Shown: positions 1-64,000 of the stretch, piece after piece
Layout: the number at the start of each line of letters is the position of its first letter
How positions within the stretch are numbered: the first letter of the stretch is position 1
Sequence record: NZ_CP120951.1
Source of the DNA: a plasmid
Direction: 5' to 3' (one strand)
DNA length: 64,000 bases
Program-made: the position numbers and the translations under genes
The notes under the pieces: model-generated
Database searches by the model: none
The model's input: the letters and a program-made list of their open reading frames with translations, nothing else
Told to the model about the DNA's origin: nothing

Positions 1-449
1 TCGTTACGCAGCGCTTCGACCTGGTTGAACACAACCCTGATCCGGTCGGGCTCGACGCCCAGGTCGGCCAGCAACTCGATCGTCTTGAACGTGTCATGCA
101 GCTGCTTGCGTGCCGGCACAACCGGCACCACGAAGAATCCGTAGTCCTCGTGCGCGCCGGCGGACTCGTCAAGACGCTTCAGGTATTCCTCGACATTCGA
201 CGCGCCAATGTCCACGATCAGCGCCTGCCCAAGCATCAGCGCTTCGTGCAGCACGTCGAACTGTGCTGCGATCATGGTCTCCGGACCCGATTTATCACGC
301 CCGCCAACGGCCACCGCCGCTTCATCTGCGTTAATCGATTCCACCTGCATCACGCTCAAGTCGGGCAGACGCGGCGCAAGCAGCTCGCGCGTAACCATCG
401 TCTTGCCAACGTTGCCGGAACAGTTCACTACCGCAATACTCGGGGTCAT
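1..449 (-). CDS. ParA/MinD-like P-loop ATPase, 5' portion only (gene runs off window edge); conjugation/stability-associated (StbB-like?)
   Basis: Reverse-strand translation from ATG at 449 gives MTPSIAVVNCSGNVGKTMVTRELL... with a P-loop GNVGKT; a good RBS (AGAGGA) precedes it. The ORF has no stop inside the window, so it is absent from the ORF track. Confidence 0.5.
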   Translation of the reverse strand, partial: MTPSIAVVNCSGNVGKTMVTRELLAPRLPDLSVMQVESINADEAAVAVGGRDKSGPETMIAAQFDVLHEALMLGQALIVDIGASNVEEYLKRLDESAGAHEDYGFFVVPVVPARKQLHDTFKTIELLADLGVEPDRIRVVFNQVEALRN

Positions 450-451
450 CG

Positions 452-859
452 TTATCCTCTTTCGTCCAGGTCGCCGCGCCGAACAGGCGGCGTATATACC
501 AACAGAACGGGCTCGCCCTTCGCGGCCTCGCACACGAACGCGCCGGTGGTCGACAAGCGCCAAACCGGTTGGTCAAGCACCCGCAAACTCGTATCAAGAA
601 CATGCGCCTCGCCACGGAACATCGTGAACGTCGCACCGAGCGAAATCGACACGCGCGCTTCGATGTCCGACGACAGATGCGGCAGCCGCGATGCAAGCGC
701 CGCCACGAACGGGTCGGTCATCGCATCCGCCAGCTGGCACACGTCGATCCATCGCGCGCGACGTGACGTATGCAGACGAAGCCAGCCGGGCACCGTCACG
801 CGCGCGCGCGCAAAGAACGCCGCGTTGTGCGGCAAGTGGGGAAAATGACGGCGACGCAT
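452..859 (-). CDS. hypothetical protein (approx. 135 aa) between primase and ParA-like gene
   Basis: Internal Met (MRRRHFPHL...) of track ORF 452..940. Its start sits 6 nt after the primase stop, and its stop overlaps the next start (translational coupling). Confidence 0.4.
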   Translation of the reverse strand: MRRRHFPHLPHNAAFFARARVTVPGWLRLHTSRRARWIDVCQLADAMTDPFVAALASRLPHLSSDIEARVSISLGATFTMFRGEAHVLDTSLRVLDQPVWRLSTTGAFVCEAAKGEPVLLVYTPPVRRGDLDERG

Positions 860-864
860 CGTGC

Positions 865-3800
865 TCACAGCCCCACCTTCGGTGCTTGCTTCATACCGGG
901 TGCATGTGCCGGCGCTTGTTTCGGCGCAGGTGCGCTCCATTGCTTTTTCAAGTCCGCAAAACCCGCGTCAATCGCGCCCCCTGCCTCGCCCGCCTTCAGC
1001 TCACCGCTCGCCACCTTGCGCTCGACCTCGAGCGCCACCTTCAGGCTTGTATCGAAACGGTTCAGCATTTCCTCGCGGGTACGCGATGGGTATCCCGCGA
1101 GCGACTTCTCGAACTGCTCGCGCAACTGGCCAACCGTCTGCGGCATGGGGGCGGGGGTACGGTCGGGTTCAACCGGGTCCAAACGCGTCACTTCCCACGC
1201 GTTTCGAAGCGCCTCTTTCGACTCCAGGCGGATCACCTTGCCCGCCGCGTCGCGCACCGGCTCCTGGACCACGACAGGCGTCTCACCCAAATTCTTCAGC
1301 GACACGGTATCGCCGACCTGCGCGCCGGAATCGTTCATTGCCCGTTTGAGATCGACGCCCCAGACCGTGCGCTCGTCACCCGCTTCGTCTCGATACCGCA
1401 CGAAGTACGAATGAGACGCGTCCGGCTTGTGCTGATACCGGGCACTCCCGTGTTCGAGCAGCTCGCCCGACATCGTGTCGACCGGCTTTGCTTCGGTCTT
1501 CGGTGCGGCGTCTGGCGCAGTGGTTGCCGCATCCGCCCGTTGATTTACTGCCTTGGCCACCGGCGTGGCCGCCAACGAATCACTCGGTGCCACCTTCTCG
1601 ACTGCAGGTGCAGGTGAATCGCCCTTGCGAATCGTCAATGCATCGCGCTGGCGTGCCTGCTCGCGCCGGGCCGCTTCAAGCAGCGCATGATCGCTGTCTG
1701 ACGGCTTGTACCCCTTGACCTCGATGCCACCAGCAAGCTTCGCCTCGAGCCACCCATTGCGCCGGAAATCCGGATCGCCCTTGAGCGTGATCGACGTAAA
1801 ATTTTTCGCCTGCACGATCGCAATCATGTCGGCAAGCGTGCCGCGATCGTTAGCGTGTGACGTGAGCCGTACCCCCTTGTCCTCAAAGTGCGGTACGTCG
1901 TTGCCCGGCGCCCCCGGATCCCTGACGTTCGGCTTCCAGAACTGTCCATCCTTCACGACATAGCGTTCCGCGATCGAGGACGGCACGTCGTAGCCGGTCG
2001 ACGTCAATATCGGTTTTCGCTCAACCCCCTCACCGATCTCAATTTCGTTCGGTTCGCGATTGCGTGCAGGACGGGTTTGCGGTGCGTCTGCCGCCCCGGC
2101 CGGCGTGCCGAACGGCTTCGCTTTCAGGCGGCTCGTCAGTTCTTCTGTCTTGCGAGCCGCCTCATCCGCGACCGACCGCTGCTGCACACGCGCCTCATCG
2201 AGCGTTGCGCGTGCCGCATCCCCTTCAGCACTGCGAACCTGGCGCACGCGTTCGAGATCTGCCGGAGCGACACGCTCACCGACCGGTTTGGTTGGTTGGT
2301 TCGCGGGATTCTTAGCGCTGGGTTCGTTCGCAGACGGTTTCGGCGACACCGTGTCGCCTGCGACCTGTGTATCGCCGACCGTCTGCACCGGAGCGCGCTG
2401 CGAATCGGCAACCGCCAGACCATTGCTCGCCGTCACGTCGGGACCGCTCCAACGCGGCTCCGGTCGTTCGCTCAGGGCCGGCATCGGCCGTTGTTCACCC
2501 CTACTCGCAGGGTCCGTCGTCCAGCCCCCGTCCTTCGTCCACTTGACGCTTTCCCAGCCATTCCAGTACGCATCCAGCAGCGCCGCATCCCGGAACGGCA
2601 CGTCGTTCACGAATTTGGCGTTGTCGTATTGCCCCATCGTGTGCGCGACCAACAGTGCTGCATCGAGCACCGCTGGGTCGCGGGCCGTGCGGTGCGCCCA
2701 CGTGACCCAGGCACTGAGTTGCTCGCGGGCGATCTCATCGAGTGGCCAGCGCTCCGCGCCGACCTCCACGCGTCGCTGGATCTGTTCCAGCACGTCGACG
2801 AGCGACCGACCCGGCTCACCGTTCACATTCAGCATCTCGAACATTGGCTCGAAGCGCTGCCGATTCGCGGCGAGATCCGGAGTCGCACGCTCCGCCCCGA
2901 GCACTTCGCGCGCGCGCCCCATGTGGTAGGCACTCGCGAGGTTCGTGCTTTCAAACGGATTGGGTTGCGCCGCATCGCCGAACAGATCGTCATGCCGGCC
3001 GAGCGCGAGCGCGACACGCAATGCGCTATTGCGCACGCCCGGATCACGGTTCTCGCCCAGCCACTTCAGCCACTCAACCGTCTGCGCACGTGTTTCGCTA
3101 TCGAGCGGCGCTTCGCGGCCGGTCAACGCATTACGGATGCGCCACTGCACATCAGATACCGCCATCGCAAGCGGCAGGCGCGGATCGTGCTGTATGCCAA
3201 GCCGGTCGAACAGTTCCGTAGTGCCTACACGGATGTCGTTATGGTGCACAGGCTCTTCCATCGACAGCGGCAGATCATTGTCGGCGGCCGCCTGTTCGCG
3301 ACGCACATGATCCAGCCGTGTTTGCCCGATCGGCTGACCGATCGCCGGGGCGACGAGTACGGTCGACACTGCTTGCTCGTCATGTTCCTGACGCGGCCCG
3401 GTGTTCGATCCAATGACAGCGGCGGTATCGTCGGCCACGTCCCACATCGTCGCGTCGCTGTTCTGGGCATCACCCGTCGACGGCTCGCGAACCGAATCGA
3501 CATTGTTCGGCACGCCCTGGCGTTCCGCCTGCCGTGCGTCGTACGCCTGCTTCCACGCAATAAATTCCTGCGCCCCCTCTTCGGACATACGGGACGGAAT
3601 GCCTAGCGACAAGCGCACATTGCTCAACATGACGCCACGCTCTTCGGCCGACACGAACACGATGTCGTCGCCCAACGCACGTTCGACCTCGCGGAGCGTT
3701 TTTCCGACAGCGAATTCCCGCTCGATGCGCTCCGTCAAACCACGACTATCCGACAAATTTCGCCAGAACTGCATCTGCTCGGCCGCCCAATCCGGCATGA

Positions 3801-5508
3801 CATATGTCGACTCTGGCGCTGCAGGCTGATCCTCGATCGCCGCTTCGCTGGATGCCGGCGTAGACGCAGGAGTTACTTGCGCGGCCGGCTCCGTGCCCGG
3901 CTCAGGTGCCGGCACCGCCAATCCGAACTCGGTGCGGATCTTCTCGAATGCGGCGGCCGCCTGTGCCGGCATCGGCTCGGCGGCAAAACCCTGCCTCGTG
4001 CGAATCATCTCGCCCACCGCGCGATCGCCCGCGCCGGCCGAACCGGTGCGCCGCCAGGCGTCGTGATACACCGCCTCGACCTTCGTATCCAGCGCGATCG
4101 TGCGCGTGACTTCGTCACCGCGCACGTTCGTTGAGGCGGCGATGGACTGCAGCGCGGCCCGAAATGCTCGGCCCAGTTGCTCATCTCGCGGCGGCTGCGG
4201 CTGATTTGGCTGAACCCGTTGCGCCGGCGCCGTTGATGCTGGTTCGGCGGTCACGCTCGGTTCGCTGGCCTGCGGCACCGCTACTGCCGACGTCACCGGT
4301 GCCTGGTTTGGCTCGCCGGCGGGAACGGTCACATCTGCGCGTGGCCACCGATCAAATGCCGCAAGGTCAACATCGCGCGGCACATACCACTGCTTGCGCG
4401 CGCGATCCCACTTCGCACCCAATGCATTCGCATCTTCACGTTCCTTGTAAGGGACGACAAGGTACGTGCGACCATCCGGCACGCGCGACGCCGCGGCCCC
4501 GGCCGGCTCGAACGGGGAGGGGCGCACCGACAGATCCGGCGCTGCCGGCATCGCAATCGACAGCGTCGTCAGCAGCGCCTCGACCTGCTCGCGCACCGCG
4601 TCGCGCCCGCGCGAGGCTGCCAGATCGTTCCAGTCGGTACCGCCATCATCCGGCGCAAATGCCGGCAGCAGCACGTGGCCACCAACAACCTCAGCCGTCG
4701 CAAACGACGCGTCCTTACCGACGTTCGGCTTGCCGGACGATTCTTTCAGATGGTCGTTATCGCCCGCGATCAGGATCGGCCGGTCGGGATATTTCTGGCG
4801 GAAAGCCTCCGCCACCGGCTGCAGGTTCCCGGCGTTCAGCGCGCAGACCACCGGCAGACCCGTAATCTCGTACAGGCTTGCCGACGTCGCGTACCCTTCG
4901 GCAATCACGATCGGCTTCTGCGGATCGTCCGCTCCCACTGGACTGAAGCACGCGAGCGTGCGGCCGTCCTTGGTAAAAAGCTTGTTGCCATCGGGACTGA
5001 TGCGCTGCACGCTCCAGAGCCTGCCGTCGATATCGACAAGCGGCATCACGAGATTGCCATGCCGATCGTGCTTCAACCCATGATTGACCACGCCCTTGCG
5101 AGCCAGATACGCATGATCATCTGAGGCGATAGGCAATCTGCGCCATTCTTCCGCCACCCATGCCGCACGCTCGTCGTGCTTCGCCGCACGCTCGGCCGCA
5201 CGGTCGCGCTGGCGTTGCGCGTCGGCCGATCGCTCTTCGGCCGTCAACGTAAACTTGGCTGCATCGCTCGGCCGCCAATTCAGCCCACCACCTTCGCGGT
5301 AGTTCTGGATAAACCCGCGCGGAGCGCCGTCGAGAAAGAGCCTGTACGAACCACTTTGCTTGCCGGGCTTGTCGCCCTCGACAGACACGCGATGAAACTC
5401 TCCGTCCGCCTCCGCCGGGCCATTCAGGATCAAGCCGTGCTCGCGTGTGGCGGCCTCGAATTCGCGCAAGATGGCATCGCGCTTGTTACCTTGCCATTCG
5501 TTACTCAT
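865..5508 (-). CDS. large conjugative DNA primase (TraC/Sog-like) with long disordered linker and C-terminal polyvalent-protein-type domains
   Basis: 1547 aa. The N-terminus carries a Toprim signature (IAEGYATSASLY...ILIAGDNDH...GKDASFATAEV), followed by a YLVVPYKEREDANALGAKWDRARKQWYVP motif (primase-associated C-terminal domain). About 800 aa of the middle is A/P/E/Q-rich low complexity. The C-terminal globular domains resemble LPD-type modules. The start overlaps the virD4 stop by 8 nt. Confidence 0.75.
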   Translation of the reverse strand: MSNEWQGNKRDAILREFEAATREHGLILNGPAEADGEFHRVSVEGDKPGKQSGSYRLFLDGAPRGFIQNYREGGGLNWRPSDAAKFTLTAEERSADAQRQRDRAAERAAKHDERAAWVAEEWRRLPIASDDHAYLARKGVVNHGLKHDRHGNLVMPLVDIDGRLWSVQRISPDGNKLFTKDGRTLACFSPVGADDPQKPIVIAEGYATSASLYEITGLPVVCALNAGNLQPVAEAFRQKYPDRPILIAGDNDHLKESSGKPNVGKDASFATAEVVGGHVLLPAFAPDDGGTDWNDLAASRGRDAVREQVEALLTTLSIAMPAAPDLSVRPSPFEPAGAAASRVPDGRTYLVVPYKEREDANALGAKWDRARKQWYVPRDVDLAAFDRWPRADVTVPAGEPNQAPVTSAVAVPQASEPSVTAEPASTAPAQRVQPNQPQPPRDEQLGRAFRAALQSIAASTNVRGDEVTRTIALDTKVEAVYHDAWRRTGSAGAGDRAVGEMIRTRQGFAAEPMPAQAAAAFEKIRTEFGLAVPAPEPGTEPAAQVTPASTPASSEAAIEDQPAAPESTYVMPDWAAEQMQFWRNLSDSRGLTERIEREFAVGKTLREVERALGDDIVFVSAEERGVMLSNVRLSLGIPSRMSEEGAQEFIAWKQAYDARQAERQGVPNNVDSVREPSTGDAQNSDATMWDVADDTAAVIGSNTGPRQEHDEQAVSTVLVAPAIGQPIGQTRLDHVRREQAAADNDLPLSMEEPVHHNDIRVGTTELFDRLGIQHDPRLPLAMAVSDVQWRIRNALTGREAPLDSETRAQTVEWLKWLGENRDPGVRNSALRVALALGRHDDLFGDAAQPNPFESTNLASAYHMGRAREVLGAERATPDLAANRQRFEPMFEMLNVNGEPGRSLVDVLEQIQRRVEVGAERWPLDEIAREQLSAWVTWAHRTARDPAVLDAALLVAHTMGQYDNAKFVNDVPFRDAALLDAYWNGWESVKWTKDGGWTTDPASRGEQRPMPALSERPEPRWSGPDVTASNGLAVADSQRAPVQTVGDTQVAGDTVSPKPSANEPSAKNPANQPTKPVGERVAPADLERVRQVRSAEGDAARATLDEARVQQRSVADEAARKTEELTSRLKAKPFGTPAGAADAPQTRPARNREPNEIEIGEGVERKPILTSTGYDVPSSIAERYVVKDGQFWKPNVRDPGAPGNDVPHFEDKGVRLTSHANDRGTLADMIAIVQAKNFTSITLKGDPDFRRNGWLEAKLAGGIEVKGYKPSDSDHALLEAARREQARQRDALTIRKGDSPAPAVEKVAPSDSLAATPVAKAVNQRADAATTAPDAAPKTEAKPVDTMSGELLEHGSARYQHKPDASHSYFVRYRDEAGDERTVWGVDLKRAMNDSGAQVGDTVSLKNLGETPVVVQEPVRDAAGKVIRLESKEALRNAWEVTRLDPVEPDRTPAPMPQTVGQLREQFEKSLAGYPSRTREEMLNRFDTSLKVALEVERKVASGELKAGEAGGAIDAGFADLKKQWSAPAPKQAPAHAPGMKQAPKVGL

Positions 5509-7720
5509 GGTGATACGCCTCCGTCGTCGTCGGTGCGCCTGCCGGCGCGTGTTCCGTTACGTTGCCCTGCCGTCCTGAATCCGCTGCGTGACCCGCCGGA
5601 GCTTCGCTCGCGGTGGAATCCGGTCCGACCAACCCCATGCCGAGTGCAATGCCGGTGTTCCCTGCGATGGCATCCGCAAACATTCGCCGCAGATCGTCAT
5701 CGATCGGCTCACCGATCGCGAACAGACTGTCGAGCATCTGTTCGCGCACCTTCTGCAACGAAAACCCGGACGGCACCGCCTGGTCGAGCGCGAGCCGTTC
5801 CTTCGCGGTGATGGGCGATGCGCCCGCTTGGCGCGACGCGCGCACTGCCGCGGCGATCCGCGCCGAACGCTTGGCGTGGATCTCAGCGATCTTGATAATT
5901 TCGATGCCCTGGTAGCGCAGCTGCCCCGATACCCGAGCCTCGGTCAACTCGGCCTCGGTCGGCAGCTTCTTGTCACCCACTTCGCCCAGCAACGAACACA
6001 CCGAGCGCAGACGGTCGATGAACAGACGGTCTTCGTAATAGAACGCCTTCTCACAATGAATCGGCAGCCCCACACCGAGAATCATTTCCTCGGACTGCGG
6101 CATGATTTCAAGCTCCTGGGCGTACATCAGGTTGCGCTTCTGGTCCGATGTGTTCTCGCCCGATGAGGAGCTGCGCCCACGCGTTCGGCTCGTCGACTTC
6201 GCTTTCTCGGTCAGGTAGCCAAGCGTCTCGGACATTTCCTTAGAATCATGCGTATCGCGAGGCGGGTAGATAACTTTCAGCGCATGGTTGGTCACCAGCG
6301 TCCGCATCCCATGTACACCGTATGCGTCAGGCGCTTCGCCCTGTGACTTCGATTGCAGGATCGTCAGCAGACGGATGCTGTAGCCCGCGATGAAGGCGTT
6401 CGCCTTGTCGAGTATCTCGATCTTGCCGACCGCCGGGGCCTCGTCGAGAATGCCCAGACACTGATACTTCAGCTCCGGGTTCGCTTCTGGCAATTCGTCG
6501 AGGTTGTCCTCGATCCACTGCGTGAAAAACAAGTTGGCGAGCAGACCAGCGATCGACAACTTCGCGGCCGGCAGCACCAGGTAAATCGACATCGGCACGC
6601 GTCGCACGTCGGCAACATCAAAATCGCATCGGCTCGTCGCCGCATCAACGATCGGGTTCGCGAACAGTGTCAGGCCCGCCATGAAGGTCTTCGAGATATT
6701 GCCCATCGTCTCGTCCGGGGCCGATAACAGGCGCGCAAGCGCACCCAGGCAATCCCCCGACAGCGGCTCGCCATCTCGATCGCGCTCCATCATGTCGATC
6801 ACGTGCGCGCGCAGCGTCACGTCCGGGCGAATCGGTACCGCTTCGCGCAAGACCTCGCCGAACGTCCAGGCTTCCTCTTTCTTGGTCTCCATCAGGTACA
6901 GTGCGACGCCCAAAAACAGATCAGCCGCGCTGTCGTAGAAGAATTTGTTGCGTGCATCTGGCGAGTGGTACAGACGCGCCGCGATCATCTGCAGGCGGCC
7001 GATTCGGATATGCGGAGGAAGTTTCGCAATCTTCACAAGCGGGTTCCACGCGTGCGTAAAACCGCTCTCATCGAACGGCGCCCACCGATAAACAGCCTGT
7101 CCGCAGTTCTTGCGATACTGGGACGTCACGTCGTAGTTCTCGCCCTTGATGTCGAGCACGATGATCGAGTCCGGATAGGTGAGCAAATTCGGGATCACAA
7201 CGGCAACGCCCTTACCACTGCGCGTCGGTGCCGCCAGCATCACGAACTGCTGACCGATGAACGTCAGATAACGCGGGCTGTAGTCTGGTCTACCCGGTTT
7301 GCCGCTCGGCAGCCGGCCGACGATAATCGACGGATAGTGGCGACGCCCCTTTTTGACCCGCCCCTCGGCTTCGTCCAGCAGCCCAGCCTTGCGAATCTCA
7401 TTGCGCTTGGCAAAACGTGCACTACCGTGCAGTTCCCGCTTGGGTCGCTTGATCGCGAACGACAGAGCCACGACGACAAGCGGCAGCAACGGAACGAGCG
7501 CAGCCACAAACGATGCAGGCAAAAGTGCAAGCCGCACCTTGCCGATGTGCCCGTAAGCCTCCCAGTAATCGAGCAAAGTCCACACGCCGACGATCGACGC
7601 CGGCAGATCCTGCAGTTGCACAAACAGCTTCGCGCCGGCGTACTGACCGGCAACAACGAGGGCGGCTAACATGGCCAAGCCGCCGAACACTACGAGCAAC
7701 CAGCCGACGAGGGATTTCAT
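5501..7720 (-). CDS. virD4: type IV coupling protein VirD4/TraG
   Basis: N-terminal TM helices and Walker A (MLAAPTRSGKGVAVVIPNLL) give a TraG/VirD4 family architecture. The ATG for MKSLVGW lies 9 codons downstream of the track's alternative start at 7747. Confidence 0.9.
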   Translation of the reverse strand: MKSLVGWLLVVFGGLAMLAALVVAGQYAGAKLFVQLQDLPASIVGVWTLLDYWEAYGHIGKVRLALLPASFVAALVPLLPLVVVALSFAIKRPKRELHGSARFAKRNEIRKAGLLDEAEGRVKKGRRHYPSIIVGRLPSGKPGRPDYSPRYLTFIGQQFVMLAAPTRSGKGVAVVIPNLLTYPDSIIVLDIKGENYDVTSQYRKNCGQAVYRWAPFDESGFTHAWNPLVKIAKLPPHIRIGRLQMIAARLYHSPDARNKFFYDSAADLFLGVALYLMETKKEEAWTFGEVLREAVPIRPDVTLRAHVIDMMERDRDGEPLSGDCLGALARLLSAPDETMGNISKTFMAGLTLFANPIVDAATSRCDFDVADVRRVPMSIYLVLPAAKLSIAGLLANLFFTQWIEDNLDELPEANPELKYQCLGILDEAPAVGKIEILDKANAFIAGYSIRLLTILQSKSQGEAPDAYGVHGMRTLVTNHALKVIYPPRDTHDSKEMSETLGYLTEKAKSTSRTRGRSSSSGENTSDQKRNLMYAQELEIMPQSEEMILGVGLPIHCEKAFYYEDRLFIDRLRSVCSLLGEVGDKKLPTEAELTEARVSGQLRYQGIEIIKIAEIHAKRSARIAAAVRASRQAGASPITAKERLALDQAVPSGFSLQKVREQMLDSLFAIGEPIDDDLRRMFADAIAGNTGIALGMGLVGPDSTASEAPAGHAADSGRQGNVTEHAPAGAPTTTEAYHHE

Positions 7721-7796
7721 ACGAAGCTCCCTGCCAGGCTCTGGCAACGCACACCAACATCACCCACGATTCGCAACCTCACGTGCGCTCCGCTCA

Positions 7797-8447
7797 TCAG
7801 GATTCTCCCCGCGCGCGATACGGCGTGCCCTGTACCCACCGGCTTTGCCAGTGGGCGGTATAGGCCTGCGCGATTGCCGGGCAATTCCACAGCACCAGCA
7901 CGTCCTCGCTGTTCTTGCGAGCGGCAGCCGCGCTGAAGTTGAAACTGCCGGTCTGTACTGTTTCACCGTCGACCGTGACGGTCTTGTCGTGATGAATCGC
8001 GAATGCGTCGATCGTCCGCACCGGAATGCCGACGCGCAGCAGCATGCTTAGCGCAACAGCACTGGCGCCGCGCGCGGGGCCAGACAGGTTTTCGCGCGCA
8101 TCGACAGCCACCGCGACATCCACGCCGCGCGCCTTCGCCTGGGCCAGTGCCCGCGCAACCTCACGAGAGGTAAACACGTATGCCGACACGCGAATGGTTC
8201 GCTTCGCACTCGCGATCGTTTTCAGCACCAGTGCCGCACCGGTTCCTTCCGGCGAGAACCCGGCCTCGGCCACGCAAGTCCCAGTGGGCTGCGGACTACG
8301 CGTGTTGGCCAGCGCGAAAAAGTGCGAAACAGAGTTCGACACCGCGCTCAACAACCCCGTCGATTCAAGGCTAACGACGTGCGCAGACGCCGGCAGGCCA
8401 TTGAGCAACAGCACGGCGGCCGCACCGGTCACGATTGCGCCTTTCAT
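7797..8447 (-). CDS. nuc: periplasmic PLD-family endonuclease (Nuc-like, as in pKM101/R46 transfer regions)
   Basis: Signal peptide MKGAIVTGAAAVLLLNGLPASA; HKD motif AIHHDKTVTVDGETVQTGSFNFS. GGAGG RBS; start overlaps upstream stop (ATGA). Confidence 0.7.
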   Translation of the reverse strand: MKGAIVTGAAAVLLLNGLPASAHVVSLESTGLLSAVSNSVSHFFALANTRSPQPTGTCVAEAGFSPEGTGAALVLKTIASAKRTIRVSAYVFTSREVARALAQAKARGVDVAVAVDARENLSGPARGASAVALSMLLRVGIPVRTIDAFAIHHDKTVTVDGETVQTGSFNFSAAAARKNSEDVLVLWNCPAIAQAYTAHWQSRWVQGTPYRARGES

Positions 8448-8854
8448 GAGCGATCCTCCGCGGGTTCCGCCGCCTGCATCGTCTTCAGACGCTCGGCACC
8501 TCCAGCCGCGCACACGGCGTCGAGCGAGCGCTCGACGTCGAACAGGAACCGATCATCGAGCGGCCCATCGCGGAAATCCGCCACTGCGGGAATCACCGGG
8601 AACGCAACACACACCCCGGCTGGCGATCGTTCAACCGTCGCCCGATCGATCAGGTAGAAGTAGCGGCGCAGAAACAGCCCCGGCAGCTCGCCCGCCAACA
8701 CCAGATCCTCCTGGATCGCGTCGAGTCGAGCTTTCGCCTGCCGCAGCGTATCGAGCGTGACGCCGGGCGAGCGACGCGCCAAACGACGTTGAGCCGCTAT
8801 CACTTCGGCTAGCGCCGCTTCTTCGTTATGCCGAAGTCGAGAGATATTCGGCAT
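8444..8854 (-). CDS. hypothetical protein in T4SS operon
   Basis: Internal Met MPNISRLRH... of ORF 8444..8956; ATGA overlaps with both neighbours. Confidence 0.4.
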   Translation of the reverse strand: MPNISRLRHNEEAALAEVIAAQRRLARRSPGVTLDTLRQAKARLDAIQEDLVLAGELPGLFLRRYFYLIDRATVERSPAGVCVAFPVIPAVADFRDGPLDDRFLFDVERSLDAVCAAGGAERLKTMQAAEPAEDRS

Positions 8855-9516
8855 CACGCGTCTCCCATTCCATGCAACACCTCGTTTCCACGACGCAGAA
8901 AGACCCCGCCGTGCGGTAGGCGGATCAAACGGCCATTCGCCACCGGCAGCTCGCACGAGAGAGCGCCGAGCGTCACGATCTGAGCGGCGATCCTCACCCG
9001 GTCAATCCAGGCATCGCGATATGGGTCAGGGTCGGGAGACGCCTCATTGATGCGTCCCATCAAGTAGGCGATCGTCGCTGCCATCATCACGAGGCTGATA
9101 CCGGTGGCCGCAGTACTCAGTGTCCTGGCGGTGTCGGCCGGCTGCGCGGCCGCCAGCTGCAGCCATCGGGCGACTTCCGTCGACGAACACAGCGCAGCAA
9201 ACACGACGAGACCGGACACCGTTGCGAATCCGACGGCCAGGAAGCGAACCAGCTCGCTCATCACGTTGAGCACGGTGGACAGCCCTTCACCGACGCGACC
9301 GAGATGCCAGTAGCGCAACCGTTTGTCGTCCTGCAGCAGGTGCTCGATACGCCGAATCATCTGTTCGGTGACATGCCCCGCACGCACACCGTTCATGTAG
9401 ACGGCCCACTGCGTTTCGTCGGTCACGTTGAACGATGCGCGCCATGCATCGCGGGCGGCCTGTCGTGACTGGTTCTGCTGCAGACCGGACCACCATTTCA
9501 GAATGTTCTTCCTCAT
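8854..9516 (-). CDS. hypothetical inner-membrane protein in T4SS operon
   Basis: 220 aa with central hydrophobic segments (LVRFLAVGFATVSGLVVFAALC; ISLVMMAATIAYLM); coupled to flanking genes. Confidence 0.45.
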   Translation of the reverse strand: MRKNILKWWSGLQQNQSRQAARDAWRASFNVTDETQWAVYMNGVRAGHVTEQMIRRIEHLLQDDKRLRYWHLGRVGEGLSTVLNVMSELVRFLAVGFATVSGLVVFAALCSSTEVARWLQLAAAQPADTARTLSTAATGISLVMMAATIAYLMGRINEASPDPDPYRDAWIDRVRIAAQIVTLGALSCELPVANGRLIRLPHGGVFLRRGNEVLHGMGDA

Positions 9517-10037
9517 TACGCACCTCCAGCTTCACGAGACATCTCACCTGGTTCGCTGAACGCCGCGAGATCTCTCGCGCTCGCTTCTTGCGCGATCCAA
9601 GTGCGTACCGCCTGGCGATGCTCGGCAATGAGACGTAGATCGCGCCGCACCAGCGGTCGGCCAAGCGCTGCGACTTGCTGGCGGTATTGCTCAACCGATT
9701 CGGCATCCAATGCGTCGCGCGCAAACACATCTCTCAGAACCGGCAGGTCGTCGGCCGCCATCGGCGACCACGCGGTGTTGGTGGACCACGGAGAGGCATC
9801 GCTCAGAATCGGTATCGCGAATACCACCAGCAGAAACATGACAAACCCACCGAGCACGCTCGACGTCTGGCCCCAGAGGACGCGACTTAGCACGCAAAGT
9901 TCGATCGCAGCGACCACGCCGCATGCACTGAACCACCACCTCAGTGCGCGGCGGCGTTCCGCATCGAGCTCGGCCTGCGTCGGCGGCGCACACAGCACGG
10001 GATGCAAATTCGTCCACTTGATTTCTTGTTCGCTCAT
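9516..10037 (-). CDS. hypothetical membrane protein downstream of virB11
   Basis: Internal Met MSEQEIKWTNLHPV... of ORF 9516..10292; TM segment GVVAAIELCVLSRVLW...FVMFLLVVFAIPIL; start overlaps virB11 stop (ATGA). Confidence 0.45.
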   Translation of the reverse strand: MSEQEIKWTNLHPVLCAPPTQAELDAERRRALRWWFSACGVVAAIELCVLSRVLWGQTSSVLGGFVMFLLVVFAIPILSDASPWSTNTAWSPMAADDLPVLRDVFARDALDAESVEQYRQQVAALGRPLVRRDLRLIAEHRQAVRTWIAQEASARDLAAFSEPGEMSREAGGA

Positions 10038-11206
10038 GCCAGACCTCGCAGTAATTTCCACTTGCCGACCGGATCGAAATACACTTCCTTCAGGCACTTG
10101 TTCTCCATGAACAGCACTACGTCGATCGTGCTCTTGACCTCGCGCAGGATGAATTCCCACGTCAGCGTCTGGCCGACCGGGCTTTGCTTCACCAGCGTCG
10201 CGATCCGTGCCAACGCCGAAATTGCGTCGTTCGCATGCACGGTCGTGATACCACCCTGGTGCCCGGTGTTGAGCAGCACGAGGTAGTCCCACGTTTCATC
10301 GCCGCGCAACTCGGCCAGGTACACGCGGTCGAATTTCATCCGCAGCGTCGCCTTCACGATCCGGCGCGCAGGCAGCGATTCGCTGAAGAACAGGTGCACG
10401 TGATTCGGCTGATTCGGCAACGGCACTTCGTGCGTGTCTTCGATCGTCGCGACCCGCGTCGTGGACGGCACGATGTCGGCCAGCGCTTTCATCAGGGTGG
10501 TTTTGCCCGAGCCGACGCCACCCACCAGCACGACGTTCATCCGGTGCAGCATCGCCAGCGTCAAGAATTGACCCATATCGCGCTGCGCGAGCGCGTCAAG
10601 CATGTCCAGCTCGAACCGCTGCAGCACAACGGCCGCCGGCGCCGCGAGTTGACGCCTCGAATCGACCACGTCCGACGAACTGTTCATGCTCAAATCGCCA
10701 AACGACGGCGCGTTCGGATTCGCCGACAGGAACGATGCGTCCTGTGTCCCGACGATCCGGAAGTCGTTCAGGAAATTTCCACGCGTCAGATCGCCCACCG
10801 ACAAACGCGTGGCGCTCGGGATCCGGATCGTCATCGATACCGTGTTCGGCTCGCACGCGGGCGGGATCACAATCTGGCCGCGCTCACCGTTCGGCAATCG
10901 CACCGGCTTTTCCGGATCGTCGACCGACAGCGGTGGCGTTACCTTGTTGTAGATCGCAAGCGCATTGGCGAGCTTCATCAGCGCGTCGAGCGACGCCCCC
11001 GGTAATTCGTGCTGTTGCCAACCGTTGCGCGTCTCAGTCCAGCCTTCACCCGGCCGGTTGATCGCGATCTCGGTGTTGCCCGTCAGTGCCCGTAGTTCGG
11101 CGATGCCCGCCGACTCCATCAGATTGCGGACCGTGACGCTGCTGTCGTAGGGCTCAACGCTTGACAAGTTCATAGACGCTCCCGAAATCGACGTCGCGCG
11201 CGACAA
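10034..11206 (-). CDS. virB11: VirB11/TrbB traffic ATPase
   Basis: Walker A VVLVGGVGSGKTTLMKALADIV; the rest follows the conserved order typical of VirB11. Confidence 0.9.
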   Translation of the reverse strand: MSRATSISGASMNLSSVEPYDSSVTVRNLMESAGIAELRALTGNTEIAINRPGEGWTETRNGWQQHELPGASLDALMKLANALAIYNKVTPPLSVDDPEKPVRLPNGERGQIVIPPACEPNTVSMTIRIPSATRLSVGDLTRGNFLNDFRIVGTQDASFLSANPNAPSFGDLSMNSSSDVVDSRRQLAAPAAVVLQRFELDMLDALAQRDMGQFLTLAMLHRMNVVLVGGVGSGKTTLMKALADIVPSTTRVATIEDTHEVPLPNQPNHVHLFFSESLPARRIVKATLRMKFDRVYLAELRGDETWDYLVLLNTGHQGGITTVHANDAISALARIATLVKQSPVGQTLTWEFILREVKSTIDVVLFMENKCLKEVYFDPVGKWKLLRGLA

Positions 11207-12461
11207 AGATGTTCACTGTCGACCCGTGGCGCGACGTTGCGGTCGGTGGAATGTTGATCGTGTTTTTCAGCGTGTCGGCCGCCAGCTGCTGGCTCTGCGA
11301 CGTCGTGTTCGAGAACTGGATCCGATTACCGTTGCCGCTCTGGGCCAGATTCGACAGCGCCTGGCCAACGTCGCCGATCACCGACAACATCAGTGCGCCC
11401 CGGAAACGCAGCCAGAAGTGCGTATCGACGTCCGCATCAATGCCTGTCGCACCGAGCGCGTTCGTCGCCGGCGAATCGAGATCGACCGTCACACCCGATG
11501 GCGTATCGATGCGGGTCCACACCACGAAAATGCTTCCCTGGCCCTCCAGCATCGCCTTGCGCTGCTCGCCGGTCGCTTCGCTACCGCGCTCGAGCAGCAG
11601 CGTCTTCCCATCGGCCGAATAAACGTCTTCTGACACGTGGCAGGTGGCGATTCCAGGATGTGTGGACACGATCTCGGTGAACTGCCCGCACGGGATCATT
11701 GAGCCTCGCTTGAGCAGCAAACTGAGGTTCGGCAGGAAACTGGCCTTGACCGGCGCGAGACGCGAGGGCGCGAGGCTGTCATCCAGGCCATCACGCGCGT
11801 ACTGGCGCACAGGAGCGTTCGCGGCTGAAGCGGCGGCCGATGCCTGCGTCAATGCAGCGAGCCCATCATCCGACTTGCCGAATTTCACGAGCACGTCGCC
11901 CGACAGGCGGGGGTCACCTGGCGCAGATGCAGCGACCGGGCCGCCGGTTGACGTTGTGGCCGTCGTCGTGCCGGTTGTTGCCGTCGCGCCATTGCCAGCG
12001 TTCTGTGTCCCGCGTGCACCTGACGGCTCGGGCAATGCCGCGGCCGCGGCTGACGCCGCCTCTGCCGCGCTAGCCGCTTGCGCCGCTTCGACGTGATTCT
12101 TGTTGCCTTGAAAATCAGGATCGGCCACAACTGTCTGAACCGGGGCATCGCGCTTGGAACGCTTGTGTTCTAGATACGCGTCACCAAAGCGCTTCGCAAA
12201 AATCGCGACGCTAACCGCGATCACGATCACGATCACAACGATCACGAAGATGATCCCGACGCCGCGCACGCTCGTGTTTCGCTTGCCTCGTGCCAGCCCC
12301 GGAATGCCGCGTGGGTCCATACCGGCCGGCGGCACGACTTCTGGCTCCGGCCTCTTCCGGGTGCTGGCCGTCTCCGGCGCCGATGACGTGCTCACGTCGC
12401 TCATCGCATTGACATCCGGGTCCATGCCAGAGTCTTCGTGCGCGTCAACCATGATTGCCAT
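11154..12461 (-). CDS. virB10: VirB10/TrbI
   Basis: N-terminal cytoplasmic part, single TM (IIFVIVVIVIVIAVSVAIF), Pro/Ala-rich linker and a beta-rich C-terminal domain. Internal start chosen just after the virB9 stop. Confidence 0.8.
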   Translation of the reverse strand: MAIMVDAHEDSGMDPDVNAMSDVSTSSAPETASTRKRPEPEVVPPAGMDPRGIPGLARGKRNTSVRGVGIIFVIVVIVIVIAVSVAIFAKRFGDAYLEHKRSKRDAPVQTVVADPDFQGNKNHVEAAQAASAAEAASAAAAALPEPSGARGTQNAGNGATATTGTTTATTSTGGPVAASAPGDPRLSGDVLVKFGKSDDGLAALTQASAAASAANAPVRQYARDGLDDSLAPSRLAPVKASFLPNLSLLLKRGSMIPCGQFTEIVSTHPGIATCHVSEDVYSADGKTLLLERGSEATGEQRKAMLEGQGSIFVVWTRIDTPSGVTVDLDSPATNALGATGIDADVDTHFWLRFRGALMLSVIGDVGQALSNLAQSGNGNRIQFSNTTSQSQQLAADTLKNTINIPPTATSRHGSTVNIFVARDVDFGSVYELVKR

Positions 12462-13317
12462 CCTTCGTAATACGCACCCAGCCGGGCACCGTCGTGCCTG
12501 TCCGGTTGAACGACCCATCAGGCGAATACGCGTTGTTGCGGACAGCCATCACCGTCTTGCCCAGACGCAGCACGAACCCGGTCGCCATACCCTCGATCAC
12601 GATCGTGTCGCCATCAACATGCCGCTTGGGTGCCGCTTCCGTGCCGTCTGCCTGGATCTCGTAGATCTCCGGCACCCTGCGCGACGTGTCGTACTGGAAA
12701 TACGTAAATCGGCCGTCGTCCCAAACCGCTGTTGGCGCGATGGCCACATCGCCCTTCATGTCGTAATCGTCGTTGCGCCGTTCGGATGTGTCCGCACCCG
12801 CCTGCTCGATCGCCAGCGCCTTATCGGCCTTTGCCTTCGCGGCCTGCTCCGCCTTCGCGCGCGTGTCCGGGTAATCGAATGACAACGACCAGATCGCCGC
12901 CTCGTTGCGGGCAGCGGCATCGAACTGGAATACGTAGCGCCGCTTGTTGGTTACGATCAGCACGTTCGTGTTCGGCTTCTTCTTGCTCGGCTTGAACATG
13001 AACCAATTCGCCTTACCGCCAACCGACCACCCCTCCGATTCCCCGGAACCGAGCCCTCCGCTCTTGTCGTCGACGATCTCGTCCGCCTCGAACTGGACCA
13101 CAAAGGCCTCACCAATCCGGTAAGGAATCCGGTACGCGGTCGTCGCGTCGTACTCGGCGCAGCGCACGTGTTCGTCCGATGCACAAGGGCCCGGCGTGAT
13201 GGCGGACCAGGCCGACGAGCTCACGAATGCAGCCGCGAGCGTCGCCACCACAAGCAGGGGGCTGCGCGCCGACCGACATGCGGCATGTCTCCCGCCGAGA
13301 ATTTGGCCGCTCATCAT
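12445..13317 (-). CDS. virB9: VirB9/TrbG
   Basis: Signal peptide; typical VirB9 size and position between VirB8 and VirB10. Confidence 0.8.
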   Translation of the reverse strand: MMSGQILGGRHAACRSARSPLLVVATLAAAFVSSSAWSAITPGPCASDEHVRCAEYDATTAYRIPYRIGEAFVVQFEADEIVDDKSGGLGSGESEGWSVGGKANWFMFKPSKKKPNTNVLIVTNKRRYVFQFDAAARNEAAIWSLSFDYPDTRAKAEQAAKAKADKALAIEQAGADTSERRNDDYDMKGDVAIAPTAVWDDGRFTYFQYDTSRRVPEIYEIQADGTEAAPKRHVDGDTIVIEGMATGFVLRLGKTVMAVRNNAYSPDGSFNRTGTTVPGWVRITKDGNHG

Positions 13318-14222
13318 GCACCTCCCTTCTGACCCGGCAGCGGCGGTATCGCCGGCGTCGAGTCCGTGCGCGTCCAGTCCCGATCGACCGTGTAGCTCGT
13401 GACGCGAAAGCCGGTCGGATCCCGCTCGAGCTCCTCGCCCGATTCAGGCAAGTTGTCGTGGCGGTATGAAATCGTCGCCACCCAGTACTCGCTCTTCGGC
13501 TCGTTCAACGCGTTCCTCGGGTTCTGAACGGTCGCCAGCGGGATTAGCGTTTTCGAGAAAAACACCTGAGCAGTCGACCCGACGAACGTGATCGCCCCCA
13601 CCTTCGCGACGATCCGAAACTGGTTCTTCAGCACTTTCTGTGGTGAGTCGGGGCGGTCGTAGAAAGCGACGTAGATCTCCTTTTCCTTGTCCGCCGACAT
13701 CAACTTGACGGTGTCGTACATATCCTGAAGCGTTTCCCAGTCGTAACCCTCGCGCATCGTCACGTACCGGCGCAGATCCGCACGGTCCTGGATTTGCCCG
13801 AACGGCATTTCGCCGTCGCGCACGACTCCGATCACGTTCGTCGTTCCGTTCGTGTCATTGGTACGGATCAACGCCGGTGGACTTGGCCTCTTTAGTTGTA
13901 CTAAGGTGGCACCACCTAAAAAACCCGCCAAACCGAGCACACCTCCACCAATCGCAACCCGAATCGCGAACTGCGTCAGCTTCGCGCGTTCTTCCTGTTT
14001 CGATTGCTCGAATTCCAGCGCTCGATCCAGATACCAGCGCGCCTCGGCCGACAAGCTGGATTGCGCCTGCTTAGCCTCTTCTTCGCTAGTACGCGCCGGC
14101 GCGCCGACAGGCGCGGTTGCCTGTCGCGCCGGCAACGGCTTGCGCACCCCGCCACCCACGATTCGCGCGAGTCCGCGAGGTGTCGCACCGGTGCCAGCCG
14201 ATGAACGTTTCAATCCAAACAT
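13314..14222 (-). CDS. virB8: VirB8
   Basis: Internal Met MFGLKRSS...; N-terminal TM (VAIGGGVLGLAGFLGGATLV) followed by an NTF2-like periplasmic domain; start overlaps virB7 stop (TAATG). Confidence 0.75.
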   Translation of the reverse strand: MFGLKRSSAGTGATPRGLARIVGGGVRKPLPARQATAPVGAPARTSEEEAKQAQSSLSAEARWYLDRALEFEQSKQEERAKLTQFAIRVAIGGGVLGLAGFLGGATLVQLKRPSPPALIRTNDTNGTTNVIGVVRDGEMPFGQIQDRADLRRYVTMREGYDWETLQDMYDTVKLMSADKEKEIYVAFYDRPDSPQKVLKNQFRIVAKVGAITFVGSTAQVFFSKTLIPLATVQNPRNALNEPKSEYWVATISYRHDNLPESGEELERDPTGFRVTSYTVDRDWTRTDSTPAIPPLPGQKGGA

Positions 14223-14362
14223 TAACTTTCTCCTTCCACGGCCGGCACGCAGTTCACCGGCTCCCACGCACCTTTTGGCGACGGCAGCTCGTGCGACGAC
14301 GCACAGCCACCCAGTACGCCGGCAGACACGACAATCAGCAGACGGGCTATCCATTGACGCAT
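14222..14362 (-). CDS. virB7: VirB7-like small lipoprotein
   Basis: 46-aa MRQWIARLLIVVSAGVLGGCASSHELPSPKGAWEPVNCVPAVEGES with a lipobox LGGC; GGAG RBS; canonical position upstream of virB8. Confidence 0.6.
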   Translation of the reverse strand: MRQWIARLLIVVSAGVLGGCASSHELPSPKGAWEPVNCVPAVEGES

Positions 14363-14375
14363 GACCGACTCCGTA

Positions 14376-14735
14376 TCACTTAGCTTCCACCCGAACGTTC
14401 TCGTCACGCCGGAATTGCACATGCTGCGTTTTCGGGTCATAGCTGATACTGATAGCGCCAATACCCATATTGATCTGCAGCATGCCGCTCACGAGCGTCG
14501 CCGGAACGCGACTCGAAGCAGCAGTCAAGTCACACTGATTTTTTGTGTCGAACCGGCAGCTGGTGACGATGAATCCATCTTGACCGCGTTCGATCACGAG
14601 ATCGGCGCCGTATCGTTCATCCGGATGCAACTGCTTCCACCGACCGACGAATTCCTCTCCCTGTCGGGGCTGACAGCCCGTCACCGCGGCCGCTGCGGCC
14701 AACACCACGACCAATCCGAAAACGTGTTGTTTCAT
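14376..14735 (-). CDS. small lipoprotein, candidate entry-exclusion (Eex/TrbK-like) protein
   Basis: MKQHVFGLVVVLAAAAAVTGCQP... with a lipobox; strong GGAGGG RBS; located between virB6 and virB7 as eex is in pKM101-type operons. The function is inferred from position only. Confidence 0.5.
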   Translation of the reverse strand: MKQHVFGLVVVLAAAAAVTGCQPRQGEEFVGRWKQLHPDERYGADLVIERGQDGFIVTSCRFDTKNQCDLTAASSRVPATLVSGMLQINMGIGAISISYDPKTQHVQFRRDENVRVEAK

Positions 14736-14752
14736 CTTGCCCTCCAGTTGTT

Positions 14753-15691
14753 CTATGCTTTTGCCGCGCCGATTGAGCCACCCGAGCGGCCACCGCCACC
14801 CAGGCCGCCCAATTTCTTCGCCGCAGCCGCCACGCCGCGCGCGGCGCCACTCAAATTCCCGACCATCGATGAGATGCCGACGCCCCCAGCCAGCTGCGAG
14901 GCAAGCGACGGCAGATTCAGCGACACGATGATGAACACGATGCCGCTCGCCCAGATCTTCGCGATCGTCACCCAAGTCAGCATGTAATCGCTCGCGGTGA
15001 AGCTCTTGGGAAGATGGCTTGTCGCGTAGTTGACCTCGACGGCGCCGGCCGCAGCGAACAACGCAACCAAAATGCCGTAGTTCACACACTGCCCGACCCA
15101 CGCATCAAAGAATCGACGCGTCGGCGGAAACAGTGCGCACGCGATGAACATCGGCCCAAGCGCGAGCAGCAGGCCCAGCGCAAACTTCGCGAGAATGATG
15201 AACGCGCACGCGATACCCAGGAAAATCGTTCCAACAAACAACAGCGCGAACGAAAGCGAGATGAGTTCGATCCACACCCCGACCTCGAAGATGCCCGGAT
15301 TCATCTGCTTGAAGCCGTTCTGTATCGCCGTTACATATAGATTCAACAGGTTGTCGAGTGCCGACATGCCGGAGTTACCGTGCGTGATAGCCTTCGCGAT
15401 ATCGTCCCCGAATCCATTGAAGAACGGCACGACATACTGGCTGTAGTACTGGATGTTCATCCCACATACGAGCACGACCAGCCAGCCGCAGGCTTTCAGG
15501 AGGAAATCGACGATCGGCATCTCCTCCTGCCCGCGCATGTACGAAACCATCACAAGCAGCACGTAGATGCCAAAGCCGGCCGAGACAAGAGGCGAGATCA
15601 TCGAGATGATCTGCGACGAGCCGCTGTTGATGGTTTGCAGGATGGATTCGTCGAACCCCTGCTCCATCGTAGTAAAAACGTCGATTGCCAT
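14753..15691 (-). CDS. virB6: VirB6/TrbL polytopic membrane protein
   Basis: Multiple TM helices; AGGTGG RBS before the ATG at 15691. Confidence 0.8.
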   Translation of the reverse strand: MAIDVFTTMEQGFDESILQTINSGSSQIISMISPLVSAGFGIYVLLVMVSYMRGQEEMPIVDFLLKACGWLVVLVCGMNIQYYSQYVVPFFNGFGDDIAKAITHGNSGMSALDNLLNLYVTAIQNGFKQMNPGIFEVGVWIELISLSFALLFVGTIFLGIACAFIILAKFALGLLLALGPMFIACALFPPTRRFFDAWVGQCVNYGILVALFAAAGAVEVNYATSHLPKSFTASDYMLTWVTIAKIWASGIVFIIVSLNLPSLASQLAGGVGISSMVGNLSGAARGVAAAAKKLGGLGGGGRSGGSIGAAKA

Positions 15692-15720
15692 GATCGCCAC
15701 CTATAGAAGTTAGCCGCCGC

Positions 15721-16392
15721 TCATTCGTCCGCGGTCATCTTGCTCATGACCGCCTGATTCGCCTGACGTGCAGCAAGCTTCTCTTCGACAGCCTGCAGCT
15801 GCTGAACGAGATTCAAGCGCGTCTGTTCGGACTGGATCTGCGCGTTCTCGGCGGCAAATCGGTTCGCGAGATCGGCCTTCGCCGCGGGATCCTGCGTCGT
15901 ATCCGACTGCTGCATCAGGGACTGAATGTTCTGCAGGCGCTCGATCACAGCGTCGTACGCCTTCTGCGTAATCGCCTTGTTGGTCGCAAGCGTCGTGATG
16001 TAGCGCGAGACGCCCGGCGCCATCGATGCGTTCACCGTCATACCTTCCTGCCGCATGATTTCGTCGGCCACGCCCGAAATGCCGTTCAGCCGCCCGGCGT
16101 TCGCCAGGTCGTAAATCGACTTCCAGTTATCAGGCAAATAGTTGCGCAGCGCCGGGTTGTTGAAAATCAGCCCGAGGCCGCGATTGCCCTTGATCATGTT
16201 GATCTGATTCACAACCTGGTCATACTGCATTTTCAGTTGTTTGACGGTGGCGATCGCCTGCGCGACGCCCGCTAGGTCAAACGTCGGAATTCCGGGCCCT
16301 GTCTGCGCCAGCGCAATCGACGGCGCAGCGCCGAGCAATGCACCGACCATCACAACCGCCCTGGCTACCTTCGTAATTCGCATCGTGTTCAT
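15721..16392 (-). CDS. virB5: VirB5/TraC minor pilus subunit
   Basis: Signal peptide; helical 223-aa protein with VirB5-like size and position; GGAGA RBS. Confidence 0.7.
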   Translation of the reverse strand: MNTMRITKVARAVVMVGALLGAAPSIALAQTGPGIPTFDLAGVAQAIATVKQLKMQYDQVVNQINMIKGNRGLGLIFNNPALRNYLPDNWKSIYDLANAGRLNGISGVADEIMRQEGMTVNASMAPGVSRYITTLATNKAITQKAYDAVIERLQNIQSLMQQSDTTQDPAAKADLANRFAAENAQIQSEQTRLNLVQQLQAVEEKLAARQANQAVMSKMTADE

Positions 16393-16435
16393 GCTGGTTC
16401 TCCTCGCCGACCCCGTGTCGGCCTATCCCGCATCA

Positions 16436-16861
16436 TCAAAAGCCCGGCATCGACAGCCGATCGATCTGTTGAATCCATTGTTGAACCCGTCGAAGTGCAT
16501 CCTCGCACCTCAACCGGCGCAGCGATCCGACGACTTGCATACACGACTGATGATCAACGCCGGTCGGTGAAGCGGCCGTACAAGACACGGCCAATCTCAC
16601 CTCGTGTGACGTTCGAACACGTTCCCGCTCCAGCGAAATAAGGTTCAACAGATGGTTGTCAGCAAGGACCTGCCGTGCGTAGATATCCACCAGTGTCGGA
16701 ACAGAAACATGCCGACAGCTTTTCAGACCAGTCGCCCCAATGATCGACGACGAAGTCGTCGAATCAATCCCGCTCCCGTGCGCTGCGCCCACCCAACATG
16801 CGCCGATAACCGGCAACATCCACACAGCCGCACGAAAGGGTCGAATACGATCGATTTTCAT
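16436..16861 (-). CDS. secreted hypothetical protein between virB4 and virB5
   Basis: 141 aa; signal peptide RAAVWMLPVIGACWVGAAHG; ATGA overlap with the virB4 stop. Confidence 0.4.
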   Translation of the reverse strand: MKIDRIRPFRAAVWMLPVIGACWVGAAHGSGIDSTTSSSIIGATGLKSCRHVSVPTLVDIYARQVLADNHLLNLISLERERVRTSHEVRLAVSCTAASPTGVDHQSCMQVVGSLRRLRCEDALRRVQQWIQQIDRLSMPGF

Positions 16862-19251
16862 ACCGTGACTCCTGCCGGAGACGTTCGCCCGATATCCGCT
16901 GACATGGGTTTGCGATCACGCTTACCCTTCCGGCGTGCTTGGAAGAGCTCCATTCGCAGTTCGGGATCGCCGTCAGCCTCCAGGCTCGCCTCCTCCCAGA
17001 TGGCGACGTTCTCGAGGTTCGCCGACAGCACGGACAGTTCGTCGGAGAAACCGCGCAGATCGAGCGTCGCGAACGCCGACTGGTTGCCCTGCTTGATCAG
17101 GAAGGTATGCGAGCCCTTCGTGCAGATACGCTTGAATTCGGTGAATTCACGGTCGGTCATAAGTTCACCGTAGCTCGCACGCGTCGCGCTCGGGTTCGGC
17201 AGGAAGATTTTCGTCGCCGTGAGCTGCATGATGGCGCCGCAAATCGGGCTCTTGAGCACTTCGTCAGGCGTCTGCGATACGAGAATCACGAACTCGTCGG
17301 CGCGCCGGCCGACGCGCAGGCTGCGCTCGATCATCTTCTGGGTCGTCGGGTACGACAGCGGCAACCAAAACTCCTCGATGATCGTCGCAAGCAAGCCGCC
17401 GCGCACCTGCATCAGGCTCTTCAAATACAGCAGGAACGCAAGCACCGGCTCGGTCGGGGCGTAATCCTTCCTCAGGAAGTCCGTGACGTCGAACCCGATC
17501 CGATGGAACTGCGCCATGTCGATCTCAGTGTCCGACGCGTTGTCGAGTGCCCAGGCAAAGCGCCCGCCTTCCGATTCGCACCAGATACCGAGCCGACGAC
17601 GCAGACAACCCTCGCCCATGTCCGGAATGCTTTCGAGCAGGCGCGAGAAGCGGCGATCGCGAACGTTCGTGAGCGAATAGACTGCGTCGACGCCCAGCTT
17701 GATCGCGCGGGTGTCCTCGACACTCAGCCGACCGTGTTCGTCGCGACCGCACGCGCCAACCAGGTCGTACAGGAATTCGAGGTTGCGTGCCGTCTTCGGC
17801 AACGCGAACGGGGCAAGGCCAGTACGCTCGCCCGCACGCAGCGGGAAATAAACACCACCGAGCTCCTCGATAAAGATCTGCATGCTGCGATCCATGTCGA
17901 GGGCAAACATCTTCGTGTTGAAGCGCTCCAGGAAGCCAACCAGCATCTCCTGCAGCGTGGTCTTGCCTTCCCCGGTGTCGCCAATTGCCACCGTGTGGCC
18001 AGCGATCTTTTCGCCGGTGTTGTTCTCGTCGTTTTTCGTGACGTGGAAGTTGAAGCTATACAGCCCCTTCGATTCGGTCTGCAGCGGAATCACGGCCGTT
18101 CCGTCGCCGATCGGATTGCCGCGCGCCTTGCCCGTCGAATAGTTGTGCAGGCTGAACGTCGATGCGAGATTGCGTGTCGATTTCGGCATCGGCCGCGGCT
18201 TGTGCTTCGCGCCCGGCAGCTGGCTCATGAACGTAATCGGCGCCGACAGCGTCGCCTTGATCCAACGCAGGCCACACTCGTTCAACGACTTGCTGGACGC
18301 GAACGCGCCGTTGTCGATTGCCTTCTTGGCGGTGTCCCCATACACGACGAGTGCTGCATGGTATTCACCAAACGCAAGATCGCGCCCGGCGATCAACGCC
18401 TGCGCATGCTCCAGCTCCTCACGCTGGTGCACTGCCTTGTCCTCCACCGAACTGAGTTTGTTCGCCTGGTCGGCAATTTTTGACAGCGCTTCGTAGTTCC
18501 CCATCCCGATAAACGAGATCGTGAGCGTGAATTCAACCGGAAGCGTCAACATCGGGTTCAGATGGCCCCATCCCATCTGCGGCAGATCCTTCAGGTCGTA
18601 GCACATGCAATATCGCGTCTTGTGCGCGGCCCGAATCTCCAGCACGTCGTAGTGGAAGTGGTGCATCGCCGACGGGATGATTTCGCGTCCTGTCGACGCC
18701 GTCACCGGAATCGGCTCCTCGACACCGTTCATCAGTTCGGCAAAGAACGCGAGCGGTTCGCTGAACATAACGCCGTGCCGCTCGACCACGCGCAGGAAGG
18801 TCGGATCGTAGATCGCCAACGCCTTGTCGATCGTCTCGGCCATCTCGTGCATTTCCGGGATCAGCTCGTGCAGGTCTTCGCCCTTCAGGATGAAGGTGAT
18901 ATAGAACGCGTTCTCGAAATAGTTGCCGTTCTGAAATCGCTTCAGATATTTGTCGGAGAGGCGCTGCATGAAGCGCGACGTGAATCCGTATTCGTCGTCG
19001 AACGTCACGCGTCGGCGCGTGAACGTGCACCACATGCCCAGACGATTTCCCTTGTCCATCACCAGCGCCGCCAGAAAGCGGTTCAGCGCTTCGAAATGCG
19101 ATTCGATCTCGGCGGTCGGCACCGACTCGAACGGGATACCCGGCAGGCGCACGACGATCGCCGCGCGATCGTCTTCGTAGCTCGTGACAATCTCCGAGAT
19201 CGGCCGGCCGATCTTCGGCATCAGATCCTCGATAGCCGGCTGATTTTTCAT
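16858..19251 (-). CDS. virB4: VirB4/TrbE ATPase
   Basis: Walker A GDTGEGKTTLQEML; about 800 aa. The track ORF extends to 19407, overlapping virB3, so the internal Met MKNQPAIEDL is taken as the start. A VirB3-VirB4 overlap is also possible. Confidence 0.85.
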   Translation of the reverse strand: MKNQPAIEDLMPKIGRPISEIVTSYEDDRAAIVVRLPGIPFESVPTAEIESHFEALNRFLAALVMDKGNRLGMWCTFTRRRVTFDDEYGFTSRFMQRLSDKYLKRFQNGNYFENAFYITFILKGEDLHELIPEMHEMAETIDKALAIYDPTFLRVVERHGVMFSEPLAFFAELMNGVEEPIPVTASTGREIIPSAMHHFHYDVLEIRAAHKTRYCMCYDLKDLPQMGWGHLNPMLTLPVEFTLTISFIGMGNYEALSKIADQANKLSSVEDKAVHQREELEHAQALIAGRDLAFGEYHAALVVYGDTAKKAIDNGAFASSKSLNECGLRWIKATLSAPITFMSQLPGAKHKPRPMPKSTRNLASTFSLHNYSTGKARGNPIGDGTAVIPLQTESKGLYSFNFHVTKNDENNTGEKIAGHTVAIGDTGEGKTTLQEMLVGFLERFNTKMFALDMDRSMQIFIEELGGVYFPLRAGERTGLAPFALPKTARNLEFLYDLVGACGRDEHGRLSVEDTRAIKLGVDAVYSLTNVRDRRFSRLLESIPDMGEGCLRRRLGIWCESEGGRFAWALDNASDTEIDMAQFHRIGFDVTDFLRKDYAPTEPVLAFLLYLKSLMQVRGGLLATIIEEFWLPLSYPTTQKMIERSLRVGRRADEFVILVSQTPDEVLKSPICGAIMQLTATKIFLPNPSATRASYGELMTDREFTEFKRICTKGSHTFLIKQGNQSAFATLDLRGFSDELSVLSANLENVAIWEEASLEADGDPELRMELFQARRKGKRDRKPMSADIGRTSPAGVTV

Positions 19252-19321
19252 CAGTTCGCTCGTCAGCACGATTCCCCCTCTGGTCTTATGCTCAAGCCGC
19301 CCCAATTCATCGACGTTTTCA

Positions 19322-19771
19322 TCACAGCACACCCTCCGCTTCCGTCGCCAGACGTTCTTCCTCGAGCTCGGCCTTGAAGCGCGCGATGAATCGCTCTTGC
19401 AACTCAAGCGAAAGCGGTCGCGCTAGCTGCTCGCGGATCTGCCGGTACGAACGCCCGTAACGCATCGGCGCGAGCGTGTACGTCTTGCCAAACAGCGACG
19501 CATTCTTGCGACGTAGCACACACATGAGTTCGAACCACGTGATCCGCAGTGCCTGGTCATCAGTCGCGCAGACGTGCTTGAAATACATGATGATCGGCAC
19601 GCCCGGCAGACCGAGCACGAATCCGCCCGGCCCCATGAAGGCCGCGCCCGCGAGCGAAAAGAACATGCTCGCGACGAACACGGCCAGTCCGGGCAGCAGC
19701 GGGATACCCCACTGCATCGCGGTCCGGTTCAACCCCGCGTAAGACGGATACAAGGTCTTCTCGGTGCTCAT
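19322..19771 (-). CDS. virB3: VirB3-like membrane protein (with C-terminal extension)
   Basis: Two TM segments (GIPLLPGLAVFVASMFFSLAGAAFMGPGGFVLGLPGVPIIMYF); position between virB2 and virB4. Confidence 0.7.
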   Translation of the reverse strand: MSTEKTLYPSYAGLNRTAMQWGIPLLPGLAVFVASMFFSLAGAAFMGPGGFVLGLPGVPIIMYFKHVCATDDQALRITWFELMCVLRRKNASLFGKTYTLAPMRYGRSYRQIREQLARPLSLELQERFIARFKAELEEERLATEAEGVL

Positions 19772-19777
19772 CGCCGA

Positions 19778-20101
19778 TCAGCTCCCACCGGCCGAGAAGA
19801 GCCAACCAGCCAGCACCACGGCTCCGCCGCAGACAAACACCTTGACACACGACATCCCGAAATCGTGCACCCAGTCGCCGCCTGCTTTAAACGCTGCGAT
19901 CCCTTCCTTGATCAGGTAGAGGGCAGCGACGATCGCAGCGCACGCGTACAACCAGATCTGCAAGGTCGACAGCCCCTGCTTCCCCGTGTCGAGGCCACCC
20001 GCCTGGGCGCTGACAGCAACGCCGGTCAAAGCGATCGCAACCAGCGTTTCGCGCACGCACCGCTGGTCGAGCGGCGCAAACAATTTCTTCAGATAGTTCA
20101 T
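19778..20101 (-). CDS. virB2: VirB2/TrbC pilin
   Basis: Internal start MNYLKKLF with an AAGGAG RBS; signal peptide and two hydrophobic segments; about 107 aa. Confidence 0.7.
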   Translation of the reverse strand: MNYLKKLFAPLDQRCVRETLVAIALTGVAVSAQAGGLDTGKQGLSTLQIWLYACAAIVAALYLIKEGIAAFKAGGDWVHDFGMSCVKVFVCGGAVVLAGWLFSAGGS

Positions 20102-28671: not shown

Positions 28672-30359
28672 GGTGCAAGCTCCTCGAAGGTCGGCAGGCG
28701 TTCGTCGTTTCGGGCATCAACGCTAAGCTGAGACTGCGCCGCATTCGGATCGACGCGACCGGCCAGCACGTTCGCGACCGCATACGCCAGCATCGAGTAA
28801 TCCGTATCCGGTCGAGCGCGGTGCCGGCGCTTCACCTCATCGAGCGGCAACGTCCGCAGGTCCGACATCAACGCGACATCCGTTTCGATGATTTCAGCGG
28901 CGACCACCCGCCCGACTGTCCCCAGTCCATCGCAGTGCTCGCAACCGGGCCCGCGCACATGGACGTTCAGCGTGTCGCCCCAGGTATTGAGCGCGCGCAG
29001 CACTTCGTCGGGCACGGCATCGTCCGCGGCGTCGACGAGCGGCACGCGGCAGTGTTCGCACAGCCGCGGCAGCAGCCGCATGCCGATCACGGCGATCACC
29101 TTCTCCGGGTTGCACGTATTGCGGCGCGACAACCGTTCCGGGTCCATGTCCTCGAGGCGCTCGAAGAAGTAGTACGGGTCGATGACGTGCAGCGTGGTCA
29201 GCACAAGACGGCCTGTCAGCGCTGCCTCAAGTGCCGTATGTGCTTCCTCCGGCGCACGCAGCTCGCTAACCAGCAGCATGTTCGGATCCATGCGCAGCGT
29301 CTCGCGCAGCAGATCCATGAAGGAGTGCACCCCAACGACCAACTGAACGTCCCATTCCTTCTCGAACTCGGGCGGATCTTCCATCGCGATCTGACGACGT
29401 TCCGGAAAGCGCTGGGCGATATAGCGCTCCATATGGAAAATCGCCTGCGTCTTGCCGCTACCCACCGGCCCCGTCAATCCCACCAGTCCGTTAGGGCGGT
29501 GCGAGATGCGCCGCATCCGTTCGACCTGCGCGGGCGCGAACCCTTTCCACGCGGGATCGTTCTCCGGTTGTTCGGGACGAGTCGGCGCTCTGAGCCGCAA
29601 CTCCCGGATCGCATCCCGACGCGACTTGTTCGGCACCGCGTCCGGACGACGTTGCAACCGGGCCACGAGGAATCCGCCGCCGTGTGTAATCGGCACGGAC
29701 GGCCCGCGAATAATCCGAACTGTCGACAGCGCCGTACCCACGAGCGTCTCACCATCGATCTGTGCGTCCTGGAAGTCCAGCGGCTTCAGCTCGGGCGGCT
29801 TGTTCGTCGCGAGCCCCTGATAAATCGCGCCGATCAGCCGCCGACCTTCGTCAGCGTGCATCGAGAACGCGTCTGACGTGTGCAGATCGCCGTGGATCCG
29901 CACCTGCACGTCCGTATGCCGACGACGCACCAAAATATGTATGTCGCTGGCGCCAGCGGCTGCGGCCAGTGACAACAGCAACAGCGCCCTAGCCTGCGTG
30001 GCCTGCATCGGATCGTCGCGCCGCGCAATCGCATGCTGACCACGCAGCCGCTCAAGTGCATCGACCGTGACCGAGTCGACGGCGTAACCGATCTTCAGCT
30101 CATCGAGGCGCTTCAACCACGTCCTCACGGCCGCCGAACTCTTGACGCGATGGTCGATGTAGATCATCGCCTTGACGTCAGCATCACCTGCGTTGTCCGA
30201 CATCGCAACAACGACACTCGACTGCAGATGCTCCGGCACGTCGATTCGATCGGGGCGCGCGCCGATCACCGGCACCATGCTTACTGGAGACGACGCAGAG
30301 GCGTCAGGCGCAACCAGCGCCATCGCATCCGAAACGATCAGCGTCCGCGGCGACTTCAT
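28668..30359 (-). CDS. pilQ: PilQ-like assembly ATPase (GspE/PilB family)
   Basis: Walker A GLTGPVGSGKTQAIF, Asp box and His box (LVLTTLHV), and a tetracysteine motif CEHCRVP...GCEHCDGLG; internal start MKSPRTLIV overlaps the pilO-like stop (ATGA). Confidence 0.85.
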   Translation of the reverse strand: MKSPRTLIVSDAMALVAPDASASSPVSMVPVIGARPDRIDVPEHLQSSVVVAMSDNAGDADVKAMIYIDHRVKSSAAVRTWLKRLDELKIGYAVDSVTVDALERLRGQHAIARRDDPMQATQARALLLLSLAAAAGASDIHILVRRRHTDVQVRIHGDLHTSDAFSMHADEGRRLIGAIYQGLATNKPPELKPLDFQDAQIDGETLVGTALSTVRIIRGPSVPITHGGGFLVARLQRRPDAVPNKSRRDAIRELRLRAPTRPEQPENDPAWKGFAPAQVERMRRISHRPNGLVGLTGPVGSGKTQAIFHMERYIAQRFPERRQIAMEDPPEFEKEWDVQLVVGVHSFMDLLRETLRMDPNMLLVSELRAPEEAHTALEAALTGRLVLTTLHVIDPYYFFERLEDMDPERLSRRNTCNPEKVIAVIGMRLLPRLCEHCRVPLVDAADDAVPDEVLRALNTWGDTLNVHVRGPGCEHCDGLGTVGRVVAAEIIETDVALMSDLRTLPLDEVKRRHRARPDTDYSMLAYAVANVLAGRVDPNAAQSQLSVDARNDERLPTFEELAP

Positions 30360-31624
30360 GCCTTCGCTCCCGCCGGTACCGGCAATGGTCGCGCGACTGC
30401 GGGAGCGGCCGGCAACTTCGTCCACGCATACAGCGTGCCCTGTGCACTCCACTCGCCCTTGATAACGTCGTACACGACCGCGGCAAGCCGCAAGCCGGGT
30501 GTCGCATCGAGATCTGCGCTGTATCGCATCCAAGGCGGTGCCACGAAAGTAAAAGCGACACCACGTGTTTGCCACGGCAGCACATCGACGTCGCGCGTGT
30601 TGCCATTCGCGTCGGGCTTCGGCGGCGGATCCAGCGTGAGCGGGACGGCACGCGTTTGCGAAAACGTCAGAATCGTGCGGCGTGCGAGATCGGCAAGTAC
30701 GGCTGGCGCCGACGACGGCGACCAGGTCATCGCTTGCGTCAGCGACTCCTGCGAATGATCGGGATCCGTCAGCACACCTGGCGCGTCAAGTGCAGTACCG
30801 CCAGCACGCGTCCAGCTCACCGTCAGCGCGAGCATCTCGCCCTGCTGCTCGCAGCGCCAGTTCGCGATCGTCCACCCGTCGCGTGCGAGTGCTTGAGCAT
30901 GCCACGCGCTCGCGCAGGCACTCAGCAGTGCCGAAGGCGCCGGCAGCTTCGTCCACGGCGGAATCGCCGCGTCGGCCTCGCGCTTCGCACGTCGGGCGTC
31001 TGCTTGCCGCTGCAATTCGGCGAGACGCTGCTCCTCCTGTTGATGCGCCAACCACAAAGCGCCCCCGACGCCAACCACTGCGATTGCCAACACCGCAGAT
31101 AGCACCCAGACGATCTGCGGCACCGATGCCTGCAGGTCGCGTAATCCGCGCTCAGGCGTCGCGAGCCCGACGATTTCCGCGAGGTGCGCGACCGTCCCAT
31201 CGTGTTCGTGCCAGCTTTCTTGCGCCCGCAGCGCATCGCGCGCGGCGATTACATCGCCGCGATCGCCGAAATGATCGCCACCAGGAACGATTTCGCCGTC
31301 GCGAACGGCAATCAACCAGTAGGCGTCGTCGGTCAGCTTGAACACACCCATCCACGGCGACGGATACTGCTCGGCCGCAAGGCTTGCGAGTGCCCGGATG
31401 CGGCCCACTCCCTTTGTGCCTGGCGGCAGTTCGCCGTAGCCGGCCTGGTAGACGCCGGTCGCCGTGTGACGCACGACGCCAAAGCGGCCGAGCCGTCGAG
31501 CGCGTTCACGCAGCGCGGCAGGTTTCGGTTTGACAGGCTCGTGCTCCCATGTGAGGCCGAGCGCGTAGCGCGCGGTCGATTCGGGGAGCGTCACGATCGT
31601 GAGCATGGTCAGAACCTCACCCAC
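30356..31624 (-). CDS. pilO: PilO-like bitopic pilus biogenesis protein
   Basis: 422 aa; central TM (IVWVLSAVLAIAVVGVGGALWL); size and position match R64 PilO. Confidence 0.45.
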   Translation of the reverse strand: MGEVLTMLTIVTLPESTARYALGLTWEHEPVKPKPAALRERARRLGRFGVVRHTATGVYQAGYGELPPGTKGVGRIRALASLAAEQYPSPWMGVFKLTDDAYWLIAVRDGEIVPGGDHFGDRGDVIAARDALRAQESWHEHDGTVAHLAEIVGLATPERGLRDLQASVPQIVWVLSAVLAIAVVGVGGALWLAHQQEEQRLAELQRQADARRAKREADAAIPPWTKLPAPSALLSACASAWHAQALARDGWTIANWRCEQQGEMLALTVSWTRAGGTALDAPGVLTDPDHSQESLTQAMTWSPSSAPAVLADLARRTILTFSQTRAVPLTLDPPPKPDANGNTRDVDVLPWQTRGVAFTFVAPPWMRYSADLDATPGLRLAAVVYDVIKGEWSAQGTLYAWTKLPAAPAVARPLPVPAGAKA

Positions 31625-32211
31625 CGCACACGGCCACCGCGCGCCAGCTGAACGCCGTTGCCCTCGATGCGTGCAACTTTCCAGCCATCATCGAGCGTGT
31701 CGCCGACTCGCACATCACGCGCAACACCACTGATCACCAGCGTCGCCATCGAGCGGCCGTCATACGAACCCGTGCCGGCCAACGTCATGTCGCTGATTGC
31801 CGACGTCCGAATGCCGATCGGCGGCGTACCAGGAATGGGCGAGGCCGTGGCCGGTAGCGGGTTGTTCAGCGCGAGAGGCATGCCGCTCGACGCCGGATTT
31901 TTCGCCTTGTCGATCGCCGCCTCGACCTCGGCGATCTCTTTTTTGACGCGCAGCACTGAAAGGCGCGACTGGAGCGCAGCGAGCTCGTCGCTGTCGGTCG
32001 TGCTCGCCACGGCTGCAGGTGCCGATGCAGGAATTGCGACAGCTACAGTGCTGCTGGCTTGCGACGCCGGTGCCGCGCCCGCGGGAACTGGGAGCGCCGG
32101 CGCACCGTTCGCGCGCGGATGGACTGCGAGCAGCAACGCGAACGCAAGCAGTGAGCCCGCCAGCACGGGCACGCGCACGGGTGACGGATGGGTACGCAGT
32201 CGGATATTCAT
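31609..32211 (-). CDS. pilP: PilP-like periplasmic protein
   Basis: Internal start MNIRLRTH... with a signal peptide; C-terminal GDTLDDGWKVARIEGNGVQLARGGRVRWVRF resembles the PilP family. Confidence 0.45.
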   Translation of the reverse strand: MNIRLRTHPSPVRVPVLAGSLLAFALLLAVHPRANGAPALPVPAGAAPASQASSTVAVAIPASAPAAVASTTDSDELAALQSRLSVLRVKKEIAEVEAAIDKAKNPASSGMPLALNNPLPATASPIPGTPPIGIRTSAISDMTLAGTGSYDGRSMATLVISGVARDVRVGDTLDDGWKVARIEGNGVQLARGGRVRWVRF

Positions 32212-32219
32212 TCGAGGCC

Positions 32220-33869
32220 TCACAGCAGTCGCGCGGTGATCACGATCGCCAGCAGCGTGCGCTGCTGGCGCGCGTCGACGCCGCCGCCCAGGATGGGATT
32301 GAAGGGCGAACCCACGCCGTTGTCCTGCGTGCTGTTGTCCGAACGCTGCATGCCAACCAGCACGAGCGATTCGCCGGGTTTCAGCGGCACGATCTGCTGC
32401 AGGTCGTAATTCTTCAGATGGGGCATCTGCAAGCACGACTGCGTGCTGTTCGAATTGCAGCCGGCCGGCAACGACACCATCTCGATCAAGCGACTCAACG
32501 TGAGCGAAAAATCCATCACGATCGTGCCGTTGACGAGTTTGGGCAGAAACTGACCGGTAAACCCGACCGGCTGGAACTGGCCAGTCGCGGACGACGATGA
32601 CCCGACGTTTGCGGCGAGCGTGCTTTGCGTCTGCGGCAGATACGGGATCTGCTCGCCGTCCTGCAGCGTGACCTTCTTGCCGTTTTGCGTGACGCCCGCG
32701 TTCGACAGCAGCGTGGTGACGTTACCGAGACTCGACAGCGCCTTGACTGCCCCCTTGGTGCCCGAGAACGGGCCAGACAGGATGTTTGCGCCGAAGCTCA
32801 TGCCCGAGCCGCCACCGCTGATCGCGGGGACCGCCGCGCCGGTGATACCGACCGACGTGTGGCCGGTCGCGCTCTTGTAGCCGAGCGCGAGATCCAGGCC
32901 ATAGTTCTCGTCATGGTCCGTCTGAACCGAATACAGGTGGATGTCCACCGCGATCGTCTTGCTGTACATCGCGGTCAGCGATTTCATCCAGCCGTCGACC
33001 GCGTCGCATTGCGCGGGCGTGCCCGTCACGACCAGCACCCCGAGGTCGGGATCCGCCGTCACCGTCGCGCCGCTACCGGCGATCGCCGAGGCAGTCGTCT
33101 GCAATTGCTTCCACGGTGCGATCGTGACTTTCAGCGTAGAGAGCTGCGAATTCCCGCCAGACGTACCGCCCGAATTACCGCTTCCGCTCGATCCGCTCGC
33201 GCCGTTCGACGAATTCGAGCTGGTCGTGATCGAGCTTTCCATTCCCGACGTTTCCGAGAGTGCCGGCAACGGGAACACGCGAGTTTCGCGCTTGAAGAAT
33301 GTGATCACGCCATCGCGATAGCGATGCCAGACACCGAAGCGAGCCTGCTGCTGATCGAGGAACCCCTTGAACGTGCCCTTGTAGGTCAGCACGCGCGCCG
33401 AGTCGAGGTTAACCGCGCCCACTGCTGTCGGCAGGATCGGTTGGCCAGCGGGGATGCCAGGCACGCCCGGCGGCAGCGGCGACGACATCGCACCGCCAGT
33501 CGGCGCCGAAAACGACGTTGGCACCGACGCCGAGCTGGTGGCAGACGAATCGATCTCGGTGCGCACGCCCGTCGTGCGCGTGATCCACTGAGCAACCTCC
33601 GCAAGCGAACCGGCCGGATACGTATAGGACACCGCCTTGTCGTAAATTGCCGGCTGCGGCTTTCCTGCTACGATCTGTTCACCCATCAGCCACGCGCGCT
33701 TATGCATCTTGACGACGGGGCGACTCGTCGGCGCTTGAGCGATCTGAGCACGAGCCTGATCGGTCACTGCTTGCTGTTCGTTACGAATGTCGCGAATCGC
33801 GCATGCGGTCAGCGTCAAGGCCAGTGCCGGCGCCAAGGCGAATGCGGGATGCAGGAAGGAAGCTCGCAT
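32220..33869 (-). CDS. pilN: secretin lipoprotein (PilN-like)
   Basis: Lipobox LTLTAC; Gly/Ser-rich linker; C-terminal secretin signature PILGGGV...QRTLLAIVITARLL; TAAATG junction with the upstream gene. Confidence 0.8.
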   Translation of the reverse strand: MRASFLHPAFALAPALALTLTACAIRDIRNEQQAVTDQARAQIAQAPTSRPVVKMHKRAWLMGEQIVAGKPQPAIYDKAVSYTYPAGSLAEVAQWITRTTGVRTEIDSSATSSASVPTSFSAPTGGAMSSPLPPGVPGIPAGQPILPTAVGAVNLDSARVLTYKGTFKGFLDQQQARFGVWHRYRDGVITFFKRETRVFPLPALSETSGMESSITTSSNSSNGASGSSGSGNSGGTSGGNSQLSTLKVTIAPWKQLQTTASAIAGSGATVTADPDLGVLVVTGTPAQCDAVDGWMKSLTAMYSKTIAVDIHLYSVQTDHDENYGLDLALGYKSATGHTSVGITGAAVPAISGGGSGMSFGANILSGPFSGTKGAVKALSSLGNVTTLLSNAGVTQNGKKVTLQDGEQIPYLPQTQSTLAANVGSSSSATGQFQPVGFTGQFLPKLVNGTIVMDFSLTLSRLIEMVSLPAGCNSNSTQSCLQMPHLKNYDLQQIVPLKPGESLVLVGMQRSDNSTQDNGVGSPFNPILGGGVDARQQRTLLAIVITARLL

Positions 33870-34448
33870 TTAGTCGTTCCCCGCTTCGTGGACCACGAAT
33901 GTCCGGTTATCCAAATAGCCATCGCCTCGAACGTCAGCGCCATTGGCTGCCAAGTCCTCGAGGACCTTCGTCGCGGCCTCCGGAAAATCACCGGCGTAAT
34001 CCGCGTCGTTCGGCACGATCCAGTCAGGGCCCACGTTCCAGGACAGCGACCACCCGTCCGATTTCGCCCACTCACGCAGTTGAGATTCGAGCGACACTCC
34101 GCCGGTCAGGTGGTGGAGCGGCTTGGGCGGCGCATCGACGACTGGCGCCTCCACAACCGTTTCGGACGGCGACAGCGAAGCGGCTGGCGCGACATTGCTC
34201 GCCGCGTTCTGCGCGATAAGCGTGGCAGGCGAACCAGACGACAGCGGCGGAACCGCAGCAACCGTCAATGAGGGACTGGCCGACGCCGCGGGTGCCGGTG
34301 GGTTGTAGCGCGGCAGGTACGGTGCGAGATGTATTGCCGGCGAGTTCGACGTTGCCAGTTGGTCACCCGCGATCGCCGTCGCACTCGTCGCGAGTGCGGC
34401 ACCGATCACGAGCATGCCTCGCAACGTGCCATTAATGTGCGCGTGCAT
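33870..34448 (-). CDS. pilM: PilM-like periplasmic protein
   Basis: Signal peptide; Pro/Ala-rich linker; conserved C-terminal domain (LREWAKSDGWSLSWNVGPDWIVPNDADY) resembling a TcpQ/PilL-type domain. Confidence 0.4.
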   Translation of the reverse strand: MHAHINGTLRGMLVIGAALATSATAIAGDQLATSNSPAIHLAPYLPRYNPPAPAASASPSLTVAAVPPLSSGSPATLIAQNAASNVAPAASLSPSETVVEAPVVDAPPKPLHHLTGGVSLESQLREWAKSDGWSLSWNVGPDWIVPNDADYAGDFPEAATKVLEDLAANGADVRGDGYLDNRTFVVHEAGND

Positions 34449-34992
34449 CGCTCGCCCCCTTCGGCACCTGGGCCAGATTCGTCGACGCGGCTCCGAACAG
34501 CGGCTTGCCGTTCAGATCGTTCGCGTCTGTGACGATCCAGGTCTTGCCGTCAGCCACCTGCAAAATCGTGAGTGGATAGCCCGCATCGGAAACGGCGGCC
34601 AAGATCGACTTCATCGCGGCTGCCAGATCACCCGCGACATGACTGTCGGCGGTCACCGGCACCTGCAGCGACGTCATCCAGCGCATCGTCACGCCAGTCA
34701 TACTGGCCCAGCGGGCGAGCGAAACAGACAACGTCTTGTCGTCCGAGCGCAGATCGAAGCCCGGCGCGTTCGGAGCGATGGCGGCAGCAAGCGCGGTAGA
34801 AGTCGGCGCGCGCGGCTGCGTTGTGGCCGGCGGAAGCGTGCACACTCGTTGATAGCGCCCGGTGGTCTGACGCGCAACCGGCGCCCAATCTGCCGAACCA
34901 TCAACTCCAGCAGCACAGCCGGACAGGACAATCATGGCGAACGCGGCAACACCGCCAGCGAACGGCATGCGCGAAAATCGTGGCCGTTTCAT
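34432..34992 (-). CDS. pilL: PilL-like lipoprotein
   Basis: Internal start MKRPRFSRMPFAGGVAAFAMIVLSGCAAG (lipobox) with a GGAG RBS; the C-terminal domain again resembles a TcpQ/PilL type. Confidence 0.45.
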   Translation of the reverse strand: MKRPRFSRMPFAGGVAAFAMIVLSGCAAGVDGSADWAPVARQTTGRYQRVCTLPPATTQPRAPTSTALAAAIAPNAPGFDLRSDDKTLSVSLARWASMTGVTMRWMTSLQVPVTADSHVAGDLAAAMKSILAAVSDAGYPLTILQVADGKTWIVTDANDLNGKPLFGAASTNLAQVPKGASDARAH

Positions 34993-35271
34993 CGAATCTC
35001 CGGGATATCGGTAACGACTGGCGATCGCAACCTTCAGAAAGCGCAAGTAGCGCGCGGTGTAGAAAACGCCTGACGCAAAACCACCGCGTCCGGCAAAGCC
35101 GCCGCCATGCCCTAAAGTGAGGGGAGTCGGGATAGCGCGGCACGAGGTACGGTAATTACGCCGGCTGGCGCCTGCCAAATGCGTCGTGGCATCGCGCGAC
35201 GCGCCCATGTGTTTAGCAATACTAATAAACACACAATGACCGGCCGACGTGAGTGATTTCATCGGATGTCC

Positions 35272-35826
35272 CTATTCCGCCCCGGCTACCGCCAAGCGGC
35301 TCGTTTCATAGACCGCTGCCATCGCTTCCGGTATCGAAACAGGAACGACCGGCTGCGTTGCCGTCACGCCAGGTGTGATTCGGAAGAGTTCGCGATAGAC
35401 GCGTCGGGCGTACTGGACGCGCTTGTGCGGCGACGCCGCGTTGTATGCACCAACAGCGTTCCAGGTCAGCCCGAGGCGGGAGATGTTTTGCGAGAGGATC
35501 CACGCGCCAACGTAAGCGTTCGTGCACGCGTCGAGCAACGCCGTACGATCGATGCCGTAGCGAGCGAGCGTCGGCAGCCAACTAGAGTTGATCTGCATGA
35601 GCCCGATATCTTCGGACCCGTTGCGATTAACGTTGCGCGCGGACGGATTGAAACCCGACTCGACAGAGGCAATCGCTCTGACAAGATGCGGGTTCAGATG
35701 CTGGTAAGCAGCAGCGGCGTCAATACAATCGGCGCGCGCCGTTACTATCAGTAACGAATTCAGGGCAAACACGCAGCCCCAAAGGATGGCAGCACGCGAC
35801 CGATCACGTACAATACCGAAAGCCAT
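35272..35826 (-). CDS. lytic transglycosylase (SLT domain; PilT-of-R64/IagB-like)
   Basis: SLT active-site motifs AIASVESGFNPSARNVNRNGSEDIGLMQIN...AYVGAWIL; signal peptide; first gene of the minus-strand super-operon. Confidence 0.85.
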   Translation of the reverse strand: MAFGIVRDRSRAAILWGCVFALNSLLIVTARADCIDAAAAYQHLNPHLVRAIASVESGFNPSARNVNRNGSEDIGLMQINSSWLPTLARYGIDRTALLDACTNAYVGAWILSQNISRLGLTWNAVGAYNAASPHKRVQYARRVYRELFRITPGVTATQPVVPVSIPEAMAAVYETSRLAVAGAE

Positions 35827-35829
35827 GGT

Positions 35830-35945
35830 TATTCCTCATCTCGGCAAGCTCTATCAAAGCCCCGTGGTTGGATCGCAACTAACCTGGTTAGGTCGGTAAC
35901 GGTGTTGACGCACCCTTACCGACCGTTACTACTCTGCCTCCAGCG
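35830..35945 (-). promoter_or_regulatory. probable promoter/operator region of the pil-virB super-operon
   Basis: Non-coding stretch of about 115 bp upstream of the first operon gene with imperfect inverted repeats (GGTAACGGTG...CACCCTTACC; TAACCTGGTTA). Confidence 0.3.
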
Positions 35946-36251
35946 CTACTTCCCCTCTTCTCCCTGGTGTCCGCCGTCCTGAGCCGATTCGGCCTCAGCT
36001 GCAAACTTCACCTTTATTTCGGACAACTTGGGACAGGCTTCTTTTAAAACTCCCATCACTCGGTCAAAGTCACGCCATGTGCGTTGCTTACCGCGTTGCC
36101 CCTGAAGGGTGAACAGTTTCTCTTGCTCGAAGAGGAAGACCTGCACTATCCACAGCGGCCGGCCCTCTTCAACGATTTCAACAACCCAGATTTCACATTT
36201 CTCCCCTGTGCGGTATGCGAAAGCCAGTTCTTGCAGTGATATGCCTGGCAT
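35946..36251 (-). CDS. hypothetical protein (101 aa)
   Basis: Internal ATG preceded by a strong RBS AGAAGGAAGAGGGGAAGG; the upstream ATG at 36296 lacks an RBS. Confidence 0.45.
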   Translation of the reverse strand: MPGISLQELAFAYRTGEKCEIWVVEIVEEGRPLWIVQVFLFEQEKLFTLQGQRGKQRTWRDFDRVMGVLKEACPKLSEIKVKFAAEAESAQDGGHQGEEGK

Positions 36252-36329
36252 CCTTCCCCTCTTCCTTCTGAGGTGTAAAAGGGAAAGTATCGCCATGACT
36301 CCGCTAGAAGATCGCCACTCGTTGTAAAG

Positions 36330-36355
36330 TATACAAACTTGCAGGAAAGTTTATA
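36330..36355. promoter_or_regulatory. imperfect inverted repeat (operator-like) in AT-rich divergent promoter region
   Basis: TATACAAACTT-gcagg-AAAGTTTATA lies between divergent genes 35946..36251 (minus) and the xre-like gene (plus); the 325-bp intergenic region is AT-rich. Confidence 0.35.
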
Positions 36356-36576
36356 ACTTTTATCCTACTCGCATTCATCTGACATAGCAACAACGATTCG
36401 ACCTTCAAGCAACAAAACTCCGTGCGCCGCCTGTATCTTGAGCATGTTGAGATGTGTCACCCCGACCACCAAGTCAGTTGCGACAACGATCTACAATCTT
36501 GATTACAGATCGCTCAACAATAGTCATAAAAATACCTCATAAAAGGTTGCTGATCAACCATAATTGGGGTATTTCG

Positions 36577-37005
36577 ATGGGCTATCTTACGCCGATGGAT
36601 AATTCTAATCAGGGCCAGGGCCGGACTCCCTTCGGAGAACGCCTTCTCGCTGCACGGCGGAGAAAGGGCTTTTCGCAGAAGCAGGTCGAGGCACGTGTCG
36701 GCATCTCGCAAAGCAACCTGGGAGCCTTGGAGACAAAGGGCACCGGCTCGGCCTTCACTGTCGCGCTTGCGTTGCTCTACGGAGTTAGCCCCGTATGGCT
36801 TGCGATGGGCAAGGGCTCCATGGAAGGGACGTCCCCTATACCCGACTGGCTTGCCGAGCTCAATGAGCGCGAGCTTGACGCAGTACGACACTTTGCTGCT
36901 GGCTTGGTCGCAGCGCGCCAGATCCATGGGGGGAAATCACGCACCACGCACGTTAAGCCTCTGCCGCCGCCATCCCCTGACGCGCCCGCTGACCAAACCG
37001 ACTGA
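36577..37005 (+). CDS. XRE-family HTH transcriptional regulator
   Basis: HTH_3 signature RLLAARRRKGFSQKQVEARVGISQSNLGALETKGTG; no S24 peptidase domain; 142 aa. Confidence 0.75.
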   Translation: MGYLTPMDNSNQGQGRTPFGERLLAARRRKGFSQKQVEARVGISQSNLGALETKGTGSAFTVALALLYGVSPVWLAMGKGSMEGTSPIPDWLAELNERELDAVRHFAAGLVAARQIHGGKSRTTHVKPLPPPSPDAPADQTD

Positions 37006-37017
37006 AGTAGATTCCGA

Positions 37018-37968
37018 TTACCGAAAGCCCGTTCGGTCATCCATGGCGAACCCGCCACTGATCGCATCGTGCAACTCATACGCATCTTGGACTGCACGAG
37101 CAGCGAGCCGCTGTGCCTGCAATACAATCCGTGGATCAATTGCGCCTCCCTCCATTGAGGCCAGCAACATTGACGCACCGTTTGTCAAAGCAGCCCAGTC
37201 CACAATCCGGGCTGTTAAAGCGCGCAAGTAAGCACCGTTGGCCACTGCGGCTTCATGACCAGCATCTCCGGCCACGTCCGTCCCAGTTTCTTCGATAAGT
37301 TCTGCGCCCGAGCATAGAATTAACTCCGGCTCGCCGCTTTGCAGCGACGGAACAAATCGATTTCGAAACAAGAACGGCCGCGCCCCGCCAACCGTGTTGA
37401 TCATTCGACGAACATCGTGGATGCTGCCCTGCTCAAAGAAGCGGGATATGTTGGTCCGCGACTCATGAGCGGCGGACGCAGACATGAAGAGATCGTGCGC
37501 GCTCTCGCCCATCACGTCCTCCTCTCGATACCCCGTGTACTCCTCTGCCCGCCGGTTAAATCGCTGAATCATGCCGCTCTTGTCCAACACGACCACAATC
37601 GCATTGGTCTCTGATACCAGCCCCTCCGAAAAGGCCATTGCGCGCATCGTGATATTTGCGACCGACTCGGGATCCCATAGCGAAGCGGCGACCCCCGCCC
37701 ATTCACCAGTGTGGATTTTTTTCCCGATGAGGTATAAGTCGACGTGCTCACCATAGATCTGAACGTTCAGCGTCACCATCGAGGTTGCGCCCGTCAAGCC
37801 GCGAATCCGCTCGGCTTCGCGACCAATCACCTGGATAGGGATCGTCGGACCGAACTCGTCACCGGCCGCGGACAGCGTCAACACACGATCATGATTGGAA
37901 TATCGCCAAATTGGCGTTGGGGTCCCAAAGTGATTCTTGAGCCCCGCAAATATGGTCTTCTCACTCAT
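37018..37968 (-). CDS. three-domain regulator-like protein with a central PAS-like domain
   Basis: The N-terminal 100 aa is paralogous to the adjacent 125-aa protein (LYLIGKKIHTGEWAGVAASLWDP vs FYLVGKRITDRIWRGVASVDP); the middle is PAS-like (VVVLDKSGMIQRFNRRAEEYTGYREEDVMGESAHDLF); the C-terminus is unknown. Confidence 0.55.
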   Translation of the reverse strand: MSEKTIFAGLKNHFGTPTPIWRYSNHDRVLTLSAAGDEFGPTIPIQVIGREAERIRGLTGATSMVTLNVQIYGEHVDLYLIGKKIHTGEWAGVAASLWDPESVANITMRAMAFSEGLVSETNAIVVVLDKSGMIQRFNRRAEEYTGYREEDVMGESAHDLFMSASAAHESRTNISRFFEQGSIHDVRRMINTVGGARPFLFRNRFVPSLQSGEPELILCSGAELIEETGTDVAGDAGHEAAVANGAYLRALTARIVDWAALTNGASMLLASMEGGAIDPRIVLQAQRLAARAVQDAYELHDAISGGFAMDDRTGFR

Positions 37969-38017
37969 TGCACACCCACAGCTTGTCACCACCTACATTG
38001 CCAGACCGAGATCACCC

Positions 38018-38395
38018 CTAGCTTGCGCGACGTACCGGGAACCTCACGACGTTACTGGCCTCTCGCTCTTCCCATGCAGAGATCATCGATCCATTCGGGA
38101 CAAGGCCCGGGTCAACAGAAGCGACCCCTCGCCAGATTCGATCAGTAATCCTCTTCCCCACCAGGTAGAACACCAGCGGTTCCCCTGAGATCGTGATCCT
38201 GCATGATGTTTTCGTAACTTCACCGCCGAAGGCGCGCACCTGCGCAGCTTGCTCGCGATCAAGCTCTGCGGCAATACTCGTCACACGAGGATTACCACCG
38301 AGACCAATGATGTTACTGTCGTCAGTTAACGTCCAGACAGGGCACGCTGTCCCCGTACGCAACAAAAAGAAGTCCTCAACCCCGAAGCCAGTCAT
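38018..38395 (-). CDS. small protein paralogous to the N-terminal domain of the downstream PAS protein
   Basis: 125 aa sharing the motif with 37018..37968; co-directional, 50-nt gap. Confidence 0.5.
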   Translation of the reverse strand: MTGFGVEDFFLLRTGTACPVWTLTDDSNIIGLGGNPRVTSIAAELDREQAAQVRAFGGEVTKTSCRITISGEPLVFYLVGKRITDRIWRGVASVDPGLVPNGSMISAWEEREASNVVRFPVRRAS

Positions 38396-38682
38396 CTAAC
38401 ACCTTTATTGATTAATTATTCAAACTTGATAAGACGCTCACCCCGCACACCTTAGCCGCATAACATGCAAATCGCATAACGGCGCAAAGGTACGCGAACT
38501 TTAGGCCGGACGCTGCATTGCTCCGAATAAGTCGTCGTTCGTTGACGCCTGGCACGCGCCGAATCCGCCCCATCGTGCCGAGCCACGCCAATCTTAGCCG
38601 ACCGCGAGCGGCCTTATCGGACCACATCAGCTGTCGGCACAATTTGGCGGCGGATTTGCGCGCACATGCCCGCCGTCATACA

Positions 38683-38698
38683 CTGTATATTTATACAG
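38683..38698. promoter_or_regulatory. LexA-binding SOS box (CTGT-N8-ACAG)
   Basis: aCTGTATATTTATACAGgt matches the gamma/beta-proteobacterial LexA consensus TACTGTATATATATACAGTA at 16 of 20 positions. It lies 76 nt upstream of gene 38774..39100 and about 290 nt upstream of the divergent minus-strand pair. Confidence 0.55.
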
Positions 38699-38773
38699 GT
38701 GTTTTGGCCGGCACACGACGACAAACGTCGATCGGTAGCCGTCAACGACTAGCACAACGGAGCGGCTTACTCG

Positions 38774-39100
38774 ATGACTTCACGGACCCACAAAGACGGC
38801 GACGTCTTGCTCGACGACGGCACTTACTTCATCGAAAGCGATGCAGCCGCCGGCCAGGACGGCAGGACCGGTCGCCTGATGCGTCGGTGCGATCGCGCAT
38901 CGCCCGACGCTAGCGCAGTTGAATGTGTCGGCATCTACGAATTGACGATGGGCGGCAAATGGCGTGTGACCATAACGTCATACTATGACGCTCGGACTGA
39001 TTCGGAAACGCACGAGATCGGCGCCTTCGAGAACAGACTGGACGCAATCTGCACGCTCTGGAAAAGTCGGCACGATGCAATCGGTAGGTATGCAAACTGA
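38774..39100 (+). CDS. hypothetical protein downstream of SOS box
   Basis: 108 aa; clean ATG; protein-like composition. Confidence 0.45.
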   Translation: MTSRTHKDGDVLLDDGTYFIESDAAAGQDGRTGRLMRRCDRASPDASAVECVGIYELTMGGKWRVTITSYYDARTDSETHEIGAFENRLDAICTLWKSRHDAIGRYAN

Positions 39101-39160
39101 ACTGGCCAGCCGACAAACGCCGATTGCTCTCAAGCACTTCCTACCTCTCCGTGATCCAGC

Positions 39161-39433
39161 ATGCAGAACTACAGTCGCCCGGAACGCACGCCGCTTACGG
39201 CTGCTGAATTACGGCAGATCTATGATGAGAACCCCACACCAGCGGTCCGCACGCTGCTGTGGGAAATCCATCGATTACGCCTTACTCTGATACACGTGAA
39301 CGATGTGCGGCGCTGTTTTCGCAGTCAGCCAACGAGTGTTCCCACGCCGCTTTGGGATCTGTTCCTCAAGCGCCTAAACGCAGAGCCTTGCCTGCGTGAC
39401 GGTAACGGATCGTCTCGTAGAAATTATTCCTAG
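39161..39433 (+). CDS. hypothetical protein
   Basis: 90 aa; co-directional with 38774..39100. Confidence 0.35.
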   Translation: MQNYSRPERTPLTAAELRQIYDENPTPAVRTLLWEIHRLRLTLIHVNDVRRCFRSQPTSVPTPLWDLFLKRLNAEPCLRDGNGSSRRNYS

Positions 39434-39452
39434 GTATCGGCCAATCACAGCG

Positions 39453-39470
39453 CACCATTCAATTTCTCGC
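39453..39470. repeat. 18-bp perfect palindrome TTTCTCGCATGCGAGAAA (copy 1 of 5; putative ParB/KorB-binding site)
   Basis: Perfect palindrome in the convergent intergenic region; the 16-bp core TTCTCGCATGCGAGAA recurs at 40143, 41792, 41915 and 41984. Confidence 0.5.
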
Positions 39471-39504
39471 ATGCGAGAAACGAAGCGAACGCTTCGCGAC
39501 TACA

Positions 39505-39834
39505 CTAGCCCTCTTTCTGCGAAAAATACTTGATCCGCTCTTGCTCGACCTCGACCATGAACTTCTCGAGCAAGTCTTGCGGGGCACATACTGTCGCCCT
39601 AACCCACTTTGGGGGAAACATTGACGACTGTAGATATTCGGCGAAAAAGCGGTTCCGAATAGCCAGCACTTGCTGTCGCTTCATTCCGTGCCGCTCTCCG
39701 ACCTCGGACAGTCCTCGGCCCTCCACCAAAACCTCACGCGCGACCTGTAGGCTGCGCTCCTTCATCCGAGTTTGATCCGCCACTCTTATAAAATCCTCTT
39801 CGGGTAAGCGGTACATATCGGCCAACGGTTGCAT
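39505..39834 (-). CDS. korA: KorA/TrbA-family transcriptional repressor
   Basis: ...LQVAREVLVEGRGLSEVGERHGMKRQQVLAIRNRFFAEYL...KWVRATVCAPQDLLEKFMVE matches the HTH and C-terminal region of IncP KorA (EIARGVLVDGKPQATFATSLGLTRGAVSQAV...YARVTAVLPEHQAYIVRKWE). Confidence 0.7.
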   Translation of the reverse strand: MQPLADMYRLPEEDFIRVADQTRMKERSLQVAREVLVEGRGLSEVGERHGMKRQQVLAIRNRFFAEYLQSSMFPPKWVRATVCAPQDLLEKFMVEVEQERIKYFSQKEG

Positions 39835-39850
39835 GTAGATCCCTTATGCA

Positions 39851-39882
39851 ATATCTACGATCTACCTGCCGATCGTAGATAT
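39851..39882. promoter_or_regulatory. 12-bp perfect inverted repeat operator ATATCTACGATC-N8-GATCGTAGATAT in korA-like promoter
   Basis: Located 17 to 48 nt upstream of the korA-like start codon, between the parB stop and korA. Confidence 0.5.
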
Positions 39883-39887
39883 TAGGT

Positions 39888-40886
39888 TTATTTGGATGCG
39901 GCCAATTTCGTCAGCGCGTGATGCGTGCGATCAAGCTCAGCCCGCGCCTGGAAGATACTTTTCTCGACATCAGGGGGCATCACGCCAAAAACATCGCGTC
40001 GCTCCTGGAATACTTTCGCCAACACGCCAATTTGATCGCGCAATGCCTGCACCTGCGACACCGCATCAGCCACGATCACAACAGCATCTGTTGCCGCTTT
40101 AGGCTTCTTCGCCTTCTCTTTCGCGTCATCGGCACTCGAGGATTCTCGCATGCGAGAATTAACCTCGCTTCCCGCCTTCGTGCTTGGCTTCGCGTCTTTC
40201 AGCTTGCCTCGAATCGCTTTCCGCACATTCGCGCCCGAATCGGTTTTCGCCTGTTCAACCACCGCTTGTGCGGCTGCCGGGTCGACCTTTTCAAGGCGAT
40301 GCAGGTCATTGATCGTGGTGATGTCGGCAGTGACCCCCTCTGCGACAGCTTGGCTCGCATGCCCACCCGCCTCCACGACCTCAAGAAACTTGATGCGCTC
40401 GGCTACCCAGTTCAGCCCCTTGTTCCACTCCGCCGCAACTTTCTCTAGCGTGCCAAGTCGGGCTTTATCATCTCGCAGTGCAACAGCTATTTCGAGTTGG
40501 GTCAGATTCTCGCGCTGGATGTTCTCCGCGCGCTGCACTCGGCGCGCCTGCTCATCATCCATGTCCCGCACGACGGCCTTGAGCTTGATGCCTGCGATCT
40601 TGCACCCGCGCCAACGTCGCTCACCCGCCACCATGAGGTAGCGCCCGGCCTGCTTGGGGTTCTTACGCAGCACCGCCGGCTCATGCTGACCATCACGCTT
40701 CATGTCATTGCCAAGTTCAGTCAACGACTCCACCGTGAAGCCCGGATTGTCCATACTGCGGATCTGCTTCTCGCAATCGACCAACTCCGGATCGACCTCT
40801 TCGATCCGCTCGCCTGGCAAAGCGGCCGCAGCGCCCTGCTTCTGAATGTCTGATAACTTACTGATCTTGTTTCCGAATGCGCTCAC
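39888..40886 (-). CDS. parB: ParB/KorB-family partition and global regulator protein
   Basis: ParB box MVAGERRWRGCKIAG; HTH; acidic/Lys-rich linker; C-terminal dimerisation region; follows parA with an 8-nt gap. Confidence 0.85.
   Translation of the reverse strand: MSAFGNKISKLSDIQKQGAAAALPGERIEEVDPELVDCEKQIRSMDNPGFTVESLTELGNDMKRDGQHEPAVLRKNPKQAGRYLMVAGERRWRGCKIAGIKLKAVVRDMDDEQARRVQRAENIQRENLTQLEIAVALRDDKARLGTLEKVAAEWNKGLNWVAERIKFLEVVEAGGHASQAVAEGVTADITTINDLHRLEKVDPAAAQAVVEQAKTDSGANVRKAIRGKLKDAKPSTKAGSEVNSRMRESSSADDAKEKAKKPKAATDAVVIVADAVSQVQALRDQIGVLAKVFQERRDVFGVMPPDVEKSIFQARAELDRTHHALTKLAASK
40142..40159. repeat. 18-bp perfect palindrome ATTCTCGCATGCGAGAAT inside parB coding sequence (copy 2)
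   Basis: Encodes NSRMRES of ParB; same core as the other copies. Confidence 0.5.
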
Positions 40887-40896
40887 GACATTCCCC

Positions 40897-41706
40897 TTAA
40901 TTCAATCCAAGGCGCGACAGTACTGCGTCGCATGCTTGCCGCATTTCCTTCCCCGCGGCACGTTGGTTCCCGCTACGAGCCTGATGCCATACCGCACGCC
41001 CCTGCGCCAGCGCAGTAGCAACGCACGCGCGAGCAATAATCGCTTCATCAAAGATAAGATCGCCGTATGCCTCGCGTAGCTCCGGTAACGCCTCTACTTC
41101 ATTCACCGACTTGCTGTTGACCATGTTTGGCAGAAAGCCGAGGTGGCGTAGTTCCGGGTTGTACTGCGCCTTTACGCCGGCGATCGTGGCTTGCAGCTTC
41201 GGCATGCGCGCGAATGAAAATGGCGAAATGTTGAACGGCGATACGATCGCATCCGACGCTGCAAGTGCGCCAAGCATGCGGCGCTGCAAATTCGGAGGAG
41301 TATCGATAATGCACAGATCGTAGTCGGCGGCCAGCTTTGCGAGTGATGCGCGCGGCTGCTCGATAACTTCGAGCGGCATGTCATCTACGTCCAGAACGTC
41401 AACATCGGCCTCGATCAGAGCGATCCGCTCGTGCACTTGCCTCGGACGGCGACCGTCGATCGCGCCAGTGAAAAGATGGCTCGCTTTCAAATAGTCGGTG
41501 TCGTCACCTTCCTCTATCTCCGCGAACACTTCGGAAATGTCGCCCTCATCGATGTCTATCAGCAGAACGCGATAGCCAAGTTCGGCCGCGCGAAATGCCA
41601 GATGGACACTGAACGTGCTTTTACCGACACCGCCTTTCTGATTGCCAACGGTCACGGTCTGCATGAGAGCTTGCACCAGCTTCTTGATTGCGTGATTTGC
41701 TCGCAT
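40897..41706 (-). CDS. parA: ParA/IncC-family partition ATPase
   Basis: Deviant Walker A NQKGGVGKSTFSVHLA; the second Met MQTVTV at 41664 is an alternative start. Confidence 0.85.
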   Translation of the reverse strand: MRANHAIKKLVQALMQTVTVGNQKGGVGKSTFSVHLAFRAAELGYRVLLIDIDEGDISEVFAEIEEGDDTDYLKASHLFTGAIDGRRPRQVHERIALIEADVDVLDVDDMPLEVIEQPRASLAKLAADYDLCIIDTPPNLQRRMLGALAASDAIVSPFNISPFSFARMPKLQATIAGVKAQYNPELRHLGFLPNMVNSKSVNEVEALPELREAYGDLIFDEAIIARACVATALAQGRAVWHQARSGNQRAAGKEMRQACDAVLSRLGLN

Positions 41707-41758
41707 AGGGATCAGCCTTACGAAATCAGGTTGAACAGAATCGGCCTTCGCCGAACTG

Positions 41759-42361
41759 TTGTCATCTTATTTTCCGGTAAACACTTTGTCAACACATATA
41801 TTTCTCGCACGCGAGAAATCACTCCGTTCGGCGTTACACGAGCACCGCACATCGAGCCTCACCGACCGCACGTCCGTAACCAGCGATTGTTATGTCCCTT
41901 CTATTGGGGTACGCTTCTCGCATGCGAGAAATCTCCAACAGGCGGGAGCAACTTACCGGGAATCACCAGCTCATTTCAGGCGATTCTCGCATGCGAGAAA
42001 CCTGAAGCCGATACACCACCCGCAACTCATCGACATTGACCAGCCAGGCAAATCGGCATTCTTCGCGTTGCCGCCCACGTTCCCGCCAGAACTGGTGCCG
42101 GAAGCTTGCGCGCAATTTGTGCGCGACTGCGTGCCGGGGCTGACGACGCGCGAGCTTCTTGCACTCACTCAGGCGCACGGTTGGCGGCCGACTTGGAAGC
42201 CGCTGCAGCACTTGACGCGGGACGATCTCGAAGCGTTCGGTCTTGGCCTGACGGTCGATGGCTGCGGCGTGCCGTTGATCGCGCGAATGCGACGGGTGGG
42301 GCAGGGCGTGCGGCCGACACCACCGCAAGAACGCAACTCACGGCAGATGAATCTGTTTTGA
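41759..42361 (+). CDS. hypothetical protein; true start uncertain (N-terminal part of ORF runs through the palindrome array)
   Basis: The C-terminal 110 aa (…ELVPEACAQFVRDCVPGLTTRELLALTQAHGWRPTWKPLQHLTRDDLEAFGLGLTVDGCGVPLIARM…) is protein-like; there is no internal ATG with an RBS; the track start is TTG. Confidence 0.3.
   Translation: MSSYFPVNTLSTHIFLAREKSLRSALHEHRTSSLTDRTSVTSDCYVPSIGVRFSHARNLQQAGATYRESPAHFRRFSHARNLKPIHHPQLIDIDQPGKSAFFALPPTFPPELVPEACAQFVRDCVPGLTTRELLALTQAHGWRPTWKPLQHLTRDDLEAFGLGLTVDGCGVPLIARMRRVGQGVRPTPPQERNSRQMNLF
41791..41808. repeat. imperfect palindrome TTTCTCGCACGCGAGAAA (copy 3) upstream of parA
   Basis: 16 of 18 positions are symmetric; lies in the parA upstream region. 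Confidence 0.4.
41914..41931. repeat. palindrome cTTCTCGCATGCGAGAAa (copy 4)
   Basis: 16-bp perfect core. Confidence 0.45.
41983..42000. repeat. palindrome ATTCTCGCATGCGAGAAA (copy 5)
   Basis: 16-bp perfect core; three copies cluster within 210 bp upstream of parA (centromere/operator-like array). Confidence 0.45.
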
Positions 42362-42377
42362 AACGCAAGGAAGGGTA

Positions 42378-42794
42378 ATGACAGGCACCGACAAGAAGCG
42401 GATCCCGCAGCTGCTGCGTGTTGAGCTCACTGAACTTACCGGCCCGATCGAGCAGCCTTACGCGCCCGATGCACGTCATTCTTTCGGGCCACGCGTGCAG
42501 ATCGAGCACCCCTGTGATCGCTTTGCGCTCGCCGCAGGCTTTACGTCATGGGTCGCAGCTCGAACGGCCATCCTGGCCGGTGCGATCGTCACGGCACCTG
42601 GCCCGCGCGTTGGCAAAACGACGCCCGAATATGAATTATTCATCAAGCAGATTCGAGCGGATGGCCTGGTGATGGTGACTCCTCGGCAGGAGTGGTTTGG
42701 GTTGGTTTCCGTTGGCATACTCGAGCGCTTTCCAAAGGACGCGCAGGCGAGGGCAGCTGACGACCAGCAGATTGATGATGAGCCGCGAAATTGA
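42378..42794 (+). CDS. hypothetical protein (138 aa)
   Basis: Strong RBS AAGGAAGGG before the ATG. Confidence 0.55.
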   Translation: MTGTDKKRIPQLLRVELTELTGPIEQPYAPDARHSFGPRVQIEHPCDRFALAAGFTSWVAARTAILAGAIVTAPGPRVGKTTPEYELFIKQIRADGLVMVTPRQEWFGLVSVGILERFPKDAQARAADDQQIDDEPRN

Positions 42795-42899
42795 GCGCGC
42801 GAGAACAGGGAGGGGGAGTATGCAAAATGATTTAAGTCTTGGGCTGACGATCCTGTCGTCGCTGTAGGATCCCCCACATCAACGATGAGGATCTCGATC

Positions 42900-43100
42900 A
42901 TGAACTTGGCAACGATGCAGCTTAAAGCAGGCGGGTGGGGCAGGGGCCTGGTGGCCGCGGCGCTGCTGATTGCTCTGGCAGCTGTCGACCGGGGGCTGTC
43001 GGCCCTCTGGCCGGCCGGCTACGGACTGGTGCATCCGCTGGCGGCGATCGCCGCGCTGGCCAGCCTGCCGCTGGTCGCGTACCTGATCACGCGGTCCTGA
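42900..43100 (+). CDS. small hydrophobic protein (66 aa)
   Basis: Second ATG with a GAGGA RBS; two predicted TM helices; followed by a terminator. Confidence 0.4.
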   Translation: MNLATMQLKAGGWGRGLVAAALLIALAAVDRGLSALWPAGYGLVHPLAAIAALASLPLVAYLITRS

Positions 43101-43110
43101 ACGACGCCGA

Positions 43111-43132
43111 ACCCGGCTGCGGCCGGGTTTTT
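43111..43132 (+). terminator. rho-independent terminator
   Basis: ACCCGGC-tgcg-GCCGGGT stem followed by TTTTT. Confidence 0.6.
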
Positions 43133-43213
43133 GGGGCACGCCCTCAATGCCGATAACTCCCCTTAGCGGCATTGCGTTTAATGCTCGAAAACCCCGTCGG
43201 GCCGGAATCCACT

Positions 43214-43242
43214 TGTTTTTAGATGCGGAAAATACGTATAAT
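43214..43242 (+). promoter_or_regulatory. sigma70-like promoter of TA operon with palindromic operator
   Basis: -35 TTGTTT, 17-bp spacer, -10 TATAAT; 8-bp palindrome ATACGTAT overlaps the -10; 28 nt to the antitoxin ATG. Confidence 0.45.
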
Positions 43243-43269
43243 ATGTATTCATTGCTCCCGGAGGTCATC

Positions 43270-43524
43270 ATGCCCACCATTACCGCCACCGATCTGGCCC
43301 GCCACACCCGCCAGATCCTCGACCAGGTCGCGCAGCGCCGCGAGACCGTCGTGGTCGAACGCAACCAGACCGTGATCGCACGCCTGGTGCCCGCCGACCC
43401 CGTCATGAATGCCGCGCAGGCGCTCGAGGGGCTGCCGACGAGTCTCGGCGCCGAAGATGCTGCCCGCTGGCTGCGCGACAGTCGCGCCGGCTTCGAAGAC
43501 GGGGTGCGTGATCCGTGGGCGTGA
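43270..43524 (+). CDS. Phd/YefM-family antitoxin
   Basis: MPTITATDLARHTRQILDQVAQRRETVVVERNQTVIARLVP; GGAGG RBS; overlaps the toxin start. Confidence 0.8.
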   Translation: MPTITATDLARHTRQILDQVAQRRETVVVERNQTVIARLVPADPVMNAAQALEGLPTSLGAEDAARWLRDSRAGFEDGVRDPWA

Positions 43525-43934
43525 TCATCGACAGTTGCGTGTGGGTCGGCCTCGCCGGCGGCACCGTCGATTCGCGTGCCGTGATCGACGCCGCCGGCGA
43601 CGCGCCGGTGTTCATCTCGACGATCTCGCTGGGCGAACTGGCATTCGGCGTACAGGCGTGCGCGGATGCGGCTGAGCGCGCGCGCCGGGCCGCCCATCTG
43701 CGTCAGCTCGAGCGGCGCCCGGTGCTCGACGTCACGCGTCACACCGCGGCCGCGTTCGGTGTACTGGCCGCCGCAGTCAAACAGGCAGGCCGCTCGCCGC
43801 GCCCGCGCTACAACGACCTGTGGATCGCCGCACAGGCGATTGAGCACGGCTACGCGCTGATGACGCTGAACGTGGCCGATTTCGCGGACTTGCCAGGGTT
43901 GACCGTGCGAATCCCGACATCAGGAGAGCAGTAA
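43515..43934 (+). CDS. vapC: PIN-domain toxin VapC
   Basis: VIIDSCVWVGL...NDLWIAAQAIEHGYALMTLNVADF has the PIN acidic residues; GTG start overlaps the antitoxin by 10 nt. Confidence 0.85.
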   Translation: MGVIIDSCVWVGLAGGTVDSRAVIDAAGDAPVFISTISLGELAFGVQACADAAERARRAAHLRQLERRPVLDVTRHTAAAFGVLAAAVKQAGRSPRPRYNDLWIAAQAIEHGYALMTLNVADFADLPGLTVRIPTSGEQ

Positions 43935-44167
43935 TGGCAACGAGCTGGTTGATGGTTTTGATGGTGAGCGGATCGATGGCGATCGGCGACGGCGGGTATA
44001 AGTCCGAAGCGCTGTGTCAGCGCACGGGCACCGAGGCCGTGGCGCGCCTGGATCGCCACGAGGCGGAAGTGGAAAAGGCCAACACCAAGGTTTCGCCCGG
44101 TATCACGGTGCAGTCGTATCGGGCGCGAAATTGGTCGTATCAGTGTCTGCCGACCGACAAGGGATAG
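43934..44167 (+). CDS. small secreted/membrane hypothetical protein
   Basis: 77 aa; N-terminal hydrophobic segment; ATG overlaps the vapC stop. Confidence 0.4.
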   Translation: MATSWLMVLMVSGSMAIGDGGYKSEALCQRTGTEAVARLDRHEAEVEKANTKVSPGITVQSYRARNWSYQCLPTDKG

Positions 44168-44173
44168 AGCGCG

Positions 44174-44392
44174 ATGAGCAAGACCCTGAGCTATACCGCC
44201 CTGACCGCTCGCGCCGAGCGGACGATACGGCAACTGACATCCAAAAGTCATGACGAAGCGCGCGGCGCCCTTGCGATGTGGGACGACCTCGTCACGGAAT
44301 TGCTCGCGTTCAACCGCGCTGACTACCAGGCCGATCGCGCCCGGCTCGAGGCGCTGATCGACGGCGATCGCGCGCCTACCTCTCAACCTTGA
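44174..44392 (+). CDS. hypothetical protein (72 aa)
   Basis: Tightly packed in the operon. Confidence 0.35.
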   Translation: MSKTLSYTALTARAERTIRQLTSKSHDEARGALAMWDDLVTELLAFNRADYQADRARLEALIDGDRAPTSQP

Positions 44393-44403
44393 ACGGAGCC
44401 ACC

Positions 44404-45072
44404 ATGCCGGAAGTCAACCGCTACAACTCGGGTCTCGCCATTCGGGGCGAGCGCTACTGCGTCACGATCCAACCGTGTTCCACCCATCTCGAACTCCGGG
44501 AACCCGATGCCACGCTACTCATCACCGTCGATGCGCGCTCGTCGTCATGGGGCGACGAGTGGGCCCGGGTAAGTGGCGACAACGCGATCGCGGCGGGTCC
44601 GCAGAATGTCTACGTGACGCAGACGGCCGGGATTCTGGACGTGCTGCAGGTGCTGCCCCCGAAGCACGCGGATCTGCGGGAGTTTCGGGTGGGCTTCGCC
44701 TTGACGCTCGAGCCGGGCATGCGCGAGCCGATCCTTGCCGCGCTGCCACGCGTCGAACGGGTCACCGAGCTGACCACGGCCGTCGGCCAGGTCGTCGAGC
44801 CGCTGCTCGGCCGCGCGCGCGAGCCCTACGCGCACACTGCCCTCCAGCCCCATGAAATCGCCGCCATCCAGTCGATCGCGGCCAATATCGTGCTCGGCGA
44901 GAAAAGTGTCGACGACGCGATCCGGTGGTCCGTGCTGCTGCCGCCGCAATACACGACCTGGGCTTTTAGCGAGGCGGGCGATCACCCGCATTACGCGGAG
45001 CTCGGTGCCGCACTGCGTCAGCCCGCCGTACAAGCGATCCTGGCCGACGCCGGCCGCAACCTTCACGCGTGA
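44404..45072 (+). CDS. hypothetical protein (222 aa)
   Basis: Internal ATG with a GGAGCC RBS. Confidence 0.5.
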   Translation: MPEVNRYNSGLAIRGERYCVTIQPCSTHLELREPDATLLITVDARSSSWGDEWARVSGDNAIAAGPQNVYVTQTAGILDVLQVLPPKHADLREFRVGFALTLEPGMREPILAALPRVERVTELTTAVGQVVEPLLGRAREPYAHTALQPHEIAAIQSIAANIVLGEKSVDDAIRWSVLLPPQYTTWAFSEAGDHPHYAELGAALRQPAVQAILADAGRNLHA

Positions 45073-45118
45073 CGGCCGGCCGACGCGCACGCCATTTCCA
45101 CTCTTTCGAGGTGCAACG

Positions 45119-45586
45119 ATGAGTCTGCAAGCAGTCGACCGACCGATCCTGACCACGGGCCTCACGACCGGTACGCTGTACCGCGCGTTCGTCGTGCTGC
45201 CGGACGCACTGTGCCGATCGCGCGGCACATTCGACGAGCGCACCGTGTTCTTCGAAGCGCCACGCGGCAAAGACGAGGCCGCCCACCTTGAACAATTGCT
45301 GGCGCACGCGTGGTGCGTCGACACACAAGGCTGGGCCGAGGATGGCGCCATCTACAACATCTACAGCGCCGCCGAGCTCTATGCAGACAAAACGGATCCA
45401 GCCGTCGATCTGCGGCTGCTCGATATCGGTGGTGGCCCGGATGGTGTCGGACCGACCAAGGCGTATTACGCGCGCACACCCGACGTGGATCTGTTCGTGA
45501 CGCCGCGCGTCGCTGCACGTCTGCGAGAGCTGCTCGCGATCGTCGACGCGTTCTACGCGAAGGCCGGCCAGACCACGGCGAAGTGA
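45119..45586 (+). CDS. hypothetical protein (155 aa)
   Basis: Internal ATG with a GAGGTG RBS; the upstream part of the track ORF is Arg/Ser-rich nonsense. Confidence 0.5.
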   Translation: MSLQAVDRPILTTGLTTGTLYRAFVVLPDALCRSRGTFDERTVFFEAPRGKDEAAHLEQLLAHAWCVDTQGWAEDGAIYNIYSAAELYADKTDPAVDLRLLDIGGGPDGVGPTKAYYARTPDVDLFVTPRVAARLRELLAIVDAFYAKAGQTTAK

Positions 45587-45600
45587 TCAAGGAAGGGCAG

Positions 45601-45702
45601 ATGACGCGCGTGCTCGAGACGGCCGAAGCCGGGTTGATCGTGCTGCCCGAGCACGACTATCAGGTGTTACGGCGCAGGGGCGACGATCAATACGGATTTT
45701 GA
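45601..45702 (+). CDS. possible micro-protein (33 aa)
   Basis: A strong RBS AAGGAAGGG precedes the ATG; the stop overlaps the next gene. Confidence 0.3.
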   Translation: MTRVLETAEAGLIVLPEHDYQVLRRRGDDQYGF

Positions 45703-45722
45703 TCCACGGGGAGGAAAGGTCG

Positions 45723-46013
45723 ATGTCGATATTCGAGATTGCGAGTTGGATTGCCTTGGGGACAGTGCCGATTACGGCGCTGGTTACGGTCGTGCGGTCG
45801 ATCTACACCGGGAACTGGATATGGACGCGATTCCTGTTGCTGCCCGTCATCCTGACGGCATTGCTTCTATGTTTTGACATGACGCGCCCACAACCCGTGA
45901 CAATAGTCAACCTGATCGCTGCACTCCCGTTCCTTCTTGCCGCATTTTGCTTAGTCAACATGTTGGCGGGTTTGTGCACGGGTGGCTTGCCGGAGACGGA
46001 GACGATCAAATGA
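45723..46013 (+). CDS. small membrane protein (96 aa)
   Basis: GGGGAGGAAAGG RBS; three hydrophobic helices. Confidence 0.45.
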   Translation: MSIFEIASWIALGTVPITALVTVVRSIYTGNWIWTRFLLLPVILTALLLCFDMTRPQPVTIVNLIAALPFLLAAFCLVNMLAGLCTGGLPETETIK

Positions 46014-46255
46014 AAACGACTGCCCGCTACACCAAAGGCCGCGGCGACGCGTCGGTCCACGCCCGCACGCGCGTGTTCGCGTGGGAGGACCACCAGGTGA
46101 TCGAGCTCGACGTTGTCGGCATGCTCGACAGCGAACAGCACTTCCGCATTCTCGCGACGGCCGATGAGGCGGAGCGTCTTGCGCAGCAACTGCTCGACGC
46201 GGCCGCAAAGATCCGGGTCTCGGCGACCGCCGATTCCACTAACCTCAACACCTGA
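46010..46255 (+). CDS. hypothetical protein (81 aa)
   Basis: ATGA overlap with the previous gene. Confidence 0.4.
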   Translation: MKTTARYTKGRGDASVHARTRVFAWEDHQVIELDVVGMLDSEQHFRILATADEAERLAQQLLDAAAKIRVSATADSTNLNT

Positions 46256-46264
46256 AATTCCACC

Positions 46265-46555
46265 GTGCACGACTACACCGTCTCGTACCCTGAACTGACC
46301 GGATCCGCCGAAAGGCACATCCGCGACTATATGATGCTCGCCGCGGCCGCCGGCGACGAAGCAGAGCGCGCGTCATTGCGTGCGTCTGCCGTTAGCGTGT
46401 TCGCGTACTGGCTTGGCTTCGTGAATGCGGCCCGGAAAACCGTCGATGACGCGGGACGGCAAGCGCTGCAGCGCGACGAGCATCGGCTGCTGGGGCTGGT
46501 CAACGCCGCGGCCGCACCGTCCGGGGGTAACACACAGGAGCGCCGGGCATCATGA
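46265..46555 (+). CDS. hypothetical protein (96 aa)
   Basis: GTG start; overlaps the next gene start. Confidence 0.35.
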   Translation: MHDYTVSYPELTGSAERHIRDYMMLAAAAGDEAERASLRASAVSVFAYWLGFVNAARKTVDDAGRQALQRDEHRLLGLVNAAAAPSGGNTQERRAS

Positions 46556-46977
46556 CCGCTGCCTTCGACCGTAACGCCGCGCTGGCCGCCGTGAAGCTGG
46601 CGCTCGCCGACACGATCGCGCGCGACTATGCGAATGCCCTGTCGATCGATCGTTACGCGGGCGCCGGCGCGCTGGCGCACTGGCCGCCCAATCCTCATCA
46701 CTGCCACGAGCAGGTTGCGCGATGGCTGCAATTGCACCCTGGCGATACCCCGGTACGCGGCTGGCTCGCGGACGGGGGCGACGGGGCGCAACAACGCTTC
46801 GTCTCCCACTCGTTGATCCGCAGCGCGTCCGGTGCGCTACTGGATGTCGCGTTCGCGCGGCCGCCGTACGTGCAGCGTTTCATCGAACACCCGACGGCGG
46901 CCGGCGATTTCCTCGCGTTGGTCCTCGGCGAGCCGCCGGTGCCGGAACTCTATGTGTCGATTCCCTGCAGGAGTTAA
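46552..46977 (+). CDS. hypothetical protein (141 aa)
   Basis: ATGA overlap with the previous gene. Confidence 0.4.
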   Translation: MTAAFDRNAALAAVKLALADTIARDYANALSIDRYAGAGALAHWPPNPHHCHEQVARWLQLHPGDTPVRGWLADGGDGAQQRFVSHSLIRSASGALLDVAFARPPYVQRFIEHPTAAGDFLALVLGEPPVPELYVSIPCRS

Positions 46978-46981
46978 ATTC

Positions 46982-47317
46982 ATGGCTCGCTCCTCCTCCA
47001 AAAAGCCGCCCGCCAGGCCGGCACCGAAGTACGTCGACGGTGTGGTGTTTACGCTCGCCATGCGGACGGGCGATGTCGAGGTGATCGGCATACCGTTCGA
47101 GCACCGCGGACGGACCAGGGCCGTTCATGCCGTCGTCGGTCTTGATGACGTTCAGTGTTACGCAGTGTCCGACGTGCTGTTGGGAATGCACGTGCCGAAG
47201 AGTGAGGCGTCGACCATCGAAGCGTCGCGCGCGGCGGCGATTGCCACGCTCGACAACATTACGGACGAGAGCTGGGCCGATGCCTTCGAGTCCGCTCGAG
47301 CCGCCACGGCCCAGTGA
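46982..47317 (+). CDS. hypothetical protein (111 aa)
   Basis: Internal ATG with an AGGAG RBS. Confidence 0.4.
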   Translation: MARSSSKKPPARPAPKYVDGVVFTLAMRTGDVEVIGIPFEHRGRTRAVHAVVGLDDVQCYAVSDVLLGMHVPKSEASTIEASRAAAIATLDNITDESWADAFESARAATAQ

Positions 47318-47386
47318 AAAACCGTCACCTCAGGCATCCGGAGGGATTACCGTCGCGGGCGGCTCCGGTCTCCGTTCAGCCCTGAA

Positions 47387-47590
47387 TTGAGCGCCGCACC
47401 AGCGGCATGCACCAACCGGTCCGGAGGACACTGCGTTTTCGCAATTGGGATGGCGCGGTTCGCGTGTTTGATGGAGTGCATCGCTGCGCAGCATTCCCAT
47501 TACCACTACATCCTGAACGACAGCGGGCTCCACGCGTACCAATGCGAGCGCTGTGACAAGGTGCGGTCGTCGAATTTCCCGAGCCAATGA
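47387..47590 (+). CDS. small Cys/His-rich protein (possible zinc ribbon)
   Basis: C-x-x-C-type spacing (CLMEC...HSHYH...CERCDK); the stop overlaps the next start. The start may instead be the internal Met at 47450. Confidence 0.3.
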   Translation: MSAAPAACTNRSGGHCVFAIGMARFACLMECIAAQHSHYHYILNDSGLHAYQCERCDKVRSSNFPSQ

Positions 47591-48015
47591 GAAAAGCGAC
47601 CTCCCGCAGCCACCGGCCGCTGACCCGGGCACAGCTGCTGCCGATCCCGGCAGCCGAACTACGCCGGATCCAGCTGAAGCATCACGTGGCGCTGGCGGCA
47701 TTGCGCGACGCGAACGACGACGTCGCGCAGCTGGCCACGCTCTTGAATGCGATCTACCTCGCATACTTCCTCGACCCGACAGAGCCGACCCCCTATCGAC
47801 GGGCCGAGACGGCGCTACAAGACTACGCCGACCGCGCCGCGCAGGGTCAGCCGGGCGCGCTGACCGACCTCGAGCGCGCCGCAGTCGAGCACGTTCTCGC
47901 ACGGCTGGACGCGCAACTGGCCGCGGTACCGATGCACGCGTATGTCGCCGCGTTCGAGCGGCTTCAGCGTGTCACCACTGCCGACACGGTTGTATCACCC
48001 ATTCCTGCAGGCTGA
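47587..48015 (+). CDS. hypothetical protein (142 aa)
   Basis: Helical; ends 4 nt before the integrase start. Confidence 0.45.
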   Translation: MRKATSRSHRPLTRAQLLPIPAAELRRIQLKHHVALAALRDANDDVAQLATLLNAIYLAYFLDPTEPTPYRRAETALQDYADRAAQGQPGALTDLERAAVEHVLARLDAQLAAVPMHAYVAAFERLQRVTTADTVVSPIPAG

Positions 48016-48018
48016 ACC

Positions 48019-49857
48019 ATGGCAAATCGCCCCCAGGAGCTGGCCCAAATGCCGTTGCGCAGCTACAGCCGCACCGAATTCACGGCGCTGCGCGCGCGCG
48101 TGAAAGGCCTCCCGCTCGAGACGATCGAGCGGCTGTACTTCGATCGCGACGCCGACGACCCGGTCGACGTCGCGCAGCTGCTGCGCACGATGCGCGACGA
48201 TCTGGTCGCGGCCGCGCTGCGCGATGGTTCTCCGGTATTGAAGTCGCACCTGCAGGCGGCGATCGAAAAATACGGCGAGCCGCGCCTCACGCCCGTCTCA
48301 CTGCAGCTGATCGAGCAGGTCGCCGCGCAGTGGGCCGTTGCCACGCCGCAGGCCGAGCACCCGGTCGGCCGCTGGTTCCGGCCGCTCGTCGCGGCACGCC
48401 TGGCGGGCGAGGAGATCCACACGCTCGGCGAGCTCGTCGCGCTGGTGAATCGCCGCGGCGGGCAGTGGTGGCGCTCGGTGCCGCGCATCGGCGCCGGCCG
48501 GGCGCGCGTGCTGGTCGCCTGGTTGCGGCGCCACGCCGCGTCGATCGGCACGGCCGTCGGGCCGGACGTCGACGCCGGCGACGCGCTGGCGCCGACCTCG
48601 GCCAGCATCACGGCCGGCGCGGGACAACTGGCGCCGCTCGAGCGCCTGGCGCTACCGGAGGCCCTGTCCGGCGCGCACGGGGCGAACCGGGCGTCGGTGT
48701 TTGCGTATCTGGGCGCTGCGCACGACCTGGACGCGGTACGGGCGTATCTGCACCGCTACGACGATCGGCCGGCCACGCAGCGCGCGTACACACGCGAGCT
48801 CGAGCGCCTGGTGCTCTGGTGCGTGGCCGAGCGCGGCGTCGCGCTGTCGTCGATGCGGGTCGAGGACTGCAACGCGTATAAGGCGTTTCTCGCCGCGCCA
48901 TCTGAGCGTTTTACGGGCTCGCCCGTCGCCCGCAGGAGCGGCCAGTGGCGACCGTTCGCGCCAGGCGGCCTGGCACTGGAAAGCCAGCGCTACGCAGTGC
49001 GCCGGATTCGCGCGGCGTTCGCCTGGCTGGTCGCCGTGCGGTATCTGGCCGGCAACCCGTGGGCGGCCGTCACCGATCCGAACGTCGTCACGCGTGCGCG
49101 CAAGCTGCAGGTCGAGCGCTCGTTGCCGCTCGACCTGTGGACCCGCGTGCGCGCGACGCTGGCCGAACGCAGCGAGCTGCAGGGCCCGAGCGGGCCGCGC
49201 TGGCGCGCCGCGCGCGCGTTGTTGCTGGTGATGGGCGACGGCGGGTTGCGGATTGCCGAGGCGGCCGGCGTGGCGCGCGCGGCCCTCGCTTGGCTGCCGG
49301 CCGACGACGACACGCCGGCCAGCTGGTTGCTCGAGGTGATCGGCAAGGGCAACAAGCAACGCTTCGTGCCGATCAGCGACGAGTGCGTCGACGCGCTGCG
49401 TGCGCACTGGCGCGATCGCGGCCAGGATCTCGACGCGGTGGCCGCGACGGAACCACCCGGGTTGCCGCTGGTGGCGCCGCTGGTCATCCCGCCTACGCCG
49501 CGGGCCCGCGAGAAATTTGGCGAGCCCGATGAGGCCGGCGACCAGCTCAAGCCCCGCGCCCGGGGCTACTCGGTGCGCGGGGCGCGCGGGCTGACGCAGT
49601 GGGCGATCGCGCAGCTGCTCGAGGTGATGCCGGATCTGAGCGATGCCGATCGGCGCAAGCTGTCCGACACGTCGCCGCACGCTTTCCGGCACACGGTCGG
49701 CACGCAGATGCTGGCGGCTGGCGTCGCGCTCGAAGTCGTGCAGCGCACGCTCGGGCATGCATCGCTTGGCACGACGTCCATCTACGTGTCGCCGGAAGAG
49801 GCGCGGATGCGTCGCGAGGCGGCGAAGTACCACGCGCGGCTCACTCGCGAATCCTGA
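48019..49857 (+). CDS. int: large tyrosine recombinase/integrase (612 aa) with approx. 300-aa N-terminal extension
   Basis: C-terminal catalytic region GLRIAEAAGV...HAFRHTVGTQMLAAGVALEVVQRTLGHASLGTTSIYV (R...H-x-x-R...Y); last gene of the upstream operon. Confidence 0.85.
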   Translation: MANRPQELAQMPLRSYSRTEFTALRARVKGLPLETIERLYFDRDADDPVDVAQLLRTMRDDLVAAALRDGSPVLKSHLQAAIEKYGEPRLTPVSLQLIEQVAAQWAVATPQAEHPVGRWFRPLVAARLAGEEIHTLGELVALVNRRGGQWWRSVPRIGAGRARVLVAWLRRHAASIGTAVGPDVDAGDALAPTSASITAGAGQLAPLERLALPEALSGAHGANRASVFAYLGAAHDLDAVRAYLHRYDDRPATQRAYTRELERLVLWCVAERGVALSSMRVEDCNAYKAFLAAPSERFTGSPVARRSGQWRPFAPGGLALESQRYAVRRIRAAFAWLVAVRYLAGNPWAAVTDPNVVTRARKLQVERSLPLDLWTRVRATLAERSELQGPSGPRWRAARALLLVMGDGGLRIAEAAGVARAALAWLPADDDTPASWLLEVIGKGNKQRFVPISDECVDALRAHWRDRGQDLDAVAATEPPGLPLVAPLVIPPTPRAREKFGEPDEAGDQLKPRARGYSVRGARGLTQWAIAQLLEVMPDLSDADRRKLSDTSPHAFRHTVGTQMLAAGVALEVVQRTLGHASLGTTSIYVSPEEARMRREAAKYHARLTRES

Positions 49858-49909
49858 ATCGTGGGTGGTGCTGCTTCAACGCGGCGACCGCCCGGCAGCG
49901 AGACCGTTC

Positions 49910-50569
49910 TCAGCGCAGCCAAATCGGAGTTCTCGCGGCGATCCAATCGATCGTGGTGGGTGGCATCGAAATCGACCGCATGCTGTCGTACGTATCCGAC
50001 GCGTCGAAGTAGATCAACTTGCCGTCGCGGATCTCGATCGGCTCGGCGCCCGGGCGGCCACCCCAGAAGACGAAAAATAGCCGGGTGGCAAGGGTCGACC
50101 CGTGCGAATCGGCCACGACGATTTTGACCTGCTCGTTTTGGTTAGCAAAAAAGCCATTGCCGTGGCCGCCGCCGCTTCCGCAGATGTTGACGATGTAGGT
50201 CGTGCCGTCGACCCGCTTGGTGCCGCCGTTCAGCTTCGCGTTGTAGTTGTAGCGCTGACAATTGGTGTCGTCGGTCGCGATCCCGCGAAAATTGACGAGA
50301 TAGAAGAATGCCAAAAAGCCCAGCGTGACGATCGCCAGTCCCACGCGCTTTGCACGACTGAAATGGTCGATATTTCTGACAAGCCGATAGAAGTAGAGCA
50401 CGAAGATGATCGACGTGACGGCGAAGATCACGCTCTTCGCGTTCTTAAGCGAGAAAAGCGTGATCGCGTTCCTGACGTCGGCCGGCACGAACATCCACGC
50501 GATGGCGACAACCAGGCATGCGGCGACAACGGCCAAGGCCGCTTTGAGGATGACGGTGAGCGCCTTCAT
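49910..50569 (-). CDS. membrane-anchored protein, possible immunity partner of upstream toxin-like gene
   Basis: N-terminal TM helices; lower local GC; start adjoins the upstream stop. Confidence 0.45.
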   Translation of the reverse strand: MKALTVILKAALAVVAACLVVAIAWMFVPADVRNAITLFSLKNAKSVIFAVTSIIFVLYFYRLVRNIDHFSRAKRVGLAIVTLGFLAFFYLVNFRGIATDDTNCQRYNYNAKLNGGTKRVDGTTYIVNICGSGGGHGNGFFANQNEQVKIVVADSHGSTLATRLFFVFWGGRPGAEPIEIRDGKLIYFDASDTYDSMRSISMPPTTIDWIAARTPIWLR

Positions 50570-51828
50570 TGCTCGGCCGGGAGGGTTCTGCATATGGTGT
50601 CAATTTTCAGAATGATCGGCTTGTCCAGCTTGATAAGTCTGGGCTTACTGTAGACCATGAAGTCGCCGCCGCGATTATGCACCGATCGCCAGTCGCGGTA
50701 CGTCTTGTTATGGACTGGCCAGTAGACATCCTTTGCCAGGAATTTCCGAAAGCGGCTGGTGCGTTTGTCGACCGGCTTGTTGACCTCTTCGCCCTCGGGG
50801 AGATAACGCCACTCCTCGATGGTCGAGTTCCCGACATTCAAGTTGCTGCTTTTGAAGAAATCGTTGACGGCCGCGACGTAGGACAGAACCATACCGGTCT
50901 TGTTCCAGTGGCCGAGGTATTGGCTCTTGGAAGGCGAATCGTCGTTGAACGAGTAGCTGTCTTTGATGTAGACGTAGATGTGGGTGATCTGGGCGACCGG
51001 CTCGAGACAGAAAATCTTGCGCTTGCCTTCGTACTTGTAATAGCGATCCCCGGTGACGGTCGCCTTCCCGATGGCGGCGTAGAAGTTGAAGTTTGCCAGG
51101 GCCCCGGTCAGATCGGTCATCGCGGTACCGTCGAGCGTATCGAGCGACGACACGGGCTGGTACTGGAATCCCCAGGCGATGTGAAACTGGAGCGGATCCC
51201 TCAGAAACGGCGAAGTGTCGATCACGATACCGGCCGCGTTTAACTGCCCGCCCGAGAAACTCTTCTCGATCACAGGTGCCATGACTTTTGAGGCGGCTCG
51301 CACGGCATTCGGCGTGTAAATCGCTTGCCGCACGAGCTGATTGAAGCGCTCGGATGCGCCGCTAAATTTCAATGCCCAATCCAGGGTAACCGTTGTGTCG
51401 TCGAGCGGCTGTACCGAGTTGAGATCGTTGTTGTAGACGTGCTTGGGGCTCGCAAGCCATTCTCGCGCGAGCTTGGCCGAAATTGGCCAGCCCATCTTGT
51501 CCATTGCTTTGGGGATGTCCTGCAGGTCGAACTCGGGCAGCTTGTCGGCTTGCTCCGCGTCTTGCGGTTTATCGCTCAGTTGTGGCTTGGCGGGCGGCTT
51601 CGCAGGTGCTGGAGCAGGGGCGGGCGGCTTTTGCGGCGCGACTGGAGCGGCTGCCTTGGGCGGGGGTGGCGGTGGAGGCTCGTTCGGCGCGAGCCTGTCG
51701 AACGAGATTCTCTGCTGCGTATCGATGGGAACGCATCCGACTACGCCAGAGTAGCATTTCCACCGTTTGCTGGAATATAAAACACCGGATTCCAGCTGAT
51801 AATACGGGACTTTTCTGACGTCTGGCAT
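50566..51828 (-). CDS. large two-domain protein with poly-proline linker (candidate polymorphic toxin/effector)
   Basis: 420 aa: a 45-aa N-terminal module, a PPPPPPPKAAAPVAPQKPPAPAPAPAKPPAKP linker and a C-terminal globular domain of about 330 aa; lower GC than its surroundings; no family recognised. Confidence 0.45.
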   Translation of the reverse strand: MPDVRKVPYYQLESGVLYSSKRWKCYSGVVGCVPIDTQQRISFDRLAPNEPPPPPPPKAAAPVAPQKPPAPAPAPAKPPAKPQLSDKPQDAEQADKLPEFDLQDIPKAMDKMGWPISAKLAREWLASPKHVYNNDLNSVQPLDDTTVTLDWALKFSGASERFNQLVRQAIYTPNAVRAASKVMAPVIEKSFSGGQLNAAGIVIDTSPFLRDPLQFHIAWGFQYQPVSSLDTLDGTAMTDLTGALANFNFYAAIGKATVTGDRYYKYEGKRKIFCLEPVAQITHIYVYIKDSYSFNDDSPSKSQYLGHWNKTGMVLSYVAAVNDFFKSSNLNVGNSTIEEWRYLPEGEEVNKPVDKRTSRFRKFLAKDVYWPVHNKTYRDWRSVHNRGGDFMVYSKPRLIKLDKPIILKIDTICRTLPAEQ

Positions 51829-52139
51829 AAGTGCGTGAACAGCGATTATTGAGAAGAGTTCGTCATGCTCGTGAGCAGTATCAGAGTAATCGATATCCCG
51901 CCAAAACCAACGACGCCAATGTGATCTACTGTTAAATCAGATCGAATTCACTCAGAATGAAAGATCGGGGGCAGTTCCCGGCACATAAACTTGGTGAAAG
52001 AGCACAAGCATATTGCCAGTTTCGTCCTGCAGCGATGCCACTACCATCCAAATGCACGATAATGGCCCGGCTCGTATTGACCTGGTCCCTTGTTCCGACT
52101 AGCCTAAGCGCTCTTTGCTCAACTGAAGAATCTTAATCC

Positions 52140-52439
52140 ATGACGACTTACCTCGAACTCAAAAAGCAGGCTGATGCGTTGGCACAGCAGGCAGAAGAAG
52201 CACGTCTCTCAGAACTGGAGAGCATCATTACGGCGATGCGTGAGCAAATCGCCGAATACGGCATTACGTCCGAGCAGCTGTTCGGGCGCCGGCGCGCTGC
52301 CGTATCCGGTGCACGCACACCCATCGCTCCGAAATATCAAGACCCGAAGTCGGGCGCAACCTGGAGCGGACGCGGCAAAGCGCCGGGCTGGATTGCAGGG
52401 AAGAAGCGCGAGCGCTTTCTGATTCCCGTTACGGAGTAA
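52140..52439 (+). CDS. H-NS-family nucleoid-associated protein
   Basis: N-terminal coiled coil and C-terminal DNA-binding motif TWSGRGKAPGWI; preceded by 300 bp of AT-rich DNA. Confidence 0.8.
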   Translation: MTTYLELKKQADALAQQAEEARLSELESIITAMREQIAEYGITSEQLFGRRRAAVSGARTPIAPKYQDPKSGATWSGRGKAPGWIAGKKRERFLIPVTE

Positions 52440-52472
52440 CGTGACACGTTCGCGGCTCAGATCGCGAACCAT

Positions 52473-52546
52473 GCGGGCGTAGCTCAATGGTAGAGCAACA
52501 GCCTTCCAAGCTGATGACGAGGGTTCGATTCCCTTCGCCCGCTCCA
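52473..52546 (+). tRNA. tRNA-Gly (anticodon UCC)
   Basis: Cloverleaf with GCGGGCG/CGCCCGC acceptor stem, GCTC..GAGC D-stem, CTTCCAA anticodon loop, GAGGG-TTCGATT-CCCTT T-arm, discriminator U and an encoded CCA. Confidence 0.85.
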
Positions 52547-52633
52547 GAAGATGTGATCAAGCGATTTAAGACACCTTCCTTGAAAACCAGCGGCAGCGAC
52601 TGTCCGCGAGTGTGAATCGCGTCCGATAGGTCT

Positions 52634-52960
52634 TCAGTAACAGATCTGCCGCGGGACCATCGCCCAGCCGTAACCGACCCATTCCTGCACGTTTCGCCAG
52701 TAACAGCGTGGCCCCGCATAGTCATAGGGCGGAGGCGCATAGACCGGAACGGGCGCCCCATACATCGGAGGCGGCCCCGCATATGCCGGCGGTGCAGCGA
52801 TCGCCGAGCCCAACAGAAACCCGCCGACCAGACCCGCGACAATGCCGCCGACAACTGATCCGGAAGGACGCTCATAGCCGTATCCGTAGGCATAAGCCGA
52901 TTGAGTAAATCCGGCAATCGACAACATCATCAGCATTACTACACATTGCTTTCTCATCAC
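52634..52960 (-). CDS. secreted glycine-zipper / Pro-Tyr-rich small protein
   Basis: Signal peptide; GGIVAGLVGGFLLGSAIA glycine-zipper; PPAYAGPPPMYGAPVPVYAPPPYDYAGP repeats. Confidence 0.5.
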   Translation of the reverse strand: MMRKQCVVMLMMLSIAGFTQSAYAYGYGYERPSGSVVGGIVAGLVGGFLLGSAIAAPPAYAGPPPMYGAPVPVYAPPPYDYAGPRCYWRNVQEWVGYGWAMVPRQICY

Positions 52961-53042
52961 GTGTCACTCCAAGACAAACCACGTTTGATATTGCAGACGG
53001 TATGATCGTCGAACCCAACCCGCTCACACCGTCCTCATACCC

Positions 53043-53444
53043 ATGACCGCGTCTACCCGCCCGACGAAGCCTGGCCAGTCACAACCGTCCCGCTCGAATG
53101 CTGCTCAACCTTCCGCCACTCCAGACCCGGTCATCCATGCTCGCGCCGTGAAGGTCAGCGTTGTGGTCGACGTCGAGCGATTTCCATTCGACGCCGTACC
53201 GCCTGTCGGCACGCCTGGCGCGAAGAACGCTCAGCTGCCGTTCTCGATCTGTACGCCGGCGGGCCGCATCGTCAAAACCACGCTTAAGGGCGGCACCCTG
53301 CAGCGCTTCGTCCAGGCCGTGCGCGACAACCCTGCCGGCGGCGCCGCCGTGATAGCCGGTCGAATCAGCGACGACGGCAAGTCGATCCTCGACGCAGGCA
53401 TCACGTTTCAGCCCAAAGCGATCGAGGCGACTGCCACCGAGTAA
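53043..53444 (+). CDS. hypothetical protein (133 aa)
   Basis: Pro/Ser-rich N-terminus followed by a globular domain. Confidence 0.4.
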   Translation: MTASTRPTKPGQSQPSRSNAAQPSATPDPVIHARAVKVSVVVDVERFPFDAVPPVGTPGAKNAQLPFSICTPAGRIVKTTLKGGTLQRFVQAVRDNPAGGAAVIAGRISDDGKSILDAGITFQPKAIEATATE

Positions 53445-53515
53445 TGCTCCGGTACCGCCGGGCAAACGATCCAGATCCTCCTGCTGGTGCCCCTTCGACA
53501 GCAGTCGCCTGAGCA

Positions 53516-53998
53516 TCACGGGATAACGCCATCCTCGGTCGCCGTGACAGCAATCGCTGGCCCCTCAAGCGCGTCGATCAGATCCAGCTGGCCAGGCAAC
53601 GGTGCGGGTTGCGCCGGCACTCGCCTTGGACGAGGATGACCGCCGCGCCGCAAGCCGCGTGCGATCATCTGCAGCTTGCGCCACAACACATCCGCCTCGG
53701 CCGGCGCCAACAATCCAGCAGCTGCATCCAGCGCAGCGACCAGTTCGTCCAGATGTGCGGGCGCACTGGCAAACACCTCGCGAGCACGCGCCATCGCCTG
53801 ACTGTCACGCCAGGCCACCAGCCATGACGACAGCTCACGCCGCTCATTGCGATCCAGGCGCTCGAGCAGATCAGCCGGCACGTCTTCATCCGCACGGAAC
53901 GTGCCGATCACAATCTGACGGTGCCGACGCGTATCCCCGCTACGCGTGACGCGCAGCAGCTTGATCGATCGGCCTTGCTCGCGAATCAACATGTCCAT
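53516..53998 (-). CDS. hypothetical protein (160 aa)
   Basis: Protein-like helical composition. Confidence 0.4.
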   Translation of the reverse strand: MDMLIREQGRSIKLLRVTRSGDTRRHRQIVIGTFRADEDVPADLLERLDRNERRELSSWLVAWRDSQAMARAREVFASAPAHLDELVAALDAAAGLLAPAEADVLWRKLQMIARGLRRGGHPRPRRVPAQPAPLPGQLDLIDALEGPAIAVTATEDGVIP

Positions 53999-54060
53999 CC
54001 TCAGGCGTCGTCACGTCATCCACTTCATCCGGCTACAGCACTTCCTGCACAACCAGACGA

Positions 54061-54246
54061 CTACTGATCTTCATCTGAGCGCACTGGCTTTGTCGACCGT
54101 GCGCGATCGATCAGCTTTCTGAGCCAAGCCATTCCATGCGCATCAATCTTCGCCCATTGCGCAGCGGTCAAACGGATCGAGCGGCCGATCAACCGATCTT
54201 CTTCAGGAATAGGCGGTCTACCCATCCGCGGTTTCGTGGATTTCAT
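54061..54246 (-). CDS. small putative DNA-binding protein (61 aa)
   Basis: MKSTKPRMGRPPIPEEDRLIGRSIRLTAAQWAKIDAHGMAWLRKLIDRA; short basic N-terminus and helices, RHH/AlpA-like in size. Confidence 0.35.
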   Translation of the reverse strand: MKSTKPRMGRPPIPEEDRLIGRSIRLTAAQWAKIDAHGMAWLRKLIDRARSTKPVRSDEDQ

Positions 54247-54410
54247 TGAGTTTAAGATAGCACTTTTCGTTACACAAAAACAGGCCGTTTTCGTTACTTT
54301 CTGTACTACACTAAGTAGTAGCGTGCGATGCTGTCCGAGCTGCGTATTTGATGTGGATAACCGTTTGTGGCAAGGCGCGTCCGATCTCAACCCTGATCAT
54401 GGTGAACAAC

Positions 54411-54593
54411 ATGACCAAGTATGTGGTGATGGTGCGGCAAATAACCTGGTACGACCGGCTGGCTGCGGTGCCGGGCAAGATCCTCAAGTGGGCCATCCTG
54501 ATCCAGCTCGGCCTGCTGTTTGCTGCCGGCGTCTTCGGCGTGATCGCGCACGTCGGCAAGGTTGTGATGACTGCGGTGACCGGCGCGCACTGA
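54411..54593 (+). CDS. possible small membrane protein (60 aa)
   Basis: Hydrophobic helices ILKWAILIQLGLLFAAGVFGVIAHV. Confidence 0.25.
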   Translation: MTKYVVMVRQITWYDRLAAVPGKILKWAILIQLGLLFAAGVFGVIAHVGKVVMTAVTGAH

Positions 54594-54612
54594 AGCACGC
54601 CGATCGGCTCGA

Positions 54613-55005
54613 TCACGGCGTGAAACGCGTCGGCGGCCGCTCGAACGATTTTCCGTCGATAAGTCGGTCCATCCGCTCGATCGCTTCCAACAGCACCGCG
54701 AGTGGCGCCGTGCGCAGCTGATCGTCGTGCCACGCCAGCAGCATCGAAACGAGCTCGTCGGTCTGCTCGTCAAACGTCCATAGATCCTCGCGCTCGCCGC
54801 GATCGAAGGCAGCCTGGATCCCGCGCTCCGCCGCCACCAGCACTTCAACCCGGATCTCCTGTCGACGGGCTTCATCGATGAACCCCGTCAGCATGATCAT
54901 CTGCAGCAGGATCCGCATGCCGAAGGCGCTGCCCTGACGCATCCTGATCGCCTCGAGCGCCGAGTGGTACTGCAGCGACATCTTCTCGATCTCGTCCCGC
55001 GGCAT
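54613..55005 (-). CDS. hypothetical protein (130 aa)
   Basis: Internal Met MPRDEIEKM... Confidence 0.4.
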   Translation of the reverse strand: MPRDEIEKMSLQYHSALEAIRMRQGSAFGMRILLQMIMLTGFIDEARRQEIRVEVLVAAERGIQAAFDRGEREDLWTFDEQTDELVSMLLAWHDDQLRTAPLAVLLEAIERMDRLIDGKSFERPPTRFTP

Positions 55006-55689
55006 AGGCAACAGCAAGCGCTTGGCGAGCTGGCCGCGCGGCCGTCGACGTGTGCTCGCGCGACGCGTCACGGAAACCTCGCCGGCGAGTACGTCGCCCC
55101 GATGCCGGTGTCGCACATGAGCCTCATCGCGGCCGCGTGCTCGTGGTCATGCATGGAGATCCTACTGTCCTGGTCGGTTGAATCATCCGCAGCATAGCGG
55201 AATTTCTTGTACCTCAAAAACTCGTGATCGAGGCGAGCTGCGCTGCACTCGCGATCGAACCGTGCACGCGCGCTGCGCGCCCGTGCACGGTTCTCATGTC
55301 CAACAGCAACGAAACACCATCCCTTCCTTCCACGTCGCCGTGCTTGCCAAGGTCCACTCAACCAAGGCCTCTGCGGTTCTTACCGGGGTGGTGGCTACCC
55401 GTCGCCAACGATCGCCTCCAGGGTGCCGGGAGCCGGTCGTTCACCGCGCGCGCCGGGATGGTCGCGCACGGTGAACGACCTTCAAGAACTTTCGCGGCAT
55501 AAACGGCCGGCTCTCCCTGGCCGGGAGGCCCACCATTTATTCCACGTTTCTTGACTCCCGACACCCTTCCGGCGCTCGCCAGCGCCGGGTAGCCACCACC
55601 GTGCAGCCGCAAACGCTGCCGCGCTATCCATCGCCCCGCCCGTCATCTGCCGGGCGGCACAGGGTTCACCTTATCGATGGAGCACCACC

Positions 55690-64000: not shown

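What the first reader, a model, noticed from the sequence alone, without database searches (positions are those of the whole stretch)
10034..35826. One continuous super-operon fuses a VirB/VirD4 (type IVa) secretion system with a complete R64/PAPI-type thin-pilus (type IVb pilus) gene set
About 26 kb on the minus strand, from the lytic transglycosylase (35826) to virB11 (10034), is packed gene to gene with frequent ATGA/TAATG coupling. Thin pili of this kind are known with I-type (Dot/Icm-like) or GI-type (PAPI/ICEclc) transfer systems. A physical and probably transcriptional fusion with a VirB1 to VirB11 apparatus is unusual. It implies liquid-mating adhesion provided by a T4bP serving a T4aSS channel.
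Basis: partly seen in the sequence, partly recalled or inferred. Interest (0 to 1): 0.8.

Follow-up and report, generated by a model that had tools for sequence, protein, structure and literature searches.

The report
Thin-pilus genes joined to VirB conjugation genes
A Burkholderia plasmid carries the genes for an R64-like adhesive thin pilus and a VirB/VirD4 DNA-transfer channel in one head-to-tail gene array; this is real and missing from current reviews, but dozens of sequenced Burkholderia, Cupriavidus and Ralstonia plasmids share it, so it is a new member of an under-described family.

Summary
From 35826 to 10034 the minus strand carries 29 back-to-back genes: an R64-like type IVb pilus module, four junction genes, then VirB1-VirB11. 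The array runs on to VirD4 and a primase-like protein, about 35 kb in all. "Complete R64 set" is only partly right: there is no prepilin peptidase PilU, no Rci/shufflon and no PilI/J/K, but there is an extra PilT-like ATPase.

The combination is not unique. The same pil lineage lies next to MPF_T systems in at least four different arrangements on Burkholderia, Caballeronia, Ralstonia, Cupriavidus (pHG1, sequenced 2003) and Acidovorax replicons. In Gluconobacter pGOX1 it sits inside a Dot/Icm system. The pMOL28/pHG1/pRALTA pil locus beside trb/tra genes was already noted in 2010, with its function left open. Current reviews still link thin pili only to MPF_I and MPF_G.

A single transcript is plausible but unproven. 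I found a conserved hairpin after pilS, a probable 279-nt gap, and an IS630 at the junction in a relative. A role in mating is inferred, not shown.

Side observation: the pilins of this lineage have no leader peptide.

The parts
36454..37005 (+). Xre-type HTH regulator, divergent from the array. The AT-rich 157-nt spacer 36297-36453 is the candidate promoter region.
   Evidence: Pfam HTH_19/HTH_31. The sequence shows TTATAA-17 nt-TATACT upstream of 36296. The gene is conserved in L001 and L046.
35946..36296 (-). 116-aa hypothetical protein, probable first gene of the array. It is followed by a conserved hairpin at 35891-35924.
   Evidence: ORF list; no Pfam hit. Inverted repeat of 14 nt, 93% complementary, kept with compensatory changes in MS455.
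35272..35826 (-). Lytic transglycosylase, counterpart of R64 PilT.
   Evidence: Pfam SLT 76 bits. 35% identity to IncI1 PilT, E 3.5e-25.
34432..35262 (-). TcpQ-domain protein 1. The real start is probably ATG 34992, which gives a lipoprotein (signal ...MIVLSGC) in the position of PilL. That start leaves a 279-nt gap after the SLT gene.
   Evidence: Pfam TcpQ 42 bits. Lipobox and RBS at 34992. MS455 is annotated with the short form. Alignment.
33870..34448 (-). TcpQ-domain protein 2.
   Evidence: Pfam TcpQ 64 bits.
32220..33869 (-). PilN-type T4bP secretin.
   Evidence: Pfam Secretin and Secretin_N_2. The best NCBIfam hit is TIGR02520 at 212 bits, below its 288-bit equivalog cut-off. 27% identity over the full length to IncI1 PilN, E 3e-38.
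31609..32211 (-). PilP.
   Evidence: NCBIfam TIGR03021 42.9 bits, above the 34.65 cut-off.
30356..31606 (-). PilO2.
   Evidence: Pfam PAP_PilO 107 bits.
28668..30359 (-). PilQ-type assembly ATPase.
   Evidence: Pfam T2SSE 121 bits. 25% identity to IncI1 PilQ, E 1e-26.
27571..28671 (-). PilR platform protein.
   Evidence: Pfam T2SSF. 24% identity to IncI1 PilR, E 1e-19.
27024..27518 (-). PilS major pilin. It has no leader peptide: the ORF starts MGDLLATWYGKLLVLL.
   Evidence: Pfam PilS 40.8 bits. An in-frame stop lies 5 codons upstream of the ATG, and an AGGAG RBS is present.
26977..27015 (-). GC-rich hairpin directly after pilS with no U-tract. Candidate attenuator or mRNA stabiliser.
   Evidence: MFE -32.7 kcal/mol, z -2.69. 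Hairpins of different sequence occupy the same place in L046, L042 and L004.
25925..26953 (-). Second, PilT-sized (342 aa) T2SSE ATPase. Candidate retraction ATPase.
   Evidence: Pfam T2SSE. The best NCBIfam hit is the PilT/PilU subfamily, below its cut-off. The best solved relatives are PilT retraction ATPases, E about 1e-11.
25454..25924 (-). 156-aa membrane protein in the position of PilM. It is conserved in nearly all related loci.
   Evidence: tblastn across loci. hhalign to IncI1 and pGOX1 PilM is not significant, E 0.01-0.04.
25145..25457 (-). 104-aa membrane ORF. In the window it is frameshifted near its 3' end by loss of 2 bp in a (CG)n run, so the frame runs on to 24369.
23840..25141 (-). 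PilV tip adhesin/minor pilin. It has no leader peptide and there is a single copy with no shufflon.
   Evidence: Pfam Shufflon_N 101 bits. 29% identity to IncI1 PilV. N-terminus. No Rci homologue.
22997..23821 (-). 274-aa Cys/Trp-rich protein with a signal peptide. Function unknown.
   Evidence: No family hit. 68% identical in B. gladioli, and next to pilV in many loci.
21751..22908 (-). CAP-domain lipoprotein with a C-terminal Ig-like domain. It is preceded by an 88-nt gap.
   Evidence: Pfam CAP 32 bits. Lipobox LSAC. A CAP gene flanks pilV in most related loci, on either strand.
21431..21739 (-). DUF3717 protein.
   Evidence: Pfam DUF3717 27.5 bits.
20808..21434 (-). 208-aa protein with a signal peptide. 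Function unknown.
   Evidence: No family hit. N-terminus.
20098..20805 (-). VirB1 lytic transglycosylase.
   Evidence: Pfam SLT 38 bits.
19778..20101 (-). VirB2-like pilin, assigned by position and topology only.
   Evidence: Signal peptide plus two hydrophobic helices, located between virB1 and virB3. No family hit.
19322..19771 (-). VirB3.
   Evidence: Pfam VirB3 33 bits.
16858..19269 (-). VirB4 ATPase.
   Evidence: Pfam CagE_TrbE_VirB 94 bits.
16436..16861 (-). 141-aa ORF with a signal peptide. It is absent from the MS455 relative. A role in entry exclusion is only a guess.
15721..16392 (-). VirB5.
   Evidence: Pfam T4SS (PF07996) 127 bits.
14753..15691 (-). VirB6.
   Evidence: Pfam TrbL 135 bits.
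14376..14735 (-). 119-aa lipoprotein in the VirB7 position.
   Evidence: Lipobox ...AVTGC. No family hit.
13314..14354 (-). VirB8. The annotated start in relatives corresponds to 14222. An in-frame upstream ATG at 14354 would add a lipobox N-terminus (MRQWIARLLIVVSAGVLGGC).
   Evidence: Pfam VirB8 123 bits. Gap sequence.
12445..13317 (-). VirB9.
   Evidence: Pfam CagX 157 bits.
11154..12452 (-). VirB10.
   Evidence: Pfam TrbI 168 bits.
10034..11173 (-). VirB11 ATPase.
   Evidence: Pfam T2SSE 90 bits.
7797..10037 (-). Four overlapping small genes: 173, 220 and 137 aa of unknown function, and a PLD-family nuclease (7797-8447).
   Evidence: Pfam PLDc_2 86 bits; the others have no hit. Overlaps of 1-4 nt.
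5501..7720 (-). VirD4 coupling protein.
   Evidence: Pfam T4SS-DNA_transf 312 bits and TraG-D_C.
865..5508 (-). 1547-aa Toprim/DUF5710/LPD7 protein, a primase-like large polyvalent protein.
   Evidence: Pfam.

Best explanation
The window holds about half of a roughly 70.8-kb Burkholderia contaminans-type plasmid, and the finding is that plasmid's transfer region.

What it encodes: an R64-like type IVb pilus module is laid head-to-tail with a VirB1-VirB11 (MPF_T) channel. The pilus module comprises a secretin, PilO2/PilP, an assembly ATPase, a platform protein, the major pilin PilS, the tip adhesin PilV, a lytic transglycosylase and an extra PilT-like ATPase. After the VirB genes come the VirD4 coupling protein and a primase-like protein.

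Most likely mechanism (inferred): the VirB system builds the DNA-transfer channel and its own VirB2/VirB5 pilus. The T4bP is a second, long adhesive filament whose PilV tip binds recipient cells and stabilises mating pairs, as in R64 and PAPI-1. The PilT-like ATPase may add retraction that pulls the partners together.

Expression (inferred): transcription probably starts in the AT-rich region upstream of 36296 next to a divergent HTH regulator. Internal elements then modulate it: the hairpin after pilS and possibly promoters in the 279-nt and 88-nt gaps. A single uniform transcript is therefore not expected.

What is shown and what is not: gene content, order, spacing and conservation are shown. 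The role in mating, co-transcription and retraction are inferred.
For: Gene identities.

Tight co-directional packing.

The same architecture occurs in complete plasmids of B. aenigmatica, Burkholderia sp. MS455, B. gladioli and B. vietnamiensis. In B. contaminans NZ_CP090645 the PilN and VirB4 hits lie 13 kb apart, as in the window.

The same pil lineage is linked to T4SS genes in other permutations:
- Ralstonia: pilV-CAP-ssb-SLT-virB11-B2..B10 (L014 and L034).
- Cupriavidus sp. locus L026: pilV followed directly by virB5..virD4.
- Propionivibrio and Polynucleobacter: virB11-pil(-virD4).
- pHG1: trbF-G-I-SLT-pil on one strand, with trbB..traD divergent.
- Acidovorax: a trb operon divergent from pil.
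- Gluconobacter pGOX1: pil embedded among dot/icm genes.

Pil and CAP proteins are far more conserved than the adjacent T4SS between the window and B. gladioli: CAP 70%, h274 68%, PilV 53% and PilN 52%, against VirB4 24%, VirB9 26% and VirB10 31%. This implies the pilus module has been kept beside exchanged T4SS modules.

A DNA-transfer role for the T4SS is supported by VirD4 and the primase-like protein. StbB and a NikA/MobC relaxosome protein are encoded on the same backbone just outside the window.

A 99.95-100% identical plasmid has lost exactly 9283-30743 (pilQ to virB11), which shows the block is a dispensable accessory of the replicon.
Against: - There is no experimental or RNA evidence.
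- No relaxase was recognised by Pfam. MOB-suite calls the close relatives non-mobilizable.
- Some loci of the same pil lineage on large contigs show no T4SS within 10 kb (L006-L009, L012, L032, L033).
- Burkholderia has a conserved chromosomal R64-like cluster (Tfp7) thought to serve biofilm formation, so the pilus need not serve conjugation.
- Against a single operon: MS455 carries an IS630 between pilV and the downstream genes. In several relatives CAP or the T4SS is on the other strand.
- The pilins lack a class-III leader and no prepilin peptidase is encoded, so assembly may not follow the R64 model.
Confidence: 0.6

Rival explanations
1. The pilus module is cargo for surface or host adhesion and biofilm formation, like Burkholderia Tfp7 or the Salmonella SPI-7 pil genes. 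It simply sits beside the transfer genes and has no role in conjugation.
For: A conserved chromosomal R64-like cluster exists in Burkholderia and has been proposed to serve biofilm formation. Several loci of this lineage have no T4SS genes within 10 kb. [quoted passage not shown]
Against: The module is found beside or inside conjugative T4SS loci in at least five different gene orders, with three kinds of system (VirB-like, Trb-like, Dot/Icm-like). It is retained while the T4SS next to it diverges to 24-31% identity. That pattern is hard to explain without functional coupling.
Confidence: 0.2
2. The two modules are functionally linked but are separate transcription units. The pil genes, the CAP-DUF3717 junction genes and virB1-virD4 each have their own promoter, and collinearity in this plasmid is incidental.
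For: - Non-coding gaps of 279 nt (if TcpQ1 starts at 34992), 88 nt before CAP, and 70 nt with a conserved hairpin after pilS.
- An IS630 is tolerated between pilV and h274 in MS455.
- In pHG1, Acidovorax and many Cupriavidus loci the CAP gene or part of the T4SS is on the opposite strand.
Against: No sigma-70-like promoter or intrinsic terminator on the minus strand lies in any of these gaps, and the scan totals are at or below shuffle expectation. The pilV-h274 gap is 18 nt, CAP-DUF3717 is 11 nt, and DUF3717-h208-virB1-virB2 overlap or are 2 nt apart. The MS455 plasmid may simply be transfer-defective.
Confidence: 0.45
3. The VirB/VirD4 system is an effector-translocating or bacteria-killing T4SS rather than a conjugation machine, and the pilus provides contact with target cells.
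For: No relaxase domain is recognised. A PLD-family protein and several unknown small proteins lie between virB11 and virD4.
Against: The replicon is a plasmid. It encodes a NikA/MobC relaxosome protein followed by a large LPD7 protein, as well as StbB, a Toprim primase-like protein, an antirestriction protein and KorA/ParA/KorB-like genes. B. gladioli and pHG1 relatives are typed with MOBQ or MOBH/MOBP relaxases.
Confidence: 0.07

Closest known systems
Thin pilus of IncI1 plasmid R64 and relatives (pilI-pilV plus the rci shufflon), associated with an MPF_I (Dot/Icm-like) transfer system.
   Same: Homologues of PilN, PilO, PilP, PilQ, PilR, PilS, PilT (SLT) and PilV are present, at 22-35% identity. 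The pilus is encoded beside the conjugation genes of a plasmid, and PilV carries the Shufflon_N constant region.
   Different: - The partner system is MPF_T, not MPF_I.
- PilU peptidase, Rci/shufflon and PilI/J/K are absent.
- Gene order is N-P-O rather than N-O-P.
- Two TcpQ-domain proteins stand in place of PilL.
- There is an extra PilT-like ATPase.
- The pilins lack the class-III leader that R64 PilS and PilV have.
Transfer/pilus backbone of the pHG1 (Cupriavidus necator H16), pMOL28 and pRALTA megaplasmids.
   Same: Same pil lineage (PilN 44-45% identical) directly joined to MPF_T genes and followed by CAP-domain genes. The linkage of the 'pil locus' to trb/tra genes is described in PMC2864759.
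   Different: In pHG1 the T4SS is Trb-like and split. trbF-G-I-SLT and a VirB9-like gene run into the pil genes, while trbB..traD is divergent. There is no second ATPase, pilS is duplicated, and CAP is on the opposite strand. Window VirB4 is only about 22% identical.
Burkholderia gladioli ATCC 10248 plasmid 2, B. vietnamiensis p1_2003Ycf867, B. aenigmatica and MS455 plasmids.
   Same: Identical overall order: SLT-TcpQ-TcpQ-PilN-P-O2-Q-R-S-(ATPase)-PilV-h274-CAP-DUF3717-VirB3/4...VirB11.
   Different: The T4SS proteins of the B. gladioli and B. vietnamiensis plasmids are only 22-31% identical to the window's, while the pil and CAP proteins are 32-70% identical. MS455 has an IS630 at the junction and lacks the 141-aa ORF.
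PAPI-1 / ICE-type (MPF_G) conjugative type IVb pilus of Pseudomonas aeruginosa.
   Same: It is an R64-like pilus without its own prepilin peptidase that is used for conjugative transfer, and PilV recognises recipient LPS (for the literature statements).
   Different: The partner is MPF_G. According to PMC3984277 its pilin is processed by the host PilD, whereas the pilins here have no leader to process. I did not fetch a PAPI-1 sequence, so this comparison rests on the literature only.
Burkholderia pseudomallei Tfp7 (chromosomal R64-variant T4bP; PilO2Bp structure).
   Same: Gene order reported as PilV2-M2-S2-R2-Q2-P2-O2-N2-TcpQ2, with no PilU. That matches the order in the window.
   Different: It is chromosomal, conserved across Burkholderia, and has no reported link to a T4SS. 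Its sequences were not compared here.

Membership tests
R64-type type IVb (thin) pilus | PilN-family lipoprotein secretin. | tested here: met
   Pfam Secretin and Secretin_N_2 score above their cut-offs. There is a full-length 27% match to IncI1 PilN, E 3e-38. TIGR02520 is the best NCBIfam model but falls below its equivalog cut-off, 212 versus 288 bits.
R64-type type IVb (thin) pilus | PilO2 (PF06864) and PilP (TIGR03021) assembly proteins. | tested here: met
   PAP_PilO scores 107 bits against a 26.7 cut-off. TIGR03021 scores 42.9 against 34.65.
R64-type type IVb (thin) pilus | PilQ assembly ATPase and PilR platform protein. | tested here: met
   T2SSE 121 bits and T2SSF 60 bits. Matches to IncI1 PilQ and PilR at E 1e-26 and 1e-19.
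R64-type type IVb (thin) pilus | PilS-family major pilin and PilV adhesin with the Shufflon_N constant region. | tested here: met
   PF08805 40.8 bits. PF04917 101 bits.
R64-type type IVb (thin) pilus | Pilins made as prepilins with a class-III leader (G at -1, E at +5) and cleaved by an A24 peptidase (PilU or host PilD). | tested here: not met
   The PilS and PilV ORFs begin at the hydrophobic helix, with an in-frame stop 1-5 codons upstream. No A24 peptidase homologue is in the window or in the related loci. IncI1 and Pseudomonas controls show canonical leaders.
R64-type type IVb (thin) pilus | Shufflon: multiple invertible pilV 3' segments plus the Rci recombinase. | tested here: not met
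   There is a single pilV. tblastn finds no Rci hit in the window, or in any related locus except the IncI1 and Pseudomonas controls.
R64-type type IVb (thin) pilus | Required for mating in liquid but not on surfaces. | not testable with these tools
   This needs mating assays with pil mutants.
MPF_T (VirB/Trb-type) conjugative type IV secretion system | VirB4 ATPase together with VirB3, VirB6, VirB8, VirB9, VirB10 and VirB11, plus a VirD4-type coupling protein. | tested here: met
   All score above their Pfam cut-offs. MOB-suite types the 94%-identical plasmid as MPF_T.
MPF_T (VirB/Trb-type) conjugative type IV secretion system | Relaxase and oriT on the same element, making it self-transmissible. 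| tested here: inconclusive
   A NikA/MobC protein and an adjacent 817-aa LPD7 protein lie just outside the window on the identical backbone, but no relaxase domain is recognised. Close relatives are typed non-mobilizable.
Single operon (one transcription unit from SLT to virB11) | Co-directional genes without internal promoters or terminators, and one primary transcript. | tested here: inconclusive
   The genes are co-directional with a median gap of 1 nt. Consensus promoter and terminator scans are at chance level. There is a conserved hairpin after pilS and gaps of 279, 88 and 70 nt. The transcript itself is not testable here.

The most novel reading that the evidence does not exclude
The Burkholderiales/Acetobacteraceae branch of R64-like T4b pili may be a distinct kind of type IV filament in two respects:
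1. Its pilins (PilS, PilV) are made without any class-III leader. They carry a conserved N-terminus (M-[S/D/E]-[E/S]-I-L-G-...) and are assembled without a prepilin peptidase.
2. It has become a portable mating-adhesin module that plugs into VirB-like, Trb-like and Dot/Icm-like conjugation systems alike, with a PilT-like ATPase in some members.

Evidence:
- Upstream in-frame stops in more than 40 loci.
- 70 of 108 PilS-family cluster representatives match the strict leaderless motif, against about 25 with a canonical G|FxxxE leader.
- No A24 peptidase in any of these loci.
- One literature search found no description of this.
Probability: 0.3. Interest if true: 0.7.

Novelty: new member of a known kind. 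Interest (0 to 1): 0.45.

Why it matters
Textbook accounts and recent reviews tie conjugative type IVb thin pili to I-type and G-type transfer systems, and treat MPF_T plasmids as surface maters with short rigid pili.

This window, and the plasmid family it belongs to, show that in Burkholderia, Cupriavidus and Ralstonia a thin-pilus module is regularly joined to VirB/Trb-type systems. Those genera include cystic-fibrosis and plant pathogens and bioremediation strains. If the pilus works as in R64, these plasmids could mate efficiently in liquid and choose recipients through PilV. That bears on predicting plasmid spread in water, soil and airways.

The finding itself is not new sequence biology. 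The same layout has been public since pHG1, and the linkage was remarked on for pMOL28. Its value is as a well-preserved, compact (about 71 kb) member suited to experiments, with a natural 21.5-kb deletion derivative as a ready control.

The leaderless pilins are the feature most likely to repay further work.

Tried and rejected
- **Assembly artefact or chimera:** rejected. The arrangement is in three independent complete plasmids.
- **Tad or T2SS identity for the pil genes:** rejected by the profile hits.
- **Shufflon:** looked for Rci and multiple pilV segments and found none in the window. The + strand ORF 23000-23818 that mirrors h274 is a high-GC artefact.
- **h156 as PilM:** hhalign against IncI1 PilM and pGOX1 PilM gave E 0.01-0.04 and probability below 4%. 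NCBIfam gave nothing. It is left as "PilM position only".
- **Junction genes:** NCBIfam and Pfam searches of h274, h208, DUF3717, h141, h119 and the VirB2-like protein gave no useful names.
- **Promoter footprinting upstream of the array:** not informative. L001 is nearly identical and MS455 too diverged.
- **Word-indexed protein search with PilS:** returned only 4 near-identical proteins. The exhaustive representative search was needed.
- **Window VirB proteins as tblastn probes:** too divergent to detect T4SS genes in relatives, so a panel from pHG1, Ralstonia and B. gladioli was added.
- **Paper searches for T4bP with MPF_T:** only the pMOL28/pHG1 remark turned up. The pMOL28/pMOL30 paper PMC2168447 is not held. 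My recollection that the 2003 pHG1 paper mentions type IV pilus genes could not be checked.
- **Structure prediction:** not used, because the allowed alignments would have been too shallow.

Full report
**1. What is in the sequence**

The window is GC-rich, 60-65% over the region. A continuous chain of minus-strand ORFs runs from 36296 down to at least 452. Profile searches identify them as follows.

Pilus module:
- SLT lytic transglycosylase, 35272-35826
- two TcpQ-domain proteins
- PilN secretin
- PilP
- PilO2
- a PilQ-type T2SSE ATPase
- PilR (T2SSF)
- the PilS pilin
- a second, 342-aa T2SSE ATPase
- two small membrane ORFs
- PilV, with the Shufflon_N constant region

Junction genes:
- a 274-aa secreted protein
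- a CAP-domain lipoprotein
- a DUF3717 protein
- a 208-aa secreted protein

Secretion module and what follows:
- VirB1 (SLT), a VirB2-like protein, VirB3, VirB4 and a 141-aa ORF
- VirB5, VirB6, a 119-aa lipoprotein in the VirB7 position, VirB8, VirB9, VirB10 and VirB11
- four small overlapping genes, including a PLD-family nuclease
- VirD4
- a 1547-aa Toprim/DUF5710/LPD7 protein

I chose start codons by RBS and by the annotation of a 94%-identical plasmid. With those starts the 36 junctions have a median gap of 1 nt and 16 of them overlap.

**2. Where it comes from**

The 25-kb core is 93.8% identical over its full length to a B. aenigmatica plasmid, which MOB-suite types as MPF_T. It is 82% identical to a Burkholderia sp. 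MS455 plasmid.

The rest of the window is 99.9-100% identical to the 49-kb B. contaminans plasmid NZ_CP082810.1. That record equals the window with positions 9283-30743 deleted. The source plasmid is therefore about 70.8 kb, and the pilQ-to-virB11 block is dispensable for maintenance.

The backbone has KorA-like, ParA and KorB-like genes upstream of the array. It also carries StbB, a NikA/MobC protein and an unrecognised 817-aa LPD7 protein that may be the relaxase.

**3. How R64-like is the pilus module?**

Direct comparison with an IncI1 plasmid gave significant matches for:
- PilT (SLT), 35% identity
- PilN, 27%
- PilO, 22%
- PilQ, 25%
- PilR, 24%
- PilS, 29%
- PilV, 29%

PilP is recognised by NCBIfam. 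Nothing in the window matches PilU, Rci, PilI, PilK, PilL or PilM. The 156-aa ORF in the PilM position is not significantly similar to PilM.

The second ATPase is PilT-sized and its best solved relatives are PilT retraction ATPases. A similar second ATPase also occurs in a Pseudomonas MPF_I plasmid, so it is not unique to this system.

"Complete R64/PAPI set" is thus only partly right.

**4. Is the combination with a VirB system unusual?**

In the literature, yes. A 2025 review and the 2013 T4SS evolution paper link thin pili to MPF_I plasmids and to MPF_G (PAPI-1) only.

In sequence databases, no. tblastn with PilN finds 2789 PLSDB plasmids, mostly enterobacterial. It also finds a distinct set of 52 plasmids at E<1e-30 from Burkholderia, Cupriavidus, Ralstonia, Paraburkholderia, Caballeronia, Acidovorax and Acetobacteraceae.

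Every Burkholderiales plasmid of that set that I opened has T4SS genes next to the pil genes. I read all of these as VirB- or Trb-type; MOB-suite gives an MPF_T call for pHG1, R. insidiosa and B. aenigmatica and none for the others.
- **B. gladioli, B. vietnamiensis:** the window's order.
- **Ralstonia insidiosa:** pilV-CAP-ssb-SLT-virB11-virB2...virB10 on one strand.
- **pHG1:** trbF-G-I-SLT and a VirB9-like gene run directly into SLT-TcpQ-pilN...pilV, with trbB...traD divergent.
- **Acidovorax:** a trb operon divergent from pil.

In Gluconobacter pGOX1 the same lineage sits among dot/icm genes.

A scan of one genome per species with a PilV alignment gave 34 loci. All but one are from Burkholderiales; the exception is a Propionivibrio genome. 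Several carry further permutations, such as pilV-virB5...virD4 and virB11-pil-virD4. Some loci on large contigs show no T4SS within the 10-kb flanks.

Janssen et al. (2010) already named a "pil locus" beside the trb/tra genes on pMOL28, syntenic with pHG1 and pRALTA. They wrote that it is either not involved in conjugation or part of a conjugative system of its own kind.

**5. Evidence for functional coupling**

Between the window and the B. gladioli plasmid, identities are:

| Protein | Identity |
|---|---|
| CAP | 70% |
| h274 | 68% |
| PilV | 53% |
| PilN | 52% |
| VirB10 | 31% |
| VirB9 | 26% |
| VirB4 | 24% |

The order pil-h274-CAP-DUF3717-virB is nevertheless the same. The pilus/CAP module has therefore stayed beside T4SS modules that were exchanged or diverged much faster, and it is linked to VirB-like, Trb-like and Dot/Icm-like systems. 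This is the strongest, though indirect, argument that the pilus serves the transfer system and is not unrelated cargo.

**6. One operon?**

Consensus scans find no sigma-70-like promoter or intrinsic terminator on the minus strand in any intergenic gap, and totals are at chance level.

Several features argue against a simple uniform transcript:
- A GC-rich hairpin directly after pilS (z -2.7) recurs with different sequences in MS455, Acidovorax and B. gladioli. A hairpin in this position could attenuate transcription or stabilise the pilin message.
- TcpQ1 most likely starts at 34992, where a lipoprotein signal begins. That leaves 279 nt of partly conserved non-coding DNA after the SLT gene.
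- There is an 88-nt gap before the CAP gene.
- MS455 has an IS630 between pilV and h274.

The likely main promoter lies in the AT-rich spacer 36297-36453, shared with a divergent HTH regulator. Co-transcription of pil and virB remains an inference.

**7. Side observation bearing on "complete"**

PilS and PilV here, and in all related Burkholderiales loci and pGOX1, start directly with the hydrophobic helix. An in-frame stop lies a few codons upstream. The IncI1 and Pseudomonas homologues have canonical leaders ending in G, with E at +5.

No A24 peptidase gene is in any of these loci.

Among 108 PilS-family cluster representatives, 70 match a strict leaderless N-terminal motif and about 25 have canonical leaders. 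One literature search found no description of this.

The start codons are predictions, and processing by a host enzyme after the conserved Gly/Ala6 cannot be excluded.

**8. Verdict**

The finding is real and its gene assignments are essentially right. Its novelty is limited: it is a new, compact member of a plasmid family whose pil-T4SS linkage has been public since 2003 and was remarked on in 2010. That family is still absent from the current picture of conjugative thin pili and has never been tested. I therefore rate interest as moderate.

Noticed in passing
window 27518 (pilS start) and 25141 (pilV start); also L001-L038 and L041-L043.: The major pilin PilS and the adhesin PilV have no class-III leader peptide. 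The ORFs start at the hydrophobic helix (consensus MDGILGRIVA... and MDAILGYIVA...) with in-frame stops just upstream, and no prepilin peptidase is encoded nearby. 70 of 108 PilS-family representatives share a strict leaderless motif. IncI1 and Pseudomonas homologues have canonical leaders.
   Followed up: partly
window 9283-30743.: B. contaminans plasmid NZ_CP082810.1 (49,329 bp) is 99.95-100% identical to the window but lacks exactly this 21,461-bp stretch. The deletion joins a truncated pilO2 to the 220-aa ORF, so pilQ through virB11 are gone while VirD4, the primase-like gene and the relaxosome gene remain.
   Followed up: yes
window about 25150-25165.: The 104-aa membrane ORF upstream of pilV has lost 2 bp in a (CG)n run relative to the B. 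aenigmatica plasmid. Its stop is out of frame and the reading frame runs on over pilV to 24369. This could be a real slippage mutation or a sequencing error.
   Followed up: partly
window 21751-22908, and next to pilV in most of L002-L038.: A CAP/SCP-domain lipoprotein gene is almost always found beside pilV in this lineage, on either strand and sometimes duplicated. Nothing is known about its role. It may be a pilus-associated or pilus-dependent surface protein.
   Followed up: partly
L012 (Trinickia fusca) 10001-21053; L033; L032.: Instead of a shufflon, some relatives carry arrays of full-length pilV paralogues: eight tandem copies in L012 and inverted copies in L033. No Rci recombinase gene is detectable in the fetched flanks.
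   Followed up: no
L046 (Burkholderia sp. MS455 plasmid) 25448-26485.: An IS630-family transposase is inserted on the opposite strand exactly between pilV and the 274-aa gene, at the pil/T4SS junction. The same plasmid lacks the 141-aa ORF between virB4 and virB5.
   Followed up: no
window 14223-14375.: The 153-nt gap before the annotated virB8 start contains an in-frame ATG (14354) with its own RBS. It would give VirB8 a lipoprotein-type N-terminus (MRQWIARLLIVVSAGVLGGC). The preceding 119-aa gene is also a lipoprotein, in the VirB7 position.
   Followed up: no
window 35891-35924.: A 14-nt inverted repeat lies between the 116-aa gene and the SLT gene. It is retained with compensatory changes in the 82%-identical MS455 plasmid. 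It could be an operator, a processing site or a weak terminator.
   Followed up: partly
window 48019-51828.: A tyrosine recombinase with a DUF3701 domain lies next to a DUF6402 protein. This is part of a roughly 9-kb segment shared at about 84% identity with many other Burkholderia cepacia complex plasmids, so it is probably a mobile or recombining module.
   Followed up: no

What the first reader, a model, noticed from the sequence alone, without database searches (positions are those of the whole stretch)
37018..38395. Paralogous-domain pair: PAS-containing three-domain protein plus a small protein sharing its N-terminal domain
The 125-aa protein and the first 100 aa of the 316-aa PAS-like protein share a distinctive motif ([FY]YL[IV]GK[KR]I...W.GVA) not assignable to a known family. 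They lie next to the XRE repressor and the SOS box. A sensor (PAS) plus a decoy or partner sharing one domain is a plausible new regulatory switch for element activation.
Basis: partly seen in the sequence, partly recalled or inferred. Interest (0 to 1): 0.7.

Follow-up and report, generated by a model that had tools for sequence, protein, structure and literature searches.

The report
Plasmid copies of quorum-signal receptor
A Burkholderia conjugative plasmid carries two cut-down relatives of RpfR, the host's receptor for the fatty-acid quorum signal BDSF, next to a repressor at the head of its transfer genes, so the plasmid probably uses the host's cell-to-cell signal to decide when to transfer.

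Summary
ORFs 38018-38395(-) (125 aa) and 37018-37968(-) (316 aa) share an N-terminal domain (28% identity over 104 aa, E 5e-11).

The GGDEF-EAL enzyme half of RpfR is missing. An unassigned helical hairpin of about 70 aa takes its place.

In all 13 loci with upstream DNA (Burkholderia, Paraburkholderia, Trinickia) the order is small FI gene, then FI-PAS-hairpin gene. An orthologous convergent XRE repressor follows in 13 of 14 loci. It usually heads VirB-type, F-type or type IVb pilus transfer operons. None of these loci encodes the synthase RpfF. All three genes are under purifying selection (dN/dS about 0.09).

Most likely this is a plasmid-borne BDSF-sensing module that controls conjugation. 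Ligand binding, RpfF binding and action on the XRE repressor are inferred, not shown. The SOS box is real but not part of the conserved module. I found no published description.

The parts
38018..38395 (-). Gene for a 125-aa stand-alone FI-domain protein. It consists of an FI domain (aa 1-95), a short helix (aa 102-109) and a basic tail (...NVVRFPVRRAS).
37018..37968 (-). Gene for a 316-aa FI-PAS-helical-hairpin protein, i.e. RpfR without its GGDEF-EAL half. An alternative GTG start at 37992 is not supported by homologues.
37669..37968 (-). FI domain of the large protein (aa 1-100).
37291..37617 (-). BDSF-type PAS domain (aa 118-226). Ligand-contact codons: S170 (37459-37461), N173 (37450-37452), R188 (37405-37407), N203 (37360-37362).
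37042..37257 (-). C-terminal predicted helical hairpin (aa 238-309). This is the output or interaction domain and belongs to no known family.
   Evidence: Model helices H238-274 and H279-309, pLDDT about 65-69. No Pfam or PDB match apart from a weak DUF6415 hit (6 of 15 members, best E 1.2e-3). Conserved W258, L268, L269, A292, D295, L299.
36595..37005 (+). XRE/CI-like HTH repressor gene (136 aa), convergent with the large gene (12 bp between the two genes). It has a conserved C-terminal extension of about 60 aa and no S24 peptidase domain.
   Evidence: Pfam HTH_19 E 1.3e-11. Orthologue found in the same convergent position in 13 of 13 loci tested by phmmer. Start set by the conserved M(D/E)NS motif and by the RefSeq call in L021. 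dN/dS 0.08.
36297..36594 (.). Divergent control region between the XRE gene and the first transfer-operon gene. Candidate operators: GGTTG-N5-CAACC inside a 25-nt-arm inverted repeat (36525-36579), an inverted repeat at 36487-36512, and AAGTATACAAACTT / AAGTTTATAACTT (36325-36362).
   Evidence: Inverted repeats. The 36531-36579 block is conserved down to the 68%-identity relative L006. Distant relatives carry 2-3 CGGAATTCCG or GCGGAAAACCGATAT repeats at the same place. No binding has been tested.
35946..36296 (-). 116-aa ORF, the first gene of the long minus-strand transfer region (lytic transglycosylase, type IVb pilus genes, then VirB-type T4SS). In relatives a Cro-like HTH gene holds this position.
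   Evidence: Cro-like HTH genes in L004 and L005.
38683..38698 (+). LexA-type SOS box CTGTATATTTATACAG. It is neighbouring and probably belongs to the + strand ORF 38774-39100, not to the conserved module.
   Evidence: Conserved in L021 only, and not found upstream of the small gene in other loci.

Best explanation
The two genes are plasmid-borne paralogues of RpfR, the Burkholderia receptor for the fatty-acid quorum signal BDSF (cis-2-dodecenoic acid).

The 316-aa protein is the sensor half of RpfR: an FI domain plus a BDSF-binding PAS domain. The c-di-GMP enzyme half (GGDEF-EAL) has been replaced by a helical hairpin of about 70 aa. The 125-aa protein is an FI domain on its own.

Together with the convergent XRE/CI-like repressor they form a conserved three-gene module at the head of the plasmid's transfer (pilus/T4SS) genes.

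Proposed mechanism. The plasmid makes no signal of its own and listens to BDSF made by the host's chromosomal RpfF. BDSF binding to the PAS domain changes the helical hairpin. The hairpin then acts on the XRE repressor, as an anti-repressor or co-repressor, and so sets transcription of the transfer operon. The small FI protein modulates this step. It does so either by binding the host synthase RpfF, as the RpfR FI domain does, or by pairing with the large protein.

Shown here: the homologies, the folds, retention of the ligand residues, the synteny, purifying selection, and the absence of rpfF.

Inferred: BDSF binding, any contact with RpfF or the XRE repressor, control of transfer, and the sign of the response.
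For: Homology and fold:
- Large protein against RpfR PAS 6dgg, E 6e-28; against FI 6dga, E 1e-9. Small protein against 6dga, E 9.5e-9.
- NCBIfam PRK10060 positions 8-227, E 2.5e-62.

Ligand site:
- Mutating RpfRBc S168, N171, R186 or N201 gives the phenotypes expected for loss of BDSF response (PMC6361424).
- These map to S170, N173, R188 and N203, which are invariant or nearly so in 32 family members.
- The fifth contact (Y183 in Cronobacter) is F in B. cenocepacia RpfR itself.

Precedent: an RpfR(FI-PAS) construct was made to obtain the BDSF-bound form and co-purified with RpfF.

Synteny:
- The small FI gene lies directly upstream in 13 of 13 loci, and the XRE orthologue is convergent in 13 of 14.
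- VirB-type, F-type or type IVb pilus transfer genes follow the XRE gene's divergent promoter.
- Relatives have a CI/Cro-like layout with repeated palindromes.

Taxonomic range: only Burkholderia, Paraburkholderia and Trinickia. RpfF/RpfR are reported as conserved across the Burkholderia cepacia complex, including B. contaminans.

No rpfF homologue occurs in the window or in any mobile locus.

dN/dS is 0.08-0.09 for all three genes.

In the one locus where the XRE gene is replaced by a different regulator gene (L019), the hairpin sequence is also strongly diverged.
Against: - No experiment or multimer model links the large protein to the XRE repressor or to transfer. The adjacency could reflect co-inheritance only.
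- The hairpin model has only moderate confidence (pLDDT about 65-69) and no known relatives.
- The same four PAS residues are conserved in RpfR homologues generally, and E. coli, which has the homologue Gmr, makes no DSF. The residues therefore indicate fatty-acid binding, not BDSF specificity.
- One member (Trinickia, L016) sits in a chromosome with no T4SS nearby.
- No XRE-type operator was recognised upstream of the small-large operon.
- The FI 'DSN' motif, conserved in RpfR and in the small proteins, is degenerate in the large family. The large protein's FI domain may therefore no longer bind RpfF.
Confidence: 0.55

Rival explanations
1. Host manipulation rather than self-regulation. Both FI domains bind the host synthase RpfF and throttle BDSF synthesis, and the PAS domain may also soak up BDSF. 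Less BDSF means less RpfR phosphodiesterase activity, more c-di-GMP and more biofilm, which favours plasmid maintenance or surface mating. The XRE neighbour would then be an independent repressor.
For: The RpfR FI domain binds and inhibits RpfF, and deleting it raises BDSF and lowers c-di-GMP. Both plasmid proteins have the FI fold of the RpfF-bound structure. The small family keeps the RpfR-like DSN motif. The mobile loci carry no rpfF.
Against: This does not explain the strict linkage to a convergent XRE gene at the head of transfer operons of three different types. It does not explain the conserved novel C-terminal hairpin. It does not explain why BDSF-contact residues are kept if sensing is not needed.
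Confidence: 0.2
2. The small protein is a dominant-negative or adaptor partner of the large protein, not an RpfF binder. It keeps the FI domain, the linker (N-cap) helix and a remnant of the first PAS strand. It would pair with the large protein and block or tune its dimerisation or output.
For: The small protein's tail (DPGLVPNGSMISAWEE..NVVRFP) aligns with the large protein's FI-PAS linker helix and first PAS strand (DPESVANITMRAMAFSEGLVSETNAIVVV). A helix is predicted at aa 102-109. A small FI gene was never seen without an adjacent FI-PAS gene, whether truncated or full length.
Against: Nothing shows that FI domains or these linkers pair. The tail has lower confidence (pLDDT 59-66). The small FI domain is closer to chromosomal RpfR FI (34%) than to its neighbour's FI (28%) and keeps the RpfR-type DSN motif. 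That fits retention of the ancestral partner.
Confidence: 0.3
3. The PAS domain senses something other than BDSF, such as a saturated or other fatty acid that reports host lipid metabolism. The module would then be a metabolic switch, not a quorum-sensing switch.
For: The RpfR PAS domain also binds C12:0 tightly. The authors speculate that E. coli Gmr, in a host without DSF, responds to C12:0. PAS identity to RpfRBc is only 50%.
Against: [quoted passage not shown] The family is confined to genera whose members have RpfF/RpfR.
Confidence: 0.2
4. The genes are decaying fragments of a captured rpfR gene and have no function.
For: The large protein lacks the enzymatic half of RpfR, and the small one looks like a 5' gene fragment.
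Against: dN/dS is 0.09 for both. Both ORFs are intact across relatives down to 38-48% identity. The truncated clade is monophyletic. The C-terminal domain is conserved and novel. The models are confident.
Confidence: 0.02

Closest known systems
RpfR (BCAM0580) of Burkholderia cenocepacia, RpfR of Cronobacter turicensis, and E. coli PdeR/Gmr (NCBIfam PRK10060)
   Same: Same FI domain and same BDSF-binding PAS domain, with the four validated ligand residues. The large protein is 36% (FI) and 50% (PAS) identical to RpfRBc. Same host genus.
   Different: No GGDEF or EAL domain, so no c-di-GMP turnover or sensing. A helical hairpin of about 70 aa takes their place. Not next to rpfF. Plasmid-borne. 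Accompanied by a stand-alone FI paralogue and an XRE repressor. Scores 211 bits against the family cut-off of 782.
Accessory full-length RpfR paralogues of Burkholderia (P0056, P0058, P0088), each with a small FI gene and a LuxR-type solo
   Same: They are the sister clade of the truncated family in a rough NJ tree. A small FI gene lies directly upstream. They sit on contigs with ParA/ParB, integrase or Tn3 genes and no rpfF.
   Different: They keep GGDEF-EAL and are followed by an Autoind_bind regulator gene instead of a convergent XRE gene. As far as I found, they are also undescribed.
Quorum-controlled conjugation switches: pLS20 Rco(XRE)/Rap/Phr, ICEBs1 ImmR/ImmA/RapI-PhrI, Ti-plasmid TraR/TraI/TraM (from my own knowledge, not tested here)
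   Same: An element-encoded signal receptor sits next to an XRE-type repressor that gates transfer genes, and cell-cell signalling decides when to transfer.
   Different: Those elements encode their own signal (Phr peptide, AHL synthase). This module has no synthase and would read a chromosomal host signal of a different chemical class (a DSF-family fatty acid) through unrelated proteins.
[not shown]
   Same: A mobile element carries a homologue of a host PAS-domain quorum receptor and eavesdrops on a host-made autoinducer to decide when to move.
   Different: That case is a phage lysis-lysogeny decision. The receptor is itself a DNA-binding transcription factor and the signal is DPO. There is no synthase-binding domain and no small paralogue.
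[not shown]
   Same: A PAS-like domain protein that regulates conjugative transfer genes.
   Different: Only a remote fold resemblance. TraJ has its own HTH and no FI domain or known ligand. It is not homologous at sequence level.

Membership tests
RpfR/PdeR c-di-GMP phosphodiesterase (NCBIfam NF007474 / PRK10060) | N-terminal FI domain | tested here: met
   [not shown]
RpfR/PdeR c-di-GMP phosphodiesterase (NCBIfam NF007474 / PRK10060) | Fatty-acid/BDSF-binding PAS domain with Ser, Asn, Arg and Asn contacts | tested here: met
   [not shown]
RpfR/PdeR c-di-GMP phosphodiesterase (NCBIfam NF007474 / PRK10060) | GGDEF and EAL domains, and a full-length score at or above 782 bits | tested here: not met
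   The match covers only profile positions 8-227 of 663, at 211 bits. No GGDEF or EAL hit in Pfam. The protein ends after a hairpin of about 70 aa.
RpfR/PdeR c-di-GMP phosphodiesterase (NCBIfam NF007474 / PRK10060) | Gene adjacent to the DSF synthase gene rpfF | tested here: not met
   tblastn with RpfFBc hits only the chromosomal locus L020, not the window or any mobile locus.
FI (RpfF-interaction) domain, PDB 6DGA/6DGN | Profilin-like fold: alpha1, beta1-3, alpha2, beta4-6 | tested here: met
   [not shown]
FI (RpfF-interaction) domain, PDB 6DGA/6DGN | Binds RpfF and inhibits its thioesterase activity | not testable with these tools
   The interface residues are given only in a figure (S2B) of PMC6361424, and no multimer prediction is available. 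Indirect evidence: the DSN motif is kept in the small family and degenerate in the large family.
PAS domain (Pfam PF13426, PF00989, PF08448; TIGR00229) | Score above the curated gathering thresholds | tested here: met
   31.7/27, 31.5/22.6, 29.4/23.1. TIGR00229 37.6/22.9.
CI/Cro-type XRE repressor switch of a mobile element | XRE HTH repressor gene divergent from the genes it gates, with repeated palindromic operators between them | tested here: inconclusive
   HTH_19 E 1.3e-11. Relatives have 2-3 CGGAATTCCG palindromes and a Cro-like divergent gene. The window has other inverted repeats, partly conserved. No binding data.
CI/Cro-type XRE repressor switch of a mobile element | S24 (LexA/CI) autocleavage domain for SOS induction | tested here: not met
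   Only HTH families match. The C-terminal 60 aa match no peptidase family.
Self-signalling quorum-controlled conjugation (TraR/TraI, Rap/Phr type) | The element encodes its own signal synthase or pro-peptide | tested here: not met
   No RpfF homologue in the window or related loci. Peptide or AHL synthases were not searched for specifically.

The most novel reading that the evidence does not exclude
Recipient sensing by silencing the donor. The stand-alone FI protein binds the host synthase RpfF and shuts down BDSF production in plasmid-carrying cells. The FI-PAS-hairpin receptor then mainly detects BDSF coming from plasmid-free neighbours and lifts XRE repression, so transfer genes fire only when recipients are near. 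This would be a Gram-negative, fatty-acid-signal counterpart of the enterococcal pheromone plasmids. It would also be the first case of a plasmid hijacking both the synthase and the receptor side of a host quorum-sensing circuit.
Probability: 0.12. Interest if true: 0.85.

Novelty: new variant of a known kind. Interest (0 to 1): 0.62.

Why it matters
In Burkholderia cepacia complex pathogens, DSF-family signalling is known to control biofilm, virulence and c-di-GMP. In the literature I searched it has not been linked to horizontal gene transfer.

A plasmid-encoded, enzyme-less RpfR derivative wired to a repressor at the head of transfer operons would be a new output for the BDSF signal. It would be a clear case of a mobile element eavesdropping on, and possibly interfering with, a host quorum-sensing circuit.

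The work also shows that the FI domain is rare: 103 clusters among 1.84 billion representative proteins. It exists as a diverse family of stand-alone small proteins, always paired with an FI-PAS gene. That gives the RpfR field a natural experiment on what the FI domain does.

The hypotheses are directly testable with assays that already exist for RpfR and RpfF.

Tried and rejected
- SOS control of the pair. The LexA box is real. It is conserved only in the 93%-identical plasmid, is absent upstream of the small gene elsewhere, and lies nearer a + strand ORF. I rejected it as part of the module.
- No conserved His was seen in the hairpin that would make it a histidine-kinase DHp or HPt domain (reading of alignment A2).
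- Promoter and terminator scan of 35900-39200: nothing above chance.
- Rfam scan of the whole window: only a tRNA, far from the locus.
- Phage collection: no relative of the large protein.
- RpfF-interface residues of the FI domain are only in a figure, not in the text. Interface conservation could therefore be judged only indirectly.
- A linked-chain 'pseudo-multimer' prediction (small + large, or hairpin + XRE) was considered and not run. The tool returns no PAE or contacts and rejects sequences not found in the window.
- XRE operator upstream of the small-large operon: none shared with the XRE-proximal repeats in relatives. A TTGA-N8-TCAA palindrome just before the small gene's ribosome-binding site in the window and L002 is noted but unsupported.
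- Literature searches found no description of the truncated RpfR, of stand-alone FI proteins, or of DSF-controlled conjugation. The 2026 review lists only RpfR, BCAM0227 and DsfR as BDSF receptors.
Full report
1. WHAT IS THERE

The finding's coordinates match two minus-strand ORFs. The small ORF is 38018-38395 (125 aa). The large ORF is 37018-37992; homologues and RefSeq place its start at the ATG at 37968, giving 316 aa. BLASTP aligns the small protein with the first 100 residues or so of the large one: 28% identity over 104 aa, E 5e-11. Profile HMMs of each family find the other. The middle of the large protein passes the Pfam PAS thresholds. Both genes are under strong purifying selection: dN/dS is 0.09 against the copies in NZ_CP073668.

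2. THE SHARED DOMAIN IS KNOWN

Pfam has no model for it. NCBIfam PRK10060 (cyclic di-GMP phosphodiesterase PdeR/Gmr/RpfR) matches the large protein over profile positions 8-227 of 663 (E 2.5e-62) and the small one over positions 13-95 (E 2.9e-10).

Against the PDB:
- Large protein aa 125-232 match the RpfR PAS domain (6dgg/6dgj, E 6e-28).
- Large protein aa 20-103 match the RpfR FI domain (6dga/6dgn, E 1e-9).
- Small protein aa 14-93 match the same FI domain (E 9.5e-9).

AlphaFold models agree:

Waldron et al. 2019 (PMC6361424) showed three things. RpfR is the receptor of the Burkholderia fatty-acid signal BDSF. Its PAS domain binds BDSF. Its previously overlooked N-terminal FI domain binds and inhibits the BDSF synthase RpfF.

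3. WHAT IS KEPT AND WHAT IS LOST

I fetched chromosomal rpfR and rpfF of B. cenocepacia (L020). The four residues whose mutation blunts the BDSF response (RpfRBc S168, N171, R186, N201) align with S170, N173, R188 and N203 of the large protein. These are invariant or nearly so in 32 family members. The fifth crystal contact (Y183 in Cronobacter) is Phe in RpfRBc itself.

Identity to RpfRBc:
- Large protein FI: 36%.
- Large protein PAS: 50%.
- Small protein FI: 34%, which is higher than small against large (28%).

After the PAS domain there is no GGDEF or EAL. Instead there are about 85 residues predicted as two long helices (238-274 and 279-309; pLDDT about 65-69). They carry conserved positions W258, L268, L269, A292, D295 and L299. 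No convincing Pfam or PDB relative was found.

The small protein is an FI domain, then a short helix, then a basic tail. The tail aligns with the large protein's FI-PAS linker helix and first PAS strand. So the small gene looks like an old duplication of the 5' end of an FI-PAS gene.

4. CONTEXT

The window is a Burkholderia plasmid. It is 100% identical over the locus to B. contaminans NZ_CP082810 and 93% identical to a B. aenigmatica plasmid.

Gene order:
- KorA/ParB/ParA genes (-).
- Two small ORFs (+).
- Small FI gene (-) and large gene (-).
- XRE gene (+), convergent with the large gene; 12 bp separate the two genes.
- A 298-bp control region.
- A minus-strand region of more than 30 kb that starts with a 116-aa ORF and runs through a lytic transglycosylase gene, type IVb pilus genes and a VirB-type T4SS.

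The XRE start is fixed at 36595 by the conserved M(D/E)NS motif and by RefSeq. The XRE protein has an HTH_19 domain, a conserved C-terminal extension and no S24 peptidase domain.

5. CONSERVATION OF THE MODULE

The large protein has 36 homologue clusters at 90% identity. All are 243-348 aa, and all named ones come from Burkholderia, Paraburkholderia or Trinickia. Eight PLSDB plasmids carry it, including symbiosis plasmids of P. phymatum and P. phenoliruptrix. No phage does.

Across the loci fetched:
- The small FI gene lies directly upstream on the same strand in all 13 loci that include upstream DNA. Two more loci are cut by a contig end.
- An orthologous XRE gene lies convergent just downstream in 13 of 13 loci tested by phmmer. 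Between -4 and 28 bp separate the two genes.
- L019, a prophage- or ICE-like region of a B. ubonensis chromosome, has a different regulator gene plus a Cro-like gene. Its large protein has a diverged hairpin.
- Beyond the XRE gene come transfer genes of different kinds: VirB-type (L004, L005, L014, L015), F-type (L003), or type IVb pilus plus VirB (window and L002). The Trinickia copy is chromosomal with no T4SS nearby.
- In the VirB-type relatives the XRE gene is divergent from a 76-87-aa Cro-like HTH gene. Two or three CGGAATTCCG palindromes (or GCGGAAAACCGATAT repeats) lie between them. This is a CI/Cro-like layout.
- The window's clade has other repeats. A GGTTG-N5-CAACC core within a long inverted repeat (36525-36579) is conserved down to the 68%-identity relative.

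6. THE FI DOMAIN IN GENERAL

An FI profile searched against 1.84 billion representative proteins finds only 103 clusters:
- About 11 full-length RpfR-like proteins.
- About 8 truncated proteins of roughly 300 aa.
- Many fragments.
- At least 25 genuine stand-alone FI proteins of 110-140 aa with W[RK]GVAS and a ..NV[VI]....R tail. The named ones are Burkholderia or Paraburkholderia.

A rough NJ tree puts the truncated family as one clade. Its sister is a set of accessory full-length RpfR paralogues (P0056, P0058, P0088), separate from canonical chromosomal RpfR. Each of those accessory paralogues also has a small FI gene directly upstream and a LuxR-type solo downstream, on contigs with ParA/ParB, integrase or Tn3 genes. 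So the small-FI/FI-PAS pairing predates the loss of GGDEF-EAL.

None of these mobile loci, nor the window, encodes an RpfF homologue.

Column statistics show that the DSN motif in the beta1-beta2 turn is conserved in RpfR (78/78/69%) and in the small family (85/92/66%). It is degenerate in the large family (25/51/-). This suggests that the small protein, more than the large one, keeps the ancestral FI function.

7. MECHANISM

Best-supported reading (confidence about 0.55 for the functional part; about 0.97 for the homology): a plasmid-borne BDSF-sensing module that gates transfer genes.

- The large protein binds host-made BDSF through its RpfR-type PAS pocket.
- Having lost the c-di-GMP enzymes, it signals through the helical hairpin, most plausibly by contacting the adjacent XRE repressor. 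That repressor has no autocleavage domain and therefore needs some other inducer.
- The small FI protein tunes the system, either through host RpfF or through the large protein.

The following steps are inference from synteny and from the published properties of RpfR domains: BDSF binding, RpfF binding, any XRE contact, control of transfer, and the sign of the response.

Rivals:
- Pure host manipulation: RpfF inhibition leading to less BDSF and more c-di-GMP and biofilm.
- The small protein as a dominant-negative partner of the large one.
- A non-BDSF fatty-acid ligand.
- Gene decay, which selection and conservation exclude.

8. COMPARISON AND NOVELTY

The large protein fails membership of the RpfR/PdeR equivalog: no GGDEF-EAL, 211 bits against a cut-off of 782, no rpfF neighbour. 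It is a clear paralogue of the RpfR sensor half. In effect it is a natural version of the RpfR(FI-PAS) construct that was made to obtain the BDSF-bound form and co-purified with RpfF.

Functionally it resembles quorum-gated conjugation switches (pLS20 Rco/Rap/Phr, ICEBs1, Ti TraR) and the phage VP882 VqmA-Phi eavesdropping receptor. Those comparisons come from my own knowledge. It differs from them in signal class, in proteins, and in lacking its own synthase.

Literature searches found nothing on these proteins or on DSF-controlled conjugation. A 2026 review lists only RpfR, BCAM0227 and DsfR as BDSF receptors. I rate it a new variant of a known kind, interest 0.62.

9. THE SOS BOX

CTGTATATTTATACAG at 38683-38698 is a perfect LexA-type site. 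It lies 288 bp from the small gene's ATG and 76 bp from the + strand ORF 38774-39100. It is conserved only in the 93%-identical plasmid and is absent from the module elsewhere. It is a neighbour, not a part.

Noticed in passing
window 52473-52546 (+): A complete tRNA-Gly(TCC) gene (Rfam 73.8 bits; ARAGORN) lies inside what is otherwise a circular plasmid. It is about 2.6 kb from a 612-aa tyrosine integrase gene (about 48018-49856) and next to a GC spike (0.72 at 48-50 kb). tRNA-Gly is a classic ICE integration target, so the replicon may be, or may contain, an integrative element.
   Followed up: no
window about 9283-30744, compared with NZ_CP082810: The 49.3-kb B. contaminans plasmid that matches the window at 100% lacks about 21.5 kb (the VirB T4SS and most type IVb pilus genes) and is typed non-mobilizable. 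The window is the intact version, about 70.8 kb if the remainder equals CP082810.
   Followed up: partly
L017 7001-10429; L018 7001-10491; L022 6572-10032: Accessory full-length FI-PAS-GGDEF-EAL (RpfR-like) paralogues in Burkholderia-type contigs each have a stand-alone FI gene directly upstream and a LuxR-type (Autoind_bind) solo directly downstream. This second, apparently undescribed three-gene module would link BDSF-type and AHL-type receptors.
   Followed up: partly
L004 9379-9472; L005 2068-2148; L007, L008, L012 upstream of the XRE gene: Two or three copies of the palindrome CGGAATTCCG (GCGGAAAACCGATAT in L009 and L011) lie between the XRE gene and a divergent Cro-like 76-87-aa HTH gene that leads the VirB operon. 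This is a CI/Cro-style switch. The window's clade uses different repeats and a non-HTH 116-aa first gene.
   Followed up: partly
window 37006-37017, and the equivalent gap in all loci: The large gene and the XRE gene converge, with only -4 to 28 bp between the two genes in every locus. No terminator was predicted. Overlapping convergent transcription (transcriptional interference or antisense) may be part of the switch.
   Followed up: no
window 38018-38395; L001 14120-14494; L021 22070-22874: The small FI ORF is intact and under purifying selection. It is nevertheless missing from the PLSDB gene tables of NZ_CP082810 and NZ_CP091649 (those tables are incomplete, so it may be annotated in the original records). 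It is annotated as a hypothetical protein in NZ_CP073668.
   Followed up: partly
window 38683-38698 and 38774-39433 (+): A perfect LexA box lies 76 bp upstream of two small + strand ORFs (108 and 90 aa) of unknown function. This may be an SOS-induced plasmid gene pair. In the related plasmid NZ_CP073668 an SOS-response-associated peptidase gene occupies this side of the module.
   Followed up: no
window 38408-38423: The palindrome TTGAATAATTAATCAA (TTGA-N8-TCAA) lies immediately upstream of the small gene's ribosome-binding site. It is conserved as TTGAATAGCTAATCAA in L002. It may be an operator for the small-large operon.
   Followed up: no

Follow-up and report, generated by a model that had tools for sequence, protein, structure and literature searches.

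The palindrome CTGTATATTTATACAG, at positions 38683-38698 of a 64,000-nucleotide stretch of plasmid DNA (record NZ_CP120951.1; the whole stretch is referred to below as the window), is in our judgement probably an operator at which chromosomal LexA of the host controls orf108-orf90, a small mobile SOS cassette that once had a SRAP gene in front of it. As a switch the site is of an ordinary, well-understood type, a mobile element carrying an operator for host LexA, and its value lies in the genes that it flags: orf108 and especially the orf90 family appear to belong consistently to the SOS regulon of Burkholderiales. The 64-kb window does not include the host genome or lexA. Features around the site are as follows.

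36574-37005, plus strand: HTH_19 regulator, 143 aa (HTH_19/HTH_3 matches, weak phage CI-repressor match)
37018-37992, minus strand: PAS protein
38018-38395, minus strand: unannotated 125-aa ORF, divergent from the cassette
38508-38639, plus strand: relic of the 3′ end of a SRAP (YedK-like, PF02586) gene, with an in-frame stop (tblastn, blastn)
38656-38661 and 38679-38684, plus strand: putative sigma-70 promoter read from the sequence, with -35 TTGCGC, a 17-nt spacer and -10 TACACT
38683-38698, no strand assigned: predicted LexA operator (SOS box), core CTGTATATTTATACAG; the extended 22-mer is 38680-38701
38759-38762, plus strand: Shine-Dalgarno sequence GGAG of orf108 (alignment of 9 upstream regions)
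38774-39100, plus strand: orf108, 108 aa, first gene of the cassette (ORF list, homologues, dN/dS)
39161-39433, plus strand: orf90, 90 aa, a helical member of a Burkholderiales-wide family (homologue scans, model)
39505-39834, minus strand: KorA/TrfB-like gene
39888-40886, minus strand: ParB gene with a KorB domain
40897-41706, minus strand: ParA gene

A CTGT-N8-ACAG box with an AT-rich spacer had been reported here in an initial annotation, and the surrounding sequence (...cgtcatACACTGTATATTTATACAGGTGttttgg...) contains exactly that: the core is a perfect palindrome of 7+2+7 and agrees with CTGTATATATATACAG at 15 of 16 positions. We scored it with a symmetric position weight matrix derived from 74 unique LexA sites that have been published for Burkholderia genomes (Sanchez-Alberola et al. 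2012; PMC3323433, supplement 4). The 22-mer ACACTGTATATTTATACAGGTG (38680-38701) reaches 30.0 bits, close to the median of 29.8 for the 74 training sites and inside their range of 15.3-37.0 bits; the runner-up position in the window scores 7.0 bits, and the best score in 20 shuffles, 18.3 bits, falls below that of the box. This position at the median of Burkholderia sites supports the earlier assignment to the beta- and gamma-proteobacterial class of LexA boxes. Beta-proteobacteria including Burkholderia use CTGT-N8-ACAG (PMC3323433; PMC6595937), the published LexA site of Bxe_A3001 has an identical 16-mer core (PMC3323433), and B. cepacia-complex bacteria have a working RecA/LexA circuit, with a lexA(Ind-) strain available for B. 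cenocepacia (PMC10944698). The AT-rich spacer of the palindrome, its score within the range of same-genus sites and, as described below, its conservation before orthologous genes despite diverging flanks make it very probable that this is a true site for host LexA.

The site stands alone in the window. Strict CTGT-N8-ACAG occurs twice, against 0.52 copies expected; the other match, at 14661, falls inside coding DNA and its spacer is rich in GC. When the spacer is restricted to A/T, CTGTATATTTATACAG is the sole exact match, and 0.18 matches would still be expected in the window with 2 mismatches allowed. A check for further boxes elsewhere in the element had been proposed; pattern and matrix scans of the whole window found none. 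The 20-mer E. coli consensus with up to 3 mismatches gave no other site in the window, the W-spacer pattern with up to 2 mismatches gave just one poor site there, at 51770, and the matrix scan detected no further LexA box in the 64-kb window or in the 49-kb plasmid record NZ_CP082810.1. One box in 64 kb gives no sign of LexA control across the element. Direct DNA-damage control most probably holds for the two downstream genes and is not supported for the element as a whole.

As the annotation had noted, the box lies just upstream of two genes, ending 75 nt before the ATG at 38774. Values of dN/dS are ~0.16 for orf108 and ~0.09 for orf90, low enough to indicate that both are real genes under purifying selection, and dS between copies ranges up to ~0.87. 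At the cluster level orf108 has 8 homologues with 72-99% identity, all in Burkholderia/Paraburkholderia, and a box is present 57-78 nt before the ATG of every one of the 8, at varying spacing. These boxes have the form CTGT-N8-ACAG, or CTGG-N8-ACAG in one lineage, and differ in their spacers (ATATTTGT, TCATCTAT, ATGTCCAT, ACATATAT and ATATATGT). Alignment of the 9 upstream regions gave a mean column identity of 58%, the only invariant elements being CTG..T...TACAG, the ribosome-binding GAG and the ATG; GGAG is found in 8 of the 9, with T as its first base in L011. Since CTG/TACAG is invariant at dS values of up to 0.87, the box has been maintained against near-saturated neutral change. It is also kept where orf90 is decayed or absent (L005, L007, L008 and L012). 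The homologues lie in KorA/ParB, RepA_C and TrfA replicons, at an IS-flanked site and at a VapBC-flanked site. Three distant orf108 homologues examined on other plasmids (L090-L092) have no LexA box.

The orf108 product has no match in Pfam, NCBIfam, PHROG, PADLOC or PDB sequences, and its AF2 model (pLDDT 73) consists of a sheet of six strands and a C-terminal helix with weak fold matches only. A profile search collected 115 distant representatives; 10 of them, longer ones included, were run against Pfam and gave no informative family. In six cases (P0030, P0039, P0062, P0065, P0067 and P0115) the orf108-like domain is fused to a C-terminal KfrB domain (PF18790), which is also found at the C-terminus of a conjugative relaxase in a single example (L014). 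The KfrB fusions suggest a plasmid-associated module, and we propose that the cassette acquired orf108 as a domain typical of plasmids.

The orf90 family is far more widespread, extending over Burkholderiales chromosomes, plasmids and P2-like prophages. Searches of Pfam, PHROGs, NCBIfam, PADLOC and PDB sequences returned only phrog_32761, to which no function is assigned. The modelled protein is a three-to-four-helix bundle (pLDDT 79) with weak fold matches only, and the family shares the conserved motif PLTAAxL...LLWEIHRLR...EPCL. Distant relatives with 36-56% identity occur without orf108, and those examined have a box of their own 0-55 nt before the start, the exception being a Cupriavidus oxalaticus plasmid locus (L019) that lacks one. 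Examples with their own box come from Paraburkholderia sacchari, a phage-like contig, metagenome contigs, Bordetella bronchiseptica plasmid pA, the Ralstonia solanacearum megaplasmid and the Cupriavidus metallidurans CH34 chromid; boxed orf90 without orf108 is found in the genera Paraburkholderia, Trinickia, Cupriavidus, Ralstonia, Bordetella, Janthinobacterium and Massilia.

We then quantified this association, counting as strong any site of at least 15.3 bits. A genomic scan limited to one genome per species yielded 67 orf90 loci in Paraburkholderia, Burkholderia, Trinickia, Cupriavidus, Janthinobacterium and Massilia, and sites were sought within 300 nt upstream. A strict box was found at 55 of these loci and a strong site at 60, whereas the remaining 316 kb contain just 4 strong sites. 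In IMG/VR, scanned independently, there were 37 orf90 loci, 34 of them testable for a box; 32 of the 34 have a strong site, compared with 1 site in the other 228 kb. Absence of the box from 7/67 genomic loci and from L019 indicates that LexA control is not obligatory for the family. The box accompanies orf108 and orf90 into prophages, chromosomes and unrelated replicons, and so belongs to the cassette and not to this element.

The settings of orf90 bear on what it may do. In prophage contigs it lies just beyond the portal/terminase genes, in a moron or accessory position, and no homologue was found in deposited phage genomes. In Paraburkholderia it occupies a conserved chromosomal locus, divergent from SRAP and near esterase and SDR genes, which fits a role in the host damage response better than one as an antirepressor. 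The C. metallidurans CH34 chromid locus (L022; NC_007974.2 1158660-1163860) has boxes at 2271 and 2430, one of them ~22 nt upstream of an orf90 homologue that lacks a feature in the PLSDB table. Two LexA sites with the same cores as both of these boxes are listed for Rmet_4549 (PMC3323433), and the site near the orf90 homologue may act on the small gene or on both of the divergent genes. The LexA-regulated hypotheticals hypA/hypB (PMC3323433) were considered as possible orf90 genes but could not be matched to the family, as their boxes and replicons differ from those of the LB400 orf90 locus. A type II toxin-antitoxin pair was rejected because the two genes occur independently, orf90 without orf108 in ~100 loci and orf108 without intact orf90 in the four loci named above.

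A recurrent neighbour of orf90 is a SRAP gene, which adjoins it in 32/67 genomic and 11/37 viral loci (about 40%). These linked SRAP genes belong to three subfamilies and are arranged divergently, upstream or downstream. The gene is kept in L004, L023, L020, L024 and L026; the first two of these read SRAP - box - orf108 - orf90. In the window no intact SRAP gene adjoins the cassette; in its place is a 132-nt relic with a stop. By tblastn, 38508-38639 matches residues 261-304 of the L003 SRAP protein with 48% identity over 44 aa (E 3e-5), and by blastn window 38529-38616 matches L003 9622-9710, the 3′ end of the SRAP gene, with 75% identity. Given its link to SRAP, orf90 is most plausibly a small accessory factor that binds other proteins in the DNA-damage response. 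More specifically, and only tentatively, orf90 could be an undescribed LexA-regulated family of small helical proteins that act as partners or regulators of abasic-site crosslinking by SRAP (YedK/HMCES-type), or else as modulators of RecA or of an element repressor in the manner of DinI/Tum.

Comparison with L003, the B. contaminans plasmid NZ_CP073668.1, also accounts for the present position of the box. The two plasmids have the PAS operon in common at 82%. Window 38396-38505 corresponds to L003 8401-8549, intergenic DNA on the PAS side, and the window box aligns to the L003 box at 9777-9798, downstream of SRAP; between the two stretches L003 has a complete 915-bp SRAP gene. The alignment indicates that ~1.07 kb has been deleted in the window, and this deletion has brought the box close to the PAS operon by accident. 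The comparison shows that the box never belonged to the PAS control region, which exists without it; the cassette is what a decayed SRAP module left behind. In L003 (9777-13251) the box is followed by a gamma-mobile-trio insertion (gmtX + integrase) in place of orf108/orf90, which suggests that the cassette was displaced there. The B. bronchiseptica plasmid pA (L020, 160-2791), a phage-like plasmid, has the order xis - int - SRAP - LexA box - orf90 homologue next to lysis genes; this arrangement places the same SOS module outside Burkholderiaceae.

The last two bases of the putative -10 hexamer, TACACT, are the first two of the box, so that the -10 overlaps its left arm. As a promoter, TTGCGC-17-TACACT is weak (7/12 consensus positions), and a consensus promoter scan of 38380-39520 called no promoter; the window -10 is moreover inseparable from the extended LexA consensus TACTGT. 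Relatives have matching geometry and stronger elements (TTGAGC-17-TATACT in L004/L023 and TTGACG-17-GATACT in L021), and the TA.A positions directly before CTGT are kept in 69 anchored sequences. The gap between orf108 and orf90 is 60 nt and contains neither a second box nor a terminator; the only terminator-like site that the scan found across 38380-39520 is at 39497-39485 on the minus strand. The 5′ UTR yielded no consensus RNA structure and no Rfam family. With no second box, terminator, conserved RNA structure or Rfam match, co-transcription of orf108 and orf90 is the simplest reading.

From these features we infer the position of the promoter, co-transcription, LexA binding and induction by damage. 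A LexA dimer on 38680-38701 would, given the overlap, cover the -10 hexamer and the transcription start, expected within the box near 38691, and thereby block RNA polymerase, which is the classical geometry of LexA repression (PMC3323433). Upon DNA damage, RecA-ssDNA filaments would stimulate self-cleavage of LexA and the operator would be emptied, allowing orf108 and orf90 to be transcribed together.

Other explanations for the palindrome were weighed against this one. It had been placed in a regulatory hub with the PAS operon, and LexA bound there could control the hub or the divergent operon directly and, through it, transfer. Although the box and the start of the divergent 125-aa/PAS operon share one 378-nt intergenic region, with regulators (the HTH protein, the PAS protein, KorA and ParB) clustered nearby, 288 nt separate the box from the first divergent ORF, the PAS-side region common with L003 ends near 38505 and is separated from the box by the L003 SRAP gene, and the box accompanies orf108/orf90 into elements that have no PAS operon. 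Together with the presence of a single box in 64 kb, these observations run against the hub assignment, and we consider direct control of the PAS operon quite improbable. An operator for a regulator encoded by the element (the HTH protein, KorA or the KorB-like ParB) that merely resembles a LexA site is less probable again, to the point of being very hard to sustain. Plasmid control regions are rich in palindromic operators and the box does lie among regulator genes; nevertheless, the operator that this plasmid repeats is a different palindrome, TTCTCGCATGCGAGAA, in 5 copies, the box scores at the median of host-type (Burkholderia) LexA sites, and it recurs before orf90/orf108 in chromosomes, prophages and plasmids lacking these regulators. 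A chance palindrome without function has in its favour that ~0.5 strict CTGT-N8-ACAG matches are expected per 64 kb, yet an A/T-only spacer with a 30-bit score beats all shuffles and the site is kept in ~100 independent loci over a background near zero; the comparative data effectively refute this reading, to which we would attach almost no probability.

A further possibility concerns the products of the cassette. Either orf90 or orf108 could be a LexA-controlled antirepressor of a non-cleavable repressor such as the HTH protein at 36574-37005, in which case damage would ultimately activate the element. Small genes behind LexA boxes are found on mobile elements, orf90 lies just beyond the portal/terminase genes in prophages, and the plasmid's HTH_19 protein has a weak CI-repressor match and no S24 peptidase domain; located between the pilus genes and the PAS operon, it is a candidate for such a repressor. 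Against this, neither protein matches DinI/Tum or any other Pfam family, the chromosomal Paraburkholderia orf90 locus with SRAP, esterase and SDR genes has no evident element repressor, and deposited phage genomes contain no orf90 match. We therefore regard an antirepressor as unlikely and favour a host LexA operator serving a mobile orf108-orf90 cassette.

Direct LexA control on mobile elements is already documented. Mobile-element genes under LexA include tum of coliphage 186, the Gifsy antirepressors, integron intI and colicins, and Tum and the Gifsy antirepressors are precedents for LexA-controlled antirepressors. The position of orf90 in prophages and its putative LexA control recall tum, a resemblance to be taken as no more than a lead, and we found no relation of orf90 or orf108 to the Tum/DinI-like or Ant antirepressor families. 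SXT uses an element-encoded repressor that cleaves itself when stimulated by RecA. SetR of SXT/R391 thus likewise couples a mobile element to DNA damage; the window differs in that it has no S24-peptidase repressor nearby and in that its predicted host LexA site would control a cassette, not transfer genes. The initial annotation had drawn a contrast with SXT, which does not make the site novel since LexA boxes on mobile elements are well documented. Other cases are a single box before umuD-dinB on Acidovorax plasmid pACM6 (PMC6595937), a putative LexA box at IncC higBA (PMC8265657), a LexA site in phage GIL01 (PMC4551915) and plasmid-borne imuA cassettes with LexA boxes in Burkholderia, Cupriavidus and others (PMC3323433). 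The window cassette resembles accessory genes of the pACM6, higBA and GIL01 type in having a host LexA site on a mobile element, with genes that would fire on DNA damage; unlike them, it encodes no translesion polymerase, toxin-antitoxin pair, integrase, bacteriocin or antirepressor that could be recognised, and its two products fall into no family described so far.

The box has the same palindrome and AT-rich spacer as the Burkholderia LexA operators of lexA, recA, imuA-imuB-dnaE2, uvrA, dinB and splB (PMC3323433); unlike the known genes of those operators, orf108 and orf90 are not in the regulon list of that study. SRAP has been tied to SOS operons (Aravind et al. 2013, PMC3765255, in the part of that paper drawn on here), and the window cassette likewise is or was SRAP-headed and is putatively LexA-controlled. 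The SRAP neighbourhoods given in the same part of the paper comprise UmuCD, ImuA/B-DnaE2, DinB, Ku/ligase and helicases, with no small partner resembling orf90 among them. Within this portion of the literature, neither the coupling of orf90 genes to LexA boxes nor their frequent proximity to SRAP appears to have been described. The box gives concrete, testable access to a part of the DNA-damage response that has gone unstudied in the clinically relevant B. cepacia complex, and it corrects the idea that transfer or regulatory genes of this plasmid are wired directly to LexA. If orf90 does act on SRAP, RecA or a repressor, the cassette would be a portable module for DNA-damage tolerance or SOS relay, with the box as its switch.

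The initial annotation compared the element with ICEs; the sequence gives no support for an ICE and is that of a circular plasmid with KorA, KorB-like and ParA control genes. Window 36000-40000 is 100% identical to the circular 49,329-bp Burkholderia contaminans plasmid NZ_CP082810.1, and a 449-kb B. aenigmatica plasmid contains a part that matches it at 93% identity. The window corresponds to NZ_CP082810.1 plus a 21.4-kb stretch (9283-30743) missing from that record, which puts the plasmid at ~70 kb. Judged from the pil genes at its edges, this stretch probably carries pilus/transfer genes, and either NZ_CP082810.1 is a deletion variant or the window is an insertion variant.

Several minor observations were made on the surrounding genes. 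The 125-aa ORF matches the N-terminal ~80 residues of NCBIfam PRK10060, annotated as a cyclic di-GMP phosphodiesterase, with E 3e-10, a match that falls far short of the model cut-off; by eye the ORF looks like the N-terminus of the adjacent PAS protein, and the two may share a paralogous N-terminal domain. The 16-bp palindrome TTCTCGCATGCGAGAA lies around korA-parB-parA at 39464-39479, 40143-40158, 41802-41817, 41915-41930 and 41984-41999 (one copy with 1 mismatch), against 0.06 copies expected. They differ from the LexA box and probably serve the plasmid itself as operators of the KorB/ParB type or as centromere sites. A tRNA-Gly(TCC) gene is located within the plasmid sequence at 52473-52546 on the plus strand; it has no counterpart in the PLSDB table, which omits RNA genes. 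G+C content is 0.55-0.57 across 36001-42000, the regulatory and partition region, compared with 0.60-0.65 in the flanking segments.
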